Shown: positions 1 through 64,000 of the stretch, one piece after another | How the letters are laid out: each line of letters begins with the position of its first letter | How positions within the stretch are numbered: the first letter of the stretch is position 1 | Assembly: GCA_022707425.1 (NCBI GenBank) | Contig: JAKJAQ010000001.1 | Coordinates: 69,089-133,088, forward strand | From: Candidatus Babelota bacterium | Lineage (GTDB): Bacteria > Babelota > Babeliae > Babelales > JACPOV01 | Reading direction: 5' to 3' | Length of the DNA stretch: 64,000 nt | Notes under the pieces: model-generated | What the model was told of the DNA's origin: nothing | Databases searched by the model: none | Seen by the model: only the letters and a program-made list of their open reading frames with translations | Translations under genes and position numbers: made by a program

Positions 1-3000
1 TTTTATTTTTATATAGAGTATGTAACAAAGTTAGAATATGCCGCACTTCTCGCAGCTTACGGTCGGCAACAAAATATTGATGTTACAACTCTTCTAGAAA
101 AATCAACCTGGATAGAATTTGTCGATACATTAATAAAAAAATCTGGATCATTTACTAACCTCATCACAACAATTAATGCAGCAACACTTACCCCTGATTG
201 GCAAGAAGTACAAGGTACCATTGTTGTTTCATCCTGGAAAGATGTTGTAAATACGCCATTTTGGAAAGCTATTCCTGTTACAGCGCAAATGATCATCAAT
301 TCATCTTTTTGGCAAGATTTTTGTAAATACACAATTACTCGTTCATTTTTACAAGATACTTCGATTTTAGAATCAATCTACGAAACCGATCAATCAATTT
401 TTAGATTTATTCCCAATATCGAAGTTGCTTATTATCATCCTGATTTTGTTCAACTAAGAAATGCTGCAGAATTTCATCGCTTACATTTAGTTTTGACAGA
501 TGAAGTTCGTAATCGATTGCTGAGCCAAACAAAAGATTGGTCAACAATTATTAATCAGGCGAGCGGACAATATGATTTAATTAAAATTAATGATCTAGCA
601 ACGGCTTATCAAAAATCAGATTTCTACCAACTTATTTCTATCGCTAATTCTTCAAGTTTAGGTGATCTTACGCAACAAGGATTACAAAAACAATTGCCGA
701 TCAATCTTAATTATGCAAAGCAACCCTTAGTTCAAGAAAAATTACAATGTTTAGCAATGCTGAAAAATTTACAAGCTCAAACATATTATTTATTTGATGC
801 AACTCATCTTGATCAAACCATGAAATTATTAACTAATACAAAGAATATTCCTTCACCTTCACTCTTTCTCTACACAGCTGATGATTATGTTTATTTGGAA
901 GATTTGGATCGTTTACTTACAAATTTTAAAGATGCAGCTGCACAAGAAACCGCAAATCCTTCCGCAGCGTTACAAATCGTGATGAATTCTCATACCAAAT
1001 TTAACAATGATGAATTAGTAACGGTTCAGGATTTTGGATCATGGATCAGTGGATTATGGAATGATATTAAACAAGCAGGGCAAGATGTTTGGCAAGGGAT
1101 GCAAGACTTTGGAAAAACAGTAGTTGATGAAGCAGAAGCATTGGGTTATGGACTTGCCGGTGCGTTTGTGGGCGCAATTGATCCAAATAAGGCAAAAGAT
1201 TTCGTTCAAAAATCAAAACAGTTACAACAAGATGTTTCTAACGATATTTCAAATACTATCCAAGATGCGCAAAATGTCATTAATGATACAGCAACAGTTG
1301 CTAAAGATGTTACTTCAGGTGCCGCTTCACTTGTAGGAACCGTATTTTCAAAAATTGATGACAAATTAGGAAAAGATATTGAAGGAGCGCTCGATGCTGT
1401 TGCAGATCGCGTTATTGATTTTTATGCGGACATGCAACATGTTGTTGTGGCTTATGAAGGTGGCATCGTTCGCTTAACTGCTGATGCGGTAAATTATGCA
1501 ACAACAATAGTTGCTGACACTGTTGTTGCGGTAAAATCTGGCGATTGGCAAGGATTAGGTCAAGATGCTCTCAATGGACTCAAGAGTATTGCCTATGATG
1601 TAGTAAGTTCTATTATTTCTGTCGGCACATTTATTGTGCAACAAATTGTTGATCAAATTAAAGCACTTGTCAAATTCGCTGGATACATTGTAAGTATTAT
1701 AACTGATTTAACAATTGATACATTCAAAGCTGTATTTAGTGGTTTATCAAGCGCATTTACTGCATTTGGCTGGCAAGGCGGGCAACAAGCTATGCAAACA
1801 GCTTCTGACTGGGTACAAAATCATAGACGATTAATAGAAGCAACTGTCACAACTGGATTGCTTGTTGCAGCGGTTGTTGCCACCGATGGTTTAGCTCTCC
1901 CTGTTCTTGCAATGACGGTAGGCCCTCAACTATTTCAAGTTGCTGGTGGCTATCAGGCAGATGAAAGAGCTGCTGCAAAGAAAGCTGAACAAAAACAATT
2001 TGTGAGTGATTATCAAACATATGTTGCAAACAATAAAATCATTTCTGCAAATGCAAAAGATGCATGGGCTGATGAACTGAGTAAAAAATATCAAGCTCAA
2101 ATTATCAATCAAGAACGAGAACTAGGATTCTACCAAGACTTTCTCCAAACGTACTTTAGTAATATGGAAAACCAAATGTCTTACTATTTAGGACAATCGC
2201 TTGTGCCGCAAATTACACCAGATCCCACATTTGGTGTAATGAGTGCAGATGTTGGTTCTCTCTATGGATGGAACACTGGTGTTTTAAATCTCAATCCATC
2301 ACAAGGATTCCCATTATACAACAATGGAAGACAAGCATTCAGTCAAGAAATTGCTGTTTCACCTGCATTAGCAATTTCTTCTGATGGTCAATCAATTACT
2401 TCTTCAACTCCGCGTAAATTCTGGTTCAATCAAAAAGAAACAATTCCACTTGCACAAGATACGCCAACGGTAGAAATAAAGTGGCGTGCACTTTATACAC
2501 TCAATAGTTTCTCAATTGGGGTTTACTTTGGTGGAGATATTATTGATCTCGATGCAATACGAAAATCTGGATCAGCACCACTTGATGTAAGTCATCTTGC
2601 AAAAATGCTTGTGTACAAAAAAGATAATAAAGATCAACCAACAACTCTTAATCTTTACGAACACGAAGGTAGTGGTTGGTTTGCGCAACCAACTGGCCCA
2701 GATTTTGCAATTGGGCAGTGGTATCATATGCGACTTCAACTTTCAAATAATAGTTTGAGTGTGCAAATATGGAAAGAAGGAACAACCCCTCCTGCACCAC
2801 AAACATTCACAGTTGCACCAACAAAACAACGAACTGTGGGTGTAATTTCTTCAGGAGCATCTATTGAATATCAAATTATCACACCACAAGTGCCTCTTAA
2901 AATAATCCCTAAATTAAGACCATCGGGTGGACTGGGAATTCCAACTGAAAAGCAACGTGAAATTGATGCTCGTAAGCAAATGCAACAACTCACGAATCCT

Positions 3001-3981
3001 GTAATTGGATCATTTAACTTACAATCAATTAATAAACCAGCAATTCTTAGGGGACATTACATTTACACAACAAACGGAACTGGACTCGTTGACGCACAAA
3101 AAAAATCGATAACCGATTATGTAACACTCGGACAAGCTTCAGTTGGTACCCAAGGATCAACAATAATTAATCAGATTGGTATCTCTCCTCTTGTTGCTCT
3201 TGCACCGGGAGCACCGGCACCTGCTCTTGTAAGCTTAATCTCACAAAAGGCTTATGATCAAAATGCAAAACAAATAGCTACTTGCCCTCATGTTCTTGAG
3301 TCATTTGTACAAACAAATGGACAGCTTTCGGATGAAACAGCAAAAACTATAAATTCATTAAGAAATGCTTATGCATCAAATCTTGTTGGACCATTTAACT
3401 TTGGCACCATTTCATTACAAGCAATTAGTGCTCAAGATGTAATTGACGGCCATTACCTCTATAAAGCAACATCTCCTGCGCCGGAACTTCATGATAGCCA
3501 AGGAAATCCTTTAAAAGACAGTACGGGCAATCTTCTTTATGATTATTTCTTAATGAAGACCAGTGATGGAATTCTTGGCGTACCATTTGATACATCGATT
3601 ACTACCATGCGAAGCCTGGTAACAGGATATGAATACAATCGCAACAGCACTTCACCACTTTCAATTCGTTATAATGCGCAAACTACACTAACTGTTTATC
3701 AAAAAAACACTGGCGCACTACCATCTTCGCTTCTCAATGCAATTAATGCTTCAACTACATTCTACCAACAAGCAGTTAAACAAGAGCAGGCTGTTGATCA
3801 AACACAACCAGATACAACTACAACACAACCTGTTGGTGGAGGTAATATCTCAAACCCTGATGGCGGGTACAGTGGCGGCGGTGGCAACCAACAACAAATA
3901 GACCCAAATAATCCCGCAGACCAAAGTATTCAAGACAGAACAGAACAAGCAAGTAGCGGCGATATCTCGTTTGGCGGATAG
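1..3981 (+). CDS. Giant protein of unknown function, 5'-partial (open to the left window edge); probably exported or surface-associated
   Basis: Frame 1 has no stop from nt 1 to the TAG at 3979-3981, so the ATG at 289 in the ORF track is an internal Met. Nt ~1130-1960 encode a long Ala/Val/Asp/Gly amphipathic segment plus hydrophobic helices. Nt ~2410-2890 encode a LamG/ConA-like stretch (...GQWYHMRLQLSNNSLSVQIWKEG). Two ~127-aa tandem modules start at nt 3013 and 3394 (GxFN..LQ.I...GHY.Y...DY). The tail is Gly/Gln/Thr-rich. Confidence 0.6.
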   Translation, partial: FYFYIEYVTKLEYAALLAAYGRQQNIDVTTLLEKSTWIEFVDTLIKKSGSFTNLITTINAATLTPDWQEVQGTIVVSSWKDVVNTPFWKAIPVTAQMIINSSFWQDFCKYTITRSFLQDTSILESIYETDQSIFRFIPNIEVAYYHPDFVQLRNAAEFHRLHLVLTDEVRNRLLSQTKDWSTIINQASGQYDLIKINDLATAYQKSDFYQLISIANSSSLGDLTQQGLQKQLPINLNYAKQPLVQEKLQCLAMLKNLQAQTYYLFDATHLDQTMKLLTNTKNIPSPSLFLYTADDYVYLEDLDRLLTNFKDAAAQETANPSAALQIVMNSHTKFNNDELVTVQDFGSWISGLWNDIKQAGQDVWQGMQDFGKTVVDEAEALGYGLAGAFVGAIDPNKAKDFVQKSKQLQQDVSNDISNTIQDAQNVINDTATVAKDVTSGAASLVGTVFSKIDDKLGKDIEGALDAVADRVIDFYADMQHVVVAYEGGIVRLTADAVNYATTIVADTVVAVKSGDWQGLGQDALNGLKSIAYDVVSSIISVGTFIVQQIVDQIKALVKFAGYIVSIITDLTIDTFKAVFSGLSSAFTAFGWQGGQQAMQTASDWVQNHRRLIEATVTTGLLVAAVVATDGLALPVLAMTVGPQLFQVAGGYQADERAAAKKAEQKQFVSDYQTYVANNKIISANAKDAWADELSKKYQAQIINQERELGFYQDFLQTYFSNMENQMSYYLGQSLVPQITPDPTFGVMSADVGSLYGWNTGVLNLNPSQGFPLYNNGRQAFSQEIAVSPALAISSDGQSITSSTPRKFWFNQKETIPLAQDTPTVEIKWRALYTLNSFSIGVYFGGDIIDLDAIRKSGSAPLDVSHLAKMLVYKKDNKDQPTTLNLYEHEGSGWFAQPTGPDFAIGQWYHMRLQLSNNSLSVQIWKEGTTPPAPQTFTVAPTKQRTVGVISSGASIEYQIITPQVPLKIIPKLRPSGGLGIPTEKQREIDARKQMQQLTNPVIGSFNLQSINKPAILRGHYIYTTNGTGLVDAQKKSITDYVTLGQASVGTQGSTIINQIGISPLVALAPGAPAPALVSLISQKAYDQNAKQIATCPHVLESFVQTNGQLSDETAKTINSLRNAYASNLVGPFNFGTISLQAISAQDVIDGHYLYKATSPAPELHDSQGNPLKDSTGNLLYDYFLMKTSDGILGVPFDTSITTMRSLVTGYEYNRNSTSPLSIRYNAQTTLTVYQKNTGALPSSLLNAINASTTFYQQAVKQEQAVDQTQPDTTTTQPVGGGNISNPDGGYSGGGGNQQQIDPNNPADQSIQDRTEQASSGDISFGG

Positions 3982-4412
3982 CGAACCATACATGTCCAAA
4001 AAAGCATTTCATCGTGCCGCATTGACACAAATCAACCTTGCTGTCTTCAATACTAAAAAATGGAGTCAATTGCGGTGTCTCTCTTTAAAAACGTAAGTTC
4101 TCTACTAAAGAAGAATAAAAGAGATCAATTCATTGATAAGAATAAAAAATAGAATAAGCGTGAGAAGACATTAGTTCATGATTTTTTTCCCTACCGCTAA
4201 GAAGGAATTGTAGTAAAAAAATTATTATCGTGAACTAATGCCCCCTCAACATAGCAGTGCATCTAACCATACTACCTTTAGAAGCAAAACTGCCATAGGA
4301 AGTGCTTTTTAATTTTTTTCAAAGATATCAGGATCTAGTTTTATATATTTCATAACAAAAACAATAAAATTTCTGTCACAAATTTTGCAACAACAAAAAA
4401 TGCTGCAACAAA

Positions 4413-4434
4413 GGGCATATTTCATATGTTGCCC
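4413..4434 (-). terminator. Possible weak intrinsic terminator downstream of the WecA-like gene
   Basis: Hairpin GGGCATAT-TTC-ATATG(TT)GCCC. On the minus strand it is followed by TTTGTT. The T-tract is poor. Confidence 0.3.
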
Positions 4435-4477
4435 GATATTTAAAACAAAAGCAACCGCAAGACAACAATTTAAACAA

Positions 4478-5569
4478 TCAAAGCCAAAACAATCTAAAGG
4501 TACGCAGTAAGAAATTAAAACAAAGAAAAAATAACCAGACCGAAAGAAACAGTACTGATAAAATAACAAATTGAATAAACGATAGTTCATTATAAAGTAT
4601 CAAATATGACCACCAAAAAAGGCTCAAGGAGAGAATAAATATGTAGATAAGAATAGCATTTTTACTCCATCCATTATTTCTAAGATAGAGCGCAAAATGA
4701 TCAGGGCTGGCTTTATAAAACGGAATGCGTTTATAGCTTCGCACCATAATTAAAAAGAACACCTCTAATAAAGGAATCGCTAAAATAATCGCTGGAATTG
4801 CAAAACCATATATATTGTATTTACTCCACTTAAGCAAAAATGGAACCGTGGCTAATATACCCCCAATAAACAACGATCCCGCATCACCTAGATAAATATG
4901 TGCTGGTGGCTTGTTATACCATAAAAATGCGCCCAATGGGCCCAAAAAAGAAGTAAGCAGCAACGCCACTTGCCATTGTTCATTGAGACAAGCAATTATT
5001 AAAAAAGCAATTGTCGATCCAATAGCAATCGTTGATGCAAGACCATCCATGATGTCAACTAAATTAAAAGCATTAACAACTGATAAAATCCAAAGAAGAG
5101 AAACCGGTATACTCCAAAAATTGTTGAGAAAAAAACTTTCTTTTAGATAAAATCCAGAACGCACGAGACAAAATGCAGCAATAAATTGGCCAGAAAATTT
5201 TTGATAGGGCTTCAGAACAACTAAATCATCAATTAAACCAATAAATAATAGCAACGTTGTACCAATTAAAAACAAAACCAACTGATTTTCAAACGAAAGC
5301 GTAAATGAAAGCGAAATGATAAAACCCACAAAAATTGCAACACCACCCAAATAGGGAATAGGTTTTTCGTGTTTCTTGATTCTTCCATCAGGAATATCAA
5401 GAGTTCCCAAGCCGAGCGAATTTAACCGATGTGCAATTGTCGAAAATACTGGAACTAAATACAACGTAATCAGAAATGAAATAGTTAACGCAAAGATAAG
5501 CTTTATTACTATAAGTGTCATGATGCCCTTTTTTACAGGAACAAATTCCCATTTTTGGTTAAAGATCAT
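4478..5569 (-). CDS. Polyprenol-phosphate HexNAc-1-phosphate transferase (MraY/WecA/TagO superfamily, WecA-like)
   Basis: About 10 TM helices. Motifs DIPDGRIKKHEKPIPYLGG, GLIDD, NAFNLVDIMDGLAS and IYLGDAGSLFIG. An alternative start is the ATG at 5521 (MTLIVIK...). Confidence 0.8.
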   Translation of the reverse strand: MIFNQKWEFVPVKKGIMTLIVIKLIFALTISFLITLYLVPVFSTIAHRLNSLGLGTLDIPDGRIKKHEKPIPYLGGVAIFVGFIISLSFTLSFENQLVLFLIGTTLLLFIGLIDDLVVLKPYQKFSGQFIAAFCLVRSGFYLKESFFLNNFWSIPVSLLWILSVVNAFNLVDIMDGLASTIAIGSTIAFLIIACLNEQWQVALLLTSFLGPLGAFLWYNKPPAHIYLGDAGSLFIGGILATVPFLLKWSKYNIYGFAIPAIILAIPLLEVFFLIMVRSYKRIPFYKASPDHFALYLRNNGWSKNAILIYIFILSLSLFWWSYLILYNELSFIQFVILSVLFLSVWLFFLCFNFLLRTFRLFWL

Positions 5570-5749
5570 ACCAAAAACGAAACGAAATACCTAGACACAG
5601 CATAAATTATTATATTCATTCTGTTTCGCCATAAAACCAACTGTTTAAATAAGGAATGAATAACAAATATAGTTCCCGCGGCATTTAAAATCGTAGCTTT
5701 GACTTAGAAAAAGTGCGCTCGATACAACAACTTTTAAACCGTCGTCCGC

Positions 5750-7828
5750 TTATTTATTTTCTGGAACTTCGATGAAACACTCGACGCGATCGTCAACTTC
5801 CCATGTCTCAATTCCATCGGCTAAAAAAGCAAACTCAAATCCTGCATGAACTTCTTTTACCGATTTACGATCACGCTCAAGCCCTTTAATTTTGCCTTCG
5901 CCTACTTTGCGTTTTCCTCGCCACACAATTACCCGCGCATCGCGCAGAAAACGTCCTTCTTTTACATAAGAACCAGCAATAATTCCAATGTTTTTTATAT
6001 CAAAGATTTTCCGTACAACAGCTTCGCCAATTTTTTTTGCAACCATTTTTACAGGTGCAGATTTTTCAAGTCTTTCTTCTAATGCTTCTAACAGCTTATA
6101 AATAATATCATAAAGATGAATGGTAATAGCGAGTTTTTGAGCTTGGGTTGCTGCATTCGATTCAATTCGTACATGCAATCCAATTATTTCGGCGCCAGTA
6201 TCACTTGCCAAAGTAACATCACTTTCAGAAATATCACCGACTCCTGCAGCAATAAGATTGAAAGGCTGTTCATTTTTATCGGCCAATTTCACCAATGAAT
6301 CAATGAGAGCTTCTTGGGTTAATACACTATCAGTTTTAACAATAATGTTTAAACCTTCTCCACCAAAAACTTTTTTTGGTAAAGTCAGTTGAGATAGCGC
6401 AGAACGAGAATCTCTCGCTTTTCTAAAATCTTGCTCACTAACAACTTTAAAAATATCGCCTGCCTGCGCCAATTCAGCAATTCCAGATACTTGAACTGGA
6501 ATTGAAGGCCCTACCAGTTTTAATTGTTGCCCGCTTGAACTGGTTATAGAGGTCACCTTTCCAGCAACTGTACCGGCAACAAAAAAATCACCCACATGTA
6601 ATGTGCCGTGGCGACAAATAATTGTTGCAACCGGTCCACGACCTTTTTCAATTTTTGATTCCAAAACAAAACCGTCAGCTGCTTGTTGTTCATTAGCGCG
6701 CAAATCCATCATCTGAGATTGCAAGACAATCATTTCCAGCAACTGATCTACACCTTGGCCTGTTTTAGCTGAAATGGGAACAAAAATTGTTTGTCCTCCC
6801 CACTCTTCTGGTACAAGGTCATAACGAGTCAGGTCGCGTTTAACAACTTCCAACCGTTGTTTTTCAACTTTATCTATTTTATTAATCGCAACAATAATAG
6901 GAACTTGTGCAGCTTGAGCTGTCTTAATAGCTTCAACTGTTTGAGGCATGACACTGTCATCAGCTGCTATAACAAGAATTGCTATATCAGCGATGTTAAG
7001 TCCACGTCCGCGAATATTTTTGAACGCTTCATGACCCGGTGTATCTAAAAATACTAAACTACCCTGGGGCGTTTCTGCTTGATAGGCACCTAAGTGTTGA
7101 GTGATACCACCTTTTTCTCGAGAAGCAACTCGTGTTTTTCGAATAAAATCAAGTAGTGTGGTTTTTCCATGATCTACGTGTCCAATAACAACAACTATTG
7201 GCTTGCGCACATGTTCCCCAGTTGTAACTGAGATGCGATGCATTTCTTGTTTTTGAACTTGTTGATGAACTAGGGATACGCCAAATTGTTTAGCGAGTGT
7301 TTCAACCATTTTTTCAGAAAGAGTTTGGTTTTTAGCACAAACAACTCCCTGTCTCAAAAGAGCAAGAATTAATTCACTTGAAGGTTTTCCGAATTTATCT
7401 GCCAATTGCCCAACAGTCATCGGTTGTGTTGTAATTTCAATAACCATTGGTTTTTCTTCTTTGATGATTTCTTTTGGTTGAGTAGATAATTTTATTTCAG
7501 CATGTTCTTTATGCTTCAACTCTGAAACTTCTTCTTTTACTTCTACTTTTTTTGTAGGTTCTACTGGTTTAATTGCTAAATTTTTTTGAGCAGAAATTTT
7601 TTCTGTAGAAGTTGGAACTTGCACTTCGATTTTTTTCTCATTTTTAACAGGTTCAGCTGCTGTTTTTTTTGGAGCTTTTTGTTCTTCTAATTTTTTATTT
7701 AAAAATTCTGTAGCCTCTGACGACAGCGCGGCCATATGACTTTTTACTTCAAATCCATTTTGGGAAAGCAACGTGAGCAAATCTTTATTTGAAACGTCGA
7801 GTAATTTGGCAAATTCATAAACACGCAT
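5750..7828 (-). CDS. infB: Translation initiation factor IF-2
   Basis: G-domain GHVDHGKTTLLD, DTPGHEAF and NKID. The N-terminus MRVYEFAKLL is typical of IF-2. A GAGGAT SD lies upstream, and the gene sits directly downstream of nusA. Confidence 0.95.
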   Translation of the reverse strand: MRVYEFAKLLDVSNKDLLTLLSQNGFEVKSHMAALSSEATEFLNKKLEEQKAPKKTAAEPVKNEKKIEVQVPTSTEKISAQKNLAIKPVEPTKKVEVKEEVSELKHKEHAEIKLSTQPKEIIKEEKPMVIEITTQPMTVGQLADKFGKPSSELILALLRQGVVCAKNQTLSEKMVETLAKQFGVSLVHQQVQKQEMHRISVTTGEHVRKPIVVVIGHVDHGKTTLLDFIRKTRVASREKGGITQHLGAYQAETPQGSLVFLDTPGHEAFKNIRGRGLNIADIAILVIAADDSVMPQTVEAIKTAQAAQVPIIVAINKIDKVEKQRLEVVKRDLTRYDLVPEEWGGQTIFVPISAKTGQGVDQLLEMIVLQSQMMDLRANEQQAADGFVLESKIEKGRGPVATIICRHGTLHVGDFFVAGTVAGKVTSITSSSGQQLKLVGPSIPVQVSGIAELAQAGDIFKVVSEQDFRKARDSRSALSQLTLPKKVFGGEGLNIIVKTDSVLTQEALIDSLVKLADKNEQPFNLIAAGVGDISESDVTLASDTGAEIIGLHVRIESNAATQAQKLAITIHLYDIIYKLLEALEERLEKSAPVKMVAKKIGEAVVRKIFDIKNIGIIAGSYVKEGRFLRDARVIVWRGKRKVGEGKIKGLERDRKSVKEVHAGFEFAFLADGIETWEVDDRVECFIEVPENK

Positions 7829-7856
7829 AGATGTATTGTATCCTCAACATAAAAGC

Positions 7857-8927
7857 TTATTCAACTGCTTCATCGACCTGTTCGTCTAGTTCAGCTTGAC
7901 GTTCTTGGGTCGATTTTTCGCTCTGCACAAGGTTAATATTCAAACCTACAAGCTGAGACGCCAGCGCTATGTTTTGTCCCATTTTACCGATTGCCAATGA
8001 TCGTTGATCTTCATCAAGCCAAACTTGTGCTGCTGTTGTTCCCACAAGCTCAACCCTGCTTATAACCGCAGGCTTAAGAGCATCCGCAATCATATCTTCC
8101 ACCGATTCGCGCCAAGGGATTACGTCAATTTTTTCACCACCAAGTTCCTTTAAAATTGGTTTTATACGTACTCCACCGACACCAACACAGGTTCCTACTG
8201 GATCTATGTTTTTTTCATGTGAAACGACGGCAATTTTTGTTTTGTACCCAGGAATACGCACAATTTTTTTAATCTCAACAATTTTTTCAAAAATTTCAGG
8301 AATCTCAAGCTCAAATAATATACGTACAAAATCGGACGATGCGCGATCAAGAATAAGCTGATAATCATTGCGAGGCTCTGTCAAAACTTCTTTGAGCAAA
8401 GCGCGAATTGAATATCCAACAACGCATTTGTCTGTAGGCAAAGATAGAGACCTTGGCAAAAATGCGAGTGTTTCATCTAGCTTGAGCGACATTCCATTGC
8501 GCTCACACTTATGAATTGTGCCATGAACAATCGTATCTTTTCTATCTTTATACTGATTATAAATTGCTGCAGCTTCAACGCCCCTAATTTTTGTAGCAAT
8601 TACTTGTTTTGCGCGTAAAATTTCTATGCGCCCAATTTTCCCTTCAAAGGGTACCCATACCTCTCCACCAATTTCAACGCTCGGGTCAAAAGTACGGGCT
8701 TTTCGCAGAGAAATCTCTATTTCGTCATCACTGACAGTAGCAACAACTGCTTTGCGCACTTTAATTTCTATTTCATCAGTTTTTTTATTATAAGAAATGT
8801 CAAAAGTAAGCTCAGGGAACCGCTTGGTATATGCAGCCATCAGTCCTTCGCAAATAATTGAACTTAAAAGAGAACGATCAAGGCCTCTCTCTTCTATGAG
8901 TTCCTCGATTACTTGTGCAAGTTTCAC
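7857..8927 (-). CDS. nusA: Transcription termination/antitermination factor NusA
   Basis: The N-terminal domain, S1 and tandem KH regions are recognisable (...DPVGTCVGVGGVRIKPILKELGGEKIDVI..., ...LAIGKMGQNIALASQLVGLNINL). GTG start with AAGGAA SD. The nusA-infB order is conserved. Confidence 0.9.
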   Translation of the reverse strand: MKLAQVIEELIEERGLDRSLLSSIICEGLMAAYTKRFPELTFDISYNKKTDEIEIKVRKAVVATVSDDEIEISLRKARTFDPSVEIGGEVWVPFEGKIGRIEILRAKQVIATKIRGVEAAAIYNQYKDRKDTIVHGTIHKCERNGMSLKLDETLAFLPRSLSLPTDKCVVGYSIRALLKEVLTEPRNDYQLILDRASSDFVRILFELEIPEIFEKIVEIKKIVRIPGYKTKIAVVSHEKNIDPVGTCVGVGGVRIKPILKELGGEKIDVIPWRESVEDMIADALKPAVISRVELVGTTAAQVWLDEDQRSLAIGKMGQNIALASQLVGLNINLVQSEKSTQERQAELDEQVDEAVE

Positions 8928-8939
8928 AGGGTTCCTTAT

Positions 8940-9060
8940 GATCCAAAATTAAAATAAGACTTTTTAAGTGTAGCAAAAAATTAAATAAATAAAAGAAGAT
9001 ATCTGATTGTAAGGTGAGAATGCCTATTATTATAATTGTTATAATTCTCTTTCTTTAAAC
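8940..9060. other. Very AT-rich spacer: nusA promoter region and candidate DNA-unwinding element
   Basis: About 120 bp of almost pure A/T runs (aaaattaaaataag..., attattataattgttataattc...) lie between the nusA start and the TAA-repeat/G5/DnaA-box element. Confidence 0.35.
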
Positions 9061-9079
9061 TAATAATAATAAGGGGGAC
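9061..9079. promoter_or_regulatory. DnaA-trio-like element: four TAA triplets followed by a G5 cluster, next to a DnaA box
   Basis: TAATAATAATAA (9061-9072) is followed by GGGGGAC (9073-9079) and, 6 nt later, the DnaA box at 9086-9094. Confidence 0.4.
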
Positions 9080-9085
9080 AAAAAT

Positions 9086-9194
9086 TGTGGATAACTGTGT
9101 TGTTTTTTTAAAGAAAGGGTGGCTCATTCGATATTTTGGCCCAAGCGAGACTTGTGGATAACCTGTGGATAACTTGTGGACAGATTGTGGATAA
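9086..9194 (-). promoter_or_regulatory. DnaA-box array, reverse orientation (4 perfect boxes and 1 degenerate)
   Basis: TGTGGATAA at 9086-9094, 9153-9161, 9164-9172 and 9186-9194. TGTGGACAG at 9175-9183. The last four boxes have an exact 11-bp period. Confidence 0.85.
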
Positions 9195-9304
9195 CTTTAT
9201 ATGCAGATCTTTTTTTAGTTGCATTGACTCCGTAGGAGCTCTAATTAAGATTAAGAAATGCGCATCTCTTGATTTGATCGTTTAATTTGAAAATATAACG
9301 GAAG

Positions 9305-9346
9305 TTATCCACAAGTTATCCACAAGTTATCCACAGGTTATCCACA
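9305..9346 (+). promoter_or_regulatory. DnaA-box array, forward orientation (4 perfect head-to-tail boxes)
   Basis: TTATCCACA at 9305-9313, 9316-9324, 9327-9335 and 9338-9346, with an exact 11-bp period. It is the inverted copy of the 9151-9195 array. Confidence 0.85.
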
Positions 9347-9359
9347 ATTTCTATGCGAA

Positions 9360-9947
9360 TTATTTTTTCTGAAGAAGCTGCGCTTGCTCAAGGGCAAATT
9401 TAATGTCATTAGAAAATGTTGTAATTTCTGAAGCGTTTCTCAGGATGTAGGCAGGGTGGTAAGTTGGAATGATTATCATGCCATTTTGCTCAATTATTTT
9501 ACCGCGAGCTTTGGTTATCTTAAACTCTTTGCCTGTCAGGTGGACAAGCGCAGTTGAGCCAAGAGTGCAAATGACTTTAGGGCGTATAATTTTAATTTGC
9601 TTTTCAAGCAAGAGTTTTTTGCAAGTGGTGCTTTCAAGCTCGGTTGGGGTTCGGTTATCGGGCGGGCGACATTTAACAATGTTAGAAATAAAAACATTTT
9701 CTCTTTTTACCTGATGAGACGCTAAAGTACGCGTTAGTAGTTGGCCAGATCGTCCTACAAAAGGACGGCCTTGAAGGTCTTCATCTCGTCCAGGCCCTTC
9801 GCCAATGAACATTAATCCGGCATCGGGATCTCCTTCGCCAAATACTACATTTTTCCGGCCAAGTGAGCCAAGTGGGCACATTGTGCAATTTTTATATGGT
9901 TCATAAAGTTCGTTCAGGAGCGCTTGTTTATATAATTTAGGATCCAT
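9360..9947 (-). CDS. Uracil-DNA glycosylase, family 4
   Basis: Motifs CTMCPL, GEGPGRDEDLQGRPFVGRSGQLL and HPAYILRN, at the typical ~195-aa size. Confidence 0.85.
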   Translation of the reverse strand: MDPKLYKQALLNELYEPYKNCTMCPLGSLGRKNVVFGEGDPDAGLMFIGEGPGRDEDLQGRPFVGRSGQLLTRTLASHQVKRENVFISNIVKCRPPDNRTPTELESTTCKKLLLEKQIKIIRPKVICTLGSTALVHLTGKEFKITKARGKIIEQNGMIIIPTYHPAYILRNASEITTFSNDIKFALEQAQLLQKK

Positions 9948-10078
9948 AATTGCCTGTAGTTAAAAAGTTTATACAAGGTGAAGTTTAACAAAATTGTCAA
10001 AAATGTATAAAAAAGCGACATGCCGATTTAGTTAATTGTATTTTTTGCAACAACTCGCCAAGATACTTTAGTATCGGT

Positions 10079-11524
10079 TCAAGGAAGTGATAGGTAAGTG
10101 ATCAGGAAATCATACCATTTGTTATTTGCGGCAAATTTTGTGCGATGATACGAAGAGTGCAATGTTCGTTCAGGAAAATAGATCGAAATCCCTTTTGCAC
10201 GATTGAGATTTTTTCCTGTGGCATTAGCTATAACTGCTTTATCAATTAATTTTAACCCAGCCTCCAAACTTTCTCGTAACCCTTTAAGAATGATATTTCC
10301 CTTGCTTAGATCGGTAAATTTAAAGTGCACCAAATTTGCAAGAAGGTTGCTGTAAAGGTGGTGAAAATCAAGATAGCTTGTTTCGTCGAAATGGGTACAA
10401 AGCATTTTGTGTCTGCACGATTTAATAATATCTCTAACGGTAGTTCCATATTGCAAGCTCAGTGATTCATTAAGAAGGGTACCCACAATAGTAAGATTTA
10501 TTTCTAGCGATTCTATGTGTTCTAATGCTATTGCGGATTGGGTGAAATCATTCGTTATGTTAAAATAGGTTTGCTCAAAGGCTTTTACTAGCGTGCGTGC
10601 GCATTCTTTAGGATTAAGTGAGCGTTCTGCTATTGGAGTTAATGCGCGTCGGTAATCATATCCTGGTCCGAGTTCGACTTCTTGTGAGCTTACCATTATT
10701 TCTGCATAATCTTTTACAATATTTGCAATTTCGATCATCGACATTAAGCATGCATCAAATGCAACAATAGTCAGTTTTCTTCCACCTAAAAATCGTTGCG
10801 TTATTTCACGCAGGGCGCGATCAAGTCCTTGGTTGGAAATATAGTGACCAGTGCTATCGTCAAAGCAAATAGCCCGTGGATCATTGTCTTGAATAGCTTG
10901 TACAAAATCAAGAAATGGAATTGTGCGGTCTAGTTCAATCAATTGTGTTTCAGGATTGAAAAAGAATAGCTGCAATGGGTTAATGCTTCGTGGTCTACCA
11001 ATATCGATAATACCAGTGCCATGATTCCAGAGTATTAACATATAATAACGCGCTGGGAAATGTTTAATTCCCCAACCACAAAAATCAATCAATGTTTCCG
11101 GAGAGCCGCTATCCATTCGTTGCGTTGCGGGGTCATTAAGATTTTTTACATTGAGTTTGTCTTTTTCAATATAATAACGCTTTGTTATTTTGTTATGTGG
11201 CCCAATGCGTGTGTCAAGTTGCGTAACAATATTAATGCGCTCATTTGATCCCACATCTGCTTGTTGCTTTAAATTTTTGCGTGCATATGGTGCGAGATCG
11301 TTGTCCGCTGCCATATAGGTAAGAATCGTCCATTCTTTTTGCGCAGTTACGTGTTTTGATTGTTGAATATCTGCATCAATGGCCGGTTCGATTTCAGAGT
11401 TTTCATTGTGATTTTCAATCTGAGCTTCAAGTGATTGGGTGATATGATTAATAGTTGTTGCATTTGCTGTTAACAAAAAAAATACGCATACAATGTACAT
11501 TAAAGATTGAACAGTCCCCATCAT
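10079..11524 (-). CDS. Secreted clostripain-like cysteine peptidase (C11 family)
   Basis: Signal peptide MMGTVQSLMYIVCVFFLLTANA. WTILTYMAADNDL, a catalytic His context LILWNHGTG, and a catalytic Cys context VAFDACLMSMIE. AGGGGAG SD. Confidence 0.7.
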   Translation of the reverse strand: MMGTVQSLMYIVCVFFLLTANATTINHITQSLEAQIENHNENSEIEPAIDADIQQSKHVTAQKEWTILTYMAADNDLAPYARKNLKQQADVGSNERINIVTQLDTRIGPHNKITKRYYIEKDKLNVKNLNDPATQRMDSGSPETLIDFCGWGIKHFPARYYMLILWNHGTGIIDIGRPRSINPLQLFFFNPETQLIELDRTIPFLDFVQAIQDNDPRAICFDDSTGHYISNQGLDRALREITQRFLGGRKLTIVAFDACLMSMIEIANIVKDYAEIMVSSQEVELGPGYDYRRALTPIAERSLNPKECARTLVKAFEQTYFNITNDFTQSAIALEHIESLEINLTIVGTLLNESLSLQYGTTVRDIIKSCRHKMLCTHFDETSYLDFHHLYSNLLANLVHFKFTDLSKGNIILKGLRESLEAGLKLIDKAVIANATGKNLNRAKGISIYFPERTLHSSYHRTKFAANNKWYDFLITYLSLP

Positions 11525-11563
11525 GATAAACTCCCCTAAAAACCCTTATGTAACTAGAATAGA

Positions 11564-12742
11564 TTAATATGGTTTATTAATGGAAGAGTTTTGCAGTTGT
11601 TGCGCATGTATTATTTTTCTAAAATGATTTATCCAAGCTAATAATAATGTAATGCCAAAACTGAGTTGAAAATCTAGAAAAAAAAGTTGTGCAGGATTTG
11701 CAACGAGAACAACAACGGTTATAAGAATGATCGAATGCAGTGTATGGAGTTGTGCATTTTTAAAAAGATATATTTTGTACAGCATGAAGGTTAGAAAAGC
11801 ACGAAAAAAAGAAATACTGTTCCAGGTAAAAATAAAATAAATAAGAGTGATTAAAATAAGAAGAGCTTGTTTAAAAAGAAAAAAGATTGGAATAAAACGC
11901 AATGTATATTCCCACACCATAATAAAAATTACTAAATGAAGTCCTGAACGTGCTAAATAATGTGAAATGCCCCAATATTTACACTGATATTTAAGTTCAT
12001 CATTTTCTTTTTTATTTATTTTTCGATTTCCCAAAAAAAATGATGAAAAAAAAGTAAAACTTGAGCGAGACATTTTTTCTTGCAACGTACTAAAATTATT
12101 TATTTTCTTTTCAAAAAGCATGCGCAAAAATGAGATGGTGGGCCGCTTTATTAGTTTCGCATTATCCATATTTGCAACAGTTGTGCCAACAATTTTTTCT
12201 TTGCAAAAAAATTGCAACAACGATTGCGAAGAAGGCTGTTTAATTTTCACATTCTCTAGCGAAATACTGTCGCTGACGCGAAATGGAACATGTTGCGTAG
12301 TATAAATCAATAAGGATCGATTATTTGTTGCGATATTTTTTTGTGTTTGGCTGAGTTGCGCATTTTCAATTGTGGCACTTATAAGATTCCGAAATCGTGG
12401 GTGATCGATTGTGTTGATATCGTTAATTAAGAGAGTGCAGTTTATTGCTTGTGAACTGATTTGATTCAAAAATTGTTGATACGAATTTAGTTGTTGTTGA
12501 TATAATGTACTTCCCAAAAAAAATGATGGTCCAATTAATAATAAAATGATAAATGGACGCGCAATGCGAATGAAATATAAAATTAAAACGGAAATTGCAA
12601 AGAAAATTAATGAAATAATCAGCGATGCTAGCAATGATTTACCGTAATTAACTAATAAAATCCCGCCGATATATGCCCAAGCAATCCACAGCGATGGTGG
12701 TATAAAAAAAATTAACGAAGATAAGCGAGAAAAATGAAGCAT
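11564..12742 (-). CDS. ComEC/Rec2-family membrane protein, short form without a C-terminal metallo-beta-lactamase domain
   Basis: Polytopic membrane protein with the motif GISHYLARSGLHLVIF. The ORF-track start at 12784 is a TTG, so I prefer the ATG at 12742 (MLHFSRL...). About 390 aa, ending before any beta-lactamase-fold region. Confidence 0.65.
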   Translation of the reverse strand: MLHFSRLSSLIFFIPPSLWIAWAYIGGILLVNYGKSLLASLIISLIFFAISVLILYFIRIARPFIILLLIGPSFFLGSTLYQQQLNSYQQFLNQISSQAINCTLLINDINTIDHPRFRNLISATIENAQLSQTQKNIATNNRSLLIYTTQHVPFRVSDSISLENVKIKQPSSQSLLQFFCKEKIVGTTVANMDNAKLIKRPTISFLRMLFEKKINNFSTLQEKMSRSSFTFFSSFFLGNRKINKKENDELKYQCKYWGISHYLARSGLHLVIFIMVWEYTLRFIPIFFLFKQALLILITLIYFIFTWNSISFFRAFLTFMLYKIYLFKNAQLHTLHSIILITVVVLVANPAQLFFLDFQLSFGITLLLAWINHFRKIIHAQQLQNSSINKPY

Positions 12743-13051
12743 GATTAATACAAGATTATGTGTGTCCCTAAAACAATAATTCAACTATACCAGATTTAAC
12801 AAAAGCGTATACCGATCTTTTTTGCCAATAGTTTGGATTAAATAACTTATGATGAATCAACATATTAGTATAGTGCAACGAACTGGTAAAAATTCAAATA
12901 TGCAATTAGTTAAATACAGTCGGTGATCTATTTTGCCTGTAAAGTTTATAAAAAAGAGCAGTGATTGGATCGTCTTTACAAAAAAACGATTTACTATTAC
13001 GATAAATAATCATCATTTTGCACTTTCTATTGCTGTAGGAGAACATATTCT

Positions 13052-15034
13052 ATGGAATATCTTGGTTATTACGCGATAATTGCTGGAGCTGGATTGCTTG
13101 GTATCGGCGTTATGCTTTATCTGTTTAACAAAATTACGTCGATTCCGGTCGATAACGAAAAAGCAACATCAATTGCACAAGCAATTCGTGATGGTGCAAT
13201 GACTTTTTTGGTTGAAGAGTACAAAATTATTGCAGTTGTTGCTCTTTTGGTTGCGGTAGTCCTTGGATATTTCATGTCTCCATTGGCAGCAGGCGCATTC
13301 ATTTTTGGCGCATTGCTATCTCTTTCTACTGGTTTTATTGGTATGCGCGCGGCCACATTGGCCAATGTGCGTACAACCATGGCTGCAAAAAATAGTGGCG
13401 AATCTGCCGCATTTATGATCGCCTTTTTTGGTGGCGGCGTTATGGGTTTTGCGGTAGCAAGCTTTGGCCTTTTGGGTCTGGGTGCAATTTTTTATTTTTA
13501 CATTGGTAACACCGTATTGCTTTTGCAGTTGCTTACAAGTTTTGCACTTGGCGCCAGCTTAGTTGCATTTTTCGCTCGTGTTGGTGGCGGTATTTATACC
13601 AAATCTGCCGATGTTGGTGCGGATCTTGTTGGTAAAGTTGAAGCAGGCATTCCAGAAGATGATCCACGAAATCCGGCAGTAATTGCAGACAACGTTGGTG
13701 ATAATGTTGGTGATACTGCAGGCATGGGAGCTGATATTTACGAATCGTATGTTGGTGCTACGGTTTCAGCAATTATTTTGGCAACAACAACTCCTACTTA
13801 TAATAATTTTGCTTATTTAATTTTCCCTCTTTTGGTTATTTCATTCGGATTAATTGGTTCAGTAGTTGGCTTGGTAGTTAACTCGTTTTTACCGTTACAT
13901 CCTGCTGCAAAATTGCGCAATGCAAATCTCGTTGCGTCTGCAGTGCTTGTGCTTCTTGTTGGTTTATATTTACATTTTGCCCAAATGGACATGTATTTAC
14001 TTGGCTCAATTATCATTGGCTGCTTGTGTGGCATGATAATCGGTTCAATTACAGAATATTACACTGGTGGAGAGCCTATTAGAAAACTGGCTGATATTTC
14101 ACGCTCTGGAGCTGCAACAAACTTAATATATGGTCTTTCGGTTGGAATGGAATCGGTAGTTGCGCCAGTAGTGATTCTCGTTCTTGCAGTTCTTCTTTCA
14201 TTTTTCTTTGGTGGCGGTGTCTATGGTGTTTCATTGGCTGCATTGGCGATGCTTGCAACCGTTGGTATTTCTATGACGGTCGATGCATATGGCCCAATTG
14301 CTGACAATGCTGGTGGTATTGCTGAAATGTCTGGATTTGGTCCAGAAGTTCGCACTATTACCGATAAACTTGATGCTCTTGGCAACACAACTGCTGCAAT
14401 GGGCAAAGGATTTGCAATTGGTTCTGCATTGTTAACCGCGCTTGCATTATTCTCTGCCTATGCAAAAGAAGCAAATTTGAATGATGTTCTGAATGTTATT
14501 GATCCGTTTGTACTCGCAGGAATGTTTATCGGTGGCGCATTGCCATTTTTAATTTCAGCACTTACGATGCGTTCAGTTGGTAAAGCTGCATTACAAATGG
14601 TCATCGAAGTACGCCGTCAATTTAAAGAAATTCCTGGGTTAATGGAAGGGCGTGCACAACCTGATTACAAACGATGTGTTGCAATTAGTACAAAAGCATC
14701 GCTCCGTGAAATGTTGTGGCCCGGTTTAATTACCCTGACACTCCCCGTGATCATTAATTATCTTATGGGTAAAGCTGCGGTTGGCGGACTGCTTGTTGGT
14801 GCAACGGTAGTTGGTATTATGCTTGCGCTGATGATGTCCAATGGTGGCGGTGCATGGGATAATGCAAAAAAATATATTGAAGCCGGCAATGTTGGCGGTA
14901 AAGGTTCAGATGCACACAAAGCTGCGGTTATCGGTGATACGGTAGGCGATCCATTCAAAGATACCTCAGGTCCATCACTTAATATTTTAATTAAATTAAT
15001 GTCGATTGTTTCACTTTTATTAGTGTCACGATAA
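13052..15034 (+). CDS. hppA: Membrane-bound K+-dependent-type pyrophosphatase (H+/Na+-translocating)
   Basis: GGGIYTKSADVGADLVGKVEAGIPEDDPRNPAVIADNVGDNVGDTAGMGADIYESY. The GNTTAA motif carries Ala, the K+-dependent signature. Also DTVGDPFKDTSGPSLNILIKLM. AGGAGAA SD. Confidence 0.95.
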   Translation: MEYLGYYAIIAGAGLLGIGVMLYLFNKITSIPVDNEKATSIAQAIRDGAMTFLVEEYKIIAVVALLVAVVLGYFMSPLAAGAFIFGALLSLSTGFIGMRAATLANVRTTMAAKNSGESAAFMIAFFGGGVMGFAVASFGLLGLGAIFYFYIGNTVLLLQLLTSFALGASLVAFFARVGGGIYTKSADVGADLVGKVEAGIPEDDPRNPAVIADNVGDNVGDTAGMGADIYESYVGATVSAIILATTTPTYNNFAYLIFPLLVISFGLIGSVVGLVVNSFLPLHPAAKLRNANLVASAVLVLLVGLYLHFAQMDMYLLGSIIIGCLCGMIIGSITEYYTGGEPIRKLADISRSGAATNLIYGLSVGMESVVAPVVILVLAVLLSFFFGGGVYGVSLAALAMLATVGISMTVDAYGPIADNAGGIAEMSGFGPEVRTITDKLDALGNTTAAMGKGFAIGSALLTALALFSAYAKEANLNDVLNVIDPFVLAGMFIGGALPFLISALTMRSVGKAALQMVIEVRRQFKEIPGLMEGRAQPDYKRCVAISTKASLREMLWPGLITLTLPVIINYLMGKAAVGGLLVGATVVGIMLALMMSNGGGAWDNAKKYIEAGNVGGKGSDAHKAAVIGDTVGDPFKDTSGPSLNILIKLMSIVSLLLVSR

Positions 15035-15057
15035 TTAAGAAAAATAAGAAATAAAAA

Positions 15058-15085
15058 AGCCTGGTTTTTATGCCAGGCTTTTTTA
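15058..15085. terminator. Bidirectional intrinsic terminator between convergent hppA and the thioredoxin-like gene
   Basis: AGCCTGG (15058-15064) pairs with CCAGGCT (15073-15079). It is flanked by an A-run upstream and a T-run downstream. Confidence 0.8.
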
Positions 15086-15105
15086 TTACATAAAATTAAA
15101 TTTAT

Positions 15106-15825
15106 TTATGGCACATAAATTGGGCAAGAACCTCTATGTTCTGCTGGAATTGATTGTGCATCTATGTATTCCATTTTTCCTCTGCGTCCACTTACTTCGC
15201 GTGCCGACATTTGACCGCGAACACCAACTGGTTTAGCAGATTTTCTTGGCATTTTTTTCATAGGCATTTCGTCTTGTATCATTTTCGGTTCTTGTTGAGA
15301 CATTTGTTTTTGTGGTCTCATTTTCTTTGGTGACGATTGTTTTTGCGCTGGTTTTTCTTCACGCATCGGTTCTTCATGCATTTTTTGTGCCATTGGTGTA
15401 ATTGCTGCGCGACGACCGTTTAAGCTGCCAAGGTGGCCATTAATTGCGTCTTTTCCAGGATAGCCGCGTACTGAATTTACTTGTTTACCATGAGCATCGA
15501 TGAAGATAAATGTAGGAAGTGCTTGGATCCCATATTGAGTTTTTAAACTTTTTGTAGCTTCAAGATCTGCATCAACAAAGGTAAATATTATTTCTGGATA
15601 ACTTGCGATTAATTCATTCTCAAAATCCGGTGCTGCAATTTTGCATGCGCCGCACCAATCAGCGGTGAACATGATGACAACCGGTTTGCCTTTTGCAAGA
15701 ATTTCATCATGATGACTTTTGCTGGTGATTTTTGTCATTCCTTTAATTGCGACAGCATCAAGTGCTGCTGTGCTCGTTAAAAGAAGAGCGAGTATAGTAG
15801 ATATTTTTAAAAAAAATCTTTTCAT
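15106..15825 (-). CDS. Exported thioredoxin-fold protein with a Met/Lys/Pro/Gln-rich C-terminal tail
   Basis: The start was moved to the ATG at 15825 (MKRFFLKISTILALLL), which is preceded by AAGGAG. Signal peptide, then a WCGACK redox motif. The tail of roughly 100 aa contains about 11 Met. Confidence 0.8.
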   Translation of the reverse strand: MKRFFLKISTILALLLTSTAALDAVAIKGMTKITSKSHHDEILAKGKPVVIMFTADWCGACKIAAPDFENELIASYPEIIFTFVDADLEATKSLKTQYGIQALPTFIFIDAHGKQVNSVRGYPGKDAINGHLGSLNGRRAAITPMAQKMHEEPMREEKPAQKQSSPKKMRPQKQMSQQEPKMIQDEMPMKKMPRKSAKPVGVRGQMSAREVSGRRGKMEYIDAQSIPAEHRGSCPIYVP

Positions 15826-16257
15826 TAAAAAACTCCTTATTAATAAAAAGAGGTGAATAATTTTGATTGAGCTTAGATCAGAACGCAAAAAATCGTCAAT
15901 CATTTAAAAAAAAATTAAAATAAAAAATTAGATTTTTGAAATATTTGCGATTGTTTTTTACAAATAAATTAAGAATATATTTTCATAAAAAAAAGAGCGA
16001 ATTTCCTTTGCGTGAGTGCGGTCGTCATGTTAAAGTATGTTTATGAAATCATTCACGGAAAAATACTCAAAATGTATTAACGCTATTGGTAGCTTTTTCT
16101 AGTTGCCACATTTTTTATTAACATAATGTGTTGAGTGCTCATGAAGTGCCTCTCAAAGGCATGAGTGCATCTTTGTATAAAAAAAGAAGGAGGAGTGAGA
16201 AATTGCGAGTAGTTATGGCAGTAAATTTTTAAAAACGTTGTTGCAAAGAGGGATTTT

Positions 16258-18783
16258 ATGGAAAAATTACTCAATAAGGGGTTGTCGACGATCGTTGGTA
16301 ACAAGGAGAATAACGATCTATTTGTTACCAAGCGTGATGGACGTGTTGAGCAATTGTTGTTGGAAAAAATTCGTTCATGTTTTGAACGTGCAGCTTATGA
16401 TTGTGCTGGTGATATAGCAATCGATTTGCTTGTTGCAGAAACAATTCGCAATATTTATGACAAAATAAATACACAAGAGCTTGAATCAGCTCTTATATTT
16501 GCAGCGGTTGCATTTATTGAGCAAGATCCCTCATATGATAAAGTTGCAACACGATTACTTTTACAAAAAGTGTACCGTGAAGTTATTGGTCATAGTGTTG
16601 AACAAGCAACACTTGTAAACGATTATCAAGATGCGTTCATCAATAGCATTTATCAAGGTGTTAAAGGTGATATTCTCAATCAAAAATTGCTTGAATTTGA
16701 TTTAGAATATTTGTCAAAACAGTTGCGTCCAGAGCGCGATAGTTTGTTTATGTATCTTGGCTTGCAAACATTATATGATCGTTATTTTTATAAAATTGAT
16801 AAAAAGCGATACGAGCTTCCACAAGCTTTTTGGATGCGTGTTGCAATGGGGCTTGCACTTAATGAAACAAACAAAGAAGAAAAAGCTCTTGAATTTTACG
16901 AAATTTTTTCGATGTTGCGTTACATTTCTTCAACACCAACACTTTTTCATTCTGGTTATAAAATTGCACAACTTAGTTCATGCTATTTATCTACAGCAAA
17001 TGATGATTTAGGCCATATATTTAAGGTAATTGGCGACAATGCACAATTAGCAAAATGGGCTGGTGGCATTGGCAATGATTGGACCAACATTCGTGGCACT
17101 GGTGCAATGATTAAAAGCATTCATGCAACAAGTCAAGGTGTTGTTCCTTATCTTAAAATTGTTAACGATGTTGTTGTTGCAATTACGCGCAGTGGTATTA
17201 GGCGTGGTGGCACCTGTGCTTATTTAGAAACATGGCACATTGATATTGAAGAGTTTCTTGATTTGCGACGAAATACTGGAGATGAACGTCGACGAACTCA
17301 TGATATGAATACATCAAATTGGATACCAGATCTTTTTATGAAACGAGTGATGCTCGATCAGGATTGGACATTATTTTCTCCTGAAGAAGTGCCAGATTTG
17401 CATGATCTTTACGGCAAAGCATTTGAAAAACGCTATGAAGAATATGAAGAAAAAGCACGCAACGGCCAAATCAAACTTTTTAAAACAATGTCAGCGCCCA
17501 AATTGTGGCGTAAAATGCTCAGCCGCTTATTTGAAACAGGGCATCCGTGGATTACTTTTAAAGATCCATGTAATGTACGCTCACCACAAGATCATGTTGG
17601 TGTTGTTCACAGTTCAAATTTGTGTACAGAAATTACACTCAACACTTCTGCTGAAGAAACTGCGGTATGTAATCTTGGCTCAATTAACTTATCTGAACAT
17701 GTAATTAATGGAAATCTTGATAAAGAGTTGCTTGCAAAAACGATACGCAATGCAGTGCGCATGCTTGATAATGTTATTGATTCAAATTTTTATCCAACCG
17801 TTGAAGCACGCAATTCAAACATGCGCCACAGACCAATTGGTCTTGGTGTTATGGGCTTTCAAGATGCACTGTATAAACTTGATATTTCGTTTTCATCTGA
17901 AAAAGCTGCATGGTTTGCCGATTATTCACAAGAGCTCATTTCGTACTATGCGATTCTAGCATCATCTGAACTTGCGCGTGAACGTGGTGCATATCCCACC
18001 TACAAAGGTTCAAAATGGGAACGTGGCATTTTGCCATTGGATACAATTATGTTACTTGAACAAGAACGCAGCATGCCAATTGATGTTTCAAAATCGTCTT
18101 CGCTTGATTGGCGTTTCATTCGTGACCATATAAAAGAAAATGGTATGCGTAATTCAAATGTAATGGCAGTGGCGCCAACAGCAACGATTGCAAATATTGC
18201 GGGTTGTTATCCTAGCATTGAACCTATTTACAAAAATATGTATGTAAAATCTAATATTGCTGGTGAATTTACGGTTGTGAATCGCTACTTAGTAAATGAT
18301 TTGAAAAAAATTGGTTTGTGGAACAAATCGATTTTAGAGCAAATGAAATATTTTGATGGCGATATTATGCGTGTGAGTGCAATTCCTGAATATTTAAAAG
18401 AAAAATATCGTGGCGCATTTGAACTTGATCCAATCTGGCTTATTAAAATTACTGCAGCACGTGGCAAATGGATTGATCAAAGTCAATCACATAATGTGTT
18501 CATGAAAGGCGTTTCTGGTAAGAAATTGAACGATATTTACATGACTGCGTGGCAATGTGGATTGAAAACAACGTATTATTTACGAACTCTTGGTGCAACA
18601 CAAATTGAAAAATCAACACTTGGTACCGAATATGGTTTTACACAAAAGAGACAATATTCTGACGTAGATACGTTAGTGCCAAAAATGGAACAACCAGTTG
18701 TAGAACAAATTGAAGAACAAAAATTTGTTGCAAGCGGGTTGACATGTAATCCTTTTGGTAACGAATGTGAATCTTGCCAATAA
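16258..18783 (+). CDS. nrdA: Ribonucleoside-diphosphate reductase large subunit (class I)
   Basis: N-terminal ATP-cone (VTKRDGRVEQLLLEKI), active-site NLCTEI, and a C-terminal Cys pair CESCQ. Followed directly by nrdB. Confidence 0.95.
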   Translation: MEKLLNKGLSTIVGNKENNDLFVTKRDGRVEQLLLEKIRSCFERAAYDCAGDIAIDLLVAETIRNIYDKINTQELESALIFAAVAFIEQDPSYDKVATRLLLQKVYREVIGHSVEQATLVNDYQDAFINSIYQGVKGDILNQKLLEFDLEYLSKQLRPERDSLFMYLGLQTLYDRYFYKIDKKRYELPQAFWMRVAMGLALNETNKEEKALEFYEIFSMLRYISSTPTLFHSGYKIAQLSSCYLSTANDDLGHIFKVIGDNAQLAKWAGGIGNDWTNIRGTGAMIKSIHATSQGVVPYLKIVNDVVVAITRSGIRRGGTCAYLETWHIDIEEFLDLRRNTGDERRRTHDMNTSNWIPDLFMKRVMLDQDWTLFSPEEVPDLHDLYGKAFEKRYEEYEEKARNGQIKLFKTMSAPKLWRKMLSRLFETGHPWITFKDPCNVRSPQDHVGVVHSSNLCTEITLNTSAEETAVCNLGSINLSEHVINGNLDKELLAKTIRNAVRMLDNVIDSNFYPTVEARNSNMRHRPIGLGVMGFQDALYKLDISFSSEKAAWFADYSQELISYYAILASSELARERGAYPTYKGSKWERGILPLDTIMLLEQERSMPIDVSKSSSLDWRFIRDHIKENGMRNSNVMAVAPTATIANIAGCYPSIEPIYKNMYVKSNIAGEFTVVNRYLVNDLKKIGLWNKSILEQMKYFDGDIMRVSAIPEYLKEKYRGAFELDPIWLIKITAARGKWIDQSQSHNVFMKGVSGKKLNDIYMTAWQCGLKTTYYLRTLGATQIEKSTLGTEYGFTQKRQYSDVDTLVPKMEQPVVEQIEEQKFVASGLTCNPFGNECESCQ

Positions 18784-18795
18784 CGAGGAGGACCT

Positions 18796-19803
18796 ATGGC
18801 AAAAAAAAGAATTATTAACGACTCGCAAACTGATCCTAATAAAATATTACCAATGACCTATCATTGGGCGCGTGAACATTATAAGAATGGAATTGCGAAT
18901 AATTGGGTTCCCGAAGAAATTTCGATGCAGCAAGATGTAGAGCAATGGAAATCTTCAAATTCACTTACTGATCGTGAGCGACGATTGATTTTGTGGAATC
19001 TTGGTTTTTTTTCTACTGCTGAATCGTTAACCGCAAACAATTTAGTTTTGGCAGTGTACCGGCATGTTACTAATCCAGAATGTCGCCAATATTTATTGAG
19101 GCAAGCATTTGAGGAAGCGATTCACACCGATACATTTATTTATTGCTGCGATTCTCTTGGTCTAGATCCTGATGAAATTTACAACATGTATAATACCATT
19201 CCATCGATTGCAGAAAAAGATGCATTTGTGATTGAATTGACCAAAACAATCTTTGATCCAAGTTTTAGCACTGAAGGTGGCATTGAAGATATTCGACGTT
19301 TTGTGCGCGATTTAATTGGTTATTATGTAATCATGGAAGGTATTTTCTTCTATGCTGGCTTTGCAATGATGCTTGCTTTAAAGCGTCAAAATAAAATGAT
19401 AGGAATTGGCGAACAGTTTGAATTTATCATGCGCGATGAAAGTGTTCATTTAGCATTTGGCTGCGATTTAATTAATACAATCAAAGCTGAAAACCCTGAA
19501 ATTTGGACAAATGAGTTTCAAGAAGAAGTTGTTCAGTTAATCAAAAAAGCGGTAACGCTTGAAAAACGATACGCATATGATGCATGTCCAGAGGGACTGT
19601 TGGGAATTAATGCGCAACAGTTTATGGATTATGTTGAATATATTGCTGATCGTCGTTTAGAGAGAATCGGATTACAGCGACTTTATTTTAAAGAAAATCC
19701 ACTTCCCTGGATGTCGCAAGTTACCGATTTAAGTAAAGAAAAGAATTTCTTTGAAACTCGCGTGACAGAATATCAATCCGCAGGTTCTTTAGAATGGGAA
19801 TAG
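18796..19803 (+). CDS. nrdB: Ribonucleotide reductase small subunit, class Ic type (Phe at the radical site, Glu as first metal ligand)
   Basis: FFSTAESL has Glu where class Ia has Asp. EEAIHTDTFIY has Phe four residues after His, where class Ia has the radical Tyr. IMEGIFFY and RDESVHL are the remaining ligand motifs. GAGGAGG SD. Confidence 0.9.
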   Translation: MAKKRIINDSQTDPNKILPMTYHWAREHYKNGIANNWVPEEISMQQDVEQWKSSNSLTDRERRLILWNLGFFSTAESLTANNLVLAVYRHVTNPECRQYLLRQAFEEAIHTDTFIYCCDSLGLDPDEIYNMYNTIPSIAEKDAFVIELTKTIFDPSFSTEGGIEDIRRFVRDLIGYYVIMEGIFFYAGFAMMLALKRQNKMIGIGEQFEFIMRDESVHLAFGCDLINTIKAENPEIWTNEFQEEVVQLIKKAVTLEKRYAYDACPEGLLGINAQQFMDYVEYIADRRLERIGLQRLYFKENPLPWMSQVTDLSKEKNFFETRVTEYQSAGSLEWE

Positions 19804-19821
19804 CAGCTGCATAATTTATAC

Positions 19822-19853
19822 AGAGCCGCTTAATGTGCGGCTCTTTTTTTTTT
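19822..19853. terminator. Intrinsic terminator after nrdB; the hairpin overlaps the last codons of convergent rseP
   Basis: AGAGCCGC (19822-19829) pairs with GCGGCTCT (19837-19844) and is followed by a T10 run. The minus strand of the same bases encodes ...KKKRAAH-stop. Confidence 0.8.
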
Positions 19854-20843
19854 ACTAGTTGCTAGAATGAGAATAATGCAGAGCATAATTAATGCATAGT
19901 TCATTATTGCTGTTTCTTGAGCAGAAAGAGGCCGTCCAATTAATGCTTGCGCAGTAAATTGTGTAGCTTGACCGCCATCAAGTAAAGGAAGTGGCAATAA
20001 ATTAAAGAGACCAATTTGCATGCTTAATAGAGCTACCCAAAATAAAAAAGTAGTCCATCCTTGCGCAAATGTTTTTCCGGTGATTGAAATAATACCAACT
20101 GGTCCAATAATTTTTGCTTTATTTTTTTTTGAAGCAGGACTAAACAGCCCACCAAAGTCTAGAATCAATGTTTTCATAAAAAGGAGTGTTTTTTTTGCAC
20201 TCTGCGCAATCGAAAATTGTTTTTTTTGATTCGTTTCGAATAAAAATCCCGCATAGCCAATTTGATTACCAGCAAAATGCTGAACTTCAATTTTTATTGT
20301 TTTGTGAATAACTTCATTATCACGTTGTACCGTAAGTATTATTTCTTTACCAGCTGCTGTTTGTAAAAATTGGGTAAAAGGTTCAATGTCTTGTTCAATC
20401 GAATGATCATTGTACATTACAATTTTATCATCTTTTTTCAAACCAGCATGTTCAGCAGGTGAGTTGGGAGCAACTGCAGCAATTCTTGAAGTAAGTGGCC
20501 GTCTATTGCAAATAAATACTATAAAAAAAAGAATAAAACTTAATACAACATTATTAAATATTCCAGCTAAGGTGATAATCATTTTTTGCCAGTAGGGCTT
20601 TTGATTTAATATATCAACTGCAATGCTTACATAGCCTCCAAGTGGTAAGAGTGCTAGTTGAAATGTTGTTGCATTTGTTTTGTATTTTACGAGCGCTGGT
20701 CCAAAACCAATTGAAAATGTTGGCGTTGGTACCTTAAAAATCTGACAAGTAAGAAAATGGCCTAATTCGTGAAAAAAAATAATAAAACTAAGTGCAAGTA
20801 ACGTAATAAGAATGGCAGTTGCTTTATTGAAAGAAGCATTCAT
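19830..20843 (-). CDS. rseP: Site-2 zinc metalloprotease RseP (M50 family) with a PDZ domain
   Basis: HELGHF, PDZ-like AVAPNSPAEHAGLKKDDKIV, and NLLPLPLLDGG. AGGGGGGA SD. Confidence 0.85.
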   Translation of the reverse strand: MNASFNKATAILITLLALSFIIFFHELGHFLTCQIFKVPTPTFSIGFGPALVKYKTNATTFQLALLPLGGYVSIAVDILNQKPYWQKMIITLAGIFNNVVLSFILFFIVFICNRRPLTSRIAAVAPNSPAEHAGLKKDDKIVMYNDHSIEQDIEPFTQFLQTAAGKEIILTVQRDNEVIHKTIKIEVQHFAGNQIGYAGFLFETNQKKQFSIAQSAKKTLLFMKTLILDFGGLFSPASKKNKAKIIGPVGIISITGKTFAQGWTTFLFWVALLSMQIGLFNLLPLPLLDGGQATQFTAQALIGRPLSAQETAIMNYALIMLCIILILATSKKKRAAH

Positions 20844-20921
20844 AGTTCCCCCCTTTGATATGCTTCTTTTCAGAGTACAATAGTATTTAGTAATGTTGCA
20901 ATCGAATCGCAGTGCTGTAGT

Positions 20922-22406
20922 TTAGAACGATGCCCCAATCTTGCCCCACACGCCCGCATTATTTAATGCAGTATTTTGTTGCGGGAATTCAATAAATGCA
21001 CCAAATCCGAAAATAATTGTGTAACAGTCTCGGTCAATAATTGCACCAGCTGCGATACTTGGTCTGTGTACAACTGCTGATCGCGCACATCCTGAAAGGA
21101 GATCAAGATCAAATTGGGTTATTGGGATAAATACAAAATCGTTTGGTGCCTGAAAACTAATTGTGCTTTTGCTTGCAGTGGTGAATGGTAAAGTCCCAGC
21201 AATACCAAATATTTCTGGAAATTCACGGTCCTCCAAGACTAATTTTTCAGATGGATGTACCCACAAATTGTAGGCAATTTCAAGATCAAATGCACCTAGA
21301 TTAAAGCGTAAGCCGGTTGATAAATCAGCCATGTTAAAAGGTCTGACGGTAACTTTTCTCGTAAGAACATTAACACCAGGAATATTTGAATCGCCATTAA
21401 TATTATTGAATAATAAAAATCGGCTCCATGGTTTGTCCATCAAATCCAAGGTTCGACGTTGCCCACTTCTTATTAAATAAAGGTTTTCGATATCAAAAAA
21501 GAATGCAATTAATTTGCAATCGGTATCATCATTGAGTGGAAGTTGGAAATGAACACCAGCGCTAAAGCCAAAATGACGATTGTTTCCTAAAAATGGATCA
21601 AAAAGAAATTCAGGGTTTTGGCCGCCGGTTAATGGAACAAAAATTGAGCTGTAATAACCAATTTGAAAACCATCGCGTGCCATGAAAGTTGCGCCAAGTT
21701 TTACATTTATTTCCGCAACACCTGCACGATGTTTTTTCTTTGGATTTAATTTGCCAAAATGCCACAACCCTTGGTTGAAAGCTGCAATAATATCGAAATT
21801 GTTTGGGCCAGGGTTTTGAACGTTTGTTTGAGTAAGTCCCAAATCGTTTTCAACAAATTGAACTGGCATTGAAATTGCTACCCACAACGAATCTAAGAAT
21901 TTATTGTTTATAAATTTTTTAACATCTTGGTTGTATTCAACCCAAAGCGAACCTTGCTGTTGTTTTGGATTAATTTGAAGCGTACCAACAAAATTTGAAG
22001 GTAACCCAACCCATTCAGCTCGTACATCGCGCAATGTAGGTTGTGGTGCTAAATCACCTTTTATCACAAGTGCTTCGCGTTCGTTAATTAAAAAATATCG
22101 TTTCAATTTGTCCATAGAACTTGACTGTTGGTAAATACCAACTGCCTCAATACTTCCAAGAAAGCAATGATCTTTTTCATAGATTAAATCAACCCAACCT
22201 GTAGACAACTGAGCCATAAGATTATGATAAACTGGTCGAGGAAAAATAAAAGATTGTGAAGTCTTTTCATCTTCGATTGGATCGCAGCGTGACATAAATT
22301 CAAAACAGTCATCAATTGCTACAGTAGTGAATGAATAAAAGATGAGGAGAATCATTACTACTATGCGTCTGTTCATTAGTGACGTCCTTTTTTTAATATC
22401 GCTCAT
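20922..22406 (-). CDS. Putative outer-membrane beta-barrel protein (porin/MOMP-like)
   Basis: Signal peptide (the likely true start is the ATG at 22376, MNRRIVVMILLIFYSFTTVA, with an AGGA SD). Alternating beta-strand pattern. The C-terminus ...GVWGKIGASF ends in the Phe typical of OMPs. Confidence 0.55.
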   Translation of the reverse strand: MSDIKKRTSLMNRRIVVMILLIFYSFTTVAIDDCFEFMSRCDPIEDEKTSQSFIFPRPVYHNLMAQLSTGWVDLIYEKDHCFLGSIEAVGIYQQSSSMDKLKRYFLINEREALVIKGDLAPQPTLRDVRAEWVGLPSNFVGTLQINPKQQQGSLWVEYNQDVKKFINNKFLDSLWVAISMPVQFVENDLGLTQTNVQNPGPNNFDIIAAFNQGLWHFGKLNPKKKHRAGVAEINVKLGATFMARDGFQIGYYSSIFVPLTGGQNPEFLFDPFLGNNRHFGFSAGVHFQLPLNDDTDCKLIAFFFDIENLYLIRSGQRRTLDLMDKPWSRFLLFNNINGDSNIPGVNVLTRKVTVRPFNMADLSTGLRFNLGAFDLEIAYNLWVHPSEKLVLEDREFPEIFGIAGTLPFTTASKSTISFQAPNDFVFIPITQFDLDLLSGCARSAVVHRPSIAAGAIIDRDCYTIIFGFGAFIEFPQQNTALNNAGVWGKIGASF

Positions 22407-22523
22407 TTTTGTTCAAGTTTAGGATAGCTCTTTGAGAAAAACAAGAAGTGCCCATTGTTGAAAAAAAATGTAACTTATCTGATATGGTATAACAAAAATT
22501 AAAATCACAGAGAAAGGATAGTT

Positions 22524-23132
22524 ATGAAAACATTTTTTAAATATTGTATTTTTTTGACTCTAATGCCATTGTATGCAACAGAAACGATGTTGGTTGATTT
22601 AGAAAAAATTCCTCATATTATTCTTGATATCAAATATGCAACTAAGGATAATTTTACTCATGAAGTTGTTTATCCAGCAGCAAAAGCATATTTAGTTAAA
22701 GAAGCTGCTGAAGCTATGCGTAAAGTTCAAGAAGAATTAAACCAAGAAGGGCTCGGATTAAAAATTTACGATGGTTATCGGCCATTGAGTGTGCAAGAAA
22801 AATTTTGGCAATTAGTTCCTGATGAGCGATATGTTGCAGATCCAAAAAAAGGTTCGAGGCATAATCGTGGTTGCGCAGTAGATTGCACGCTCATTTGTTT
22901 AAAGGATCGAAAAGAACTCGAAATGCCAACACCGTTTGATGATTTCACTGAAAAAGCTCATCGGGACTATATGGATATTGATGAATCAGTGAAAAATAAT
23001 CGAGAAAAATTAGAAATTATCATGAAAAAACATGGTTTCACCGGTTTGCCAACCGAGTGGTGGCACTTTGATTATGAAGGTTGGGAAAAGTATCCTTTAC
23101 TTAATAAAAATTTTGATGAATTAGAATCTTAA
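22524..23132 (+). CDS. D-Ala-D-Ala dipeptidase family protein (VanX/DdpX, M15D) with an N-terminal export leader
   Basis: YDGYRPLSVQEKFW, SRHNRGCAVDCTL and EWWHFDY. The hydrophobic leader is MKTFFKYCIFLTLMPLYA. Confidence 0.8.
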   Translation: MKTFFKYCIFLTLMPLYATETMLVDLEKIPHIILDIKYATKDNFTHEVVYPAAKAYLVKEAAEAMRKVQEELNQEGLGLKIYDGYRPLSVQEKFWQLVPDERYVADPKKGSRHNRGCAVDCTLICLKDRKELEMPTPFDDFTEKAHRDYMDIDESVKNNREKLEIIMKKHGFTGLPTEWWHFDYEGWEKYPLLNKNFDELES

Positions 23133-23156
23133 GAGTCTTGGCATAAAATTATCAAA

Positions 23157-23179
23157 GGGGGGAGTGTCCCCCCTTTTTT
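23157..23179. terminator. Bidirectional intrinsic terminator
   Basis: GGGGGGA-GTG-TCCCCCC is followed by T6 and preceded by AAA. It lies between convergent genes. Confidence 0.7.
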
Positions 23180-23181
23180 AT

Positions 23182-23991
23182 CTAGACAATTCTGTAGTCT
23201 TTAGCGGAATAATTTAATTTTGAGTTTAATTTTGTGAATTGTTTTGTGGACATACTGATAGGTTTTGTTTTTGAATTAGGAATTTCTATTTCATGGCCGT
23301 TAATTTTAAGAAATTCAGCTATTCTTTTTGATTGCGTAGCAAGGCGCAATGTATTTTCAGAAATGTTGGCTCCTCGATGTTCGTAAAGGTATTTAAATGT
23401 AGTGAAGCCACGGATTGTAGTAATAAAATCAGTCAGACACATTTTTTGCCGATTATTTTTATTTTCTACCGTTATTATCACGTTGTTAATATTAAGATTT
23501 GGATAGTTGTTTGAAAGTAGATGTTGTATTTTTGTGGGCAATGTTCCATTTTTTATATATGAAATTGAAATTTTTTTGATATCATTAATGAATAAATCTA
23601 TCTCTTGCATTTCGCGCACTGATTTAATGTGTGTTAAGATTTGTGCAACTGAATCTATGCCATCAGACTCTTTTATTATCTGCGGCAAATTACTCAAAAG
23701 GTCAGCGTATTCTTCATAATTTGACTTGCTTTTTTTTGTAGGTGATTCATTATCATTTTGTTCTTGATTATCAAAGAGACGACGCTTTCCAGATACTTCA
23801 GCATTTCTGATTGGGATTTCTTTTGATTTTTTCCCAGGAGATTTTTGATTTTCCTTTTCCAAAAATACCGGATGTTTTTTGCCTGGTTTATTTCTAATGA
23901 CAAGAATTTCTTCATCAGAATTTTCCATTGCATCAATAATGTGAGATGTAGAAAAAGTAAATAAACATATAATAAAAAATAACTGTTTCAT
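23182..23991 (-). CDS. Exported orphan protein, paralog of 24060-24809 (leader-ME class)
   Basis: Leader MKQLFFIICLFTFSTSHIIDA followed by MEN. Shares SPGKK, a basic GKRRLF block and NGTL...L(N/D)(I/V)NN... with its neighbour. Confidence 0.6.
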   Translation of the reverse strand: MKQLFFIICLFTFSTSHIIDAMENSDEEILVIRNKPGKKHPVFLEKENQKSPGKKSKEIPIRNAEVSGKRRLFDNQEQNDNESPTKKSKSNYEEYADLLSNLPQIIKESDGIDSVAQILTHIKSVREMQEIDLFINDIKKISISYIKNGTLPTKIQHLLSNNYPNLNINNVIITVENKNNRQKMCLTDFITTIRGFTTFKYLYEHRGANISENTLRLATQSKRIAEFLKINGHEIEIPNSKTKPISMSTKQFTKLNSKLNYSAKDYRIV

Positions 23992-24059
23992 AAAGAGCCT
24001 TAATTTTCAGAATTATTTAATGAGGTATCAGCAAAGATGCATATTTAATCACAAATAAT

Positions 24060-24809
24060 TTAATCCAGAATGATTTTATTTAGGGTAAAACTAAGGGGCT
24101 TGGATTTTCTTTTACTTTTTTTTCTATGCCCAGTAATATTTGCGATCCTTGAACGGGGACATTGTTTGATGAGTTGTTCTGTTTGGTCTGTCAATTGAGC
24201 ATTATGGTTTGCAATTAAGTGGCTATACAGTGTTTCAGCTTTCATTTTTACTGCAAGATCAATAAGCTTGAACTGCTTTGTTTTTTTATTTGTGTTAATA
24301 ACTATTTCTAATTTAAAATTATTAACATCAAGTGAAGGATGTTTTTTAAGGATGTTTAACATTTCGCGCGCGAGGGTACCATTTGTAGAGTCACTTGGTC
24401 TGCTATAATTTTTAATTTTCTCAAAAAATTCGCGTGCTTCATCTTTTTTTGATGAAGGATTAAGTCCTAAAAGAAGAGTTGCAGCGTCGATTTCATCAGT
24501 TTCTTCTGACTGAACAAAATTAAATGGAGCTTGATCATTGGTGATATCAGAGTTTTGAATATTGAATTCAGCAAATTTTCTTTTGCCTACTCTTGATTGA
24601 TTATATAACGTTGGATTAGGAATCTTTTTTTTACCTGGAGAAAAGGTATTTCCATTTACATCGTCAATAATTTCGTCGCAATACAATGACATTTTTTTTT
24701 CTGGCTCAAGTGTTTCGTCACAATAAAGCGATCGGTTTTCCATTGCATTAACATTTTTGTACTGTGCTAAGCTTGCAATGATCGTGAGTAAAAGAAGTTT
24801 TTTTTTCAT
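24060..24809 (-). CDS. Exported orphan protein, paralog of 23182-23991 (leader-ME class)
   Basis: The ORF-track start at 24815 is a TTG. The ATG at 24809 (MKKKLLLLTIIASLA) has an AAAGG SD. Leader ...KNVNA followed by MEN. SPGKKK and GKRKF blocks. Confidence 0.6.
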   Translation of the reverse strand: MKKKLLLLTIIASLAQYKNVNAMENRSLYCDETLEPEKKMSLYCDEIIDDVNGNTFSPGKKKIPNPTLYNQSRVGKRKFAEFNIQNSDITNDQAPFNFVQSEETDEIDAATLLLGLNPSSKKDEAREFFEKIKNYSRPSDSTNGTLAREMLNILKKHPSLDVNNFKLEIVINTNKKTKQFKLIDLAVKMKAETLYSHLIANHNAQLTDQTEQLIKQCPRSRIANITGHRKKSKRKSKPLSFTLNKIILD

Positions 24810-24918
24810 AACCAACCTTTAGTTGTAATTTTACATATGAATTGAGAACTAAGAATATCGCGGTATTGCGGCAATTTGTCAATTGCTTTTAGAATTCACA
24901 TAGAAAGGAGCATGTATA

Positions 24919-26229
24919 GTGAGTCAATTAAGAGTAGAATTTGATGATGGGTTATTTTCAGAGGAAGATCTTCAAAGAAGTTTAAAAAAATTATCTCAGG
25001 AAAATGCAACTATACGTAATGAATTCAAAAAAAAATATGAATCCAAATTTGCATCATTATATTTGCCTCAGGATACCGAATTATTGAATCCACTTTTGGA
25101 AGAAATACAACGAGTTCAAAAGCACAATATAAAAGCACTTATTATTGTTGGAATTGGTGGATCAAATTTAGGAGCTGCGGCAATTATGCAGGCGCTTTTT
25201 GGATTATTATCTAATGAAATTAATGCATTAAAGGTGTATTTTGCAGATACCGTTGATACCGATTATATACAGCAAATAAAACAGTGTGTTGAAGAAGAAT
25301 TAAAACAAAATAATCAAGTTCATGTGGTTGTTGTCACAAAGTCGGGTGCAACTACTGAAACGGTTGCAAATTTTGAAGTATTTCTTGATGTATTGATGTG
25401 CTATCGTCCAAAAAATTATTATGAATATGTTACTGTAATCACTGATGAAAATTCTCCACTTGCTGCATTAGCGCAGCAAAGAAAATTTTCAGCCCTTTAT
25501 ATTCCCAGATTAGTTGGAGGTCGATTTTCAGTGCTTTCTGCAGCCGGTTTGTTTCCGCTGGCATTAATGGGTGTTGATGTAAAAGCGCTTCTGGCAGGTG
25601 CGCGATCAGTAATCGATGAAATGCTTACATTGCAACATAATTGTGCGGCAAAAAGTGCAGCAATTAAATTTTGGCATTGGAAAAATGAAATTCATATAAA
25701 TAATTTTTTTTTATTTTCAGTTTCACTTGAGGGTTTTGGTAAATGGTACCGCCAACTTGTAGCAGAAAGTTTGGGTAAAGAGAATGATCTGGAAGGAAAT
25801 AGTGTGCGCGTTGGGATAACTCCCACGGTTTCAATTGGAAGTACTGATCTGCATTCAGTTGGCCAACTCTATTTAGGAGGACCGCGAAATTTTTTTACTA
25901 CATTTGTGACAATTGAACAAAACAAAAATAATATACAAATTCCAAATTTAAATGAGTTTGAAGAATGCGTTAAACATATTCAACGTATACCGCTCTCATC
26001 TATTATGAACGCAATTATAGTTGGCGTGAAAAAAGCGTATCAAAAAGAAGGACTTCCATTTTGTTCAATCAACCTTCCAGAATTATCTCCATTTTACCTT
26101 GGACAGTTGTTGCAATATGCTATGCTAGAAACTATGTATCTTGGTACGTTGTTAAATATTAATGCATTTGATCAGCCGCATGTTGAGTTGTATAAAAAAG
26201 AAACGCGAAAGATTTTAGCGGATGAATGA
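24919..26229 (+). CDS. pgi: Glucose-6-phosphate isomerase (short bacterial/archaeal type)
   Basis: GIGGSNLGAAAI and VTKSGATTET. GTG start 8 nt after AAAGGAG. Confidence 0.85.
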   Translation: MSQLRVEFDDGLFSEEDLQRSLKKLSQENATIRNEFKKKYESKFASLYLPQDTELLNPLLEEIQRVQKHNIKALIIVGIGGSNLGAAAIMQALFGLLSNEINALKVYFADTVDTDYIQQIKQCVEEELKQNNQVHVVVVTKSGATTETVANFEVFLDVLMCYRPKNYYEYVTVITDENSPLAALAQQRKFSALYIPRLVGGRFSVLSAAGLFPLALMGVDVKALLAGARSVIDEMLTLQHNCAAKSAAIKFWHWKNEIHINNFFLFSVSLEGFGKWYRQLVAESLGKENDLEGNSVRVGITPTVSIGSTDLHSVGQLYLGGPRNFFTTFVTIEQNKNNIQIPNLNEFEECVKHIQRIPLSSIMNAIIVGVKKAYQKEGLPFCSINLPELSPFYLGQLLQYAMLETMYLGTLLNINAFDQPHVELYKKETRKILADE

Positions 26230-27625
26230 GTGTACTTTTATAATTTTAGGCGCAACGGGCGATTTAACAAAACGCAAATTAATTCCCGCATTGTATAAAT
26301 TGGTGCGAGATAAAAGAATTGAAAAATTTATTATTGTTGGTGCAGCATTTGAAGATGTAACATCGCAAGAATTTTTATCGCGTGCAAAACCATTTATTTC
26401 GTCACTTGATGAAAAATTATGGTCAAAAATTGAACAGGCAACTACTTATCAACGAATTGATTTTCGCAATGAAAAAGATTTTGAACTCTTACATGAACAT
26501 GTTGTCAAGCGGGAACAAGAAAAAAAAATAAACGGAAATCGCCTTGCATACCTTGCAACGGCATCTGCATTTTTTTGCGATATCAGCGACTCTTTGGGAA
26601 AAAGTGGTTTAATTCAACGAGCAGATGCAGATGGCTTTTGCGGGAAGGTGTGGCAGCGCATTGTATATGAAAAACCATTTGGTCTTGATCAAAAATCTGC
26701 ACATCAAATTAATGCATGTATCACAAAATGGTTCAACGAAAATCAGATTTTTAGAATCGATCACTATTTAACTAAAGAACTTGTGAGCAGTATAGTTCTT
26801 GTGCGCTTTACTAATATTATTTTCGAGCCTTTATGGAATCATAATTATATTGATTATGTTGAAATTATTTTGAGTGAAACACTCGGACTTGAAGGAAGAG
26901 GGCGCTATTATGATCAATATGGTGTGTTGCGCGATGTGGTTCAAAATCACGCAATGCAATTGCTTTCGTTGATTGCAATGGAATTGCCAGAGCGTTTAAG
27001 TGCGGCAGGTATTCAAGATCAAAAAGCGGCAGTTCTTAAAAAAATTAAAATCGAAGACGGCTTTTTAGGTCAATACGCAGATTATCATCAAGAAACTGAT
27101 GTTAATCCTCAATCACAAACACCAACATTTGCCTGTTTAAAATTCTCTATTGATACACCACGGTGGGCAAATATCCCATTTTACATAAAAGCAGGAAAAC
27201 GGTTAGATAGAAAAGATACATCGGTCCATATTAAATTTAAAAATGTAGATTGCACACTCAAAGAAAGTTGTGTATACGAATCTGATCATTTAACCATTCA
27301 GATTGAGCCAGAAGCTATTTTTTCTTTGCAATTGAATACGAAGCAACCAGGTTCCTTGTATGAAGTAACTCCAGTATCACTTGCATTTAATCACAACTAT
27401 GTTTTCCGTACTGCAACTCCTGAAGCATACGAAGTGCTGATTGAACAAATTATGTTGGGTGATCAATCGGTCTCGGTCAGATTTGATGAGATCGAATATG
27501 CGTGGGCAGTGATTGATTCAATCGAAAAATTACATTTGCCATTTTATCGTTATCAACAAATGAGCAGTGGTCCAGATGAATTAAAAGCATTTGCACAAAA
27601 ATATAAAATGAGGTGGCGTGTATGA
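26222..27625 (+). CDS. zwf: Glucose-6-phosphate 1-dehydrogenase
   Basis: ILGATGDLTKRKLIPALY, FRIDHYLTKE and RDVVQNHAMQLL. Overlaps the pgi stop by 8 nt. Confidence 0.9.
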   Translation: MNECTFIILGATGDLTKRKLIPALYKLVRDKRIEKFIIVGAAFEDVTSQEFLSRAKPFISSLDEKLWSKIEQATTYQRIDFRNEKDFELLHEHVVKREQEKKINGNRLAYLATASAFFCDISDSLGKSGLIQRADADGFCGKVWQRIVYEKPFGLDQKSAHQINACITKWFNENQIFRIDHYLTKELVSSIVLVRFTNIIFEPLWNHNYIDYVEIILSETLGLEGRGRYYDQYGVLRDVVQNHAMQLLSLIAMELPERLSAAGIQDQKAAVLKKIKIEDGFLGQYADYHQETDVNPQSQTPTFACLKFSIDTPRWANIPFYIKAGKRLDRKDTSVHIKFKNVDCTLKESCVYESDHLTIQIEPEAIFSLQLNTKQPGSLYEVTPVSLAFNHNYVFRTATPEAYEVLIEQIMLGDQSVSVRFDEIEYAWAVIDSIEKLHLPFYRYQQMSSGPDELKAFAQKYKMRWRV

Positions 27626-28527
27626 ATTGCGCAGTCATTGGTTTAGGGAGAATGGGAAGCGCGATAGTTTATCGTTTACTCAAAGCGGGACATGCAGTTG
27701 TTGGCTACGATCCGAGCGCACAAGCACGGCAAGAAGCTGCAACGGTTGGCGCAACGATTGTTTCAACGTTGGAAGAATGTGCTCATCACGCGCAAATTAT
27801 GTGGCTCATGGTGCCTGCAGGGCCGATTGTCGATCAGGTATTGCGTGAATTGTTACCACATTTAAATGCGGGAGCAGTTGTAATTGACGGAGGAAATAGC
27901 AAATTTAGTGATTCAATCCGTCGCTTTCAAGAATTAAAAAGCGTAGGAATTGAATTTTTAGATTGCGGCACATCTGGCGGTTTGCATGGAAAAGAAATAG
28001 GGTTTTCGTTAATGATTGGCGGCGATATACAAGCGTTTCAAAAAGTTGAGCCTATTTTTACCGCAATTGCAGCCCCTCAAGGATATGGACTTGTTGGGCC
28101 TTCAGGATGCGGGCATTATGTAAAAATGGTCCATAACGGCATTGAATATGCGCTTTTACAATCGTATGCAGAAGGGTTGCAACTACTAAACGAAGGTGAA
28201 TTTAAAGATCTTGATTTGGCCAAAATTACCAATATTTGGCAACACGGATCGATTATTCGCTCATGGATTTTAGAGCTTACCCATGAAATTCTCAAAAAAG
28301 ATCAAAAATTAGAAAAAATTTCAGGCACTATTGCCGAAAGTGGTACCGGTTCATGGACTGTTGAAGAAGCTCACAAACAGAAGGTACCGGTAAAACTGAT
28401 CGAAGATGCTCTTGAAATCCGGGCCTGGTCTCGAGAATCTGGGGGTAATTATGCAACCAAATTGGTAGCATTAATGAGAAACGCATTCGGGGGCCATGCA
28501 TTGGGAATGAAGAACCCACCAAAATAG
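27622..28527 (+). CDS. gnd: 6-phosphogluconate dehydrogenase, short (GndA/YqeC-like) form
   Basis: MNCAVIGLGRMGSAIVYRLLKAGH, and GHYVKMVHNGIEYA. The ATG at 27622 forms an ATGA overlap with the zwf stop, with a GAGGTGG SD. The ORF-track GTG at 27613 is less likely. Confidence 0.8.
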   Translation: MNCAVIGLGRMGSAIVYRLLKAGHAVVGYDPSAQARQEAATVGATIVSTLEECAHHAQIMWLMVPAGPIVDQVLRELLPHLNAGAVVIDGGNSKFSDSIRRFQELKSVGIEFLDCGTSGGLHGKEIGFSLMIGGDIQAFQKVEPIFTAIAAPQGYGLVGPSGCGHYVKMVHNGIEYALLQSYAEGLQLLNEGEFKDLDLAKITNIWQHGSIIRSWILELTHEILKKDQKLEKISGTIAESGTGSWTVEEAHKQKVPVKLIEDALEIRAWSRESGGNYATKLVALMRNAFGGHALGMKNPPK

Positions 28528-28612
28528 TACGTTTTGCGGTCAATTTTTTACAAATTGCGTTTATTTTGATATGCTTATAAAAAGTATATTTTTTATGCTT
28601 AAATTATAATAG

Positions 28613-29893
28613 ATGAGCAAATCGATGGAACCCAAAGTACAAGCATTACCGTTGTTGCCAGGTGTGTATTTGTTTAAAGACAAAGACAATGCCATAATTT
28701 ATGTTGGCAAGGCAAAAGCGCTGCGCAAAAGGGTTTCAAACTATTTTCAAAAACAACATATTGATTGGAAAGTAAAAGCGCTCATTGATGAACATGCAAC
28801 AATTGAGCATGTTGTAACGCATTCAGAGACCGAAGCATTGCTTTTGGAAGCACAACTGATAAGAGAACATCAACCCAAATTTAATGTGCTCCTCAAAACG
28901 GGCCAGCCATTTTTGTATATTCAGGTAACTAATGAAGAATTACCGCGTATGCTTTTAGTGCGTAATAAAAAAGGTAAAGGAACTCACTTTGGCCCCTTTT
29001 TGTTTAAACGTCCTGCGCGCGCTGGTTACGAATATTTAATGAAAACTTTTCGTCTTGAATTGTGCAATCAAAAAATTAAAGATGGTTGTTTAAAATATCA
29101 CATAGGTTTATGTGCTGGTTCATGTCGCGACGAATTTGATAAAGATAACTATATGTTGCGATTAGATTTAGCTATGAATGCATTGCGCGGCAACTACAAA
29201 GAATCGTTGTATCAATTAAGAAAATCAATTGCATTCTGTGCAGCGCGTTTTGAATTTGAAAAAGCGCAGCGACTTGTTACCTATTTACAAAACCTTGATA
29301 ATATTTTTGCAACATTGAAAGTGAAATTTTCTGAAAAAAAATACGAAAAAGAAGTTTCGCTTGCAACTGCTCCCGTAAAATTTTCACGCTCACCAAATAA
29401 AGATTTGGGATTTCAATTGCAGCATCTATTGCAACTACCACATGCGCCATCTTCAATTGATTGTTTTGATATTTCGCATTTTCAAAGCAGTGAAATTGTT
29501 GGTTCATGTGTTCGTTTTGTTGATGGTGTTCCGGATAAAAATAATTTTAGACGATTTGCGATAAAAACATTGCAACAGCAAAATGATTATGCTGCGCTTC
29601 AAGAAATTGTTGCGCGTCGTTACCGAAACATTGAAGACATGCCCGATTTAATTTTGATTGATGGTGGTAAAGGTCAACTCAGTTCAGTATCTGCATTATT
29701 TCCTGGAGTGCACATTGTAAGTTTGGCAAAGCGAGAAGAACGGTTGTTTAGTCAAAATTATCCGAACGGAATTGTGCTTGATCTACAAACAGAAGTTGGC
29801 AGACTATTAATAGCATTGCGAGATTATGCGCATCATTTTGCAATTTCATATCATCGCAAAAAAAGAGCAAAAAGATTGGAAGGTGCATTATGA
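28613..29893 (+). CDS. uvrC: Excinuclease ABC subunit C, short form lacking the C-terminal (HhH)2 domain
   Basis: GIY-YIG (GVYLFKDKDNAIIYVGKAKALRKRVSNYF), a UVR-like helix (FEFEKAQRLVTYLQNL), a 5'-endonuclease motif (CFDISHFQSSEIVGSCV) and RDYAHHFAISYHRKKR. It ends at 426 aa in an ATGA overlap with clpB. Confidence 0.8.
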   Translation: MSKSMEPKVQALPLLPGVYLFKDKDNAIIYVGKAKALRKRVSNYFQKQHIDWKVKALIDEHATIEHVVTHSETEALLLEAQLIREHQPKFNVLLKTGQPFLYIQVTNEELPRMLLVRNKKGKGTHFGPFLFKRPARAGYEYLMKTFRLELCNQKIKDGCLKYHIGLCAGSCRDEFDKDNYMLRLDLAMNALRGNYKESLYQLRKSIAFCAARFEFEKAQRLVTYLQNLDNIFATLKVKFSEKKYEKEVSLATAPVKFSRSPNKDLGFQLQHLLQLPHAPSSIDCFDISHFQSSEIVGSCVRFVDGVPDKNNFRRFAIKTLQQQNDYAALQEIVARRYRNIEDMPDLILIDGGKGQLSSVSALFPGVHIVSLAKREERLFSQNYPNGIVLDLQTEVGRLLIALRDYAHHFAISYHRKKRAKRLEGAL

Positions 29894-32451
29894 ATTTAGA
29901 ACAATTTACTCATGCTTCAAGTGAACTGTTACAACGAAGCGTCACGCTTGCACAATCGGAAAAAAATCCAACATTACTCCCGTTGCACACGGTGGCAGCA
30001 GGAATAGAAGATGAATTTTGCATTTCAGTTTTTAATGCGCTTGCCTTGCCACTCGATCAATTACGACTTATGGTTACCGAGCAATTAAGTAAATTGCCTC
30101 GTGTTGAAGGTGGAAAATTAAGCACCGATTATTCATTTGACACCTTTACACAAGAATTAAAAAAAGAAGCAGATTCGCTTGGAGATGCCTATATTAGCGT
30201 TGAACATTTTTTGCTGTGTTGGTCTAAAACGACTCAACTACCTCAACAATTACAACAATTTTTTAAACAACATGGATTTGCTTACGATCGCATTTTGACT
30301 CACATCAAAACACTGCGCAAAGGAAGAACTGTTCAAGAAAAAAATGCTGAAAAACAATATCAATTGCTGGAAAAATATTGCCAAAACATTACACAAATGG
30401 CAAAGCAAGGAAAACTTGATCCAGTTATTGGTAGGCACGAAGAAATTCGTCGTGTGATTCAAATTTTATCGCGACGAACCAAAAATAATCCAGTCTTAAT
30501 TGGTGAGCCTGGAGTAGGCAAAACTGCAATTGTTGAAGGTATCGCGCAACGTATTATTAATAATGATGTTCCCGAAGGATTGCGAAATAAACAAATTTAC
30601 GCGCTCGATTTAGGTTTGTTGATTGCCGGTGCAAAATATCAAGGTGAGTTTGAAGAACGTCTCAAAGGTATTTTGAAGCAAATCGAAGAAAGTGGTGATA
30701 ATATCATTTTATTCATTGATGAACTTCACATGCTTGTTGGCGCTGGCGCAACTGGCGGTGGTATGGATGCATCAAATTTACTCAAACCTGCACTTGCGCG
30801 CGGATTGTTGCATTGTATTGGCGCGACCACTATTAAAGAATATAAAAAATATATAGAAAAAGATGCAGCACTTGAACGTCGTTTTCAAAAAGTGCTTGTT
30901 GAAGAACCTTCAGTAGAAGATGCAATCTCAATTTTACGCGGTCTGAAAGAACGATACGAATTGCATCATGGAATTCATATCAAAGACCAAGCGCTCGTCG
31001 ATGCTGTCGTTCTTGCAGATAAAAATATTCCTGATCGTTTTTTACCCGATAAAGCAATCGATTTGATCGACGAAGCTGCGGCAATGGTGCGCATGTCGAT
31101 TGACTCGTATCCACCAGAAATTGATCAATTGGAGCGTAAAATTCGTCAGCTTGAGATTGAAAAAGTTGCATTACAAAAAGAAAAAGAAGATCATGCACAA
31201 AAACGGTTAGCCATTCTGCAAAAAGAACTTGCTGATTATAAAGAAAAGCGTCAAGCACTTGAAAGTCAGTGGCAAGCAGAAAAAAAACCGCTTGAAGCAA
31301 TCAGTAAAGTGAAAGAAAAAATTGAGCAAGCTAATTATGAATTTGCCCAAGCTGAGCGCGAAGGTGATTATGCAAAAGCATCTGAAATTAAATACGGAAA
31401 AATTTCGAAATTAGAAAAAGAATTAGTTGCTGAACAAGAAAAACTTAAAAAACTTAAAACGCATTTAATCAAAGAAGACGTTGATGAGCGTGATGTAGCT
31501 GCAGTTATGTCTCGTTGGACAGGAATTCCTGTTGAAAAACTACAAACAACCGAAACACAAAAACTGTTACGCATGGAAGATACGCTCAAAATGCATGTTA
31601 TTGGTCAAGATGAAGCAATTTCAGCAGTTGCGCACGCCATTCAGGTTCATCGTGCAGGACTTACCGATCCGCGCAAACCAATTGGTTCATTTTTGTTTTT
31701 AGGGCCAACTGGTGTTGGTAAAACTGAAGTTGCAAAAACGTTAGCTGATTTTCTTTTTAATAATCCAAACAGATTAATCAGAATTGATATGTCTGAATAT
31801 ATGGAAAAACATGCAGTTGCGCGTTTAATTGGAGCGCCACCAGGATATGTTGGATTTGAAGAAGGTGGACAATTAACTGAACAAGTGCGCCAGCATCCGT
31901 ACAGTGTTGTGTTGTTTGATGAAATTGAAAAAGCGCATCCCGATGTGTTTAATATTTTTCTACAAATTTTAGATGAAGGGCATTTGACCGATAGTCAAGG
32001 AAGAACCGTTTCATTTAAAAATTGTATCATTATCATGACATCAAATATTGGTGCCGATTTAATCTTGCAAGCAAAAGATTTGACACCACAGGTAAAAGAA
32101 TCGATCGAGCAATTATTGCACAAAACATTCAGACCTGAATTTCTCAATCGTATTGATTCCGTTGTATTCTTTAAAATGTTAACACAAGAAGATGTCCAGA
32201 AAATTGCACTGTTGCAACTTAATGACATTGAAAAACGGTTAGCAGAAAAAAATATTACCGTCACTATTGATGATGATGTTGTCAAAGAAATTGCCCAACG
32301 CGGTTATGTGAAAGAATTTGGTGCACGACCATTAAAGCGTGCAATTCAACAATACATCACAGTTCCATTATCCCAATATATGTTGAAACATCCAGATGTA
32401 CAAAAAGTTAAAATTACAATGAAGAATAACGAAATCATGATCGGAAGATAG
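29890..32451 (+). CDS. clpB: Disaggregase chaperone ClpB
   Basis: Two AAA+ modules ([13 protein letters not shown] and GPTGVGKTE) are separated by a long coiled-coil M-domain. An N-domain is present. Confidence 0.95.
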
Positions 32452-32563
32452 AATTTTCTGCTTGTTGAATCGATTTGTAATTTTTATTTTAATTTCTTTC
32501 AAAAAAATTAAACTTATCTTCTGCGTATTTTTATTACCTTTTTTCTAATGGAAGTATCCGAAG

Positions 32564-33949
32564 ATGGTCTGGCCGATAAATAGTGTACTCGTTTTGTTTT
32601 TGGTTTCATCAACTATATTGCGATCAATGGAGCAATCTGAACATTGTACCATTCCTGAGTTTAAGAAGGATGTAATACTTAATCTTAATAATCAACCGAT
32701 TAAGCTTGTACAATTTCAGGGCAACAATCTTTTGAGGTTAATGTTTCGTGAAAATGATTATCATTGTACTTTTTTTATTCATCGTGATCGCGAAAATAAA
32801 CTTTATTTGAATCCAATTATTCCCGAAAATGAATCGCTTGAGCAAATGAATCTGGATTATAGTTTACTTGATGCGATTGAAAGAGGTGATATTGATACCT
32901 GTCGCCAGCTAAAAAATGAAGCAAATTTTTCTGTTTTAGATGCGCGCCTTAAGTTTATATCTCCATTCAATATCATACGGCGAAGCGATCAAAAAATTTG
33001 TTCCTCTGAAGATATTGTGGCTGGTGAAGCATTTACGTTACAGATCAGTCAAAAACCAGCAGTTTATTGTTGGCCTTATGCAGATTCTTCTAATTTTTCT
33101 ATTATTCAGCAGTTAGAGCGTAATTATAATTATCATATTTTGAGAGAACTTATGTGTGATGAGAAGTTATATACATTTGAAATGAATCAAACGAAGTTGC
33201 TTGAAATCACTGGTTTCTTGAAAGTAGTACAAGCTGAGGAAAAAGAGTTGCCGTTTATGCAGGCGCTCATTCGTCTTTTAACCGATGAAAAAAGTTTAGA
33301 TCAATTATGCATTTGTCGCCTTGGCAAACTCTATGCAAAAATTATTGCACAGCAAGACTCGAAAGGTAAGCAGCTTATTTCTCAAATCCATGATTGGAAA
33401 AAATATCAAATTTTAAGAGGCCATATATTGCACTCGCTCAGTGAAATGGTCCGTATGCAACCTTACCAAGAAGCTCAATTAATTCCATCTAACTTCGTTG
33501 AATTATCAAAGCGCATTATGCAAGATGAGCTATTTTTAGAGTCGGTCAAAAGCAAAGAATTTTTTTCAAATGTGCTTTCATATAGCAAACTGTATGGTGT
33601 AGATGGGCAACATAAAGAATGGAGTGCGATATATTATCACATGCTTGCGCTTCTGTTAAAAAATGAAGAGGGTAAAATTTTTTTAAAAGAACTGTGCAAT
33701 AACAAAAATAATGAAAATCTTTTTAGTTCAACGATAAAACCGTTTATGCAAAACGCATTGTTTCGCAAGTTCGTAGTTCGGCAGCTTGTGTGCGCAAACC
33801 CACCGTTGAATGAACATGTTGCGCCACTTGTTTCTGAGCACTGGCAACCGGATGAAAAATTTATAAATTATTTTAAAGCATTAAAAATAAGCAAACGGAT
33901 GGCAAATAAGATTATTGAAATTGAAACAAAGAAGTTTAAAAAGCAATAA
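32564..33949 (+). CDS. Exported orphan protein (leader-ME class)
   Basis: Leader MVWPINSVLVLFLVSSTILRS followed by MEQ. The 461-aa ORF has no recognisable motif and lies directly upstream of the RING protein. Confidence 0.55.
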   Translation: MVWPINSVLVLFLVSSTILRSMEQSEHCTIPEFKKDVILNLNNQPIKLVQFQGNNLLRLMFRENDYHCTFFIHRDRENKLYLNPIIPENESLEQMNLDYSLLDAIERGDIDTCRQLKNEANFSVLDARLKFISPFNIIRRSDQKICSSEDIVAGEAFTLQISQKPAVYCWPYADSSNFSIIQQLERNYNYHILRELMCDEKLYTFEMNQTKLLEITGFLKVVQAEEKELPFMQALIRLLTDEKSLDQLCICRLGKLYAKIIAQQDSKGKQLISQIHDWKKYQILRGHILHSLSEMVRMQPYQEAQLIPSNFVELSKRIMQDELFLESVKSKEFFSNVLSYSKLYGVDGQHKEWSAIYYHMLALLLKNEEGKIFLKELCNNKNNENLFSSTIKPFMQNALFRKFVVRQLVCANPPLNEHVAPLVSEHWQPDEKFINYFKALKISKRMANKIIEIETKKFKKQ

Positions 33950-34006
33950 TATAAGTGCGAAAAATGATATATTTTAGTTATGTATAACTTTAATAAGGAG
34001 TTTTTT

Positions 34007-35017
34007 GTGAACAATAGATTGCCTATTTTTAGATTGATGTGTTTGCTGCTTTGTGCCAGCACGGTTGTTTTTGCAGATAATAATTCATGGGAATCATTTT
34101 GGGAAATGTTTTGGGGCCCAAAAATTAATTATTCGGCAGTTCAATTTGATGTGCAGGATGAATTAGATCGCTTATTTTTTAATAAATTAGAATTTATATC
34201 GCCCGAAATGCAAAACGTACGTTTTCAAATGAGTAAAAATATTGTTGAATTAATTAAATCATCTAATCTTGATTCCCAAGTGCAAGCAAAAGAACAGGCG
34301 GTTGCAGCGGTAAAGCCGGCGATAAAGCAATTTGTTGTTGATCTTGGAACGAAAAAAATTGTACAAGAAATTGGTTCATATTATCATGGCCGACCTCCGT
34401 ACAATCCTGAACAATTTGAACAGCGAATAAAACAGGAATTGGCACAACAAATTGATGATGCATTTCGTAAAAATAAAAATGTTACACAGCTGTTGAGCAT
34501 GAGTAAGCTTAAGGAAATTATTGAACAATACGATAATCAATATGCTCTTCAAGCTGGCGGTGTTTATCACAAATTAGATAAAGAATTGCCACAACTCTAT
34601 GCGGGTCAAACAGTTGCAGGAGAGGATGTGCCAGCGGGAGCACCGGTGGATAATGTACATGAACTTTATCCACAATTTAATGATAAAACCGCTGAAGGAC
34701 TGGAGCGTAATAAGAAATTTTATGGTCCATTTTTTGAAAAAGTAAAACAATTCCGCGCAGAAGAATGTCCAATTTGCAGCGAAAATTTTGATGCGCATTG
34801 TGCACGCGTAAATTTATATTGCGGACATTCATTATGTGCAACATGTTTAGCAGGACATGTGCATATTAATGATAAAAATCAATGTCCAACATGCAGACAA
34901 GAAGTGCGCGCATCAGAATTTCCGGTAAATTATTTACGCGATTTCATCAACCGGGAAGATCTCAAACAACAATTTCCCAGGATGCATGATAAAATACGCA
35001 GATTATTTAGGTTTTAA
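34007..35017 (+). CDS. Exported protein with a C-terminal eukaryote-type C3HC4 RING finger (putative E3 ubiquitin-ligase mimic)
   Basis: CPICSENFDAHCARVNLYCGHSLCATCLAGHVHINDKNQCPTCRQ gives C-x2-C-x14-C-x-H-x2-C-x2-C-x12-C-x2-C (nt 34766-34894). Hydrophobic leader. The GTG at 34007 lies 6 nt after AAGGAG; the ORF-track ATG at 33980 is the alternative. Confidence 0.75.
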   Translation: MNNRLPIFRLMCLLLCASTVVFADNNSWESFWEMFWGPKINYSAVQFDVQDELDRLFFNKLEFISPEMQNVRFQMSKNIVELIKSSNLDSQVQAKEQAVAAVKPAIKQFVVDLGTKKIVQEIGSYYHGRPPYNPEQFEQRIKQELAQQIDDAFRKNKNVTQLLSMSKLKEIIEQYDNQYALQAGGVYHKLDKELPQLYAGQTVAGEDVPAGAPVDNVHELYPQFNDKTAEGLERNKKFYGPFFEKVKQFRAEECPICSENFDAHCARVNLYCGHSLCATCLAGHVHINDKNQCPTCRQEVRASEFPVNYLRDFINREDLKQQFPRMHDKIRRLFRF

Positions 35018-35030
35018 TCAACTAATCAAT

Positions 35031-35070
35031 AATACCGCTTCTTTCATGCTTGAGGAGCGGTATTTTCTTG
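35031..35070 (+). terminator. Probable intrinsic terminator after the RING gene
   Basis: AATACCGCT (35031-35039) pairs with AGCGGTATT (35056-35064) and is followed by TTCTTG. The loop is long (16 nt). Confidence 0.45.
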
Positions 35071-35149
35071 AAAAATTGGCTTTTTTGCCGATTAATCCCT
35101 TGTTTTTATAGAGGTAAAACTGCTAACGTAAAAACAAAGAGGAGAAGGC

Positions 35150-35374
35150 ATGAAATTCATTAAAAGATGGATGAACCCGGACGAAAACCCAAAAAAAATC
35201 GAACATAATATGAGCATTAAGCAGCATGTTTCAACACGTATTTCTCACATTCGTCGCAAAATGAGCCGAGGGGCTTCAGATATTTATCGTATGATGAAAG
35301 TTCACGCCAAATGGGGAAACAAACAACTCTGGGGCTTCCGAGAAAAAGGCCGCAATCGCCACAAGCCAGAATAA
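35150..35374 (+). CDS. Small, highly basic hypothetical protein (74 aa)
   Basis: Strong SD AGAGGAGAAGG before the ATG. Lys/Arg/His-rich sequence with no recognisable family. Confidence 0.45.
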   Translation: MKFIKRWMNPDENPKKIEHNMSIKQHVSTRISHIRRKMSRGASDIYRMMKVHAKWGNKQLWGFREKGRNRHKPE

Positions 35375-35407
35375 TTTATTAAAAAGAATTCCTTAAAAAG
35401 TTATAAA

Positions 35408-36475
35408 TTATTGAGGCATACTATAGTTGATGTGTTCAAGATCTTCAATCCAGGCGGTTACTAAAGCTATTTCTGCTGGTTTAAAATATTGCTTAATTAT
35501 TAATTCGTTCATGAGTTCTTCCATCCGTTCAACAAATACCTTTTTTTCGCATTTCCAATTACGCAATGTGTTAATGAGTTGCTCAGATTTTAAATATACA
35601 TCAATTTCGTCCGCAAAATCGGTGAGTAAATTGTGTTCATTGCGATATTGAACTGCTGTTGGTGCAAGAAAACAGACCGATCCGTCAAAATCCCAGAGGA
35701 GCCGCTGCATCCAATAACTTCTCCAAATGTCACAGACGCGAAAACTTGGAGTAACTGGCAAAAGTAATGCCCAGAATGCGTTGTAATAAAAAATAGTATT
35801 TTGTGAATTAAATGGGCAGAGAACGCCGCGTTGTAAACTAAGCGGCTTCTTATTCGAATCAAAATTAATTTCTTGACTGTGTGTCAAACGATAAATTGCA
35901 TCAACATCAGGATCATTATTCACGACACCTTGCTGAATAGGACAATGAACGTGCCGTTCAACTGTTTGATACTGTTGGTTATGTATAATTTTTTTAAGTG
36001 GATACCCGCGTGGCCATACGTTTGGTTGTCCAAAATGTTCATAAGGATTAACCGTTGATTGATCAGTGATGTATTGAATTGTGGTTGCATGTTCAGGTAG
36101 ATAGCCAATTTCATTATCTATTAAATAATTGTCGTCATCGGTTTCATAAATGATTCGTGCTCCGTGTTCAATTGCATAAAGATAGCCAATATTTTTTCGC
36201 GAATAATGATTCCATGGTAGAAACTGAATAATTTTGTAGGGCAACTGTTGTTGTTTTTCTACGCTCAAAAATTCACAATTATCTAAATGCCAATCGCATG
36301 GCGTTTTTTTATCAGCCACTACTACCAAATGCCAATCGGGAAGTTGCGCAAGCTGCTTAAGTGCCGCAGTTGGATAATTAATGGTAGTAACAACAATCCA
36401 TTTATCAGTCGCATTAATTTTGATGCATGAAATAAATAAAAAAAAGTATGCAATGCGTTGCAAAATTGTGCTCAT
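35408..36475 (-). CDS. STELLO/DUF288-like glycosyltransferase (eukaryote-type), signal-anchored
   Basis: WIVVTTINYPT...WHLVVVADKKTPCDW, RKNIGYLYAIEHGARIIYETDDDNY, VNPYEHFGQPNVWPRGYPL and QQGVVNNDPDVDAIYRLT. These match, from memory, the plant and Dictyostelium STELLO family. The start overlaps the stop of the upstream gene by 1 nt. Confidence 0.65.
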   Translation of the reverse strand: MSTILQRIAYFFLFISCIKINATDKWIVVTTINYPTAALKQLAQLPDWHLVVVADKKTPCDWHLDNCEFLSVEKQQQLPYKIIQFLPWNHYSRKNIGYLYAIEHGARIIYETDDDNYLIDNEIGYLPEHATTIQYITDQSTVNPYEHFGQPNVWPRGYPLKKIIHNQQYQTVERHVHCPIQQGVVNNDPDVDAIYRLTHSQEINFDSNKKPLSLQRGVLCPFNSQNTIFYYNAFWALLLPVTPSFRVCDIWRSYWMQRLLWDFDGSVCFLAPTAVQYRNEHNLLTDFADEIDVYLKSEQLINTLRNWKCEKKVFVERMEELMNELIIKQYFKPAEIALVTAWIEDLEHINYSMPQ

Positions 36476-37311
36476 TATTTATCCTTTTTTTGGCTTAAAA
36501 ATATTTCTCGAATAACGTGTTGATTTTCCAAGCTTGAAAGTTTGATGGGATGATGAAAATAATTTTTCATTTTAAAAGTTTTGCATGGGTTATTTCTTTC
36601 CGTGCCTTCACCTTTAAGCCAGAGCCATTGAGTTTTTGGTTCTAGACATGCAGCAATGGTTGGAACAGCGATTTCTAAAAAAAGTTCATGTGAATGAAAT
36701 AAAACAGCAAGCTCAATAAACTGAGTTCGTAAACGTGCAGGAATATAAATAAGATCTGAATAGGCAGCAACGACATTTCCTTCGCCCCAATTTTGGGCAA
36801 GTTGATTTTTATAAGATTGGGGTAAATTATTGAAAGCGTTCAATGCTGCAGGGTAACCCCATTTTGTTAACCAAATGCTCCATGAAGAATAGGCCTTAAA
36901 ACCAGAGTTTAATTGAATCGGGGTGCCACGGGTTGAGGTGAATGAATGAATATCTGAATACCAAATTCTGTTGGTATCGAGCGGTTCTAAGAGCCATGCA
37001 TTAAGTATGCAATCATCCATTAAAAAAAAGTAACCATTTTTTTCAGGATTTTTTTCCATTGCGTCGGCAATGGTTATGTAACTCAAAAATCCTTCATGGT
37101 GTTTGCAGCAAGTAACATCGAGGTGTTCTTCGGGACCATAAAAAACAATATCGCTAAAATAGGGCGCATAGAGTTCTTTAAGAAACGGAATAGAATCATA
37201 ATACGCATGATTATAGTTTATGATTAATAATGTATTTTCAAATTGTGCCGCGTTAATGAAAGCGCCGAGAAGCGAAATAAAAAAAAATGCACATGCTTTG
37301 ACATAGTTCAT
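36475..37311 (-). CDS. Signal-anchored orphan protein, family A copy 1 (paralog of 38827-39684); possibly a glycan-related enzyme
   Basis: LLIINYNHAYYDSIPFLKELYAPYF..VFYGPEEH...ADAMEKNPEKNGYFFLMDDCILNAWLL aligns along its whole length with 38827-39684. Translationally coupled to the STELLO-like gene. Confidence 0.6.
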   Translation of the reverse strand: MNYVKACAFFFISLLGAFINAAQFENTLLIINYNHAYYDSIPFLKELYAPYFSDIVFYGPEEHLDVTCCKHHEGFLSYITIADAMEKNPEKNGYFFLMDDCILNAWLLEPLDTNRIWYSDIHSFTSTRGTPIQLNSGFKAYSSWSIWLTKWGYPAALNAFNNLPQSYKNQLAQNWGEGNVVAAYSDLIYIPARLRTQFIELAVLFHSHELFLEIAVPTIAACLEPKTQWLWLKGEGTERNNPCKTFKMKNYFHHPIKLSSLENQHVIREIFLSQKKDK

Positions 37312-37448
37312 TATACTCTTACCTTTTTTTTAACAGTTAAAAACAGCTGAAATTGAGCCTATCAAAAAAAATAAAAAAACCAAAAAACAGATAAAACTGA
37401 GCTGAATGGATAGTGCATGGTAAAAAATGACCAATAATTTATTTCAAA

Positions 37449-37476
37449 TTGACAAAATAGTAATAATTGATATAAT
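37449..37476 (+). promoter_or_regulatory. Sigma70-type promoter for 37506-38768
   Basis: TTGACA (37449-37454), a 16-nt spacer, then TATAAT (37471-37476), about 30 nt before the ATG at 37506. Confidence 0.5.
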
Positions 37477-37505
37477 GAATATAAGGTTAAAATATGGAGT
37501 AAGCA

Positions 37506-38174
37506 ATGATTAATTTAAAAAAAATAGCATTAGTGGTTCTGAGTGCTTTGGTTATTAATCAAATCAATGCTGATACCTTTTTGGGAAAATTGATTAATAA
37601 CCACCCCTATTTAACTGCCTTGGGATGCGTGGCAATGGGGGGCACAAGTTTACTTGTGGGTATTGAAGCAAAGAAAGCTCAGAATTGGCAAGATGAATAT
37701 TTGGATAAAGGAAAATTACGATTCAAAAACGAACTTGAGAGTAAAAATTTTGCTCAACTAGGCAAGATTATCTATCATCATAAGCTTTATCCTACTGAGA
37801 TTACCACACAAAATATGGGTTTAGATGAAAAAGAACGAGCGTATCTTGCTGCAATAGAATATGGAAGCACTATAGGTAGAGAGAGTTATTGCATTCAAAA
37901 AAGTATAACCTACCGACATTACTTCCCTGCGGATCAGAGATTTGTGAAGTATGTTGTTCACGAACATGATGTGCGCTATTGGGAGCTACCTCCTATTTGG
38001 CAAAAAAAAGTTCAAGATGGTAAAGAAAAAATGATCTTAAAGCCAATAAAACGCTATGAACTTGAAATAAAAAAACAAAATAGATGGATTCCGGCATTTT
38101 GTTTCGGTGTAAGTGCACTCAATTTTGCTTCAGCAATTGGATTTGCCGCATACAGTTTTTCAAAAAAAGCATAA
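37506..38174 (+). CDS. Hypothetical membrane protein (leader, internal TM, C-terminal TM)
   Basis: MINLKKIALVVLSALVINQINA leader, a second hydrophobic segment LTALGCVAMGGTSLLVG, and a C-terminal helix WIPAFCFGVSALNFASAIGFAAYSF. Confidence 0.55.
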   Translation: MINLKKIALVVLSALVINQINADTFLGKLINNHPYLTALGCVAMGGTSLLVGIEAKKAQNWQDEYLDKGKLRFKNELESKNFAQLGKIIYHHKLYPTEITTQNMGLDEKERAYLAAIEYGSTIGRESYCIQKSITYRHYFPADQRFVKYVVHEHDVRYWELPPIWQKKVQDGKEKMILKPIKRYELEIKKQNRWIPAFCFGVSALNFASAIGFAAYSFSKKA

Positions 38175-38213
38175 TTATTTAGATTGATTGTTAATGAATG
38201 GAGTATCAAAAAA

Positions 38214-38768
38214 ATGAAAATGAAAAAAATAATAGCGTTATCAAGTCTGTTGCTTATTGCAGCAAATGTGTTTTGTGGATTTAGTGATTTCACGAAAACT
38301 ATTCTTAATTCATGCAATGATCAAAAACTGCCGGCTGCATTAGCGGCCGTTGGTTTGGGTACCGGAATAAGTACGATTGTAATAAATCAGAAAAAATTGA
38401 ACGCCATTAAAAAAGGTGATAAGAAAAAGGTAGCGGATTATCCTAATATTGATTTTGCTGCCTTCAAAATTCCGACAACTACCAGTGTTCAGGGAGTTGA
38501 TGGAAATCGGGGCATTTTCGTAAAAAAATTATCCACTCAAGGGAATTATCTATTTACTGAAATGCAGAGCGGTCTATTTGGGAGTATTAAAAGCTCTGGA
38601 ACAGTAAAATTAAACTTAGATAAGGTTAATGCAATTACTGGTACGATTAAATTCAACAAAGTTGAAAAAAATTATTATTGGGGACGCATCGCAGCTGCTG
38701 TTACATTACCAGTTATTGGGGGTTATGTTGCAGGTATGGTGATCAATAACTACTTTAAACAATCATAA
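38214..38768 (+). CDS. Hypothetical membrane protein with the same architecture as 37506-38174
   Basis: The start was moved to the ATG at 38214 (MKMKKIIALSSLLLIAANV) after GGAG. Second TM LPAALAAVGLGTGISTIVI and C-terminal TM IAAAVTLPVIGGYVAGMVI. Confidence 0.55.
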   Translation: MKMKKIIALSSLLLIAANVFCGFSDFTKTILNSCNDQKLPAALAAVGLGTGISTIVINQKKLNAIKKGDKKKVADYPNIDFAAFKIPTTTSVQGVDGNRGIFVKKLSTQGNYLFTEMQSGLFGSIKSSGTVKLNLDKVNAITGTIKFNKVEKNYYWGRIAAAVTLPVIGGYVAGMVINNYFKQS

Positions 38769-38787
38769 AAAAAATAGTTTAAAAGTT

Positions 38788-38819
38788 AGGCGACACTTTT
38801 TATGAGCGTCGCCTTTTTT
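38788..38819. terminator. Bidirectional intrinsic terminator
   Basis: AGGCGAC (38788-38794) pairs with GTCGCCT (38808-38814) and is followed by T6. It lies between convergent genes. Confidence 0.7.
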
Positions 38820-38826
38820 GTATGCA

Positions 38827-39684
38827 TTATTGTTTGTGTTGTTCAAAATAATTTTCTATGAACGTGCGATTTTCTTCATATGAAAGCTTTATTGGATGAT
38901 TAAAATGTAAATGTTCACTAAAATATTCTTGTGATTGCGCAGTTCCAGGATAAAAGGTACCCGTACCTTGTAACCAAAACCAATTATTTTTTGAAGTGAG
39001 ACAACTCAAGATTGTTGGCAGCGCTGTTTCCAGAAAAGCTTTTCTTTTTGCGAAAATAAGTGCCAATTTTATAAACGTATCCTTGTACATTGCAGGAATG
39101 TATGCAAGATCAGAAAATGATGCTGGTACTGTATTTTTGCCCCAATTTTTTTCTAATATTTTTTTTTGTTCGCGTGGTAATTTTTTGAAAGCACTTTTCA
39201 TTGGCTCATATCCCCATTCAGATTGCCACCATGCCCAATGAGTAATTGCTTTTTTGCCTAATTTAATTTTTATTGGTGTGCCACGGTTATTGATTTGTTT
39301 TCCATCATTTTGAATGATAAAGGGAATATCACCAAACCATATTTTTTTTGTATCGATACCGGTCAATAACCAAGGATTCAAAATACAATCATCCATTAGA
39401 AAGAGATATCCTTCAAAATGTGGATAACGCTCCATGGCATCAGCAATTGCGGTGTAACTAAAATATCCTTTATGATGATTACATACATGTATTTCTGGGT
39501 GCTCTTTTGGCCCATAGAAAACAACTTTTCCAAAATAGGGTGTATATATTTTCTTGAGTAAATCAATTGATTCGTAATGTGCATGATTATAATTAATAAT
39601 GAGAAGAATGTTTTTAAAATCGGTTGAAAAAATTGATCCACAGGTAAATAAAAAAATGAAACTTACTATTTGCATGAACTTCAT
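38827..39684 (-). CDS. Signal-anchored orphan protein, family A copy 2
   Basis: LLIINYNHAHYESIDLLKKIYTPYF..VFYGPKEH...ADAMERYPHFEGYLFLMDDCILNPWLL, a paralog of 36475-37311. AGAGGG SD. Confidence 0.6.
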   Translation of the reverse strand: MKFMQIVSFIFLFTCGSIFSTDFKNILLIINYNHAHYESIDLLKKIYTPYFGKVVFYGPKEHPEIHVCNHHKGYFSYTAIADAMERYPHFEGYLFLMDDCILNPWLLTGIDTKKIWFGDIPFIIQNDGKQINNRGTPIKIKLGKKAITHWAWWQSEWGYEPMKSAFKKLPREQKKILEKNWGKNTVPASFSDLAYIPAMYKDTFIKLALIFAKRKAFLETALPTILSCLTSKNNWFWLQGTGTFYPGTAQSQEYFSEHLHFNHPIKLSYEENRTFIENYFEQHKQ

Positions 39685-39824
39685 TGAACAACCCTCTTTT
39701 TTTTAATTAAATTTTTTCATCTGAATATTAGGTGATAAAAAAAATAATGACAATTCATTTAAATTAAATTTTTAGTGAGATATTTTTTGTATTACGATAC
39801 ATAAAAAAACGCAGTAGGAAAAAA

Positions 39825-41219
39825 ATGATTGAAAAATTAACTGATATATCAAGCACTATACAAAAACCATACTATTATTGGTTAAAAAAAAATTGGTATT
39901 ATCATTTTTTTGTAACGCAATTTTATCAGTGGGCAGTAGAACCAGGAAGTGTTGTTTTACAAATTGGATGCAAAACTGGGTATATTTTGGATGCAGTAAA
40001 ACCGCGCATTGGAGTAGGAGTGGAAGCGGAAAATGAATGCCGTGAATCTGCACAGCAACAATTTTCCTGTTATCAATTTGTGCAAACAATTCCTGAAATT
40101 AATGATCAAAAATTTGATTACATTATTTTGTCATCAACGTTGATGGAAACTGAAGATATTCAGCTGTTGTTGCTTTCGTTGCAGCGGTTCTGTAGTTCGC
40201 ACACACGTATTATTATTGATGGATATTCTTTTTTGTGGGAGCCATTGTTGTGGTGTGCGCAAAAATGTGGTTTACGCAGACAAACAATTTTTAAAAACTG
40301 GTTATCGCAAACTGATATTGAAAATTTTTTATATCTGAGCAATTTTGAAAAAATTACCAATGGTCGACGCATGTTATTTCCTTGGTATATTCCAGGAATT
40401 TCTTACGTTTTGAATCGTTTATTGGCATATATTCCTTTAGTAAATCGATTATGTTTAATTGAATGGACAATTGCGCGTTCAATTGCAAAAAAAGAAATTA
40501 TGAACCCTACCGTTTCAGTTATTGTTCCATGCAGGAATGAGCGAGGAACGATAGAAACAATTGTTACGAACATGCCCCAGTTTGGGCAGAACACCGAAAT
40601 TATTTTTGTCGAAGGCCATTCAACTGATGGTACTTTAAACGAAATTGAGCGGGTCGCCAGTTTATATCCTGAAAAAAATGTGCGCTGTTTTGTACAAACA
40701 GGTGCCGATAAAGGTGATGCGGTGCGTTTAGGCTTTTCAATGGCGCATAACGATATTTTAATGATTTTTGATGGTGATAATACAGTGCCGATGCATGAAT
40801 TACCACTTTTTGTGCAAGCATTAATTATTGGTAAAGGTGAATTAATTAATGGTTCTCGGTTTGTCTATGCAATGGAAACTGGTGCCACCCGTTTTTTGAA
40901 TGTTTGGGTAAACTACTGTTTCAGCTTAGGCTTTTCTTGGTTGTTAGGACAATCGGTGGAAGATACATTGTGTGGAACAAAAGTGCTTTTAAAAAAAGAT
41001 TATGAACGCATTGCACGTAATCGTTCCTATTTTGGTGAAGTTGATCCGTTTAGTGATTTTGATCTTCTTTTTGGCGCCGCGAAACTTCAACTAAAAATTG
41101 TTGATATTCCGGTACATTATAAACGACGAACCTATGGGAGCCCGCAAGTACGCTATTTTTATCACGGGTTTATTTTATTGCGCATGTGGTTTTTTGCGCT
41201 GGGTAAGTTTAAATTCTAA
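39825..41219 (+). CDS. Bifunctional class I SAM-methyltransferase-like / GT2 glycosyltransferase
   Basis: N-terminal motif I VVLQIGCKTGY. The C-terminal GT2 region has VSVIVPCRNERGTIETIV, IIFVEGHSTDGT and a DxD-type MIFDGDN. Confidence 0.75.
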   Translation: MIEKLTDISSTIQKPYYYWLKKNWYYHFFVTQFYQWAVEPGSVVLQIGCKTGYILDAVKPRIGVGVEAENECRESAQQQFSCYQFVQTIPEINDQKFDYIILSSTLMETEDIQLLLLSLQRFCSSHTRIIIDGYSFLWEPLLWCAQKCGLRRQTIFKNWLSQTDIENFLYLSNFEKITNGRRMLFPWYIPGISYVLNRLLAYIPLVNRLCLIEWTIARSIAKKEIMNPTVSVIVPCRNERGTIETIVTNMPQFGQNTEIIFVEGHSTDGTLNEIERVASLYPEKNVRCFVQTGADKGDAVRLGFSMAHNDILMIFDGDNTVPMHELPLFVQALIIGKGELINGSRFVYAMETGATRFLNVWVNYCFSLGFSWLLGQSVEDTLCGTKVLLKKDYERIARNRSYFGEVDPFSDFDLLFGAAKLQLKIVDIPVHYKRRTYGSPQVRYFYHGFILLRMWFFALGKFKF

Positions 41220-41277
41220 AAAATTCATGGTATAACCATAACGAAAACACTCCGACCATTTTGGAAAGGAGCAGGTA

Positions 41278-43230
41278 GTGTGTGGCATTGCAGGATATCG
41301 TTCATTAGATGATCGCGATTTATTAATAAATCAAAGTGCACTTGATCAAGTCCAACAGTCTTTGGCTCATCGTGGGCCTGACGGTTTTCGAATTTGGAAT
41401 GCACCAGATCGAAAAACAACATTGATTCATCGACGTTTGAGCATTGTTGATCTTTCTTGCGCGGGTTTTCAACCATTATTCGATAATGACAATTCAATTG
41501 CGGTGATATGCAATGGTGAAATTTATAATCATCCTCAGTTGCGTGCGCAATTGGAGCATGAAGGTTATCGATTCAGCTCAAATTCTGACACTGAAACAAT
41601 TGTCTATGCCTACAAAAAATGGGGGATTGATTGTTTACGTTATTTAGAAGGCGATTTTGCAATCGCAATTGTTGATTTAAAAAAAGATGAGTTTTTTTTA
41701 GCGCGCGATCGCATTGGAGTAAAACCACTCTATTTTTCTCTGCAAGGAAATGTAGTAAGTTTTGCATCAGAAATTAAAGCATTGTGGCCGCTGCCGTGGA
41801 TGCATAAAAAAATTAATTCGCGGGGGTTGTACCATTACTTGACTTACATGGTAACACCGGCCCCACTGACTCTCTACGAAGGTGTCTACAAATTGCCTGC
41901 AGGTTTTTATCTCAAGGTGAGTGCTCATAATCAGGTGACATTTCATGAATGGTATAACCCCTTAGATAAACTTTTTAGTCAATCGATCATTTCTGATGAG
42001 CAACAAGCAATAGATGATATTGAACAATTATTTCATGCAGCAGTGAAAAAAAGATTAATGTCCGATGTGCCTCTTGGTTCATTTTTATCGGGTGGTATTG
42101 ACTCAAGTTTGATAGTTGCACACATGAGCCAAATGACTGATCAAGTAAAAACATTTAACGTTTCATTTTCAGATGGGCCTGAATTCAGTGAAATTGAATG
42201 GGCACGTTTGGTTGCAAACAAATTTCATACTCAACATCGCGAAATTGTAATAAGTGAAAAAGAAGCGTTCGAATTTTTTGAAGCAATGGTGTATTACCAA
42301 GATGAACCAATTGCGGACTGTGTATGCATTCCACTTTATTTTGTGGCAAAATTGTTGCGAGACTCGGGTGTTACTGTTGTGCTTGTTGGAGAAGGGTCCG
42401 ATGAACTTTTTTGTGGCTATTCTACTTATGCTCATTATGTTGATACCTACAATTCTTACTGGAAACCGGCAACGAAATATGTGCCACGTTTTGTAAAGCA
42501 GGGTGTGTACAATTTGGCGCGGCGCAGCTTTGCGCATAAACCGTATCACGTTGCTTTGTTACAACAATGGGCAGAAGAACGTAATTTATTCTGGAGTGGT
42601 GCAATAGCATTTCCAGAAAATGCAAAAAAAGAAATTATTAAATCTAATATGCATGCAAGCTATGACTCCGTTCTTGAAGCGATCTATCCAGGATTTGATC
42701 AGGAACTTAATAGTTATGCAGTAGTAGAATATCATTTAGCGCAACTTGAGAAACGTGCACCGCATCTTGATTTTCTCAATCGCATGATTTATTTAGAACT
42801 AAAGCAGCGATTACCTGAACTTTTATTAATGCGTCTTGATAAAATGGCAATGGCAACATCGGTTGAAGGACGCGTTCCGTTTTTGGATCATGAGTTAGTG
42901 GAATATTCGTTCAGAGTTGCACCGCAACTTAAATATAAAAATGGAATAACAAAATATATTCTCAAAAAAGTGGCTGAGCGTTCTTTGCCTTATGAAGTTG
43001 TTCATCGAAAAAAAGTTGGTTTTGCAGCGCCAACTATGCGTTGGATGCGATCTGGTGACTTTTTCAACAACTATTTTAACGAGCTATTAGTTCGCAAACG
43101 TTCCGAATGGAGTGAATATCTCGATTTTGACGCAATACATACTATGTATCAACAAAATGCTGCTGGAAAAAGAGAATGTTCAGTGCAACTGTGGGTTGTG
43201 CAAAATTTAATTGCTGGATCATCACTATGA
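41278..43230 (+). CDS. Asparagine synthetase B-type glutamine amidotransferase (glycan-locus type)
   Basis: GTG start followed by CGIAGY (the N-terminal nucleophile Cys), and the PP-loop motif SGGIDSS. AGGAG SD. 650 aa. Confidence 0.85.
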   Translation: MCGIAGYRSLDDRDLLINQSALDQVQQSLAHRGPDGFRIWNAPDRKTTLIHRRLSIVDLSCAGFQPLFDNDNSIAVICNGEIYNHPQLRAQLEHEGYRFSSNSDTETIVYAYKKWGIDCLRYLEGDFAIAIVDLKKDEFFLARDRIGVKPLYFSLQGNVVSFASEIKALWPLPWMHKKINSRGLYHYLTYMVTPAPLTLYEGVYKLPAGFYLKVSAHNQVTFHEWYNPLDKLFSQSIISDEQQAIDDIEQLFHAAVKKRLMSDVPLGSFLSGGIDSSLIVAHMSQMTDQVKTFNVSFSDGPEFSEIEWARLVANKFHTQHREIVISEKEAFEFFEAMVYYQDEPIADCVCIPLYFVAKLLRDSGVTVVLVGEGSDELFCGYSTYAHYVDTYNSYWKPATKYVPRFVKQGVYNLARRSFAHKPYHVALLQQWAEERNLFWSGAIAFPENAKKEIIKSNMHASYDSVLEAIYPGFDQELNSYAVVEYHLAQLEKRAPHLDFLNRMIYLELKQRLPELLLMRLDKMAMATSVEGRVPFLDHELVEYSFRVAPQLKYKNGITKYILKKVAERSLPYEVVHRKKVGFAAPTMRWMRSGDFFNNYFNELLVRKRSEWSEYLDFDAIHTMYQQNAAGKRECSVQLWVVQNLIAGSSL

Positions 43231-44447
43231 AACCTGCACAGTCGGTGCTTTATGTGCGTACAGATATTTATGCACAACCGCTCGTTGCCGGAGGATCAGT
43301 TTCACACACCATTGGTGTGATTGATGGATTTAAAAAATGTGGTTATCGCATTCTTATAGCATCTTCATGCATGGAAAATTATTTTAAAACCGCTGACATT
43401 GCAGCATTTGTGCATCTGCGCAATCCGCGCATTTTTCGCTTATTGCGCACAATGTTCAATTGTATTATTTCAAATATTTTTTTTTCAGTACAACTCATTA
43501 AGTTATTAAAAAAAGAAAAAATTGATTTTATTTATCAGCGCTACAGCATGCTCAATTGCACGGGTGTTCTTATGAGCACAGTTAAAAAAATTCCGTTCAT
43601 ATTAGAATATAACGGTTCAGAAACGTGGGTACAAAAAAATTGGACAACACACAAAAAAATACGAATGCTTTGGTTGATCGATTTGTTTGAACGAATTAAT
43701 ATACAGAATGCAACCTTTATTATCGTGGTTTCCCAAGCTCTCAAAGACGAATTGTGCGTGCGCGGAATTAAAGCACAAAAAATTTTAGTGAATCCAAACG
43801 GTGTCGATCCAATTATATTTGATTCAAAAAAGCTTGAGAAAGAGCGCGTGGCATTACGAACAGAAAATGCAATTTCAGACAGCGATTTTGTGGTTGGCTT
43901 TGTTGGCACATTCAATAAATGGCACGGTATTGAATTATTAAGTGAAATTATTCCTGATTCATTGAAAAAAAATAAATCGCTCTTCTTTTTGATGATTGGT
44001 GATGGCCCACTTTTTGCATTGTTTAAAAAAAAATTAATTGATCAAAATGTTGATTCACGTCGTGTCATGCTGACTGGTTTGGTTTCTCATGAACAGGTGC
44101 GCACCTATTTAGCCGCATGCGATGCATTTATTTGTCCAACACAACCAAATGCTGATGGTAGCAAATTTTTCGGGTCACCCACCAAATTGTTTGAGTATAT
44201 GAGTTTGGAAAAACCGGTGATAGCGTCAGATATTGGACAGCTAGCTGAAATTCTCAAACCTGAATGTGGCATTTTGGTACCCAGTGCAGATGCAGGTCGA
44301 TTTGTTGATGCGATTACGCATTTAGCAACAAAAGATGTTTTCGAAAAAAAAAGAATGGGCAAATGTGCCCGCGATGAAATTATTAATAATTATTCATGGC
44401 AACAGCATGTAGCGCGGATTAGTGCATTTGTAAAAGGAGAGCAATGA
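43227..44447 (+). CDS. GT4 (group 1) glycosyltransferase
   Basis: The ATG at 43227 forms an ATGA overlap with the AsnB stop. GGSVSHTIGVIDGF and FICPTQPNADGSKFFGSPTKLFEYMSLEKPVIASDIGQLAEIL. It is a paralog of the C-terminal half of 48995-51736. Confidence 0.8.
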   Translation: MKPAQSVLYVRTDIYAQPLVAGGSVSHTIGVIDGFKKCGYRILIASSCMENYFKTADIAAFVHLRNPRIFRLLRTMFNCIISNIFFSVQLIKLLKKEKIDFIYQRYSMLNCTGVLMSTVKKIPFILEYNGSETWVQKNWTTHKKIRMLWLIDLFERINIQNATFIIVVSQALKDELCVRGIKAQKILVNPNGVDPIIFDSKKLEKERVALRTENAISDSDFVVGFVGTFNKWHGIELLSEIIPDSLKKNKSLFFLMIGDGPLFALFKKKLIDQNVDSRRVMLTGLVSHEQVRTYLAACDAFICPTQPNADGSKFFGSPTKLFEYMSLEKPVIASDIGQLAEILKPECGILVPSADAGRFVDAITHLATKDVFEKKRMGKCARDEIINNYSWQQHVARISAFVKGEQ

Positions 44448-45298
44448 ATCATATGAGTTCTGATCAGGCAATTAAAGAAAACTCCAAAGCAGCATGGGGA
44501 GCGAGCCCTGCTGGCTGGGTATTTGGTCAAGAATATGAATGTGGAACTAAAGAATTTTTTGAAGCAGTGCTACAAAAACGTTTTTCATATGAGGTGCCAT
44601 GGCTTAATGAGATGGTACAATTTAAACGATTTACAGGAAAATCGGTGTTAGAAATTGGATGTGGTGTAGGATATGATGCATATCAGTTTTGCAAAGCTGG
44701 AGCTTATTACACCGGCATTGATATTACGCCACAAAACCCTCCACTTGCACGAAAACATTTATCCTATTATGGATTGCAAGCACAGTTTGAAGAAAGAGAT
44801 GTTGAGAATATCTCATTTCTCAATGAATTTGATTTTGTATTTACTTTTGGTGTTTTGCACCATACTCCAAATATCAAAAAAGCACTCGGCAATTGTTTTA
44901 ATGCGTTAAAACCAGGTGGTGAGATACAAGTTATTGTCTATAACAAATGGTCGATTTTTTATTGTTTGACCGTTGTTACTTGGGAATGGTTTTTTAAAGG
45001 TAATTTTCTAAAACGATCTTTGGCTGATCAGCGCTCGTTAATTGAAACGATTAATGGCTCTTCAAGGCCGTTGGTTAACGTATATAGCAAACGAGCTTTA
45101 AAGAAATTAATGAATGAAGTTGGTTTTGGAATTTTAAGAACTGATACTGCAAAATTAACTGTAGAGGATTTGCCACAAATTCCTTTTATTGTGCGGTTGT
45201 ACAAATACATTCCACAGTCATTATTAACAGCTTTAGGTCGCTTTTTCGGCTGGTATATTTCAGTTAGGGCGATTAAACCTCTAACGAAGGAGCAATGA
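44444..45298 (+). CDS. Class I SAM-dependent methyltransferase
   Basis: VLEIGCGVGYDA, FDFVFTFGVLHHTPN and LKPGGEIQV. ATGA overlap with the upstream gene. Confidence 0.8.
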   Translation: MNHMSSDQAIKENSKAAWGASPAGWVFGQEYECGTKEFFEAVLQKRFSYEVPWLNEMVQFKRFTGKSVLEIGCGVGYDAYQFCKAGAYYTGIDITPQNPPLARKHLSYYGLQAQFEERDVENISFLNEFDFVFTFGVLHHTPNIKKALGNCFNALKPGGEIQVIVYNKWSIFYCLTVVTWEWFFKGNFLKRSLADQRSLIETINGSSRPLVNVYSKRALKKLMNEVGFGILRTDTAKLTVEDLPQIPFIVRLYKYIPQSLLTALGRFFGWYISVRAIKPLTKEQ

Positions 45299-46104
45299 TG
45301 AATCAAGATCAATTAAAAGCAGCAGTACAAGCGTATTGGAACAAAGAAAGTTGCGGCACTTCAGTGACACAACAATCTAAATTTTCAAAAATATATTTTG
45401 ATGAAATTGAAACCTATCGTTATGAAATTGAACCTGAAATTTTTTCGTTTGCACAATTTACCCGCTATTATGGCAAGCGTGTGCTGGAAGTGGGTATTGG
45501 TGCTGGCACCGATTTTATTCAATGGGTTCGTTCAGGCGCACAGGCGTATGGTGTCGATCTAACACCAGAATCGATTGAGCATACACGCCAACGATTAATG
45601 ATTGAGCAACTCCATGCATTTGATTTGCAAGTTGCAGATGCAGAACAGTTGCCGTATCCCGATAATTCATTTGATCTTGTTTATTCATGGGGAGTGATTC
45701 ATCATTCACCAAATACTGAGCAATGTTTGCGGGAATTAGTTCGTGTTGTACGGCCCGGAGGAACCATAAAAATAATGGTCTATAACCGACGTTCACTTTT
45801 TGCGTTTTATCGTTATGTGCTTTGTGGTTTGCTGAAAGGTAAACCGTTGCGATCGTTCAAAAATATTTTGTTTTATGATCAAGAAAGTTTGGGAACAAAA
45901 GCGTATACTATGAAAGAAGTGCGCACCATGATTAAGCAACATGCAGTGACAATAAAATCGTTAACAGCACCGGTTACGTATCATGATTTGTTAGGTTATA
46001 AATCACGCATTTTTCGTGGATTGGCATCATTTGCTGCATCAATTTTTGGTTGGCAACGTGTCGGCTGGTTTATGTTAATTGAATTGAAGAAAAATAAGGA
46101 TTGA
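45295..46104 (+). CDS. Class I SAM-dependent methyltransferase (paralog of 44444-45298)
   Basis: VLEVGIGAGTDF, FDLVYSWGVIHHSPN and VRPGGTIKI. ATGA overlap with the upstream gene. Confidence 0.8.
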   Translation: MMNQDQLKAAVQAYWNKESCGTSVTQQSKFSKIYFDEIETYRYEIEPEIFSFAQFTRYYGKRVLEVGIGAGTDFIQWVRSGAQAYGVDLTPESIEHTRQRLMIEQLHAFDLQVADAEQLPYPDNSFDLVYSWGVIHHSPNTEQCLRELVRVVRPGGTIKIMVYNRRSLFAFYRYVLCGLLKGKPLRSFKNILFYDQESLGTKAYTMKEVRTMIKQHAVTIKSLTAPVTYHDLLGYKSRIFRGLASFAASIFGWQRVGWFMLIELKKNKD

Positions 46105-46109
46105 GAACA

Positions 46110-46808
46110 ATGAACCAAATACCACAAGAATTTGATCAATTTGCTCAACAGTATCGCCCTGATCTTGATAAAGCACTTTCTCTTTCAGGTGAATCAAGTG
46201 CCTATTTTGCACAATTAAAAGTAAAAAAACTTGCACAATGGATACCACTTTTATCCAATCAAGAAGCGACGATTCTAGATTTTGGATGCGGTGATGGGTT
46301 GATGACATCTTTTTTGAAACAACAATTTAGTCGCGCAGCAGTGTTTGGCGTTGATCCTTCGCCAAAAAGTATCGAAATTGCTCAAAAAAATTATACCGAT
46401 GTTTCGTTTTCAGTAAATTCAGACACAACAACTACATTAGATTTTCCTGATGGAATGTTTGATGTTGTATGTGCTGCGGGTGCATTTCATCATATTCCTT
46501 TTTCAATGCATGAAGGATATATGAATGAAATTAATAGAATTTTAAAAAAGAACGGTACCTTTGTTTTATTTGAACTTAATCCATTAAATCCTGTTACCGT
46601 AATGATATTTAGAAGAAACCCAATTGATAAAAATGCATGCATGTTGTGGCCATGGTATGCACGAAGCCTTAATTCAAAATATGGAAAAGTACGAACTAAA
46701 TTTTATTCTTTCTTCCCGCATGCGTTAAAGTATTTACGTTTTACAGAACCTTTTATGACTAAAGTGCCATTTGGTGCCTTATATGCAGTGATTATGAATA
46801 AAAAATAA
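46110..46808 (+). CDS. Class I SAM-dependent methyltransferase
   Basis: ILDFGCGDGLMT, FDVVCAAGAFHHIP and LKKNGTFVLFE. The ORF-track start at 46101 is a TTG; the ATG at 46110 follows AAGGA. Confidence 0.75.
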   Translation: MNQIPQEFDQFAQQYRPDLDKALSLSGESSAYFAQLKVKKLAQWIPLLSNQEATILDFGCGDGLMTSFLKQQFSRAAVFGVDPSPKSIEIAQKNYTDVSFSVNSDTTTTLDFPDGMFDVVCAAGAFHHIPFSMHEGYMNEINRILKKNGTFVLFELNPLNPVTVMIFRRNPIDKNACMLWPWYARSLNSKYGKVRTKFYSFFPHALKYLRFTEPFMTKVPFGALYAVIMNKK

Positions 46809-46819
46809 TTTGAAGAGCT

Positions 46820-47815
46820 ATGAATAAAAAACTCATATCAATTATCTTACCCATTTATAATGAAGCTGAATCGATTGCAGTTTTATATGATCGACTTAAT
46901 GGTGTAATTGATTCACTTTCAGCTACCTATGACTTTGAAATTATTATGGTTGATGATGGAAGTGCCGATGAATCATGGAAAAAAATAAATCAACTTGCAC
47001 AACTTGATTGTCGGATTAGAGGAATTTCATTTAGCAGAAATTTTGGGCACCAAATTGCAATTAGTGCAGGCTATGATTATGCAAGAGGTGATGCCCTTAT
47101 CACCATGGATGCTGATTTGCAACATCCACCACACCTTATTCCGGCTCTTATTGAAGAATGGCAAAAAGGTGCTGCAATTGTATATGTTCGTAATCGTGTG
47201 GTTGCGAACGGTTTGGTGAAAAAATTCTTTTCAACTGCTTATTATTTTATTCTGGATTGTATTGTTCCCATTAAAATTCCGCACAATGTACAAGATTTCA
47301 GACTTATCGATAAAAAAGTTGCCACTATTGTGCGTCAATCACGGGAACAATCACCATACTTGCGCGGCATGGTTGCATGGACTGGATTCTCATCTACTTT
47401 TATTGATGCTGCCTATGATAAGCGGTTTACCGGAAAAAGCGGCTATTCGCTAAGCAAAATGTTTAAACTTGCATTTGATGGCATGACCGGATTTTCACTA
47501 TTTCCATTAAAAATTGCTGCTTACATTGGTTTTTTTGTGATAGCAACTGGATGCACTATGTTTGCGTACATTACCGTTGATGCTTTTTGTAATCATGTTT
47601 ATTACCCATTGTTTAAATGGCTTGTCACGATCATTTATATTTTTATTGGTGTTTTATTTATTTTGATTTGGTTTCTTGGTGAATATATTGGACGCATTTA
47701 CAATCAATTACAAGCACGGCCACTGTATGTTGTTGCAGAAGAACTGAATAGTATTACTTTGTCAAACATGATGAATGAAAAAAAACCTTTGCATTGTCAT
47801 TGTGAGCGAGTATGA
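46820..47815 (+). CDS. GT2 polyprenol-phosphate glycosyltransferase (GtrB/ArnC/Dpm1-like)
   Basis: ISIILPIYNEAESI, IIMVDDGSADES and ITMDADLQHPP, plus two C-terminal TM helices. Confidence 0.8.
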   Translation: MNKKLISIILPIYNEAESIAVLYDRLNGVIDSLSATYDFEIIMVDDGSADESWKKINQLAQLDCRIRGISFSRNFGHQIAISAGYDYARGDALITMDADLQHPPHLIPALIEEWQKGAAIVYVRNRVVANGLVKKFFSTAYYFILDCIVPIKIPHNVQDFRLIDKKVATIVRQSREQSPYLRGMVAWTGFSSTFIDAAYDKRFTGKSGYSLSKMFKLAFDGMTGFSLFPLKIAAYIGFFVIATGCTMFAYITVDAFCNHVYYPLFKWLVTIIYIFIGVLFILIWFLGEYIGRIYNQLQARPLYVVAEELNSITLSNMMNEKKPLHCHCERV

Positions 47816-49014
47816 ATTTTGCATCATTTTTTACCACTATCAAACATTTTTTGTGGTTTTATAAACCAACTGAGGGTCGCTTTATTCATTTGGGGTTTGT
47901 TAATGAAGGTTTTAAGCGTTCAGGCATTCCGTGGGTAGAATATGATGGATCGCAACTCATTCCTTTCTGTGCGGCAGATGATATTGGCATTTATTGGTTA
48001 ATTCCACGCATAGCTCATGCGCTTGATTGTTCAGTTGAAAGGGCAATATGCATTTTTTTTTATGGTAGTGCTCTTTTTTCTTGGACTCTTGGGATAATAG
48101 GCTTTTTTTTACTCTATCGTTCTGTTGTGCAAAGATTTGTAGCGTTTATTGGTTTGAGTAGTTTGTTATTGTTAACGCTCTATATTGGTGATGTGTATAT
48201 TCTTTATTCTTCTGCCGCAATGGCTCTGATGCCATTGGGGATGTATCTTTCTTTAAATGATACAAAGCCCATTTATTGCGGAATCTTTGGCGTCTTTGCA
48301 GGATTATTTGTGGGCATTGATCATTTTGTTCGTTCATATTGTGCCGTGCCACCATTATTATTTGTTTTAATTTTATGTTGGTTTCAGCGCGATTGTGCAC
48401 GATCGAAAAAAGGTATTTTAACGTGCGCAATTGTTGTTGGTTTGATGAGTGTTGTTTTTTTTACTCATCATCAAAAAAATAGGTATCATGCGTATATTCA
48501 TCAAAGTTATCCAACTGCGCGACTTGATAACTACCAACATGGTATTTGGCACACGATATATTGTGGATTAGGTTTTTTTAAGTTTATGAATAAGCGAAAT
48601 ATAGAATGGAACGATTCATGTGCGCAAAACTTTATTGAGAGAATGAGGCAAAATAAAAATAATGTAGATTTAAGTGGTGAGGAGATATTAAAAACAGAAA
48701 TTATTAACATTATGAGCAATGAATCACATTTTATGGTGTTCTCACTATTTGGTAAAATCGGTGTGTTAATTTTGTTCTTGCTCTTGAGCGCACAAATCGG
48801 TTTAATTGCTGCTTTTATTGTTCGCAAACCATTGGTAATTGATCTGTCATTTTTTATTGCGTTTGTAACTAGTGCTGTTTTTCCTCTTCTTGCCATGCCT
48901 TTTTTAACGTATGGCCTTAGTTTTATTTCGTGTGCTGTGGTCTATAATATTGTGAGTATCAATTATGCGTATGCTCAATTAATACAAAAACGTTCTACAA
49001 ACTACGCACAATAA
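47812..49014 (+). CDS. Polytopic membrane protein, family B copy 1 (unknown; candidate lipid-linked-sugar transferase or polymerase)
   Basis: ATGA overlap with the GtrB-like gene. About 9-10 hydrophobic helices. GIPWVEYDGSQLIPFCAADDIGIYWLIP and HGIWHTIYCGLGFF are conserved in 51829-52986. Confidence 0.6.
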   Translation: MNFASFFTTIKHFLWFYKPTEGRFIHLGFVNEGFKRSGIPWVEYDGSQLIPFCAADDIGIYWLIPRIAHALDCSVERAICIFFYGSALFSWTLGIIGFFLLYRSVVQRFVAFIGLSSLLLLTLYIGDVYILYSSAAMALMPLGMYLSLNDTKPIYCGIFGVFAGLFVGIDHFVRSYCAVPPLLFVLILCWFQRDCARSKKGILTCAIVVGLMSVVFFTHHQKNRYHAYIHQSYPTARLDNYQHGIWHTIYCGLGFFKFMNKRNIEWNDSCAQNFIERMRQNKNNVDLSGEEILKTEIINIMSNESHFMVFSLFGKIGVLILFLLLSAQIGLIAAFIVRKPLVIDLSFFIAFVTSAVFPLLAMPFLTYGLSFISCAVVYNIVSINYAYAQLIQKRSTNYAQ

Positions 49015-51736
49015 ATTGCTCAATTTTATGTACATGATCTGACCAACTATAATGTTGTTGCGCTTTTAATCGTGCGCGAGAGCCAGCTTCGTTTTGTTTC
49101 GTTACAGATAAGTTAACAAGAACACATATTGAATCAATAAATCCTTGCATATCGGTCGGTTCAACTAAAATGCCAACAAATTGATCGTTGTCTTTTGTAG
49201 TTGAGAGTTCATCTCTTGTAATAGCAGGCGAAATTACTTCGCTTAATTGTTCAAGATTTGAAGCAATGATTGGTTTTGCCATACTTAAATATTCAAACAA
49301 TTTTGTTGGAGAACCAAAGAAACGTGTTCCATCACGATTTGGTTGCGTTGGGCAAATAAAAGCATCACACGCAGCTAAATAATCTCGTGCACATTCCGCC
49401 GAAACTAAGCCGGTAAGTGTTACATAATCTGTTGAATTTGTACGCTCTATTTCTTGCACAAGATACGGTTTAAGCATGCCATCACCAATAAGAAGAAAAT
49501 GAATGGTGGGGCAATATTTGATAACGTGCGGAATAATTGATGCAATCATTTCAATGCCATGCCAAAATGAAAAAGTACCAACAAATCCGACCACAAATTT
49601 ATTCTCTATACATAACTGGGTACGGATTTTATGACGTGTTTGTATGAGCGCTAACGGATTATACACATCAGTATCTACACCGTTTGGATTAACTAATATT
49701 TTTCTTGGATCAATATTTTTTTCTATTAAATCATCTTTAAGTGCTTGAGAAACAACAATGATAGAATGCGCATACGTTAAATTAAGTGATTCAATAATTT
49801 GTGCATAAAAATTGAATTTAAACCATTTTTTTGGTGCTAATTGATGAAATTGCCACACTTCAGATCCGTTGTATTCTAAAATAAGTGGTATTTTATACCA
49901 ACTACTCAGTAATAAACCAGTGGCATTTAATAAACTATAGCGTTGATAAAGAGCATCAAATCGATTTTTTTTAAAAAGACGTCTCAATTTAAATGCAAAA
50001 AAAAATGTGGAAAATATACATTCAAGACGCCAGCGTAAATACCCTAATTTCCATCGCAACAGAAAAAACAACGGTGGTATTCGAAGATGAATAAAGTGTG
50101 AAGTAAAATTATTTTTTAAAATGGTCTGCATTGCTGATGATGCAATGATTATATTGGTGCCTTTTTTTTGAAATGCATTAATGACCCCGAGTGTATGAGC
50201 AATTGAACCGCCCGCAGTAATTTCGTCTGAGCAGATATCAGTGCGAAGATATAAGAGACTCTGTATGTTATTAATTAAAATAGGAGTTGAAGGGATCACT
50301 TTTGAGAAAAGTTTGACAATATATTCATGAATGTAGCGTGTTAGTTTTAATTGTTCATGAGGGGCAATAATGTGACTCATAAGGAGAGAAATCGGCCACA
50401 TGAGAACAACCAAAAGATAAAAAAGATAATGTGCATGGGTAAAAATGCAACATTCAATTAAGGTTAAATGAACAAAAAGAAGAACAATTAATTTAATGAA
50501 CCATCCAAATGAAAAAGGTGTTTGATACACTCGATTGCTTAAATAAAAGCTACAACTGCCATATAAGAAAAAACAAACAGAGTTTGCTAGAAAAATTCCC
50601 CACATATTAAATGAACCAGTCAATATAAGCAATGAGATTTGAGTTGCCAAAGCACCTATTCCTAAAACGGGAATATAGGTAGTTGTTGTGGAAAGAGTAA
50701 ACCCTGCTTGAAAAACGCGAGCAATTTCCAGAAAGATGAGTGGGATGAAAAAACCGGGCAGATATTTGAGAAGAAAGTGATATTTGTGCGGAAAAAAAAG
50801 CATTATTCCTGCAAATGAGCCAATAATAGTGAAAAGGCCAATTGTCACCAAAGCAAGAATAAAATAACGCATTAATTGTGAAATTAAAATGCGTTCGTTT
50901 TGCTCTTTTTGTGCATTGTAGATTAAAAGAGGCCATGCATCAATGAGCGCGATGGCAACAAATTGAAATAGAGCACCGAATCGCCATAAAAGAGCATAAA
51001 CTCCAAGCATTTCGTACCCGTGAACTTTTTGCAAATATAGGCGATCAACACTAAAAAAACTTGCATACATAAAACTATAAATAACAAGCGGCAAACTATA
51101 ATTTAATTGTTCTTTAAAAATTGAATATGAATAAAATCGATAATTCCAAAAAAGTTTTGCAAACACAGGCAGAAAAATAAAAAATGAACATGCATTACCA
51201 TACCACAATGCTTTGATTCGATAACCAAGAGAAATGCCAATTAAGGTAAGAATGGTTGCTATGATGTTTTGTCCGCAAAAAAAAACAAGATATGAAACCA
51301 CTTTTTCTTGCATGCGAATATAAGCAAGAACAAGAGAAAAAAGTGTAAAGAACGAAATGCTTAGGCTAATCAATAAAAGTTGAGAGAGATCAAACGAAAA
51401 AAAATGAAATTTATAGAGAAACAGAGCAACAAATGGAAACAGAAAAGCACCGCACAAGGCGGTTAATAATCCGTTGCCAATTGACTGCTTTTTTTTAATT
51501 TCATCATCTTGATAAAGAAGGTAAAATCTAATCATTCCCGTTGCGGCAACTGAAGAAAGAAGAAGCGTGCTATATGAAAAAATTAACTGATAAAAATCCC
51601 AAATGCCAAATTCTTCAAGTGTTAATTTCGAGAGTAAATATGGCAAAAAAAGGAAATTAATTGCGCGCACGAGGGTAGAACTGAGCGCAAAAAAGAACGA
51701 ATTGTAAGCTCCTCGCTTCATATAATTAAGTATCAT
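48995..51736 (-). CDS. Fusion protein: N-terminal Wzx/MOP-type polysaccharide flippase plus C-terminal GT4 glycosyltransferase
   Basis: The N-terminal ~490 aa are polytopic, with LVRAINFLFLPYLLSKLTLEEFGIW. The C-terminal ~420 aa (nt ~48995-50260) carry GGSIAHTLGVINAF and FICPTQPNRDGTRFFGSPTKLFEYLSMAKPIIASNLEQLSEVI, paralogous to 43227-44447. It overlaps the convergent gene by 20 nt. Confidence 0.7.
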   Translation of the reverse strand: MILNYMKRGAYNSFFFALSSTLVRAINFLFLPYLLSKLTLEEFGIWDFYQLIFSYSTLLLSSVAATGMIRFYLLYQDDEIKKKQSIGNGLLTALCGAFLFPFVALFLYKFHFFSFDLSQLLLISLSISFFTLFSLVLAYIRMQEKVVSYLVFFCGQNIIATILTLIGISLGYRIKALWYGNACSFFIFLPVFAKLFWNYRFYSYSIFKEQLNYSLPLVIYSFMYASFFSVDRLYLQKVHGYEMLGVYALLWRFGALFQFVAIALIDAWPLLIYNAQKEQNERILISQLMRYFILALVTIGLFTIIGSFAGIMLFFPHKYHFLLKYLPGFFIPLIFLEIARVFQAGFTLSTTTTYIPVLGIGALATQISLLILTGSFNMWGIFLANSVCFFLYGSCSFYLSNRVYQTPFSFGWFIKLIVLLFVHLTLIECCIFTHAHYLFYLLVVLMWPISLLMSHIIAPHEQLKLTRYIHEYIVKLFSKVIPSTPILINNIQSLLYLRTDICSDEITAGGSIAHTLGVINAFQKKGTNIIIASSAMQTILKNNFTSHFIHLRIPPLFFLLRWKLGYLRWRLECIFSTFFFAFKLRRLFKKNRFDALYQRYSLLNATGLLLSSWYKIPLILEYNGSEVWQFHQLAPKKWFKFNFYAQIIESLNLTYAHSIIVVSQALKDDLIEKNIDPRKILVNPNGVDTDVYNPLALIQTRHKIRTQLCIENKFVVGFVGTFSFWHGIEMIASIIPHVIKYCPTIHFLLIGDGMLKPYLVQEIERTNSTDYVTLTGLVSAECARDYLAACDAFICPTQPNRDGTRFFGSPTKLFEYLSMAKPIIASNLEQLSEVISPAITRDELSTTKDNDQFVGILVEPTDMQGFIDSICVLVNLSVTKQNEAGSRARLKAQQHYSWSDHVHKIEQFIVRSL

Positions 51737-51828
51737 CCAACGCTCCCGTTTTTTTAAAATTTTACTGTATTTAGTATAATTGATTTAAGTTAAAAAAAAT
51801 GAAACAAAAAAAGGTAATGGAGAAGAGA

Positions 51829-52986
51829 ATGAATATTATGGGATGTCGTTTTACGCATCTTTTAGCAACAATGGCAGGATACCAAAAAACAGGAATTTCA
51901 TTAATCGAATGGGATGGCAATCAATTATTACCAACATCTTGTGCTGATGATCTAGGCATTTATATTCTTCTGCCTAAACTTGCGACATTTTTTGGTCTTA
52001 GTATTGAGCAAGCAATTTCATATTTTTTTTATATTCTTCTTATTGTCCCAGCGGCGATTGGCATTATTGGTTTTTGTGCAGTGTATAAACACATTGTTCA
52101 GCGATTTATAGCTGTTTTTGGCGTGCTTTTACTTACGCTTTTTGCCAAAGCCGTAGGCGACGTATATTTGTGTTATAGCTCTAGTTTGCTTTTAATTCTT
52201 CCTTTTACCGTTTATTTTTTTGAAAACAGAAAGTTTGACAACCTTTTTTTGTTTTTTTGTCTGAGCATAGGTTTCATGGTAACAACATTGCAATTTATAC
52301 GATCGTATAGTGCTATTGCTCCATTAATTTTTTTTCTTATACTGATGCTCCTTGATATACAGCTTTCAATAATACGCAAGCTCATTTTTATTGGAACATG
52401 TGCAGTTGGTATGATGATGCCACTTTTCTATTTTAATGCTGTGCAGAATGAATCTTTGCGATATGCAATCCAAAATAATCTGATTGATACTAAGCAAGAA
52501 AAAAAACATCCACTGTGGCACACATTGTATGTAGGTTTTGGATTATTGCATTTCAAAAATGAACACCAGATCGCTTATGATGATTCATGCGCTGCCAAAA
52601 AAGTTCAATCAATTGATAATTCGATAGCTTACTGTTCGGCAGAATATGATGCGATATTAAAAAATGAAGTAATTAATCTTTTTAAATATCATTTTTTGTT
52701 TGTGTTGTTAACGCTTTTTGCAAAACTAGGAGTACTTTTTTATTTTTTATTGAAATTTGCAAATGTTGGCCTTATTGCAGCACTTTTTTATCCTAAATCA
52801 TGGGTTATTGAATTGGGTTTCTTCTTTGCACTGGCATTTAATTCATTATTCGTCTTTATTGCCATGCCAATTCATGAATATGCACTCGGGTTTATTGCAG
52901 CCGCTGCTCTTTATGGAATTGTAAGTATAAATCATGCACTGTCTAAGTTAAAACGAGTGAAATTGCCGCTATTCATATTTAGATAA
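51829..52986 (+). CDS. Polytopic membrane protein, family B copy 2
   Basis: GISLIEWDGNQLLPTSCADDLGIYILLP and HPLWHTLYVGFGLL align with 47812-49014. The ATG at 51829 (MNIMGCRF) follows GGAGAAGAG; the ORF-track ATG at 51799 is the alternative. Confidence 0.6.
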   Translation: MNIMGCRFTHLLATMAGYQKTGISLIEWDGNQLLPTSCADDLGIYILLPKLATFFGLSIEQAISYFFYILLIVPAAIGIIGFCAVYKHIVQRFIAVFGVLLLTLFAKAVGDVYLCYSSSLLLILPFTVYFFENRKFDNLFLFFCLSIGFMVTTLQFIRSYSAIAPLIFFLILMLLDIQLSIIRKLIFIGTCAVGMMMPLFYFNAVQNESLRYAIQNNLIDTKQEKKHPLWHTLYVGFGLLHFKNEHQIAYDDSCAAKKVQSIDNSIAYCSAEYDAILKNEVINLFKYHFLFVLLTLFAKLGVLFYFLLKFANVGLIAALFYPKSWVIELGFFFALAFNSLFVFIAMPIHEYALGFIAAAALYGIVSINHALSKLKRVKLPLFIFR

Positions 52987-53068
52987 TTATTTTTGTTTTT
53001 TTCAATTTGTTCTTCTTGCGACTCTAAATGAAGTATCTTAAAAGATGGGATATATAAGGGGGAATCGT

Positions 53069-54196
53069 ATGAATAATAGTAAACATATTGTTTGGATGTA
53101 TATTTTTTTAGTTTTTATTTTATCGCAAAAACATGTTTTTTGTATGGAACAGGAACATGATTCTGATGAAAATAAACGAAAAAAAGAAAAATTAATTACA
53201 GAGCAAAGACAAAAATTATTAAAAAAGCATGCTTCTTCACCTTCATTGAATGGTGATCCATTTAAATATATACAAGAAAATAATTATGAAAAATTAAAAG
53301 GGTTAGCTGTTTTAGATCCATCGCTTAGAAAATTTAATAAAGATGGTGAATCAACTTCTTTGTTGCTGGCTGCCATTATCAATGTAAAAAAACAAAGAAA
53401 AAAACAATCTACCGTGGCACGAGCAATTCTCGGCTTGATGCTTAAATGTCCAAACATAAATGAACAAATATTGAATGAAGCGCTCGATTACGCAAAAATC
53501 CAGGTGAATCTGAGTAAAGACGAAAAAACTAAGGCAACAATGAACGATGTTGTTTTTGCCTTAAACAGTGTTATTTCACTTTCTGCGATGAAAAAAACGG
53601 CTGAAAAAAAAATTAAAGAATTCAAAGAAGATCCCAAATCATTTGATGATTACAAAAAGCTCATTCAGGCAGAGCAAAATGTTGACAATAATAATAATGA
53701 AAATGTGCCGCGCAAAAGATCTGAAAGTGTGGTAAAAAAAATGAAAGAAGAAACAAACAAAGATAAGGAGAAATTTTTTAAATTTCTCCAAGATGGCCCG
53801 CCGATTGCTCAACAAAAAAAAGAAAAGAAAAACATAAAAAAAAGAGAGAAACAAGACCAAATCGTGCTGAATCAAGCAGAACATCGAAAAAATATATTTG
53901 ACCGACTCAGACTTCCATGGGGTAATTCAAACGAAAAAAAACTGGAAATGATAACTAAGCAATTACAGAATCAAAAAATAACATCGACTTTAAAGCACGA
54001 AAATGCGCCACCACCGGCCAATAGTATTATTTCATCAAGTTCTTTTTCGAATAGCAATCCTAATTTAACTATCGGTCTAAGTCATAGTGCTGATGAAAGT
54101 CCTAAAAGTTCAAGCTTGGAAAAATATTACGGTCAACCAGGAATAAAACAACCGAAAAAAAAGTTTGATCCTGATAACAATAATAATAATCAGTAA
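53069..54196 (+). CDS. Exported Lys/Glu/Asn-rich orphan protein (leader-ME class)
   Basis: The ATG at 53069 follows AAGGGGGA. Leader MNNSKHIVWMYIFLVFILSQKHVFC followed by MEQ. Low-complexity basic blocks (KKEKKNIKKREK) and a poly-Asn tail. Confidence 0.55.
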   Translation: MNNSKHIVWMYIFLVFILSQKHVFCMEQEHDSDENKRKKEKLITEQRQKLLKKHASSPSLNGDPFKYIQENNYEKLKGLAVLDPSLRKFNKDGESTSLLLAAIINVKKQRKKQSTVARAILGLMLKCPNINEQILNEALDYAKIQVNLSKDEKTKATMNDVVFALNSVISLSAMKKTAEKKIKEFKEDPKSFDDYKKLIQAEQNVDNNNNENVPRKRSESVVKKMKEETNKDKEKFFKFLQDGPPIAQQKKEKKNIKKREKQDQIVLNQAEHRKNIFDRLRLPWGNSNEKKLEMITKQLQNQKITSTLKHENAPPPANSIISSSSFSNSNPNLTIGLSHSADESPKSSSLEKYYGQPGIKQPKKKFDPDNNNNNQ

Positions 54197-54276
54197 TATT
54201 ATTGCGGCTAAAACTATAAAATTGATAAAGTACTATTACAAAAAACCGTATTGCACGCATTTTAGGGGGAAATTTA

Positions 54277-55740
54277 ATGATGTTAAATCGATCAAATATA
54301 GTTGTAATTATCATTACAGCTTTTTTAATTGTTGGCGCAACAATTGGTGTGTGGCAATGGCAACAACACAAAATGTCGCGTTCTATTTCAAAAATTGAGA
54401 ATGTAAAAAATATCGTTCCTGTAGTGGTAATAGGTTCAGGCCCAGCAGGATTAAGTGCTGCTTTGTATACCGCACGCGCCAAGTTTAAGACAATAATTTT
54501 CACTGGTGCACAACCGGGTGGTGATTTGACCGGTGTGCGTGAAATTGAAAACTGGCCAGGCAAAGAAAAACTTACGGGCATTCATGCTGTTGATGATTTG
54601 ACAGCGCAAGCGCAACATTTCGGTGCTGAAATTATCAATGACACCGTAAAAACAATTAATACTGATAAGTGGCCGTTTCAAATTACTACTGAAGATGGTA
54701 AAACAATAAATGCACTGGCTGTTGTAATTGCAGCGGGAGGAACGGCAAAAAAATTAAAAGTTCCTGGTGCTCTTGAATATTGGGGAAAAGGAGTGGGAAG
54801 TTGCACGATTTGTGAAGCGCCATTCCAAAAAGGTAAAGATGTGACGGTCATTGGTGGTGGTGACACGAGTGCGGATCGCGCATTGCAATTGTCTGCTTAC
54901 GCCAACAATGTTTATTTAGTGGTCAGGGAATCGCGTCTAACCGCATGCGGTACCGTGCAAGATTATTTAAAGAAAGCGCAAAATATTCATATTTTATTAA
55001 ATACGCAGTTATTAGAAATTAAAGGCAATGATGATGGTGTTTCTGGTATGGTGACCAAAGATGTTAAAACGGGAAAAGAGACCGAAACGCCTATTAAAGC
55101 ACTTTATTTTGCTATCGGCTACCAGCCAAATTCCGAATGGTTGAAGTCGTCGGTTCATACAGATAAAGAAGGTTTTATTGTTGTTGAGCAGTATTCCCAA
55201 AAAACAAATATCCCGGGAATCTATGCAGCAGGAAACGTTGCACTTTCAGATAAAGCCTATGGTAAAGCAGGTGTAGCAACGGGCAGTGGTGTAAAAGCAG
55301 GAATGGATGCAATTGAATTCCTGGAAAATATTGGTTTTGTTCCAGAAGTTGCTGAAAAAATGGAAGATCAATTTTTTATCGATGAACATGCACAAACGCC
55401 AATAAAAGGTATTACTACCAAAGAGGAACTTACACGCACCGTTAAAGAAAACCCACGAAAATTAGTGCTTGTTGATTTTTATGGCGAATATTGTCCGATG
55501 TGCCGCAAAATGATGCCAACATTGCAATCCCTTGCAAAAGATGAAGCACAAAGTCTTGTTATTTTAAAAGCTGAACAAACAAAATCGACCGTATTAACAA
55601 AAGAATTTAATGTTACTTCTGTTCCTTGTTTATTTCTTTTAAAAAATGGAAAGAAAATTTGGGAATGCAAAGACACCATAGAGGCGAATGTGCTTGAAAA
55701 GACCGTAAAGTCATACTGTTCTATTGGCAACGGAGAGTAA
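54277..55740 (+). CDS. trxB: Thioredoxin reductase fused to a C-terminal thioredoxin domain, with an N-terminal TM helix
   Basis: N-terminal helix IVVIIITAFLIVGATIGVW. FAD motif VVVIGSGPAGLSAALY, redox CTIC in GVGSCTICEAPF, and NADPH motif VIGGGDTSADRA. C-terminal Trx fold VLVDFYGEYCPMCRKMMP. AGGGGGA SD. Confidence 0.85.
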   Translation: MMLNRSNIVVIIITAFLIVGATIGVWQWQQHKMSRSISKIENVKNIVPVVVIGSGPAGLSAALYTARAKFKTIIFTGAQPGGDLTGVREIENWPGKEKLTGIHAVDDLTAQAQHFGAEIINDTVKTINTDKWPFQITTEDGKTINALAVVIAAGGTAKKLKVPGALEYWGKGVGSCTICEAPFQKGKDVTVIGGGDTSADRALQLSAYANNVYLVVRESRLTACGTVQDYLKKAQNIHILLNTQLLEIKGNDDGVSGMVTKDVKTGKETETPIKALYFAIGYQPNSEWLKSSVHTDKEGFIVVEQYSQKTNIPGIYAAGNVALSDKAYGKAGVATGSGVKAGMDAIEFLENIGFVPEVAEKMEDQFFIDEHAQTPIKGITTKEELTRTVKENPRKLVLVDFYGEYCPMCRKMMPTLQSLAKDEAQSLVILKAEQTKSTVLTKEFNVTSVPCLFLLKNGKKIWECKDTIEANVLEKTVKSYCSIGNGE

Positions 55741-55776
55741 TGTTATACGAATCAACAAACCATCAAATAGCCTTAA

Positions 55777-56139
55777 TTACTCTTTAGAAGCAGTAACGGT
55801 CAACGAATATGCTGAATTTGATTCATCATTAGCAGCTACGGTAATGGTTGCAGCATTGTTGAATGTTGCTTCGATTACTGGTTGGCTGATCAGTGATGAT
55901 CCATTTTCAGTTTTTGCAAAGACTTGTCCTGCAATCATGACTTTTTCATCATTTGCTTCAACAGTTAATTCGATCAAAGCAAAATCAGATTCAAAACTGA
56001 GCACTGACGGTTGATTTTCATCAAAAGAAGCTGATTGCAAAAAGCTGTTTTCATTCAAACTAAATGAAACGTCAAGTTTTGCAGCAAAAGCTGTAATGAA
56101 TGATGATGATAATACTAATGCGCTTAATAATTTTTTCAT
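55777..56139 (-). CDS. Small secreted beta-rich hypothetical protein
   Basis: Signal peptide MKKLLSALVLSSSFITAFA and an AAAGG SD. Preferred over the antisense ORF 55724-56014. Confidence 0.5.
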   Translation of the reverse strand: MKKLLSALVLSSSFITAFAAKLDVSFSLNENSFLQSASFDENQPSVLSFESDFALIELTVEANDEKVMIAGQVFAKTENGSSLISQPVIEATFNNAATITVAANDESNSAYSLTVTASKE

Positions 56140-56155
56140 TATTTACCTTTCAAAA

Positions 56156-57424
56156 TTAATAAATAGGAAATTGAGTGCACCATTTACGTACTTCCTTTTT
56201 GATGCTATTAAGATGGGTTGTTGATTCGTAATTTTTTAGTGCATCATCAATTAAATGAGCAATTGCTCTCACTTCTTTTTGTGCCATACCACGTGTTGTT
56301 AATGCAGGTGTGCCAATTCTAATACCGCTGGTAAGCCACGCAGGATTTGGATCAAACGGAATACAGTTGCGGTTAACAATTAAACCAACTGACTCAAGAA
56401 TTTGTTCTGCTTGTTTTCCATTGAGATGGTGAGCGCGTAAATCAAGAACAAATAAATGATTGTCAGTGCCACCTGAAACAATGCGATAATCTAATTTTTT
56501 AAATTCATCAGCCATTGCAGCAGCGTTGCGAACAATTTGTTGTTGATAAACCGCAAATTCTGGTTGTAAAGCCAGTTTAAAACCAACCGCTTTTGCTGCA
56601 ATTGCATGCATGAGTGGACCGCCTTGCATTCCCGGCATAGTTGCTTTATCAACTGCTTGAGCATGTGCTTTGGTGCACATTACTAAACCACCGCGTGGAC
56701 CGCGCAATGTTTTGTGAGTGGTACTGGTAACAAAATCGGCATGGGCAATAGGACTGGGATGAATTTTTGCCGCAATGAGTCCTGCAATGTGCGCGATATC
56801 TGCCATAAAAAGTGCGTTAACTTCTTTTGCAATCTGTGCAAATTGTGCAAAATCGATCGTGCGTGAATAAGCTGATGCGCCCGCGATAATAATGCGCGGT
56901 TTGTGCTCATGTGCCAATGTGCGAATTTGATCAAAATCGAGCTGTTCAGTGTCTTTATTGAGCGTATAATGAACGCTTTTGAATAATCTTCCAGAAAAAT
57001 TCACTTGATGACCATGGGTCAAATGACCACCTTCGGTTAAACTCATGCCTAAAATCGTATCGCCTGGATTGAGGGTAGCAAAATAAACTGCCATATTTGC
57101 TTGCGAGCCGGAATGTGGTTGAACATTGGCATGTTCTGCGCCAAAAAGTTCTTTGCATCGTTCTTGCGCTAGCAGCTCTGCTTTATCTACTACCTGACAA
57201 CCGCCATAATAACGTCTGCCTGGGTACCCTTCTGCATATTTATTGGTGAGCACGGAACCCAATGCATCTAATACTGCGCGCGGTGCATAATTTTCTGAAG
57301 CAATTAGGTTAAGCGTCTGTTCTTCGCGACGCATTTCTTCTTGTATGATCTCATAAAGTGCTTGATCAACAGCTGAAATTGTGCTTATTTTGGTCGATTT
57401 AGTTGATTTGTAGATATCATTCAT
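56156..57424 (-). CDS. glyA: Serine hydroxymethyltransferase
   Basis: NLIASENY, SGSQANMAVY and the PLP-lysine motif TTHKTLRGPRGG. Confidence 0.95.
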   Translation of the reverse strand: MNDIYKSTKSTKISTISAVDQALYEIIQEEMRREEQTLNLIASENYAPRAVLDALGSVLTNKYAEGYPGRRYYGGCQVVDKAELLAQERCKELFGAEHANVQPHSGSQANMAVYFATLNPGDTILGMSLTEGGHLTHGHQVNFSGRLFKSVHYTLNKDTEQLDFDQIRTLAHEHKPRIIIAGASAYSRTIDFAQFAQIAKEVNALFMADIAHIAGLIAAKIHPSPIAHADFVTSTTHKTLRGPRGGLVMCTKAHAQAVDKATMPGMQGGPLMHAIAAKAVGFKLALQPEFAVYQQQIVRNAAAMADEFKKLDYRIVSGGTDNHLFVLDLRAHHLNGKQAEQILESVGLIVNRNCIPFDPNPAWLTSGIRIGTPALTTRGMAQKEVRAIAHLIDDALKNYESTTHLNSIKKEVRKWCTQFPIY

Positions 57425-57567
57425 CGGTTTTAATCTGTTTTTTTAATTAAAATATAACTTAAGGATAAAACGGCCACGCAATTTTGTCATTCTTTTATGA
57501 ACATTGCAGAAAAAAATTAAAAATGAATATCAGGGAAGAAAAAGAAGATAGTATATAATTTGTCCAT

Positions 57568-57596
57568 TTGTCAGATTGTAATTAATTTGATAAATT
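57568..57596 (+). promoter_or_regulatory. Possible sigma70-type promoter for the small-protein array
   Basis: TTGTCA (57568-57573), a 17-nt spacer, then TAAATT (57591-57596). Confidence 0.3.
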
Positions 57597-57646
57597 GGTA
57601 ATGATTAACAGTTATGGGATTAATTGTAATAAATGGTGAAGGTAAA

Positions 57647-57916
57647 ATGTTGTGTTTTGTATTTATTATATCTGCGGTTACTTTGTGTTTAAACATGAAT
57701 GCAATGGATACTAATTGGCAGGAAAAAAAACTTCAAGATCAAAAGAAATTGTATTTAAAGGCTGCAAATCAATTTTTTTCCGCACATCAAGAGTTTGCAA
57801 ATACACCCCATGGTCAGCAAGTGCTCGAATGTGGTCAATTTGCCTATGACCAAGCAAAAAACAAAGAAAGCTCATTGCAAGATAGATTAGAAAAAAAAGA
57901 AACAAACAAAGAATAA
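57647..57916 (+). CDS. Small exported protein, tandem array member 1
   Basis: The ATG at 57647 follows GGTGAAGG. Leader MLCFVFIISAVTLCLNMNA followed by MD. Lys/Glu/Gln-rich helical body. Confidence 0.55.
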   Translation: MLCFVFIISAVTLCLNMNAMDTNWQEKKLQDQKKLYLKAANQFFSAHQEFANTPHGQQVLECGQFAYDQAKNKESSLQDRLEKKETNKE

Positions 57917-57938
57917 TAATCATAAATCGGAGGATGAT

Positions 57939-58262
57939 ATGTTTAAATTTATTTTGATTTCAATTACTGGCATTACGTTTGGATTGTCACTAAACGCGAT
58001 GGAGAATAATAAGAACGGCTCGCCAATAAAAGATAAGCAAAATGCCTTCAACAGATGTATGGCTGCGGAATGGAAAAAGCAGGCTAACTCTGTAGCAAAA
58101 TTCGCTGATAAAATTAATAACAATTCAACTATCTCGGCTGCTGAGAAAGCTCTCTGCCTTGGTGGATTGAAAGAAGATTTCAAATCTAAAATAAATAAAG
58201 CCGATAGTTATGCTGCTGGATTTGATGCTCGTCGTCAAGAAACTAATGACAAAAAAGATTAA
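57939..58262 (+). CDS. Small exported protein, tandem array member 2
   Basis: GGAGGA SD. Leader MFKFILISITGITFGLSLNA followed by MENNKNGSPIKDKQ. Clear paralog of member 3. Confidence 0.65.
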   Translation: MFKFILISITGITFGLSLNAMENNKNGSPIKDKQNAFNRCMAAEWKKQANSVAKFADKINNNSTISAAEKALCLGGLKEDFKSKINKADSYAAGFDARRQETNDKKD

Positions 58263-58293
58263 TTATATTGTTTGTAACATAAAGGATTATTTA

Positions 58294-58617
58294 ATGTTTA
58301 AATTTAATTTAGTTTTAATGGCTGGTCTTGTGTGTGGGTTGTCGCTGAGCGCAATGGAAAAGAAAGAAGGCTCGCCATTAAAAGACCAGCAATTTATGCG
58401 CTTGGAAAAAATGCGCAAAAAATTTCGTAATGAAGTCAAGATATTAGGAAGTTTTGCTGGTGCAATTACTAATGATCCTAATTTGCCTGAAGCTGAGAAA
58501 GTTCAATCTACTGATGCATTAAAAGAAAAATATAAAGATCGCGTAGAAAAATGTGAACAATTTGAAGCTGCCATAAATGTTCGTCGCAAAATCCTTGATG
58601 ACGATAAAAAAGCTTAA
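58294..58617 (+). CDS. Small exported protein, tandem array member 3
   Basis: The ATG at 58294 follows AAAGGA. Leader MFKFNLVLMAGLVCGLSLSA followed by MEKKEGSPLKDQQ. The ORF-track start at 58210 is an upstream extension overlapping member 2. Confidence 0.65.
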   Translation: MFKFNLVLMAGLVCGLSLSAMEKKEGSPLKDQQFMRLEKMRKKFRNEVKILGSFAGAITNDPNLPEAEKVQSTDALKEKYKDRVEKCEQFEAAINVRRKILDDDKKA

Positions 58618-58655
58618 AAACGAAACAGGGAATAATATTTAAAGAAGGGATTTAT

Positions 58656-58913
58656 ATGTTTAAATTTTTTTCATTTTTAGTTTTAAGTAGTTTTATAGCT
58701 ACAACGGTTTGCATGGAACAAAACACTCAAGAAAAAAGTGCACGTGAGCTCTCAAATGGAGCCTTTAAAACATTAGCAAAGCCTTCTGCTCATCCGTTTA
58801 TTTTTATAGTATCTCGGGGCAAGGCGCAATGGCTTTACGAAAAAGCCAATAATCAAATTTTGAATGACTTTGAACACAAAGATCGTAAAAACGATCCAAT
58901 AAAATATGAATAA
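58656..58913 (+). CDS. Small exported protein, tandem array member 4
   Basis: GAAGGGA SD. Leader MFKFFSFLVLSSFIATTVC followed by MEQ. Confidence 0.6.
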   Translation: MFKFFSFLVLSSFIATTVCMEQNTQEKSARELSNGAFKTLAKPSAHPFIFIVSRGKAQWLYEKANNQILNDFEHKDRKNDPIKYE

Positions 58914-58932
58914 ATACACCAAGAAAGATGAT

Positions 58933-59226
58933 ATGTTGACAATTAGATTGTTAATGCTGACTATTTTATTTCCGTATGCATGTCTTGCTATGGAATTGAA
59001 GCCGAATAATAAAAATCCGATTGATCCGCAAATGGCGAAATTAGCATACAAAGCATCGAGAAATTTGAATTTAGGCCATGGACTTATCAATTTGAGTTCT
59101 CGGGAGGATGATCCGGAAATCAAAAAGTCACAAATGAGTTATGCTTATAAAAAATTTGAGCGAGCTAACTATTGTGTTGATCAAATAAAAGAGCGCGTCA
59201 ATTATCCGGAAAGTCGAAAAGAGTAG
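58933..59226 (+). CDS. Small exported protein, tandem array member 5
   Basis: Leader MLTIRLLMLTILFPYACLA followed by MEL. The start at 58933 gives the 19-aa leader seen in the siblings. The ORF-track ATG at 58906 is the alternative. Confidence 0.5.
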   Translation: MLTIRLLMLTILFPYACLAMELKPNNKNPIDPQMAKLAYKASRNLNLGHGLINLSSREDDPEIKKSQMSYAYKKFERANYCVDQIKERVNYPESRKE

Positions 59227-59251
59227 AAAGATTACTTGAAAGGAACATGCA

Positions 59252-59542
59252 ATGTTTCAATTTTTTTTAGTTGTGTTGATAAGCATTGGTTGTTGTTTAC
59301 CTTTGATAGGTATGGAAAATGTTGAAAATAATACGCAGAGATCAAAGGTTTCTTCTTCTCAATCATCTCCTAAGGCGCTAGCCTATGAAAAATTCAATGA
59401 AAAGTTGAAAGCTTTGGCAGAAGGTAATGCGACACAAGCTCAAGTAAAAGAAGCTAATCTAGAATACGAACGAGAAAGAGCAAAAGAGGACGAAGCGCGA
59501 AGCGAGCGTGTCCGAAGAAATCTTTTTTCTGACAGAGAATAG
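59252..59542 (+). CDS. Small exported protein, tandem array member 6
   Basis: AAAGGA SD. Leader MFQFFLVVLISIGCCLPLIG followed by MEN. Charged helical body. Confidence 0.6.
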   Translation: MFQFFLVVLISIGCCLPLIGMENVENNTQRSKVSSSQSSPKALAYEKFNEKLKALAEGNATQAQVKEANLEYERERAKEDEARSERVRRNLFSDRE

Positions 59543-59694
59543 CTCTGAGCGAATAATAAAGAAAATTAATTGTGTTTAAAAAGCTCTGAGTTTAAAATAA
59601 CGCATTATTTTGCTCTTTCAAACTTTTTTGTTTGTTGTTATACTCAAAAAATAAGTCTAAAGAATACGGTTTTTTTCAGGTGAAAGGGCACAGC

Positions 59695-60255
59695 ATGATT
59701 GCAGCAGGAGATTTTCGAAAAGGTTCCAAAATCCTGTACAAAGGTGAACCGTACATGGTGGTCGATTTTCAATGGACCAAACCTGGAAAAGGCGGTGCCT
59801 ATGTTAAAGCAAAGATGAGGAACATGATCACCGGATTGGTGCATGAAGATACATTTCGCTCTGGTGAAAAACTCCCTGAACCTGATCTTGAATATCATCA
59901 AATGCAATATTTATACCGCGAAGATGATATATTTCACTTCTTAGATCAAGAAACATTCGAACAACATTCTTTTAATAAAAAACAAATTGCTGAAGTGCTT
60001 CCTTATTTGAAAGAAGAAATTGTGTACACAGTTCTTTTCTTTTCAGAACGACCAATTACAGTCACACCACCACTTTTCATTGAATTAAAAGTAACTGAAA
60101 CACCACCAGGTGTCCGGGGTGATACCGCACAAGGTGGTGCTACTAAACCGGCGACCGTTGAAACTGGCCATGTGTTAAATGTGCCTCTTTTTATCAATGA
60201 AGGTGATGTAATAAAAGTGGATACTCGCGATGGCAGCTACATTGAACGTGTTTAA
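59695..60255 (+). CDS. efp: Elongation factor P
   Basis: MIAAGDFRKGSKILYKGEPYMVVDFQWTKPGKGGAYVKAKMRN. 186 aa from the ATG at 59695; the ORF-track start at 59632 adds 21 atypical residues. Confidence 0.9.
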   Translation: MIAAGDFRKGSKILYKGEPYMVVDFQWTKPGKGGAYVKAKMRNMITGLVHEDTFRSGEKLPEPDLEYHQMQYLYREDDIFHFLDQETFEQHSFNKKQIAEVLPYLKEEIVYTVLFFSERPITVTPPLFIELKVTETPPGVRGDTAQGGATKPATVETGHVLNVPLFINEGDVIKVDTRDGSYIERV

Positions 60256-60277
60256 GCTTAACAACAAAGGTGGGGCT

Positions 60278-60796
60278 GTGGACGATCAAATTACTCCTGG
60301 CGCGTGCTCAGATTTAGAAATTGATGATCGTGAGCCTGAACAGTGGCGATCATTTGGGGCGCTTTCGATTCGGGCAAAACGGTCTTTGATGTTTCATATT
60401 TTGTATGCGGCAGATTCATATGAATACACAATTTCGGTCCAATCAATTGTTGATATGTTCAACAAAGGATTTGAGCTTGATATTCCTGTAGAAAGCGATT
60501 TAGTACAAACATCATCAGCGATCATTGAAAATCGTGCGGAACTTGATTCTCGCTATCAACCCTATTTAACCAATTGGCGCGCAGAACGCCTTGGAGTGAG
60601 TACAAAACTTATTTTGCGATATGCAATTTGGGAAATGATTAATACTCAAACATCACCGTCGATTGTAATTAACGAGGCGGTTGAGCTAGCAAAATGTTAT
60701 GCAGAGCGTGATGCGTATAAATTTATTAATGGCATTTTAGATGAAGTGCTTAAAACTTTACCTTCTCAATCCAGCGAGCAAGTAAAAGCTCAATAA
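60278..60796 (+). CDS. nusB: Transcription antitermination factor NusB (with an N-terminal extension)
   Basis: RAKRSLMFHILYAAD...RLGVSTKLILRYAIWEM...INEAVELAKCYAERDAYKFINGILD. The start is uncertain: a GTG at 60278 after AAAGGTGG, or an ATG at 60230 inside the efp 3' end. Confidence 0.75.
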   Translation: MDDQITPGACSDLEIDDREPEQWRSFGALSIRAKRSLMFHILYAADSYEYTISVQSIVDMFNKGFELDIPVESDLVQTSSAIIENRAELDSRYQPYLTNWRAERLGVSTKLILRYAIWEMINTQTSPSIVINEAVELAKCYAERDAYKFINGILDEVLKTLPSQSSEQVKAQ

Positions 60797-60798
60797 TA

Positions 60799-61611
60799 TT
60801 AAATGATCAAATGTGCAGGAACAGATTCCTCCTGCATGGTAAGATTAATTTCATGCACATCAACAATTAGACCATCAAGAATGGCACTGCTTTTTTCTAT
60901 AAATGATTCTTTATCACTTGTTACAAAGAATTCAACCGTTGGTTGATTGTTTTCATCTGTCGTCAACGTTGAAAGTATTGTATCTTCAGCAGAAATAATA
61001 CAAACGTCTGGGCCCATAATGTGTGCGATCTGTGTACGCACTAAAGCATAATGCGTGCAACCTAAAATAAGAGTATCAACCTTATTTTGTTTCAATGATT
61101 CTAGATAATGTTCAAGTAAGCTATTAATGTGAGAATGATTTCTTTCTTGCTGCTCAAGTGCAGGTACTAATTGTGGGCAGGCTTGTTCCACAATCTCAAA
61201 CCGCGGATTTAATGATAACAATGCATTTTTATGCGCATGTTGTCGAATCGATGCGGTGGTTGCAATCACGCCAATTTTATTATTTTTTGTTATTTTTGCT
61301 GCAGTGCGTACAACCGAATCTACCACGCCCAAGAAAGGCAGCTTCACAAATGAATTACACAGAAAGTCATAAGCAATAGCAGATGAAGTGTGGCATGCAA
61401 TCACACAAAGATCAATTTCTTGTTGGGCAAAAAAAGAAACTATTTGATGTGAAAATTGCTTAATCTGCTGAGGTGTTTTGTTTCCATAGGGCAAATTTGC
61501 GGTATCGGCAAGGTAAAGATAATGCGCTGGATAATGGGCAATTAGTTTATTTAGGATTGTTAATCCTCCAAGGCCCGAATCAAAAACGCCGATTTTTTTA
61601 TATTGTTTCAT
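60799..61611 (-). CDS. murI: Glutamate racemase
   Basis: IGVFDSGLGGLT, IACHTSS and LGCTHY (the two catalytic Cys contexts). The stop lies 2 nt from the convergent nusB stop. Confidence 0.9.
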   Translation of the reverse strand: MKQYKKIGVFDSGLGGLTILNKLIAHYPAHYLYLADTANLPYGNKTPQQIKQFSHQIVSFFAQQEIDLCVIACHTSSAIAYDFLCNSFVKLPFLGVVDSVVRTAAKITKNNKIGVIATTASIRQHAHKNALLSLNPRFEIVEQACPQLVPALEQQERNHSHINSLLEHYLESLKQNKVDTLILGCTHYALVRTQIAHIMGPDVCIISAEDTILSTLTTDENNQPTVEFFVTSDKESFIEKSSAILDGLIVDVHEINLTMQEESVPAHLII

Positions 61612-61615
61612 TCAT

Positions 61616-62890
61616 TCAACCATTAGTTAATAGATACCAAAAGCAATCTAGGATTGAAAATTTACTCGCAGGTCTTTCATGCTCAACTAAAAACTTTTCG
61701 TTAAAATACGTGCGGTATGCTTCGGGCAATTGTTCAAAATCCTCTTTTTGTTGTCTTTCTTGCTGTTGATCTAAAGCCCATAATAGAATTTTTTTGTGAT
61801 TGGTTGTTTTGAATTGTTCATTTAAGAATTTGATATTTTCATCTGATAGATTTTCGAATAAATTTTTCATAAAAACGAAAATATGACTAAAATGCCAAAT
61901 ATCGATGCCGCCGTTTGATGATAATGATGCAAAAATTGGAGAATTTCTTTGAAGATCAAAAGAACGAATAAAATTATGTTGAGGTTCCAAAACTGAAACA
62001 ATTGCACTTTTTTCTGGCTTAATTAGGTAAATCTTACCCTCTGAAAGAGCGGTGAGTATATTATGTGTGTCACTCCAGCGCAAATTAGTTGGTTTTTTCA
62101 GTTTTATTTCAGTTTCATTATCGCTAACATCAAAAGTTTTATATTTTTTGATTGATACATTATTATTTTCCTCTGCAACATAAGCTAATATTGTGCCTGG
62201 GCCATTAGAAGTGATATGCCCAATGGTTTTTTGATCATCATTAATAATATTTTCTTGGTGCATAGAGTCATAAAGGGCGAAAATACCGTTATTTTTTGTT
62301 CCAATGAGTAAATGGTTGTCATTCCAGTATAATGAGGTAGGTAATGCATTTACTTGGTGTACAGCTATTTCATTTATCCTGTTTTTAGGATAAACACGGA
62401 CCTGATTTATTTCATTCATGATGAGAGCAAATTTTTCCCCTGAAGGGTGCCAACTTATTCCAGCTACTGTTTTAGGAAGTTCCAATAGATGTGAAACTTT
62501 TAATAAATCATGAGCATTTTCAGATTGCCAAAGTTTTATTTCCTTACCCCCAACCGTGATGAGATTGTTTTCCGTAGGGCTATAGGAAAGAAATGAAATT
62601 GGAGATGGATGGTTGTAATGAGACTCATCAAAGTTTACCGATTTTTCTGCAAAGTTTAATTCTGCTTTTGTAAAATCATATGTTTTTTCTTGAGGAATGA
62701 TTTGGGTTCCATTGTGATTTATACCTATATTGAATTCATCAATATGGGAATAATCACAAAATAGAGGTTGTGGGCTTACCGTTGCTATAATGTTCTGTTT
62801 TGCTTGTTCTGTTAATTGTTCTGATTCTTTTTCCATCGATTGTACATTAAAAAATAGGCTTAACAGAGCAATAAAAAATATATAATTCAT
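61616..62890 (-). CDS. Exported WD40/beta-propeller repeat protein (leader-ME class)
   Basis: Leader MNYIFFIALLSLFFNVQS followed by MEK. Repeats include LSYSPTENNLITVGGKEIKLWQ, ISWHPSGEKFALIM and FASLSSNGGIDIWH. AAGGAA SD. 4 nt upstream of murI. Confidence 0.65.
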   Translation of the reverse strand: MNYIFFIALLSLFFNVQSMEKESEQLTEQAKQNIIATVSPQPLFCDYSHIDEFNIGINHNGTQIIPQEKTYDFTKAELNFAEKSVNFDESHYNHPSPISFLSYSPTENNLITVGGKEIKLWQSENAHDLLKVSHLLELPKTVAGISWHPSGEKFALIMNEINQVRVYPKNRINEIAVHQVNALPTSLYWNDNHLLIGTKNNGIFALYDSMHQENIINDDQKTIGHITSNGPGTILAYVAEENNNVSIKKYKTFDVSDNETEIKLKKPTNLRWSDTHNILTALSEGKIYLIKPEKSAIVSVLEPQHNFIRSFDLQRNSPIFASLSSNGGIDIWHFSHIFVFMKNLFENLSDENIKFLNEQFKTTNHKKILLWALDQQQERQQKEDFEQLPEAYRTYFNEKFLVEHERPASKFSILDCFWYLLTNG

Positions 62891-62897
62891 TATTTCC

Positions 62898-64000
62898 TTA
62901 ATCTAAATGTACGATGCCTTTTAATAATTTGTTTATTATTAATTGTAACACAGAGTAATTATCTTTTTCACGAACTAGGTTATGTATGCGTAGCATTTGT
63001 TGCATATCTTTAGGCAGGCTATTAAAACTATCAACTACCTGTTTATCTTTTTTAGGATTAATAACTAATGGGCCATTTTTGAAAACCTTTTTCAACAGTT
63101 CTTGTTGTTTTGTAGACAGAGAATAATAAGGATTTTCGTTTACAAGAGCCATCCTTTCTATATCCCATAATTTAATATTTCCATTTACTGATCCGGAAAT
63201 TAGACGAGTGCCTTCATAATTAAAATCAATATCAGCTTTTTCATTGAGATTAAAACGTCCGATACGTGAATTATTTGCAGGGTTCCATACATTTACCACA
63301 CCATTTTGTGTCGCCGTTGCAATAATATTGTTTTGATGATTCCATTTGATGTGTGTTATGGTATCGTTATGATCGCCAATTTTTTTTGATGCTTCACTAG
63401 TGATTTGATAGAGCACAAGATCTTTGTTGTGTGCGACAACAAAATTTTCATTATCAGGACTTGATGCGATCAATGCCGTTTGCGCTCCAACAATCGATTT
63501 AATGAAGGTAAGAAGATTGTTTTTTTCTTCGAAAATATAATAACGGCCTTCGTTATTGCAGAGTATGACATATTTTTCGTTCCATTCGGCGCAAATTATA
63601 TTGTTCAATCCGCGAACGGAAGCTATAAATTCATTATTTTCTGTATTCCATATCTTAACAGAATTTTTTTTATGACTAACTGTTGCAAATTGTTTGCCAT
63701 TTGGACTGAATACAAAATTATCAATTGAGTCTTGAGTATTTATTTGTCTGGTTGGAAATACGTTATACAGTTCATCGTGTTGTGACGAAAGTGTCCATGT
63801 TGATGGATTATCATTTTCAAATGCAGCAATAATATTGTTGCCATCAGGGTGCCATGCGACTGGTCCAATAGTACCTTGTTTGCCAAAAAAGCTCCGATTA
63901 TTCCACAATAAACTATCTTCATTATTCTCTAAAAGCGAAAATGCAGATGATTGTTCGGTAGTAATAGCAATTTGATTGCCGTTAGGTTGCCAATTAATTG
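62898..64000 (-). CDS. WD40/beta-propeller repeat protein, 5'-partial (open to the right window edge)
   Basis: The ORF-track start at 63908 is a TTG. The frame stays open to nt 64000 and encodes a further repeat (...NWQPNGNQIAI...). Other repeats: VAWHPDGNNIIAAF, FSPNGKQFATVSHKKNSVKIWN, IATATQNGVVNVWN and LISGSVNGNIKLWD. Confidence 0.7.
   Translation of the reverse strand, partial: INWQPNGNQIAITTEQSSAFSLLENNEDSLLWNNRSFFGKQGTIGPVAWHPDGNNIIAAFENDNPSTWTLSSQHDELYNVFPTRQINTQDSIDNFVFSPNGKQFATVSHKKNSVKIWNTENNEFIASVRGLNNIICAEWNEKYVILCNNEGRYYIFEEKNNLLTFIKSIVGAQTALIASSPDNENFVVAHNKDLVLYQITSEASKKIGDHNDTITHIKWNHQNNIIATATQNGVVNVWNPANNSRIGRFNLNEKADIDFNYEGTRLISGSVNGNIKLWDIERMALVNENPYYSLSTKQQELLKKVFKNGPLVINPKKDKQVVDSFNSLPKDMQQMLRIHNLVREKDNYSVLQLIINKLLKGIVHLD

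Follow-up and report, generated by a model that had tools for sequence, protein, structure and literature searches.

The cluster of DnaA boxes located between the udg and nusA genes is very probably oriC, the DnaA-dependent chromosomal origin of a bacterium of the Dependentiae (TM6, Babeliales), situated away from dnaA. This reading, drawn from the nucleotide sequence and its comparison with related genomes, was the first option offered by the original prediction for this DNA. It is supported by a switch of GC skew at the cluster, by the conserved synteny of the locus and by the presence of a box-spacer-trio unwinding module (BUS). The window referred to below is the whole 64-kb stretch of DNA that was analysed; the features of the locus are collected in Table 1.

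Results

DnaA Boxes in the nusA-udg Intergenic Region

Perfect DnaA boxes start at positions 9086, 9153, 9164 and 9186, where the + strand reads TGTGGATAA (and the - strand TTATCCACA), and at positions 9305, 9316, 9327 and 9338, where TTATCCACA is found on the + strand. All eight copies were located exactly where they had been predicted, as was the degenerate copy at 9175, which carries two mismatches. Altogether, eight perfect boxes and one degenerate box were packed within 261 bp (9086-9346), with about 0.6 box expected by chance per 64 kb. Dinucleotide-preserving shuffles (n = 100) contained on average 0.60 boxes per window and at most 2, and none of them (0/100) reached 10. The two isolated copies noticed previously at 34666 and 39419 turned out to be the sole others in the 64 kb, and when up to one mismatch was allowed, no 500-bp segment elsewhere in the window held more than three sites. 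The clustering of DnaA boxes is far above chance, as expected of an oriC.

The 11-bp period ascribed to each array proved to be exact, and the arrays were recovered as two direct-repeat families. The original prediction also described them as an inverted repeat of ~45 bp with 4 mismatches; the arms (9152-9197 and 9302-9347) are 46 nt long and 93% complementary, slightly better than claimed, with 104 nt between the arms and 110 bp between the box edges. Such opposed arrays of 9-mers with 2-bp linkers and an 11-bp period are of the E. coli type. The identity of both flanking genes, nusA and udg, was confirmed.

Table 1. Features of the nusA-udg region of the window (coordinates refer to the window; strand given where applicable).
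Feature	Coordinates	Strand	Remarks
nusA, first gene of the nusA-infB unit	7857..8927	-	GTG start; AAGGAA ribosome-binding site at 8932-8937
Whole nusA-udg intergenic region, candidate oriC	8928..9359		432 bp; skew minimum at 8906; homologous cluster in 22/22 relatives
GCCTATTATTA, reverse complement of the trio set and GC end	9022..9032	+	On the nusA side of the A+T core
A+T-rich core, candidate DNA-unwinding element	9033..9060		Inside the 88% A+T stretch
DnaA-trios, four TAA (3'-AAT-5' x4)	9061..9072	+	Predicted binding strand of the DnaA filament
13-bp spacer ATTTTTGTCCCCC (as - strand), ending in the G5/C5 cluster	9073..9085	-	Commonest BUS spacer length
Lone DnaA box anchoring the unwinding module (BUS box)	9086..9094	-	Counterpart box in every relative
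Gap separating lone box and inner array	9095..9152		67 bp start-to-start; sequence not conserved
Inner array: perfect boxes at 9153, 9164 and 9186, and TGTGGACAG at 9175	9153..9194	-	Oriented like the lone box, towards the A+T tract
Inter-array spacer	9195..9304		110 bp, 68% A+T; sequence not conserved
Outer (udg-side) array, four perfect TTATCCACA	9305..9346	+	11-bp period, AG/GG linkers
Family-4 uracil-DNA glycosylase gene (udg)	9360..9947	-	Stop codon 13 bp from the outer array

Neither dnaA nor dnaN was detected in the 64-kb window, in which all ORFs of at least 100 aa were annotated; this covers 9 kb on one side of the cluster and 55 kb on the other, and agrees with the statement that no dnaA lies nearby. 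A tblastn search with an approximate B. subtilis DnaA query, suited to detection only, likewise revealed no dnaA in the window and produced matches in unrelated phyla. In 22 related loci (see below), no dnaA was present within 10 kb on either side of nusA. Adjacency to dnaA or dnaN, typical of oriC without being a defining property, is not a feature of this locus. No tRNA genes or Rfam families were found in the 64-kb window, and no mobile-element genes were found beside the cluster. The parS consensus was not found in the window; this, together with the published placement of the Babela massiliensis origin beside dnaA, was counted against oriC.

Conservation of the Cluster and of Its Geometry

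A set of 22 NusA-related loci was assembled as 21-kb stretches from GTDB representative genomes, with NusA identity ranging from 95% to 54% and four of the loci situated on complete chromosomes; these relatives assign the source of the window to the Dependentiae (TM6, order Babeliales). A homologous cluster in conserved synteny was present in all of them (22/22). The gene order comEC-N, clostripain-like, udg, cluster, nusA, infB and mraY-like, all on one strand, was retained down to 54% NusA identity. The standard-box architecture was recognized in 20 relatives (including L016, which ends at a contig end) and comprises, in order, the outer array, a spacer of roughly 100-114 bp, the opposed inner array, a gap, the lone box, and about 170-300 bp leading to the nusA start. 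Two loci deserve a separate description. L020 has 11-bp arrays of TTTTCAACC and a full downstream module, and L006 has a reduced origin adjoining udg, consisting of CTATTCACA, 13 bp and TTA CTA CTA TTA, with an ankyrin-repeat gene inserted between this reduced origin and nusA.

Within an origin all boxes share one variant, which is TTATCCACA, TTATCCACC or TTTTCAACC depending on the lineage, and the lone box in every relative follows the variant of its own genome. The TTATCCACC variant is confined essentially to one clade of the NusA tree, in which it is carried by 9 of the 10 members, L018 standing apart. On the deepest branches of the tree, TTATCCACA is found in L022 and TTTTCAACC in L020. 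A logo built from 169 boxes of the family defined an extended site of A, G/C, TTATCCAC[A/C], A.

The outer array of the relatives is composed of 3-5 boxes with a period of 11 or 12 bp, and the oppositely oriented inner array of 3-4 boxes. Family-wide, 73 of the start-to-start distances inside the arrays measure 11 bp and 28 measure 12 bp. The number of boxes changes fast among close relatives.

The lengths of the regions separating these elements are also restricted. The inter-array length in the relatives clusters near 88, 99, 110, 122 and 134 bp. The lone box lies 66-68 bp from the inner array in 14 listed sequences out of 22 (15 with the window), and 55-56 bp or 77-78 bp from it in three and two genomes, respectively. 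Since both lists of distances fall into clusters about 11 bp apart, both spacers vary in steps of ~11 bp. The spacer sequences could not be aligned among the relatives, whereas the boxes remain perfect and the lengths quantised. Judging from this comparison, the geometry of the origin and the BUS module are evidently under constraint while the spacers drift.

GC Skew Switches Sign at the Cluster

The cumulative GC-skew minimum of the window falls at 8906, at the cluster. Negative values prevail from about 2 to 9 kb, and the stretch of 9-64 kb is positive; the first 2-3 kb of the window, where a + strand gene is located, show a slightly positive skew, a point counted against oriC. Among the relatives, the 19 with a full cluster all agreed (19/19): the mean skew ranged from -0.045 to -0.156 on the udg side and from +0.057 to +0.176 on the nusA side. 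In 18 of these 19 genomes the cumulative minimum was placed 11-302 bp past the cluster's nusA-proximal end, and L009 has it within the cluster; for most of the 19 it lies at or near the A+T tract. L016, L020 and L006 have their skew minima at their own variant origins, with the same switch. Together, the negative-to-positive switch occurs at the cluster in 23/23 genomes (the window and 22 relatives).

The skew was analysed locally, over 10-55 kb per side (9 kb of left flank in the window, and 10 kb either way from nusA in each relative), and with such short flanks the minimum is a local one. A skew analysis had been proposed in the original prediction as a check of its origin call, and at this local scale its outcome in the window and all 22 relatives favours oriC. 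The original prediction had been cautious about the call, as gene orientation does not clearly switch at this locus. The lack of an orientation switch was borne out, yet the skew changes sign there. All genes between 4478 and 12784 are on the - strand, and because the sign change falls within this run of co-oriented genes, the skew is not a by-product of gene orientation.

A Predicted BUS-Type Unwinding Module Adjoins the Lone Box

Read on the - strand of the window, the lone box opens the sequence 5'-TTATCCACA-ATTTTTGTCCCCC-TTA TTA TTA TTA, which is followed by the A+T core. In the published rule, a BUS is composed of a DnaA box (up to 2 mismatches), a spacer of 0-16 bp, most commonly 13 bp, and at least 3 trios of the form.A. 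on the strand opposite TTATCCACA, their consensus being given as 3'-GAT-5' or 3'-G/AAT-5' (PMC8287927); such modules are reported to be widespread (PMC8287927). The B. subtilis reference scaffold is 5'-TTATCCACA-AATCCACAGGCC-CTACTATTACTTCTACTA, with the trios CTA CTA TTA CTT CTA CTA (PMC8287927 supplement). With its perfect box, its spacer of 13 bp and its four 3'-AAT-5' trios, the window contains all elements of the definition. The Bacillus-type layout proposed initially (box, GC cluster, TA(A/G) trios and A+T tract) agrees with this rule, shows the strand relationship found in B. subtilis and is conserved family-wide.

The positions given for the G5 cluster (9073-9077) and the four TAA triplets (9061-9072) were both correct. 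The description of the adjacent ~120 bp as nearly pure A/T was overstated: the A+T content is 78.5% at 8940-9060 and peaks at 88% at 9024-9072, in comparison with 64.3% for the whole window. Merely 0.45% of the 40-mers of the window reach 87.5% A+T. The stretch 9024-9072, which abuts the trios, also contains the least stable 30-mers of the intergenic region. At the sequence level, the A+T-rich candidate DNA-unwinding element adjacent to the boxes is what would be looked for in an oriC.

The module was followed through the relatives. The spacer between the lone box and the trios is 13 or 14 bp long, or 4 bp in L007 and L009, and it is succeeded by 3-5 [C/T]TA trios on the box strand and then by 24-32 nt of 83-100% A+T. 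In 21 of the 23 sequences, two or more [C/T]TA trios in succession were identified behind a spacer of 4-17 bp, the arrangement in L015 and L019 being imperfect.

A second unwinding module at the udg end was considered and rejected, as neither conserved trios nor an A+T tract was found beyond the udg-side array. Since this array is devoid of a module, unwinding is predicted on the nusA side only.

An Inverted Trio Motif and the nusA Promoter

Beyond the A+T core, towards nusA, the window carries a reverse complement of the trio set together with its GC end (Table 1). A motif like TAATAATAGGC, which represents the GC end and the first trios in reverse complement, occurs at a consistent distance in most genomes. 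The loop between the trio arms is 24-32 nt long in 17 of the 22 loci, and both the sequence and the position of the motif are conserved. Covariation between the GCCTATTATTA-type motif and the first trio arm was marginal (p = 0.046, own-versus-cross-locus test). In 4 of the 23 sequences a reversed box follows the far-side motif, giving a mirrored module (L008, L009 and L020, with a degenerate version in L004). The formation of a hairpin or cruciform by the inverted trio motifs was rejected: the minimum free energy was -4.5 kcal/mol (z = -0.87), and 35 of 200 shuffles folded equally well.

The motif at 9022-9032 may represent a second set of trios on the opposite strand or, alternatively, the -10 region of nusA; TATAATAATAGGC may be a candidate for the -10 and start region of this gene. 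A promoter/terminator scan of the intergenic region returned 3 promoter-like sites vs 2.8 expected. The nusA promoter must lie within or adjoining the predicted unwinding region. Transcription of nusA-infB runs away from the candidate origin.

Discussion

The module identified here is closely similar to the BUS of B. subtilis oriC (incC) in that TTATCCACA is followed by a 12-13-bp spacer with a G+C-rich end, by three or more central-A trios on the opposite strand and by an A+T tract. In B. subtilis it is formed by DnaA-boxes 6 and 7, a GC-rich gap, the DnaA-trios and an A+T-rich 27-mer (Richardson 2016; PMC6669920; PMC8287927). The distal box of B. subtilis is helically phased, and the upstream boxes of the candidate origin are similarly placed in steps of ~11 bp. 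Several differences are also apparent. Unlike that of B. subtilis, the candidate origin is located away from dnaA and is not bipartite, its spacer contains no recognisable second box, and its trios are AAT in the window (CTA and TTA mixed in the relatives) in place of GAT. The scattered upstream sites of B. subtilis contrast with the two regular opposed arrays found here.

The oriC of E. coli sits between gidA and mioC, unlinked from dnaA, and the candidate origin shares this lack of linkage. According to PMC6070618, which refers to Rozgaja 2011, E. coli oriC contains two oppositely oriented arrays of four DnaA sites each, separated by 2 bp; these array sites are low-affinity, DnaA-ATP-preferring and filled from the flanking high-affinity sites R1, R2 and R4. 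In contrast, seven of the eight array sites in the window are perfect consensus boxes, so that, judged by sequence, these arrays are not of the low-affinity type. Unlike E. coli oriC, the candidate origin has no 13-mer DUE repeats that we could see, and GATC is not notably enriched in it (3 copies in 432 bp vs 1.6 expected).

We infer DnaA binding, the direction of the filament, the exact site of unwinding and any role of nusA transcription from these features, and the following course of events may be envisaged. Domain IV of DnaA would occupy nine sites, those of the two opposed four-site arrays and the lone box. The period of 11-12 bp (a 9-bp box with a 2-3-bp linker) would allow head-to-tail AAA+ contacts between neighbouring DnaA molecules. 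Both the lone box and the inner array are directed at the A+T tract, an arrangement by which DnaA-ATP could be concentrated locally and fed to the unwinding site, and the outer opposed array may act like the right-half subcomplex of E. coli. The lone box, 13 bp from the trios, would nucleate a DnaA-ATP filament onto the trio strand (the + strand of the window). Stretching of this strand by the filament would open the 88% A+T core at ~9033-9060, where the helicase would be loaded, while nusA-infB would be transcribed away from the opened region.

Within the phylum, an origin of Chromulinavorax destructans (Dependentiae) has been placed at 651,641-652,233 (~590 bp) on the basis of GC skew and TTATCCACA boxes, with no gene context or architecture given for it, and an origin-binding complex has been reported in this organism (PMC6561590). 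It comes from the same phylum, was recognized by the same type of evidence and is similar in size; it is probably the homologous locus. For Babela massiliensis, of the same order, in which dnaA has been reported, skew was the sole basis for assigning the origin to a site 152 nt upstream of this gene (PMC4378268). The Babela placement bears on the alternative readings of the cluster, which have to be weighed against oriC.

Clusters of DnaA boxes are also represented by datA and DARS of E. coli, which inactivate or reactivate DnaA and consist of a few boxes plus IHF sites. Neither an unwinding module of trios and A+T tract nor a skew switch is known for these loci. The udg-nusA cluster resembles them in its distance from dnaA and might, in principle, be a DnaA-titration or recycling locus of this kind, or a DnaA-controlled promoter of nusA-infB, with the true oriC elsewhere, e.g., beside dnaA; we hold this to be very improbable. 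Such a reading would accommodate the lack of dnaA and dnaN in the window and within 10 kb of nusA in the 22 relatives, as well as the published dnaA-adjoining origin of Babela massiliensis (PMC4378268). It also draws on the overlap that must exist between the nusA promoter and the A+T region, by which DnaA occupancy could affect transcription; a regulatory effect on nusA is, however, compatible with origin function and constitutes no true alternative to it. What this reading gives no reason for is the change of skew sign, seen with origin polarity in 23/23 genomes, and the complete and conserved unwinding module is not known for datA and DARS. The skew switch and full BUS module of the cluster argue against its belonging to their class. 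The main evidence for oriC over a titration or regulatory site is that the switch of origin polarity is found at the same element in all 23 genomes, and for this reason the former is preferred.

The same array geometry is seen in the Baumannia plasmid NZ_CP011788.1, in which six tandem TGTTATCCACA units with an 11-bp period are followed by an A+T-rich tract. Unlike the udg-nusA cluster, the plasmid has a single array without an opposed one, and it is a 3.5-kb replicon of a gammaproteobacterial symbiont with an unrelated gene context. An origin belonging to an integrated plasmid or prophage, or a recent tandem-repeat expansion with no role in chromosome replication, to which these plasmid boxes and the quick shifts of box number among close relatives might point, is the least credible explanation and hardly to be entertained, given that the synteny with housekeeping genes is kept across the whole order (to 54% NusA identity), no mobile-element genes are adjacent, a search of a plasmid database yielded only a 45-bp array match, and the geometry and the BUS module are constrained while the spacers drift.

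It is well established that an origin may be unlinked from dnaA, and the udg-nusA origin is a tidy, family-conserved example of this known type of element. We rate it as of a known kind because dnaA-unlinked origins are familiar, BUS modules are reported as widespread and the phylum offers a precedent; our literature search found no paper describing a udg-nusA origin or its architecture. It overturns nothing known of bacterial initiation, and adds the Dependentiae to the bacteria in which a box-spacer-trio unwinding module is recognized.

A further proposal, which we put forward tentatively and consider rather doubtful, is that the origins of the Babeliales form a natural series in which the recognition site of the initiator has been re-tuned jointly with the unwinding module, and in which this module is two-sided. 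If true, the concerted change of 8-10 boxes would imply either co-evolution of DnaA domain IV with its sites or homogenisation of the boxes by slippage or gene conversion. The inverted trio sets around the A+T core would then make a symmetric BUS with DnaA filaments on both strands; the published BUS model is one-sided, without filament loading on both strands.

The 23 origins provide a compact data set for the rules of origin architecture (the 11-bp period, spacers quantised in ~11-bp steps, and BUS spacers of 13-14 bp vs 4 bp) and would also allow a test of how DnaA specificity evolves. For practical purposes, the locus could serve in rotating and checking assemblies, in growth-rate estimates from read depth and in annotation. 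Read as oriC, the cluster would place the origin of a whole order of uncultured, host-dependent bacteria at the udg-nusA landmark instead of dnaA.

Box Variants and Architecture of the Candidate Origins

After comparison of the boxes within the candidate origins of the Babeliales nusA loci, we found that all boxes of each origin shared one variant, either TTATCCACA, TTATCCACC or, in the deep-branching relative L020, TTTTCAACC. For this comparison, the window together with L001–L005, L008, L012, L016, L019 and L022 was set against L007, L009, L010, L011, L013, L014, L015, L017, L018 and L021 (at about 9470–9840 in the latter loci). The box form ending in ACC was limited essentially to a single clade of the NusA tree. 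This pattern points either to boxes that evolved jointly with DnaA domain IV or to arrays that were homogenised.

In most genomes, the A+T core was flanked by a reverse-complement trio motif (like TAATAATAGGC). A reversed DnaA box followed this motif in four genomes, forming a mirrored box–spacer–trio module, and in L012, L016 and L019 its place was taken by a forward TTATACACA or ATATACACA. In the window, no such box followed the motif.

On the udg side, the 13 bp outside the outermost box, ATTTCTATG[C/T]GAA (window 9347–9359), were kept at the same position in a subset of the relatives (L001, L003, L004 and L008). No trios followed these 13 bp, and the segment could represent a decayed box or belong to the udg terminator region.

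The same array geometry as in the Babeliales origin was encountered, as an independent instance, on the 3.5-kb Baumannia plasmid NZ_CP011788.1 (L081), in which six tandem TGTTATCCACA units with an 11-bp period precede an A+T-rich tract.

Coordinates of the features in the window and in the compared loci
Feature	Locus	Position
Reverse-complement trio motif	window	9022–9032
Reversed-box site	L004	about 9893
Reversed-box site	L008	9895–9903
Reversed-box site	L009	9833–9841
Reversed-box site	L020	2873–2881
Boxes of the variant TTTTCAACC	L020	2541–2881
Tandem TGTTATCCACA array	L081	3333–3400
STELLO-like glycosyltransferase	window	35408–36475
Two adjacent WD40 beta-propeller proteins	window	61616–63908
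dnaA	most loci with dnaA near nusA	about 6.5–8.0 kb
nusA	most loci with dnaA near nusA	10001

Isolated Boxes and Other Genes in the Window

Two isolated perfect boxes, each with a one-mismatch partner nearby, were present elsewhere in the window (34645–34674; 39419–39427 and 39634–39642). The partner at 34645 lies 21 bp from its perfect box in the opposite orientation, and that at 39634 at a distance of 215 bp. Each pair falls inside or on the border of ORFs of unknown function, and chance could account for this.

Eukaryote-like gene content is typical of Dependentiae, and the WD40 proteins, the STELLO-like glycosyltransferase and a 1230-aa protein (289–3981; no match in NCBIfam) give the window such content.

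Position of the Candidate Origin Relative to nusA and dnaA

In the complete chromosome OY969428.1 (L006), an insertion of approximately 5.5 kb, which includes a gene with 102-bp repeats (34-aa, ankyrin-like), separates the reduced origin from nusA (L006 3900–10000). The skew minimum remained at the origin remnant adjoining udg.

In Vulcanimicrobiota/Xenobia loci and one locus labelled Selenomonadaceae (L048, L054, L056, L057, L058, L063 and L079), dnaA was situated only about 2–3 kb upstream of nusA, so the two genes are near neighbours in another phylum.

In the four complete Babeliales chromosomes (L005, L006, L008 and L009), nusA, and hence the origin, was placed at 3–16% of the genome length from the start or end of the record. 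Arbitrarily chosen record starts would be unlikely to produce such closeness, and it may be speculated that these records were rotated to dnaA. If so, dnaA would lie 38–282 kb from the origin.

Follow-up and report, generated by a model that had tools for sequence, protein, structure and literature searches.

In the sampled loci of Candidatus Dependentiae (TM6), about one third of the exported proteins have a conserved methionine immediately after their export leader, in most cases as Met-Glu or Met-Asp. The DNA analyzed here, a window of 64,000 nucleotides, is from such a protist-parasitic bacterium, and 11 hydrophobic leaders had been described in it by an earlier note as lying directly before Met-Glu/Asp. 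All 11 N-termini were confirmed as listed, each with the n-h-c organization of a signal peptide and a small residue at -1 immediately before the Met-Glu/Asp pair. The observation holds, and more strongly than the note had put it. A twelfth carrier is the WD40 gene next to 61616, whose N-terminus lies beyond the window end. The carriers are the following.

23182..23991, minus strand: orphan exported protein of 269 aa, leader MKQLFFIICLFTFSTSHIIDA then MEN, ME codons 23923-23928; paralog of 24060, no Pfam match
24060..24809, minus strand: orphan exported protein of 249 aa, leader MKKKLLLLTIIASLAQYKNVNA then MEN, ME codons 24738-24743
32564..33949, plus strand: orphan exported protein of 461 aa, leader ...STILRS then MEQ, ME codons 32627-32632
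53069..54196, plus strand: Lys-rich low-complexity orphan of 375 aa, leader ...QKHVFC then MEQ, ME codons 53144-53149; no Pfam match
57647..57916, plus strand: array gene 1, leader MLCFVFIISAVTLCLNMNA then MD, MD codons 57704-57709
57939..58262, plus strand: array gene 2, leader ...GLSLNA then MEN, ME codons 57999-58004
58294..58617, plus strand: array gene 3, leader ...GLSLSA then MEK, ME codons 58354-58359
58656..58913, plus strand: array gene 4, leader ...IATTVC then MEQ, ME codons 58713-58718
58933..59226, plus strand: array gene 5, leader ...PYACLA then MEL, ME codons 58990-58995
59252..59542, plus strand: array gene 6, leader ...CLPLIG then MEN, ME codons 59312-59317
61616..62890, minus strand: WD40 beta-propeller protein of 424 aa, leader MNYIFFIALLSLFFNVQS then MEK, ME codons 62831-62836
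62898..64000, minus strand: another WD40 gene, truncated at the window end; sister-strain N-terminus MQHLLVIFFLSFFQVHA then MHNEH (VHA/MHNEH, the slash marking the junction)

Array gene 1, whose ORF is open from 57614, most likely starts at the internal ATG 57647, which has a Shine-Dalgarno-like site before it; array gene 5 most likely starts at the internal ATG 58933 and not at the ORF opening 58906. Since blastp detected only 23182/24060 and 57939/58294 as paralog pairs among the 11 carriers, the signature recurs in several unrelated genes. The mature part of array gene 2 is predicted to fold as a two-helix hairpin (AF2 pLDDT 82), for which no PDB match with E < 1 was found. For 32564..33949 the AF2 model was unusable (pLDDT 40) and no homolog was found beyond its own cluster among 5.8 billion proteins.

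Cleavage sites were predicted with a crude home-made -3/-1 heuristic, distinct from SignalP and blind to the residues after the site. At the +1 position predicted in this way, Met was found in 32% of 103 signal-peptide-like Dependentiae proteins, drawn from about 264 kb anchored on clpB/uvrC/glyA neighbourhoods rather than from whole proteomes, versus 3% (12/375) of controls passed through the same pipeline, which came from 149 non-Dependentiae bacterial loci (2.26 Mb) and include many transmembrane false positives. Elsewhere between -8 and +9, Met amounted to 0-8% at each position in Dependentiae (n = 103), and the control profile was flat at 0-3% (n = 375). For the window the Fisher p value was 5e-11, and for the other Dependentiae 1e-12. 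Met-Asp/Glu occurred in 0/375 controls. With 3% in these controls, Met at +1 is rare in ordinary signal peptidase I substrates. In the low-GC controls (66 loci, GC <= 42%) the pair was likewise found in 0/161, so that the signature does not come from AT-richness, and the motif is indeed commoner after signal peptides than composition predicts. The sharpness of the Met peak at +1 of the heuristic sites also agrees with the proposal that the motif adjoins the predicted cleavage site; within the window the site was placed exactly before ME in 8-9 carriers, the number varying with the minimum ORF length.

The signature was present in further Dependentiae contigs. It is common across the sampled loci; several small Dependentiae-like contigs had no carrier and L089 and L090 had one each. 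No mention of a +1 Met or Met-Glu/Asp rule was found in the Dependentiae literature compared, and the signature is apparently new to it.

The carrier leaders are predicted to be genuine Sec-type signal peptides. In the 11 window carriers and 45 curated ones, they show a basic or short n-region and an uncharged hydrophobic core within the 8-15 residues typical of such leaders, and are 17-29 residues long with a mode at 19-20. The -1 residues are A (17), S (12), G (7), T (5) and C (4), and the -3 residues L (17), I (9), V (5), S (5), T (4) and A (3); some carriers have a poor -1 residue (P, N). In their n-h-c organization, length and small -1/-3 residues these leaders are ordinary Sec/SPase I signal peptides; what sets them apart is a Met at +1 in about one third of the predicted substrates, conserved and class-specific, against the control frequency given above. 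Mature residues +3 to +17 are more hydrophilic in carriers than in non-carriers (p = 5e-6), and the carrier sequence after the Met has a mean KD of -1.0.

The junction Met was kept in every diverged family examined. In the six array paralogs, which share 13-20% identity, no column other than Met1 and the junction Met is invariant, and between 23182 and 24060 (30% identity) A-M-E-N is invariant while the h-regions are wholly different. In WD40 homologs at 27-37% identity a leader with ME or MH after it is retained; the only real homologs of the 61616 protein carry the signature in their DNA (P0147, ...AMNA/METGYS; P0148, ...NICA/MENENS), and four WD40 paralogs in L088 read ME, MD, MD and MD. 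At +2, Asp or Glu was found in 29/45 carriers (64%) versus 10% over the next 20 residues (p = 2e-18). At +2 of non-carriers the proportion was 14%; ordinary Dependentiae proteins, in which Asn and Lys prevail at residue 2, have Asp or Glu there in 6%. The +2 spectrum of carriers runs from E and D, by far the commonest, to K, Q, R, N and H; hydrophobic or small residues are almost absent, with ML and MG as exceptions in some carriers. The Met-Glu/Asp rule of the earlier note therefore stands for the commonest form of the signature and falls short as its full definition: the core is a signal peptide plus Met, and other +2 residues occur, such as the MK and MR variants in L088. From these sequence comparisons, the Met-acidic start is best read as maintained by purifying selection that acts at the protein level and not on a start codon.

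The distribution of the signature among exported proteins is not random. By Pfam the carriers are WD40 proteins, ankyrin proteins or proteins with no match, and no enzymatic or housekeeping domain was found; the scan covered 17 carriers, 9 in the window and 8 elsewhere, array genes 57647, 58656 and 58933 being left out. Conversely, 11 further signal-peptide proteins of the window are without Met-Glu/Asp: the C11 peptidase, thioredoxin, an OMP-like protein, VanX/M15, RING, three STELLO-like proteins, 37506, 38214 and 55777. Non-carriers across loci include C11, thioredoxin, M15, STELLO, OmpA, M23, SBP and GspC; the motif is absent from housekeeping proteins of the periplasm and outer membrane. 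The RING-finger protein does lack the motif despite its leader; RING and UCH proteins with leaders start with D, Q or K instead of Met. Because these RING and UCH proteins are clearly host-directed, the motif is not a universal host-delivery tag. The idea that it marks a distinct exported class is upheld, being non-random, located at the predicted signal peptidase site and limited to orphans, WD40 and ankyrin proteins. The carriers are fast-evolving accessory exported proteins and are probably host-directed.

We would give an even chance to the reading in which a selected, protein-level mature N-terminus, Met-Glu/Asp, marks accessory and probably host-directed exported proteins and decides their fate after Sec. 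The precursor would be translated from the upstream ATG with its Shine-Dalgarno-like site, exported by Sec and cut by signal peptidase I after the small -1 residue (A/S/G/C/T, with L/I/V/S/T at -3) at the predicted position. The mature protein would then start with Met-Glu/Asp, less often with Met-Lys/Gln/Arg/Asn/His, and continue with a very hydrophilic stretch. After export, this terminus might serve for recognition in passage beyond the periplasm, or for persistence in the host cytosol; a role in dedicated processing is also conceivable. Methionine aminopeptidase does not remove a Met that precedes an acidic residue, and such an end is not recognized as an Arg/N-degron, so that in the host cytosol the protein would resemble one with a native NatB-type N-terminus. 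NatB normally acts co-translationally, which counts against the host-cytosol step. A eukaryote-like Met-Glu/Asp N-terminus, on which the earlier note had speculated, would be compatible with the +2 residue spectrum.

Concerning a route out of the cell, GspC/GspD genes were found in three related loci, and a type II system belongs to the core of the 7/7 TM6 genomes compared (PMC4776705). Signal-peptide-bearing ankyrin proteins of Babela (PMC4378268) and of Chromulinavorax (PMC6561590) are believed to reach the host by secretion. In Plasmodium, the mature N-terminus, even if made by signal peptidase, can specify export to the host cell (PMC10653839). The mature start is x-(E/Q/D) after PEXEL/HT (RxLxE/Q/D) processing and M-(E/D, some Q/N) here. 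The Plasmodium element differs in belonging to a eukaryotic parasite, in its plasmepsin V cut downstream of the ER signal, in its RxL part and in ER acetylation, whereas the present case is a bacterium without RxL and without a known translocon. With no R-x-L before the Met, a PEXEL-like element was rejected, and the likeness of the mature end might concern a way of working, not membership. A bolder version of our reading, which we regard as possible rather than probable, is by analogy a bacterial counterpart of a PEXEL-type mature N-terminus code: hundreds of Sec-exported proteins would reach the protist cytosol via type II secretion or vesicles, and a eukaryote-native N-terminus (methionine aminopeptidase-resistant, N-degron-invisible, NatB type) would be selected as a ticket for onward secretion, as protection, or as both. 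If this is true, Dependentiae export leaders would carry a readable effector label.

The alternative that survives best, although we consider it rather unlikely, is that the carriers were once leaderless (host-derived or de novo) and acquired their signal peptide when the reading frame was extended 5' to another in-frame ATG, in T-rich DNA; the junction Met would be a functionless old initiator. A former start codon would leave precisely a Met, and the carriers consist of young orphans and of WD40/ankyrin proteins, which are normally cytosolic in eukaryotes. They also occupy variable slots between conserved genes, that of 32564 holding an acetyltransferase gene in L082/L084, and their leaders show no DNA similarity between unrelated carriers (blastn-short matches of <=14 nt only), which fits independent births. 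The junction ATG can still be used as a start by gene callers: automated calls begin at it or at a nearby ATG in three relatives. However, a neutral Met should decay, yet apart from the initiator no other column is invariant in paralogs at 13-20% identity; an old start would not account for the excess of Asp/Glu at +2 over residue 2 of ordinary Dependentiae proteins; and the predicted cleavage site adjoins the Met exactly, without scatter. Such a history may explain the origin of the signature, not its maintenance.

An acidic +2 preference is equally unexplained if translation can also begin at the junction ATG, giving a cytoplasmic isoform without leader besides the exported precursor, as the earlier note had suggested. 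The junction codon is ATG throughout and is the start, or close to the start, in the automated calls mentioned above. Bacterial alternative N-terminal proteoforms with differing localization are known, and an in-frame ATG after a targeting sequence could yield two isoforms (PMC13515050). A Shine-Dalgarno-like site was seen by inspection before the first ATG of 11/11 window carriers; in a scripted search of a cross-locus set, such sites lay before 26/37 first ATGs and before 2/37 junction ATGs, compared with 13% of other internal Met codons. The junction is also more structured (mean local MFE -6.4 kcal/mol, the values for first ATGs and for other internal Met codons being -3.2 and -5.3) and poorer in upstream purines (40%, versus 62% and 52%). 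Lacking the Shine-Dalgarno, open-structure and purine-rich hallmarks, the junction is like an ordinary internal Met codon or worse, and a proteoform pair was rejected on these initiation signals. Cytoplasmic WD40, ankyrin or orphan isoforms would moreover have no obvious use in the bacterium, and we hold this explanation to be improbable.

It is more improbable still that the leaders are an annotation artefact, untranslated 5' sequence before a junction Met that is the sole real start. Hydrophobic peptides do arise from the translation of T-rich upstream DNA, and the junction Met is the start in some public gene calls. However, in all carriers the leader is open and in frame over 17-29 codons and has a basic n-region, an h-region and small -1/-3 residues, and the upstream ATG lies in a low-structure region with a Shine-Dalgarno-like site. 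Homologs at 27-37% identity likewise have leaders that are open and hydrophobic, and housekeeping cytoplasmic genes of the same loci have no such extensions. Chance or base composition, for which nothing speaks except that one window is a small sample, has a negligible probability and is already refuted at the present sample size by the empty control counts, Fisher p values of about 1e-11 to 1e-12 and the single sharp peak at +1.

The signature was also compared with other export signals. In lipoproteins (lipobox L-[AS]-[GA]/C, SPase II), the +1 residue marks a separate exported class with its own downstream fate, and an invariant +1 residue setting apart such a class is what the carriers share with them. 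A lipoprotein signal was rejected, +1 being Met, which is not lipidatable, in all carriers, with no L-x-x-C box; Cys in carrier leaders sits at -1, not +1 (HVFC/M, TTVC/M). A Tat signal (S/T-R-R-x-F-L-K) was rejected as well, RR being absent from all window leaders. Type IV prepilin signals have a short basic leader, Gly at -1, Phe/Met at +1, a hydrophobic helix after the cut and Glu at +5. A prepilin or T2SS pseudopilin signal was rejected, the hydrophobic segment lying before the Met and the sequence after it being strongly hydrophilic. The SVM leaders of phytoplasmas are homologous to one another. Neither SVM_signal (PF12113) nor another leader family was matched by Pfam in the 17 carriers scanned and, given also the short blastn-short matches between unrelated leaders, a homologous leader family was rejected. 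The carriers have in common with Sec-dependent effectors (phytoplasma SVM, Babela and Chromulinavorax ankyrin proteins) the Sec exit of host-directed proteins and a cleavable leader. Unlike the present analysis, the Babela and Chromulinavorax reports concern leader presence only and hold no +1 Met rule; signal peptides were reported in 79/126 ankyrin proteins of Babela (PMC4378268) and in 44% of the CDS of C. destructans (PMC6561590).

All eleven N-termini that the earlier note had listed as an export leader followed directly by Met-Glu or Met-Asp were re-read from the DNA exactly as claimed. In each of these carriers, a short and often basic n-region precedes an uncharged hydrophobic core and a c-region that ends in A, S, G or C, with L, I, V, S or T at position -3, and the junction is encoded by ATG GAA, ATG GAG or ATG GAT. 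An AAGG/GGAG-type Shine-Dalgarno-like site was found 5-12 nt 5' of the first ATG in 11/11 genes and before the junction ATG in 0/11. Only two pairs of paralogs were detectable by blastp (23182/24060, E = 1e-11; 57939/58294, E = 3e-21), which means that several unrelated genes share the signature. A twelfth carrier was recognized at the window end, with the in-frame N-terminus MQHLLVIFFLSFFQVHA/MHNEH in a sister strain (the slash marks the junction). The accompanying claim that exported proteins of recognisable function lack the motif also held, since it was absent from the eleven other leader-bearing proteins of the window, namely the C11 peptidase, the thioredoxin, the OMP-like, VanX/M15 and RING proteins, three STELLO-like proteins, and the products of 37506, 38214 and 55777.

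Carrier genes of the window (genes are called by their start)
23182-23991, orphan
24060-24809, orphan
32564-33949, orphan
53069-54196, orphan
57614-59542, array of six genes, mature proteins of about 65-90 aa
61616, WD40 protein
62898-64000, WD40 protein, cut by the window end

To compare these frequencies with those of other bacteria, N-termini were collected with our own gene caller and a signal-peptide and cleavage heuristic (hydrophobic core, polar region after the leader, best -3/-1 site) that is blind to the +1 residue. In total, about 264 kb of Dependentiae DNA was sampled, all of it from around a few anchor genes rather than from whole proteomes. Controls were the loci of a GlyA scan (80 loci, about 60% identical, spread over many phyla) and the non-Dependentiae matches that a UvrC profile of Dependentiae retrieved from metagenomes; the latter scan also gave about 9 Dependentiae-like contigs. 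The controls include membrane-protein false positives.

Signal-peptide-like (SP-like) N-termini with Met at the predicted +1, and with Met-Asp/Glu at +1/+2
Window, 64 kb: 24 SP-like; Met 8; Met-Asp/Glu 8
Other Dependentiae, 11 loci, 200 kb: 79 SP-like; Met 25; Met-Asp/Glu 12
Non-Dependentiae controls, 149 loci, 2.26 Mb: 375 SP-like; Met 12; Met-Asp/Glu 0
Controls with GC <= 42%, 66 loci: 161 SP-like; Met 2; Met-Asp/Glu 0

Fisher tests against the controls gave p = 5e-11 for the window and 1e-12 for the other Dependentiae (25/79 with Met at +1). The expectation that predicted cleavage sites would adjoin the Met was borne out by a sharp peak at the blind-predicted +1, seen in Dependentiae only: Met occupied 32% of +1 positions (n = 103) and 0-8% of the others, while the control profile was flat at 0-3%. 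The signature is thus confirmed as statistically very strong.

It was also confirmed and extended as a phylum-level feature of Dependentiae. The loci searched comprised those of ClpB homologs with 71-84% identity (L082-L090, Dependentiae/Babeliales by source naming), metagenomic contigs found with the UvrC profile (L092, L093) and a contig of a Dependentiae MAG from the GlyA scan (L028). Zero or one case was found on L089/L090 and on some small Dependentiae contigs, and the density therefore differs by lineage or neighbourhood.

Cases of leader then Met in other Dependentiae
L028: PLVG/MEANS
L082: HLCA/MEDEY, TLFT/MDNEK
L086: FLCA/MENTF
L087: seven cases, including the WD40 protein PLQS/MEAPEDD
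L088: eleven cases, four WD40 (ME, MD, MD, MD), two ankyrin (MK, MK) and five orphans (ME, MR, MK, MH, MK)
L092: three cases
L093: six cases

Conservation at the junction was analyzed within and between families. The six array paralogs are 13-20% identical, and their alignment is invariant in two columns only, the initiator and the junction Met. Likewise, 23182 and 24060 have A-M-E-N in common and unrelated hydrophobic cores. The WD40 protein 61616 has only two true homologs among 1.8 billion representatives, P0147 (37% identity) and P0148 (27%), whose DNA encodes leaders followed by Met (MNTLNFLLLFSILCTVAMNA/METGYS and MQQLITSFFLIISLNICA/MENENS, respectively). A homolog search with 32564 returned its own cluster alone, and one with an L088 WD40 carrier generic WD40 proteins only. 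At +2, the 45 curated carriers have E 21, D 8, K 5, Q 3, R 2, N 2, L 2, H 1 and G 1. Together, Asp and Glu account for 64% of this position and for 10% of the 20 residues that follow it (p = 2e-18); their share is 14% at +2 in non-carriers and 6% at the second residue of ordinary proteins from Dependentiae, where the commonest residues are Asn and Lys. A fossil start codon, with the junction Met as an old, neutral initiator, may account for the origin of the Met, but leaves unexplained both its conservation and the acidic residue behind it. Two other candidates were ruled out: a general Sec need for an acidic early mature region, Asp/Glu reaching just 7-14% at +1/+2 of non-carriers, and a mobile leader cassette, the leaders of unrelated carriers sharing DNA matches of <=14 nt only.

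The earlier note had offered as an alternative that the internal ATG allows a second, leaderless isoform. Such dual initiation is disfavoured, because the junction ATG has none of the sequence hallmarks by which a start is known. A Shine-Dalgarno-like site was seen ahead of 26/37 first ATGs, 2/37 junction ATGs and 13% of the internal Met codons elsewhere; for these three groups, the mean local folding energy is -3.2, -6.4 and -5.3 kcal/mol, and the upstream purine content 62%, 40% and 52%, respectively. Chance can effectively be excluded, and so can a leader that is not translated. In public data, automated gene calls place the start of some WD40 genes at the junction Met or at a nearby ATG (MENENS... 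for P0148, MNAMETG... for P0147, MHNEH... for comparison locus L173), and an in-frame signal peptide of 17-20 residues is therefore dropped. Genes with such calls are at 62-1375 and 1381-2679 of L171 (another comparison locus), 3263-4528 of L173 and 62898-64000 of the window. The leaders of the carrier class are under-annotated in databases.

Carriers are 80-867 aa long and either have no Pfam match or are WD40 or ankyrin repeat proteins. Over the first 15 residues of the mature protein, carriers are markedly more hydrophilic than non-carriers (mean KD -1.01 vs -0.29, p = 5e-6), also within the window (11 carriers vs 11 non-carriers, p = 3e-4). Non-carriers take in every recognisable envelope or periplasmic function together with the RING and UCH proteins. 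That the RING protein lacks the motif despite its leader was upheld: in all five lineages where these proteins were seen, the predicted mature forms of RING and UCH proteins begin with D, Q or K and in no case with Met. A signal-peptide RING-finger protein adjoins clpB in every Dependentiae lineage sampled.

RING-finger proteins
Window 33980-35017
L082 13416-14294
L084 13413-14291
L086 13171-14196
L087 6418-7380 and 12742-13677

This region forms a syntenic block, M50 - OMP-like - x - PGI - Zwf - Gnd - UvrC - ClpB - x - RING, in which carriers fill the variable slots x. The slot between clpB and the RING gene, taken by 32564-33949 in the window, holds a GNAT acetyltransferase gene in the relatives L082/L084 (12570-13358; ClpB identity 83-84%), and that of 23182-24809 a small ankyrin or orphan gene (4300-4950). 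The orphan carriers 23182-23991, 24060-24809 and 53069-54196 contain many Lys/Arg clusters (SPGKK, GKRR/GKRK, KRKKEK, KKEKKNIKKREK). These resemble nuclear localisation signals, which hints at possible targeting to the host nucleus. The C-terminal end of 53069-54196 is a poly-Asn run (DNNNNNQ). The AF2 model of mature 32564 was unusable (pLDDT 40); array protein 57939 is predicted to form a two-helix hairpin (pLDDT 82) with a disordered MENNKNGS start, and this model had no PDB neighbour with E < 1.

The best-supported reading, judged from sequence, is that the leaders are ordinary Sec signal peptides, that signal peptidase I would cut right before the Met, as predicted, and that the Met-acidic mature N-terminus would itself be the selected feature. 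The earlier note's idea of a motif marking a class of exported proteins is partly supported, in that the motif is non-random, class-restricted and conserved; it may act as a sorting or cleavage signal. After export, the N-terminus may be recognised for exit from the periplasm, may shield the protein once it is in the host cytosol, or both. By the established rules of eukaryotic N-terminal processing, Met before Asp, Glu, Asn or Gln is not trimmed by methionine aminopeptidase, is not an Arg/N-degron and belongs to the NatB substrate class; the D, Q or K at the start of the RING proteins would be destabilising in a eukaryotic cytosol. In Plasmodium PEXEL proteins, a mature N-terminus x-E/Q/D can specify export into the host cell, even when made by signal peptidase (PMC10653839). 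Because the carriers have no RxL element, this is a functional analogy and not membership. Genes of the type II secretion system, which is conserved in 7/7 TM6 genomes compared (PMC4776705), are found at a distance of a few kb from clpB in L086 (19473-22559), L089 (20879-22577) and L090 (18884-22565): each of these loci has the secretin GspD, and L086 also has a GspC identified by Pfam. This agrees with a route through Sec and type II secretion for the exported proteins.

Dependentiae (TM6) are a widespread, little studied phylum of obligate parasites of protists, and the rule is directly testable in the Chromulinavorax-Spumella, Babela-Acanthamoeba and Vermiphilus-Vermamoeba cultures. Signal peptides are found on about 44% of Chromulinavorax destructans proteins (PMC6561590) and on 79/126 Babela ankyrin proteins (PMC4378268). 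No residue rule after the leader is mentioned in the Chromulinavorax (PMC6561590), Babela (PMC4378268) or TM6 comparative-genomics (PMC4776705) papers, in which we found no description of the signature, which is apparently undescribed in Dependentiae, a class-defining residue rule beside a signal peptide being in itself a known kind of thing. If the rule, leader then Met then a polar, usually acidic residue, separates fast-evolving, eukaryote-like accessory proteins from housekeeping envelope proteins, it would offer a first way to label the effectors of the phylum by computation, and would point to a hitherto unrecognised constraint on how the mature forms of Sec-secreted effectors begin. Since gene callers sometimes begin at the junction Met, public annotations miss such leaders.

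Proteins of the window were matched exactly by sequence look-up in Candidatus Dependentiae bacterium ADurb.Bin331 (GCA_002068925.1) and near-identical strains. The window has a GC content of 31-39% and contains housekeeping genes (IF-2, NusA, NrdAB, PGI-Zwf-Gnd, short UvrC, ClpB, GlyA, EF-P, NusB, MurI), a glycosylation cluster and numerous small or orphan genes; tRNA and Rfam scans gave no match. The 1230-aa ORF at 289-3981 is without a Pfam match, and the assembly collection records no gene for exactly this product. The UvrC at 28613-29893 is of a short form (about 420-433 aa) with only the GIY-YIG and RNase H-like endonuclease domains, as in the ClpB loci L082-L090; uvrC is directly upstream of clpB (<=50 nt) in 6/8 Dependentiae lineages, with other genes between them in L087 and L088. 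A thioredoxin reductase with a fused C-terminal thioredoxin domain and an N-terminal transmembrane segment is encoded at 54277-55740. Within the methyltransferase / asparagine synthase / glycosyltransferase cluster (39825-52986), two alike ORFs of about 400 aa without Pfam match (47812-49014 and 51799-52986) lie on either side of a gene for a 913-aa membrane glycosyltransferase. The three STELLO-like glycosyltransferase-domain proteins with signal peptides (35408-36475, 36475-37311 and 38827-39684) are paralogous; STELLO is a family known from plant Golgi proteins.

Follow-up and report, generated by a model that had tools for sequence, protein, structure and literature searches.

To our knowledge, the experimentally characterised bacterial mimics of RING-type E3 ubiquitin ligases mostly have zinc-free, U-box-like folds and are delivered by injection systems. 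LubX and AvrPtoB are of the U-box type and lack the eight zinc ligands, and prokaryotic RING families are linked to bacterial ubiquitin-like (Ubl) conjugation operons (E1/E2/JAB), such systems being cytoplasmic. NleG also has a U-box-type fold that lacks the eight zinc ligands (PMC2891834). The Dependentiae (TM6) live as obligate intracellular parasites in protists, possess type II secretion machinery, and Sec signal peptides are present on their putative effectors (PMC6561590, PMC4776705, PMC4378268); the export routes published for them are type II secretion and outer-membrane vesicles rather than type III or type IV injection. One RING protein of this phylum is already known: the 2015 account of Babela massiliensis names a RING finger protein as well as secreted deubiquitinases of the C19 type (PMC4378268). 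That one-line mention was all that our literature search returned, with no description of the family reported here.

The gene under study lies in a 64-kb stretch of DNA that was analysed as a whole (the window) and encodes a leader-bearing protein that ends in a RING finger and a conserved tail (the RING protein). The protein is best read as a RING-type E3 ubiquitin ligase that a Dependentiae bacterium exports by the Sec route and directs at its host, an assignment that we regard as moderately probable, because a RING-HC domain is combined with a leader in a Dependentiae genome, residues at E2-contact and linchpin positions are conserved, and the locus has UCH-type and RING-like neighbours in relatives. 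The features of the locus are as follows.

32564 to 33949, plus strand: leader-bearing orphan of 461 aa that sits between clpB and the RING gene as a lineage-specific insert.
33995 to 34000, plus strand: Shine-Dalgarno-like AAGGAG, 6 nt 5' of the GTG, read from the sequence.
34007 to 35017, plus strand: RING protein gene, GTG through stop codon, encoding 336 aa (open reading frame list, length of OQA36400.1, homologue alignment).
34007 to 34075, plus strand: signal-peptide-like leader, aa 1-23, MNNRLPIFRLMCLLLCASTVVFA (basic n-region, hydrophobic core, V-F-A).
34076 to 34120, plus strand: Trp/Phe-rich stretch directly behind the leader, DNNSWESFWEMFWGP (family alignment A4).
34124 to 34552, plus strand: predicted all-helical N-terminal domain, aa 40-182, with an RPPYNP / NPPINP motif (AF2 model).
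34556 to 34648, plus strand: variable, probably disordered linker, aa 184-214 (pLDDT <50; gapped and of variable length in A4).
34661 to 34750, plus strand: E-[IL]-Y-P ... R-N motif and helix ahead of the RING, aa 219-248 (conservation, AF2 model).
34766 to 34894, plus strand: RING-HC (C3HC4) zinc finger, aa 254-296 (regular expression, Pfam, PDB profile matches, family conservation).
34895 to 34897, plus strand: Arg297, immediately behind the last zinc ligand (conservation, alignment with RNF4).
34898 to 35014, plus strand: conserved C-terminal tail, aa 298-336, in which I300, E304-F305 and Y309-L310 are followed by three short helices.
35031 to 35070, plus strand: intrinsic-terminator-like hairpin, 14 nt past the stop codon, with a 13-bp stem and a U-rich tail behind it (RNA fold).

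The GTG at 34007 is the more likely start of the gene, since AAGGAG precedes it by 6 nt and the resulting 336 aa equal the length of GenBank entry OQA36400.1; homologues also align from this position. Were the ATG at 33980 used instead, the ORF would comprise 345 aa. The length of about 337 aa in an earlier, sequence-only account of this DNA (the preliminary description) was thus correct, as was its hydrophobic N-terminal leader: the leader, which is followed by DNN, combines a basic n-region with a hydrophobic core, V-F-A stands ahead of the likely cleavage point, and 22 of the 23 full-length family members begin with a comparable hydrophobic segment. The Trp/Phe-rich stretch behind it is repeated throughout the family in A4 (FWEWLFSL, NWFTNICGW, FWNWFQDP and others) and may be a membrane-active or sorting element, and the linker is Pro-rich ('SAPP') in many relatives. 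Downstream of the gene, the segment 35015-35080 folds with -20.9 kcal/mol (z = -4.7 against shuffles); the terminator-like hairpin was missed by a simple consensus scan and revealed by folding. No Rfam match was found in 32400-35450.

The finger itself, CPICSENFDAHCARVNLYCGHSLCATCLAGHVHINDKNQCPTC, is the plus-strand translation of 34766-34894, with the spacing C-x2-C-x14-C-x-H-x2-C-x2-C-x12-C-x2-C. A regular expression for RING-HC/H2 spacing (C-x2-C-x9-39-C-x1-3-H-x2-3-C-x2-C-x4-48-C-x2-C), run over the six frames of the whole window, matched at this single site and stayed without a match when the window was shuffled 100 times at the mononucleotide level. The C3HC4 RING that the preliminary description had proposed here is confirmed by this uniqueness, its spacing being exactly as given there, and by the two Pfam models named there as a check, both of which score above their curated cut-offs: zf-RING_2 (PF13639) at 28.7 bits (cut-off 27.3) and zf-C3HC4 (PF00097) at 23.9 bits (cut-off 21). 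The former model is matched by 25/25 family members, and Pfam returned no domain besides the RING in the RING protein or in its family. Searched against the PDB, the family profile matched the RINGs of TRIM32 (2e-10) and RNF4 (4e-10), as well as those of TRIM21, TRIM5 and RNF8; the single sequence of the RING protein already matched RNF4 at about 1e-5. Judged by sequence, the nearest solved relatives are eukaryotic E3 RINGs (RNF4, TRIM32, TRIM21), and the C-terminal finger of this leader-bearing protein is a genuine eukaryote-type RING-HC. The extra Cys of the segment AHCARV is no zinc ligand, as the position is occupied by Arg in the three closest homologues and mostly by Gly across the family.

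The preliminary description had added that bacteria lack the ubiquitin pathway, an oversimplification inasmuch as Pfam holds prokaryotic RING families (e.g. Prok-RING_4); the RING protein lies outside these. A role as the E3 of a bacterial Ubl conjugation system, acting on bacterial or phage targets, would be in keeping with a weak similarity to Prok-RING_4 (PF14447), to which 11 of the 25 members match at E <= 0.01 (best 6.2e-6). The RING protein, however, scores 14.3 bits with this model, far under its curated cut-off of 27, while the eukaryote-type models pass, and its leader points to export, whereas such systems are cytoplasmic. Moreover, neither the 64-kb window (all ORFs of at least 150 aa) nor the gene tables of eight related loci contained bacterial E1, E2, JAB or ubiquitin-like genes. 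We therefore consider a bacterial Ubl ligase very improbable.

Members of the family came into view only with an exhaustive profile search, which gathered about 25 sequence clusters of the same architecture: a signal-peptide-like leader, the Trp/Phe-rich stretch, a helical domain, a disordered linker, E-[IL]-Y-P, the RING and the conserved tail. Word-indexed homologue searches, by comparison, yielded almost nothing (three matches for the full protein, three for the RING region and six for the RING alignment), and a scan of metagenome contigs with family alignment A5 found no relative. One member is from a Babeliales genome. This RING family is previously undescribed, and its N-terminal domain constitutes a new fold family lacking annotation.

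Among the 25 family members each of the eight zinc ligands is either invariant or conserved to at least 92%; in the few exceptions a Cys is replaced by Asp (P0028 and P0034) or by Met (P0033). Position 256, Ile in the RING protein, is Ile or Val in 23/25, Pro294 is present in 25/25, and position 297, which aligns with the Arg of CPTCR in RNF4, is Arg in 24/25. From the c-Cbl and RNF4 complexes, we take Ile/Val256, the aliphatic residue between Cys1 and Cys2, and Pro294, behind Cys7, to be E2-contact positions, and Arg297 occupies the 'linchpin' position of active RING E3s (RNF4 Arg181) that primes E2~Ub. The equivalent of c-Cbl Trp408 is His in the RING protein and variable across the family. 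Conservation extends to both flanks of the finger, with E219 in 23/25, Y221 in 22/25 and P222 in 22/25 members ahead of a helix modelled at 229-248, and with Ile (21/25), Glu/Asp (23/25), Phe (20/25) and Leu (22/25) in the tail. The RING protein is under purifying selection and the RING plus tail is its most constrained part, with dN/dS of 0.05-0.17 against 0.14-0.28 for the N-terminal domain (saturated lineages).

These values bear on whether the domain could be an inactive or decaying relic, that is, an ancient RING devoid of ligase function and kept as a structural appendage of the N-terminal domain. Besides the ligand substitutions listed above, an in-frame TAA separates the RING from the rest of the protein in one population (L003-L007), so that the RING is either dispensable there or the population is decaying, and a paralogue in L014 consists of the N-terminal domain without the RING, implying that this domain is able to act by itself. 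The RING sequence past the stop codon is nevertheless intact in L003-L007, which argues for a recent mutation, and the strong constraint on RING plus tail between saturated lineages, together with the retention of ligands and functional residues in 23-25 of the 25 clusters, is hard to reconcile with decay. We thus judge a relic to be improbable.

A first AF2 run on six sequences gave a pLDDT below 50 for the RING, and a confident RING was obtained only with the 25-sequence family alignment, for which RING and tail reached 89-98 (tail 94-97). The best Foldseek matches of this model were RINGs, namely TRAF5/TRAF6 (probability 0.99) and a Mimiviridae RING (rmsd 2.0 Å over 52 columns), at E-values of 0.14-0.9 that are not significant. 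The N-terminal domain was modelled with pLDDT of mostly 92-97, lower values of 77-86 occurring near aa 121-140 and beyond aa 160; it had no Pfam match, no PDB sequence match and no significant Foldseek match in PDB or BFVD.

The RING gene is found just downstream of uvrC-clpB in all nine lineages examined, among neighbours that include uvrC, clpB, tpiA, secG, mlaEF and a T2SS-C gene; in distant relatives it starts 50-82 nt after clpB or is separated from it by other ORFs. In relatives, genes for two further leader-bearing proteins intervene between uvrC and clpB: a UCH-type deubiquitinase in L015 and a second RING-like protein in L016. A position kept in nine lineages suggests an ancient acquisition of the RING followed by vertical inheritance, and the base composition of the gene is that of its surroundings. 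Recent horizontal transfer is rejected in view of the conserved synteny and normal GC content, and the recent acquisition from a host that the preliminary description implied is not supported. Placement of the gene on a bacterial contig by eukaryotic contamination or chimeric assembly, for which nothing speaks beyond the eukaryotic flavour of the domain, has a vanishingly small probability: the ribosome-binding site of the gene is bacterial, its leader is of bacterial type and a terminator hairpin follows it, it matches the composition of its surroundings and its flanking genes are bacterial. The occurrence of the same gene at the same position on independent contigs of NCBI, JGI, ENA and Logan assemblies refutes such an artefact.

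Amino-acid identity amounts to 97% for ClpB and 61% for the RING. This contrast is no clean evidence of an arms race, as it is partly due to the unusually low dS of the uvrC-clpB block (0.15-0.30, against about 1 elsewhere). The orphan at 32564-33949 has the same sequence as OQA36401.1 from Candidatus Dependentiae bacterium ADurb.Bin331, which places the locus in that bin or in a genome nearly identical to it. The orphan does lie directly upstream of the RING gene and does carry a leader, as the preliminary description had it. Its proposed part as a co-effector or partner finds no support, since the orphan is limited to the four closest lineages (with two copies in L008), is only about 30% identical between genomes whose ClpB proteins are 95-97% identical, and is absent from L012, L014, L015, L016 and L017. 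Profile comparison gave no similarity to the RING family, and the orphan was rejected as a relative of it.

The fixed, core-like position beside clpB, tpiA, secG, mlaEF and the T2SS-C gene in nine lineages could also suit a protein that stays in the bacterial envelope, in the periplasm or on the outer surface towards the host, its finger serving some housekeeping or surface role of the bacterium as a zinc- or disulfide-stabilised interaction module devoid of ligase activity. The Sec-type leader is the only visible targeting signal, and both the N-domain-only paralogue and the natural truncation before the RING in one population would be compatible with such a role. We nonetheless regard an envelope protein as unlikely, for the conservation of precisely Ile/Val and Pro at the E2 contacts and of Arg at the linchpin would have no obvious reason besides binding of E2~ubiquitin, the RINGs nearest in sequence belong to active eukaryotic E3s, genes for ubiquitin, E1 or E2 were detected neither in the window nor in the fetched loci, and relatives carry a leader-bearing UCH deubiquitinase at the same locus.

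The reading as a host-directed E3 ligase meets objections of its own. A Sec leader alone reaches only the periplasm, an oxidising compartment that would disfavour a zinc site with seven Cys. A vertically inherited, core-like gene among housekeeping genes (uvrC, clpB, tpiA, secG, mlaEF) is unusual for an effector, and the TAA before the RING in L003-L007, the N-domain-only paralogue, the non-significant Foldseek E-values for the RING (0.14-0.29) and the His at the c-Cbl Trp408 equivalent likewise count against a ligase. The host-ubiquitin effector put forward in the preliminary description is supported as regards the RING-HC domain, the leader, the parasite genome, the conserved E2-contact and linchpin residues and the theme of the locus, and finds no support as regards the partner gene and the recent acquisition.

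Under the host-directed reading, we infer leader cleavage, export past the periplasm, entry into the host cytosol, E2 binding, ligase activity and a role for the N-terminal domain. The leader would carry the RING protein across the inner membrane and be cleaved after VFA, and the protein would leave the cell via the type II secretion machinery or outer-membrane vesicles to arrive in the protist cytosol. There, the RING would fold around two zinc ions and bind host E2~ubiquitin through Ile/Val256, Pro294 and Arg297, while the helical N-terminal domain might pick the substrate or position the ligase on a host structure.

More tentatively, the protein may be the founding example of a family of zinc-binding RING-HC ligases in many related Dependentiae, derived from a single acquisition from a eukaryote or giant virus, maintained as a syntenic 'core' gene beside clpB and exported by Sec plus type II secretion or vesicles rather than injected, with the N-terminal domain and the Trp/Phe-rich stretch used for host targeting or membrane crossing; we hold this possible, at somewhat less than even chance. 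If true, the hijacking of host ubiquitin would be an ancestral and indispensable trait of the lineage rather than an accessory one, and a canonical RING-HC combined with a Sec leader would represent a second bacterial route to host E2 enzymes. A family fixed at one genomic position in the nine lineages examined offers a tractable entry into how Dependentiae manipulate protists. Being small (about 313 aa) and confidently predicted, the mature protein lends itself directly to in vitro ubiquitination and to substrate pull-downs from amoeba lysate.

Among known systems, RING-HC E3s of the RNF4, TRIM32, TRIM21 and RNF8 type share with the RING protein the C3HC4 spacing, the CP[IV]C, CGH and CPxCR signatures and the Arg equivalent to RNF4 Arg181, and helices are predicted to flank the RING core in the AF2 model as they do in dimerising RINGs. 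The RING protein differs from them in being bacterial, in its cleavable-looking Sec leader, in an N-terminal domain that has no detectable relative, and in the lack of SUMO-interaction motifs, B-box, coiled coil and FHA domain. Prok-RING_4 and its relatives are likewise bacterial treble-clef fingers of the RING superfamily, but the RING protein remains below the Prok-RING_4 cut-off, has no E1/E2/JAB neighbourhood and is predicted to be exported rather than cytoplasmic. The RINGs of giant viruses (Mimiviridae, Marseilleviridae, Tupanvirus), which share the setting inside protists, ranked first among the structural matches from the viral library; these matches cover the RING core only at non-significant E-values, and we found neither similarity to the N-terminal domain nor evidence of direct transfer. 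The RING protein of Babela massiliensis (PMC4378268) belongs to the same phylum, with the same lifestyle, and had prompted the same idea of leader-bearing proteins secreted into the amoeba, a potential RING E3 and C19 (UCH) deubiquitinases among them, expressed in a single published sentence without analysis of family, architecture, synteny or residues. NleG of E. coli, LubX, GobX and RavN of Legionella, AvrPtoB of Pseudomonas and the NEX1b RING/U-box proteins of Neochlamydia (PMC4209131) are also bacterial E2-binding mimics that exploit host ubiquitination. Effectors of the NleG, LubX and AvrPtoB type are injected by type III or type IV systems with signals that are not cleaved; the 64-kb window contains no type III, IV or VI secretion genes. 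The RING protein instead has a Sec-type leader, and its full and conserved set of Cys/His ligands identifies it as a RING proper rather than a U-box.

Translation of the open reading frame at 33980-35017 (+) gave a protein with the C-terminal sequence CPICSENFDAHCARVNLYCGHSLCATCLAGHVHINDKNQCPTC, coded by 34766-34894, with the spacing of a textbook RING-HC finger (C-x2-C-x14-C-x-H-x2-C-x2-C-x12-C-x2-C). The RING consensus, written as a regular expression and run over every stop-free segment in the six frames of the 64-kb window, matched at 34766-34894 only, and at no site in 100 shuffles of the window. The Pfam check put forward in the preliminary description was passed by both zf-RING_2 (28.7 bits, curated cut-off 27.3) and zf-C3HC4 (23.9 bits, cut-off 21) and, by spacing and profile score, both judged from sequence, the domain belongs to the RING-HC family. 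A U-box identity was rejected, the zinc ligands being present, as was membership of the Prok-RING family, Prok-RING_4 reaching only 14.3 bits against a Pfam cut-off of 27. It is also unlikely that the protein acts in a bacterial ubiquitin-like system, given this low score and the fact that no E1, E2 or JAB genes were found in the 64-kb window or in eight related loci. The gene likely starts at the GTG at 34007, 6 nt 3' of AAGGAG, which yields 336 aa, the length of GenBank OQA36400.1, and the N-terminus, MNNRLPIFRLMCLLLCASTVVFA followed by DNN, looks like a Sec signal peptide. Folding of the region 3' of the stop codon gave a 13-bp hairpin with a U-rich tail (-20.9 kcal/mol, z = -4.7). The finger described earlier at 34766-34894 was right in every detail.

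Word-indexed searches returned only three close homologues. When 1.84 billion cluster representatives were searched exhaustively with a HMMER profile, 2000 matched at E <= 0.001; among the matches listed, most cover the RING portion only and about 25 clusters match the full length, one of them annotated as from a Candidatus Babeliales genome. Members share a leader, a Trp/Phe-rich stretch (SWESFWEMFW, FWEWLFSL and FWNWFQDP, among others), a helical N-terminal domain (N-domain) with a (N/R)PP(I/Y)NP motif, a variable, often Pro-rich linker, E-[IL]-Y-P ... R-N, the RING and a tail with the motif I-x3-EF-x3-YL. In Pfam, zf-RING_2 matches all 25 members and the N-domain has no match in any of them. 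One member, P0014 (438 aa), carries the E-x-Y-P, RING and tail module twice in tandem. The conservation of individual RING positions was as follows.

Conserved RING positions in the 25 full-length clusters (numbered from the GTG)
C254, C272, H274, C277, C293, C296: zinc ligands, invariant
C257: zinc ligand, 24 of 25 (Met in P0033)
C280: zinc ligand, 23 of 25 (Asp in P0028 and P0034)
Position 256 (Ile/Val): E2 contact, 23 of 25
P294: E2 contact, 25 of 25
R297: linchpin position, 24 of 25

We take position 256, P294 and R297 to be those that touch E2 or prime the thioester in solved RING-E2~Ub complexes (c-Cbl, RNF4). Against the PDB, the family profile matched the RINGs of TRIM32 (2e-10) and RNF4 (4e-10), as well as those of TRIM21, TRIM5, RNF8, AMFR, TRIM25 and BRCA1, in all cases through the RING columns only; an RNF4 or TRIM identity was rejected, their accessory modules being absent.

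AlphaFold2 modelling with six sequences left the RING at a pLDDT below 50, and the 25-sequence alignment gave a mean pLDDT of 83.6. In the latter model, aa 40-180 (the N-domain) form an all-helical bundle whose pLDDT is mostly 92-97, and the linker (aa 184-214) is probably disordered. RING and tail have a pLDDT of 89-98, with a helix at 229-248 before the RING and three short helices after it. The top Foldseek match in the PDB was the TRAF5/TRAF6 RING (probability 0.99 but E = 0.29); the best matches in a viral library were RING proteins of WSSV, Mimiviridae and Tupanvirus, one viral RING protein aligning at an rmsd of 2.0 A over 52 columns.

Nine independent lineages were examined (the window and the related loci L002, L003, L008, L012, L014, L015, L016 and L017), and in each of them the RING gene comes shortly after uvrC-clpB and is read in the same direction. 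It is therefore a positional orthologue inherited from their common ancestor, and this shared position speaks against a recent acquisition of the RING. ClpB is 69-97% identical to its counterpart in the window, and the RING protein 28-61%. Of the five more distant lineages, four have tpiA next on the 3' side, either directly or past one or two inserted ORFs; secG-mlaE-mlaF come after it in three of these, and moxR together with a T2SS-C gene in two. The interval between clpB and the RING gene is variable.

Content of the clpB-RING interval
Four closest lineages: 461-aa orphan, duplicated in L008
L014: N-domain-only paralogue
L015: 163-aa ORF
L012: 123-aa ORF, minus strand
L016 and L017: nothing (82 and 50 nt, respectively, from the clpB stop)

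The paralogue in L014 (5309-5989, +) aligned with the RING family in hhalign (97% probability, E = 6.5e-11); it has the leader, a WLDWFF stretch, the helical domain and a SAPP...LYPDL motif, and lacks a RING. The leader-bearing orphan of the window (32564-33949, +; identical to OQA36401.1 of 'Candidatus Dependentiae bacterium ADurb.Bin331') had been proposed as a co-effector or partner. It showed no similarity to the RING family in profile comparison, and between genomes that share 95-97% ClpB identity its own identity is about 30%. A specific partnership is unsupported. The L008 contig (CAZUJC010000004.1), with tandem orphan copies at 6956-8386 and 8522-9934, is titled 'uncultured Pseudomonadota bacterium', a label that is probably wrong because its ClpB is 94.6% identical to that of the window and it has the same uvrC-clpB-orphan-RING order.

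Comparison of the four close lineages gave a dN/dS of 0.05-0.17 in the RING and tail and of 0.14-0.28 in the N-domain; both are under purifying selection, the RING being the more constrained, and the protein is unlikely to be a relic.

Divergence between the window and L002
uvrC: dS 0.15, dN 0.010
clpB: dS 0.30, dN 0.016
asnB: dS 1.08, dN 0.092
RING gene: dS 1.7, dN 0.28

Non-synonymous change in the RING protein was thus about three times faster than in AsnB, and the steep contrast with clpB arises largely because the uvrC-clpB block is anomalously similar. Divergence from L002 jumps abruptly at the clpB 3' end (27769-32405 versus 32564 onward): the 6PGD-uvrC-clpB block has 94% nucleotide identity (dS 0.15-0.30) and everything downstream 70-81% (dS 0.9-1.7), a pattern that points either to a recent exchange of the block between lineages by recombination or to a chimeric metagenome contig.

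In L003-L007, one population from five Logan runs, an in-frame TAA (L003 6371-6373) replaces a CAA (Gln) codon five codons before the first RING Cys, and gene calling splits the gene into a 251-aa N-domain protein and an 81-aa ORF starting inside CPVC. The RING sequence 3' of the TAA is intact and conserved. Either a recent loss or truncation or stop-codon read-through would be at work.

Other genes at or near the locus were as follows.

L015 1699-2766 (+): leader-bearing ubiquitin C-terminal hydrolase UCH (PF00443), between uvrC and clpB
L016 2326-3210 (-): second leader-bearing protein, in the uvrC-clpB spacer, with a C-terminal RING-like finger without the His ligand
Window 35150-35374 (+): small basic 74-aa ORF (...HIRRKMSRGA.DIYRMMKVHAKWGNKQLWGFREKGRNRHKPE), just 3' of the RING gene
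Window 35408-36475 (-), 36475-37311 (-), 38827-39684 (-): three paralogues with a leader or anchor, immediately downstream of the RING gene

With the UCH and the second RING-like protein in its relatives, the locus seems to collect ubiquitin-system genes. The 74-aa ORF had no match in Pfam or Rfam; it has counterparts at L002 7382-7600, L003 6792-6995 and L014 7070-7285 and is conserved far better than its neighbours (83% identity to L002, dN/dS 0.13). The three paralogues match the STELLO glycosyltransferase family (PF03385), one clearly (76 bits) and two just under the cut-off; the best-known members of this family are Golgi proteins of plants.

Contamination is an unlikely source of the gene: GC around it (0.36) equals that of the remaining window, which is plainly bacterial, with housekeeping genes (IF-2, NusA, ribonucleotide reductase, PGI, G6PD, 6PGD, UvrC, ClpB, EF-P, NusB) and a glycan-biosynthesis cluster. 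A 1230-aa ORF at 289-3981 (+) had no Pfam match; L012 and L017 also have ORFs of comparable size (1433-1444 aa) on the upstream side of uvrC. Two neighbouring WD40 beta-propeller proteins, at 61616-62890 (-) and 62898-63908 (-), are further eukaryote-like candidates for host interaction. Hydrophobic leaders occur on many window ORFs, and in many orphan exported proteins the leader runs straight into Met-Glu-[Gln/Asn/Lys/Glu/Asp] and then into polar or acidic sequence.

Proteins with leader and Met-Glu motif
Window: 32564-33949 (+), 23182-23991 (-), 24060-24815 (-), 53045-54196 (+), 61616-62890 (-)
Relatives: L012 7086-8234 (-); L016 7010-8851 and 8854-10311
Junctions (slash): ...RS/MEQSE, ...DA/MENSDEE, ...NA/MENRS, ...FC/MEQEHD, ...QS/MEKESEQ, ...CA/MENTF, ...LP/MEEH, ...PA/MEDP

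Five homologues of the 461-aa orphan have M-E-Q without exception, and the element may be a sorting motif after the signal peptide, common to the phylum Dependentiae; the RING protein is without it.

Dependentiae (TM6) parasitize protists and are obligately intracellular. Signal peptides are present on 44% of the proteins of Chromulinavorax, for which exit of putative effectors via Sec and vesicles has been proposed, and a type II secretion system is common to TM6 genomes (PMC6561590, PMC4776705). The best-supported reading, which we favor with some reserve, is that the RING protein is a Sec-exported, host-directed RING E3 ligase. Beyond Sec export, we infer that the RING would recruit host E2~Ub, that the new N-domain would give substrate or location specificity, and that the Trp/Phe-rich stretch may aid membrane association or sorting. 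The main rival, a rather improbable one, is that the protein resides in the envelope with its finger serving only as an interaction module; synteny like that of a core gene speaks for it, as does the fact that any route to the cytosol is hypothetical, and the conservation of positions specific for binding E2 and ubiquitin speaks against it.

As a host-directed E3 ligase, the RING protein would be of a kind already known, since RING/U-box proteins of amoeba-associated bacteria (PMC4209131) and a RING protein in Babela (PMC4378268) have been published; the family definition, the novel N-domain and the fixed clpB-adjacent position appear undescribed in the searchable literature. It resembles the known bacterial E3 mimics in its proposed mode of action but differs from them as a predicted true zinc RING with a putative Sec leader, encoded by a gene that is conserved and syntenic rather than accessory.

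What the first reader, a model, noticed from the sequence alone, without database searches (positions are those of the whole stretch)
35408..39684. Eukaryote-type STELLO/DUF288-like glycosyltransferase coupled to a duplicated orphan enzyme family and paired membrane proteins
Seen in the sequence: the 35408-36475 product carries WIVVTT..YPT, W.LVVVADKKTP.DW, RKNIGYLYAIEHGA, ETDDDNY, VNPYEHFGQPNVWPRGYPL and QQGVVNNDPDVD. From memory, these are the conserved blocks of the STELLO (DUF288) Golgi glycosyltransferase-like family of plants and amoebozoa.

Its start overlaps the stop of 36475-37311 by 1 nt. That gene has a full-length paralog at 38827-39684 (LLIINYNHA.Y.SI, VFYGP.EH, ADAME, GY.FLMDDCILN.WLL, HPIKLS). 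Between the two copies lie two membrane proteins of the same architecture, driven by a near-consensus TTGACA-16-TATAAT promoter.

Inference: this is a small module for a eukaryote-like glycan modification. Family A is uncharacterised, and its conserved DDC could be a DxD-type site.
Basis: partly seen in the sequence, partly recalled or inferred. Interest (0 to 1): 0.6.

Follow-up and report, generated by a model that had tools for sequence, protein, structure and literature searches.

The report
Split STELLO glycosyltransferase pair in Dependentiae
A protist-associated bacterium (Dependentiae) encodes the two halves of the eukaryotic Golgi protein STELLO as separate, translationally coupled, exported proteins, so the supposed "orphan" family is STELLO's second glycosyltransferase domain; the same domain order occurs fused in giant viruses.

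Summary
The sequence observations are all correct: ORFs, motifs, 1-nt TAATG overlap, 45%-identical paralogs and a perfect promoter.

- 35408-36475 is a real STELLO-family protein (PF03385, 76 bits). The whole protein has the GT75 NDP-pyranose-mutase fold (MtdL: sequence E 7e-19, Foldseek E 1e-22, TM 0.78). It keeps 10 of 13 MtdL active-site residues.
- "Family A" is not an orphan. It is the C-terminal domain of full-length (~700-770 aa) STELLO proteins of molluscs, fungi and green algae. It is predicted with high confidence (pLDDT 94.8) as a GT-A fold closest to GT31. The invariant DD sits right after strand 4.
- The window therefore holds a split STELLO in the order C-domain gene then GT75-like gene, plus a spare C-domain paralog.
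- This adjacency recurs in 8 of 10 related loci, mostly Babeliales. The two parts are fused in that same order in giant-virus contigs (19 of 20 tested) and in the opposite order in eukaryotes.
- The two membrane proteins have no homologs in relatives and are not part of the module.

Chemistry remains inferred: an exported two-subunit sugar-nucleotide enzyme, possibly a furanose mutase plus transferase.

Verdict: new variant of a known kind, moderate interest.

The parts
35408..36475 (-). GT75-like half of STELLO ('N-domain' gene), 355 aa, with an N-terminal hydrophobic leader (residues ~8-20).
   Evidence: PF03385 at 76.3 bits. PDB MtdL at E 7e-19. AF2 pLDDT 92.8, and Foldseek to MtdL at E 1e-22, TM 0.78. 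36-47% identity to the N-halves of full-length eukaryotic STELLO proteins.
36131..36139 (-). DDD (D113-D115), the DxD metal and sugar-nucleotide motif of the GT75-like subunit.
   Evidence: Aligned with MtdL D109-D111. Invariant in 46 homologs. Coordinates checked.
36008..36010 (-). R156 in WPRG, equivalent to the MtdL R159 nucleophile and the self-glycosylated Arg of RGPs.
   Evidence: HMMER alignment. Role taken from PMC9937993. Invariant.
36475..37311 (-). Family A copy 1, the STELLO C-terminal-domain homolog. Predicted GT-A fold, with a hydrophobic leader.
   Evidence: PF03385 positions 203-353 at 26 bits. A profile search finds the domain at the C-termini of 700-765-aa STELLO proteins. 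AF2 pLDDT 94.8. Foldseek to GT31 B3GNT2 at E 3e-7.
37012..37017 (-). D99-D100 (LMDDC), the putative DxD of family A copy 1.
   Evidence: Invariant in 64 homologs. Directly follows predicted strand 93-98. Coordinates checked.
36473..36477 (-). TAATG stop/start overlap coupling family A copy 1 to the GT75-like gene.
38827..39684 (-). Family A copy 2, a paralog with DD at 39388-39393.
   Evidence: 45% identity to copy 1, E 1e-91. PF03385 at 25.8 bits. Relatives carry 2-3 copies per locus.
37449..37476 (+). Perfect sigma-70-type promoter with TG extended -10, upstream of the first membrane-protein gene.
37506..38174 (+). Small membrane protein 1 (leader plus 2 TM). Lineage-specific insert, not a conserved part of the module.
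   Evidence: No Pfam or NCBIfam hit. Topology heuristic. No homolog in related loci.
38184..38768 (+). Small membrane protein 2 (leader plus 2 TM; the likely start is the ATG at 38214). Lineage-specific, not conserved.
39825..44447 (+). Conserved neighbours: a methyltransferase-GT2 fusion (polyprenyl-phosphate-sugar-synthase-like), an AsnB-like amidotransferase and a GT4. This is the start of a larger glycan cluster running to ~51.7 kb.
   Evidence: Pfam and NCBIfam hits. The same genes flank the famA/STELLO genes in L002, L003, L005, L007 and L010.

Best explanation
The locus encodes a split STELLO.

Shown:
- One gene (35408-36475) makes the GT75-like half, a GT-A-derived sugar-nucleotide-binding enzyme of the MtdL/RGP fold.
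- The gene immediately upstream (36475-37311), coupled through a TAATG overlap, makes the other half, a GT-A glycosyltransferase domain closest to GT31.
- A second copy of that half lies 1.5 kb away.
- All three carry N-terminal hydrophobic leaders.
- The module sits beside a conserved surface-glycan cluster (GT2-methyltransferase, AsnB-like, GT4, methyltransferases).

Inferred:
- The products are exported or membrane-anchored and work together as a two-subunit enzyme, because the same two parts are one polypeptide in eukaryotes (GT75-like then GT-A) and in giant viruses (GT-A then GT75-like).
- The most likely chemistry is as follows. [quoted passage not shown] The extra paralogs supply different acceptor or linkage specificities.

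Confidence by part: homology and split architecture ~0.95; the two parts acting as a functional pair ~0.7; the mutase-plus-transferase chemistry ~0.25-0.3.
For: Homology of both halves:
-.
- In the GT75-like subunit, 10 of 13 MtdL functional residues are kept and invariant: D113-115, R156, D190, S224, Q225, R246, D249, R278, H281. Their roles come from PMC9937993.

Family A as a GT-A enzyme:
- GT-A fold with invariant DD, D186, H254 and K257. These are also invariant in eukaryotic full-length proteins.

Functional pairing:
- The two genes are adjacent in 8 of 10 genome loci.
- They are fused in both orders: eukaryotes; giant-virus contigs, 24 of 55 with famA directly upstream and 19 of 20 tested in the same ORF; and a 'Luteolibacter' MAG contig.

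Export:
- Leaders are conserved, in 53 of 58 famA and 33 of 35 N-domain homologs.

Glycan context:
-. One relative fuses famA to a TylF-type sugar O-methyltransferase.

Precedent:
- GfsA is a GT31 enzyme that uses an NDP-furanose donor (PMC11538602).
Against: - No activity has been shown for any STELLO protein.
- The MtdL Mn ligand His287 is an invariant Gln (Q276) here, and the essential Asp87 is an invariant Tyr (Y91).
- In Arabidopsis, R271A (the Arg equivalent) and DD591-592AA still complement stl1stl2 (PMC4906169). By spacing against the Trebouxia homolog P0437, DD591-592 most probably corresponds to the family-A DD.
- Exported enzymes would have no obvious NDP-sugar supply in a bacterial periplasm, and the window has no NDP-sugar synthesis genes.
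- The leaders were judged by a hydropathy heuristic only.
- Family A scores just below Pfam's curated cut-off (26.0 against 27.8 bits).
Confidence: 0.6

Rival explanations
1. Two ordinary glycosyltransferases that act in succession, with no mutase chemistry. This would be a dual-GT co-polymerase or two-step glycan extender, analogous to two-GT-A-domain enzymes such as LARGE1 or chondroitin synthase. The GT75-like unit would be a plain transferase.
For: - Both halves have GT-A-type folds with DxD motifs.
- The plant R271A mutant is functional, while DD205-206 and DVD297-299 are essential. That fits a transferase better than an Arg-dependent mutase.
- His287 to Gln and Asp87 to Tyr depart from active mutases.
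- The locus sits in a glycan cluster.
Against: - The nucleophile Arg and the base Asp (R156, D249), specific to GT75 chemistry, are invariant across bacteria, viruses and eukaryotes.
- One GT75-like gene is paired with 2-3 family-A paralogs, which is not the 1:1 ratio expected of a co-polymerase.
Confidence: 0.25
2. Secreted effectors that mimic host STELLO. The leader-bearing proteins would be delivered into the protist host or its vacuole, use host sugar nucleotides, and remodel host Golgi, cellulose or cyst-wall assembly.
For: - Conserved leaders.
- Neighbours include a leader-bearing RING-finger protein and another leader-bearing protein with no family hit.
- The source is a Dependentiae MAG; from general knowledge, cultured members of this phylum are obligate parasites of protists.
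- There are no NDP-sugar genes in the window.
- Plant STELLO controls cellulose synthase complex assembly (PMC4906169).
Against: - Linkage to the bacterium's own GT2/AsnB/GT4 glycan genes is conserved across divergent relatives.
- A Sec-type leader alone does not deliver a protein into a host cell.
- No host is known for this MAG.
Confidence: 0.12
3. Largely non-catalytic proteins: scaffolds or lectin-like pseudoenzymes that organise glycan-synthesis machinery, as has been suggested for plant STELLO in complex assembly.
For: The plant R271A and DD591-592AA mutants complement. No STELLO activity has ever been reported. The metal-ligand His is replaced.
Against: Strict invariance of the DDD, R, D, SQ, R..D and R.NxH residues, and of the famA DD, D, H and K residues, across very distant lineages is hard to explain without catalysis or ligand binding. 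DD205-206 and DVD297-299 are essential in plants.
Confidence: 0.08
4. Family A is a sugar-phosphate (Stealth/CpsY-like) transferase rather than a glycosyltransferase.
For: Weaker Foldseek hits to CpsY (8j2n, E 3.7e-4) and to a viral 'Stealth protein'.
Against: GT31 enzymes score about 1000-fold better (E 3e-7). There is no Pfam Stealth hit.
Confidence: 0.04

Closest known systems
STELLO1/2 (Arabidopsis At2g41770/At3g57420; Pfam PF03385, former DUF288) and their full-length homologs in molluscs, annelids, fungi and green algae
   Same: Both domains are homologous. The GT75-like half is 36-47% identical, with all signature blocks. The C-terminal half is 23-29% identical, with the DD, D and HP.K residues conserved. 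An N-terminal hydrophobic segment precedes the catalytic domain, as in the type II Golgi protein.
   Different: - Here the protein is split into two genes, each with its own leader.
- The gene order is permuted (C-domain first).
- Extra C-domain paralogs are present.
- The host is bacterial and the locus is linked to a bacterial glycan cluster.
- Family A falls 2 bits below Pfam's cut-off.
GT75 NDP-pyranose mutases / reversibly glycosylated polypeptides (MtdL, Hyg20, plant RGP/UAM)
   Same: The whole-protein fold matches (TM 0.78 to MtdL; rice UAM2 at E 1e-11). Conserved residues are DDD, the nucleophile Arg, the base Asp, SQ, the beta-phosphate Arg, and R.NxH of loop A.
   Different: - There is no Pfam RGP hit.
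- Mn-ligand His287 is Gln, Asp87 is Tyr and Arg90 is Lys, all invariant.
- It carries a hydrophobic leader, whereas GT75 enzymes are cytosolic.
- It is always partnered with a GT-A domain.
GT31 GT-A glycosyltransferases (B3GNT2, B3GalT5, Fringe-like; GfsA galactofuranosyltransferase)
   Same: These are the best structural matches of the family-A model (E 3e-7 to 6e-5, TM ~0.5). The DxD follows strand 4, and there are later invariant Asp and His residues.
   Different: Sequence identity is about 12%. There is no Pfam GT31 or Fringe hit. TM of only ~0.5 marks it as a distinct GT-A family.
Giant-virus (GVMAG) fused famA-GT75-like proteins of ~580-600 aa
   Same: The same two domains occur in the same order as the two genes in this window. 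The GT75-like part is 34-42% identical and the famA part 24-31%.
   Different: They are fused into one ORF, have no hydrophobic leader, and some carry extra C-terminal domains.

Membership tests
STELLO / PF03385 | Significant match to the Pfam model above the curated cut-off | tested here: met
   35408-36475 scores 76.3 bits against 27.8, E 2.7e-21, but covers only profile positions 1-110.
STELLO / PF03385 | The C-terminal half of the model is present (profile positions ~200-387) | tested here: inconclusive
   It is on separate polypeptides. Family A scores 26.0 and 25.8 bits, just below the 27.8 cut-off. Even so, a profile of family A finds the C-termini of full-length STELLO proteins at E 1e-41 to 1e-47, and BLASTP gives E 1e-19 to 1e-27.
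STELLO / PF03385 | Single type II polypeptide: TM, then GT75-related region, then C-terminal domain | tested here: not met
   There are two genes with a 1-nt overlap, C-domain gene first, each with its own leader. The same layout is seen in Babeliales loci.
STELLO / PF03385 | Golgi localisation and a role in cellulose synthase complex assembly | not testable with these tools
   This is a plant phenotype (PMC4906169). It is not applicable to a bacterium.
GT75 (RGP/UAM/MtdL) | GT75 fold: Rossmann-like N region, unique core, C-terminal helices | tested here: met
   Foldseek to MtdL gives E 1e-22, TMq 0.78 over ~376 columns. Rice UAM2 gives E 1e-11. The next hits are at E>1e-4.
GT75 (RGP/UAM/MtdL) | DxD, nucleophile or self-glycosylated Arg, and general-base Asp | tested here: met
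   D113-115, R156 and D249 align to MtdL D109-111, R159 and D260, and are invariant.
GT75 (RGP/UAM/MtdL) | Mn2+-coordinating His (MtdL H287) and Asp87 | tested here: not met
   Invariant Gln276 and Tyr91 occupy these positions. Loss of H287 is associated with the inactive AtRGP5 (PMC9937993).
GT75 (RGP/UAM/MtdL) | Match to the family's sequence model (Pfam RGP) | tested here: not met
   No RGP family is listed at E<=0.1.
GT75 (RGP/UAM/MtdL) | NDP-pyranose mutase or self-glycosylation activity | not testable with these tools
   This needs enzyme assays.
GT-A glycosyltransferases (GT31-like) for family A | GT-A fold with DxD after strand 4 | tested here: met
   The AF2 model has pLDDT 94.8. The strand is at 93-98, followed by D99-D100. 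Foldseek gives 41 PDB hits at E<=1e-3, nearly all glycosyltransferases of the GT-A type (one is the phosphotransferase CpsY), topped by B3GNT2.
GT-A glycosyltransferases (GT31-like) for family A | Sequence membership in GT31 (Galactosyl_T or Fringe models) | tested here: not met
   There is no such Pfam hit, no PDB sequence hit with the family profile, and identity is ~12%.

The most novel reading that the evidence does not exclude
The permuted GT-A then GT75-like unit, split in Dependentiae and fused in giant viruses, is a self-contained 'make-and-use' furanosyltransferase. The GT75-like part would generate an unstable NDP-furanose, and the GT-A part would transfer it at once. If so, eukaryotic STELLO would be a Golgi furanosyl- or Arg-linked glycosyltransferase. 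Its long-unknown biochemical activity could then be solved using these small bacterial and viral proteins.
Probability: 0.2. Interest if true: 0.7.

Novelty: new variant of a known kind. Interest (0 to 1): 0.42.

Why it matters
STELLO proteins control cellulose synthase complex assembly in plants, yet no enzymatic activity has been found for them. Plant versions were mainly in the insoluble fraction on E. coli expression (PMC5466300).

This locus shows three things.
- STELLO consists of two separable GT-A-type modules.
- Nature has split, fused and permuted these modules in bacteria, giant viruses and eukaryotes. That is Rosetta-stone evidence that the halves work together.
- Small bacterial versions exist in an interpretable glycan-cluster context.

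This gives experimentalists candidate proteins that may be more tractable, and a concrete hypothesis to test. It also corrects the annotation of family A, which NCBI calls 'hypothetical protein'. Finally, it adds a case of gene sharing among protist-associated bacteria, giant viruses and eukaryotes.

Tried and rejected
- hhalign of family A against the GT75-like family found no detectable relationship (prob 0.8%). The two halves are therefore not recognisable duplicates.
- A PDB sequence search with the family-A profile gave no hit.
- NCBIfam had nothing for any of the five genes.
- The membrane proteins gave nothing at any level: BLASTP against each other, tblastn and phmmer against related loci, and an architecture scan. 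I rejected them as module parts.
- An NJ tree of the GT75-like domain with MtdL as outgroup grouped the Dependentiae-type sequences, but the deep nodes had under 50% bootstrap. The direction of transfer cannot be called. The first attempt timed out.
- Rfam and tRNA scans of the window found nothing.
- A literature search for STELLO together with giant viruses or Dependentiae listed no paper that contains the word STELLO.
- I considered a frameshift artefact of a fused gene and rejected it. Each gene has its own leader, and the split recurs in independent MAGs.


Full report
**Observation**

The five ORFs, the quoted motifs and the coordinates are correct.
- The stop of 36475-37311(-) and the start of 35408-36475(-) share one base (TAATG).
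- The two 'family A' proteins are 45% identical over their full length (E 1e-91).
- The divergent intergenic region carries TTGACA-16-TATAAT with a TG extended -10 at 37449-37476, 30 nt before the ATG at 37506. It is the only perfect match in the window (0.10 expected).
- The two small proteins between the paralogs each have a hydrophobic leader and two TM-like segments. They share no sequence similarity.

**Source**

Exact or near-exact copies of the proteins are on record from 'Candidatus Dependentiae bacterium ADurb.Bin331' (BWY54_00080, BWY54_00077). The rest of the window is an ordinary bacterial chromosome with H+-PPase, RNR, PGI, G6PD, UvrC, ClpB, SHMT, EF-P and NusB.

**The 355-aa protein**

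It passes Pfam STELLO (PF03385) at 76.3 bits, but only residues 246-354 match, against profile positions 1-110. The motif-rich N-terminal 245 residues lie outside the Pfam model.

Against the PDB it hits the GT75 NDP-pyranose mutase MtdL (E 7e-19, residues 71-322). An AlphaFold model (pLDDT 92.8) superposes on MtdL over its whole length (Foldseek E 1e-22, TM 0.78). Next comes rice UAM2 (E 1e-11), and nothing else is close.

I mapped the functional residues defined for MtdL (PMC9937993) onto the protein through the HMMER alignment.
- Present and invariant in 46 homologs: DDD (D113-115), the nucleophile Arg (R156 in WPRG), D190, S224-Q225, R246, the proposed base D249, R278 and H281.
- Different, and also invariant: Mn-ligand His287 is Gln276, Asp87 is Tyr91 and Arg90 is Lys94.

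The homology of STELLO to GT75 is already published (PMC4906169).

**Family A is not an orphan**

- Both copies hit the same Pfam model, PF03385, at profile positions ~200-353. They score 26.0 and 25.8 bits, just under the 27.8 cut-off.
- A profile of 64 family-A sequences searched against 1.84 billion representatives found 2372 proteins. Among them are 700-765-aa proteins in which the family-A domain is C-terminal.
- Those proteins come from the limpets Patella and Lottia and from the fungus Podila. They are PF03385 members, and their N-halves carry every motif of the 355-aa protein.
- By BLASTP, the 355-aa protein aligns end to end with their N-halves (36-47% identity, E 1e-60 to 1e-104). 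Family A aligns with their C-halves (23-29% identity, E 1e-19 to 1e-27).
- A profile of six full-length proteins recovers named 'probable glycosyltransferase STELLO1' proteins from molluscs, annelids, collembola, rotifers, nematodes and the green alga Trebouxia. Cnidarian proteins of ~450 aa match only its N-half (47-50% query coverage).

The window therefore contains STELLO in two pieces.

**Fold of family A**

AlphaFold gives pLDDT 94.8. Foldseek finds GT-A glycosyltransferases, best the GT31 enzymes B3GNT2 (E 3e-7, TM ~0.5) and B3GalT5, then GT6 and other GT-A enzymes. Viral predicted structures give Fringe-like and other GT-A proteins.

The invariant D99-D100 (LMDDC) follows strand 93-98, which is the canonical DxD position. 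D186, H254 and K257 are also invariant, and they are conserved in the eukaryotic full-length proteins too.

hhalign sees no relationship between the two halves.

**Conservation of the association**

In 10 genome loci, mostly Babeliales MAGs, family A lies next to the GT75-like gene in 8.
- The usual layout is famA then GT75-like on one strand, with 2-3 famA paralogs per locus.
- The AsnB-like, GT4 and methyltransferase-GT2 genes of the window recur beside them.
- One relative fuses famA to a TylF-type sugar O-methyltransferase.
- The two membrane proteins have no homolog or look-alike in any of these loci. I regard them as a lineage-specific insertion with their own strong promoter.

**Fusions in the bacterial order**

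A 'Luteolibacter' MAG contig encodes famA, the GT75-like domain and a DUF1796 domain in one leaderless ORF.

IMG/VR holds 55 loci, 16 of them on contigs labelled as giant-virus MAGs (GVMAG), with the GT75-like domain at 28-42% identity. In 24 of them a famA-like domain lies directly upstream, and in 19 of 20 tested it is in the same ORF. Most of these proteins are ~570-620 aa; the one I inspected (L029) has no hydrophobic leader.

Three architectures therefore exist:
- eukaryotic TM, GT75-like, famA;
- viral famA, GT75-like;
- Dependentiae famA gene then GT75-like gene, each with a leader.

Fusion in both orders is strong evidence that the two parts function together. A rough NJ tree groups the Dependentiae-type sequences but does not resolve deep nodes, so I do not infer the direction of transfer.

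**Mechanism**

Shown:
- two GT-A-type, DxD-bearing modules that are obligately linked;
- hydrophobic leaders conserved in the bacterial split forms, in 53 of 58 famA and 33 of 35 N-domain homologs;
- a glycan-cluster context.

Inferred: an exported two-subunit sugar-nucleotide enzyme. The near-complete MtdL catalytic set, one GT75-like gene serving several GT-A paralogs, and the precedent of a GT31 furanosyltransferase (GfsA, PMC11538602) suggest a mutase-plus-transferase couple.

Against this inference:
- the Gln-for-His and Tyr-for-Asp replacements;
- the plant data, in which R271A and DD591-592AA complement. By spacing against the Trebouxia homolog (288 against 294 residues after DVD), DD591-592 most probably corresponds to the family-A DD;
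- the lack of an evident NDP-sugar supply outside the cytoplasm, with no NDP-sugar genes in the window.

Rivals are a plain dual-GT enzyme, host-directed effectors, and pseudoenzymes.

**Verdict**

What is there is a split, permuted, leader-bearing bacterial STELLO with extra C-domain paralogs. That makes it a new variant of a known kind.

The GT75-like gene is already named 'STELLO glycosyltransferase family protein' in some MAG annotations. Family A is annotated only as 'hypothetical protein'. A full-text search listed no paper that mentions STELLO together with Dependentiae or giant viruses.

Interest is moderate. The locus does not overturn anything, but it offers a possibly more tractable route to the unknown biochemistry of STELLO.

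Noticed in passing
window 33980-35017 (+): A 345-aa protein with an N-terminal hydrophobic leader and a C-terminal eukaryote-type RING finger (zf-RING_2, E 1.6e-6). It is a possible secreted E3-ligase-like effector, next to another leader-bearing 461-aa protein (32564-33949) that has no family hit.
   Followed up: partly
window 61616-63908 (-): Two adjacent WD40 beta-propeller proteins (424 and 336 aa) with many eukaryotic WD40 family hits.
   Followed up: no
window 39825-41219 (+): A fusion of a MetW-like methyltransferase domain to a GT2 resembling polyprenyl-phosphate-sugar synthases (AglJ, ArnC, PpgS-like). It recurs near the STELLO genes in L002, L003, L007 and L010.
   Followed up: partly
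L003 5284-7107 (+): A family-A domain fused to a C-terminal TylF-type (macrocin O-methyltransferase) domain in one 607-aa leader-bearing protein.
   Followed up: partly
L012-L066 (IMG/VR contigs, 16 labelled GVMAG), e.g. L029 4185-6818, L037 3250-5121: Giant-virus contigs encode famA then GT75-like as one leaderless protein (19 of 20 tested), and some are extended to 840-1080 aa by unannotated C-terminal domains. A full-text search listed no paper that mentions STELLO together with giant viruses.
   Followed up: partly
L011 (Logan SRR17165143 contig, 8.4 kb), gene at 3100-5187: P0438 (695 aa) is the closest relative of P0291, the full-length STELLO most similar to the window's GT75-like protein. 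It sits on a dense, intron-free 33% GC contig with an ERG4/ERG24 sterol reductase, ubiquitin and NADAR genes, which looks like a giant virus rather than a cellular eukaryote. Its C-terminal ~300 aa did not match family A.
   Followed up: partly
L009 (JBIIKO010000001.1, 'Luteolibacter sp.' MAG), fused ORF around 5960-8900: The fused famA-GT75-like-DUF1796 protein is 35-42% identical over its full length to the giant-virus fused proteins, and the locus is only 43% GC. The contig may be mis-binned or the gene horizontally acquired.
   Followed up: partly
P0156 (479 aa, metagenome): A tandem famA-famA protein whose first copy has lost the DD motif (FTDNQ). It is a possible catalytic plus degenerate pair.
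   Followed up: no
L001 6900-7652 and 8220-9032 (-): Two transposase-like ORFs are inserted between family-A paralogs in a Babeliales MAG, which shows that this locus is rearrangement-prone.
   Followed up: no
window 47812-49014, 51799-52986, 53045-54196 (+): Three 380-400-aa ORFs inside or next to the glycan cluster have no Pfam hit at E<=1e-3.
   Followed up: no
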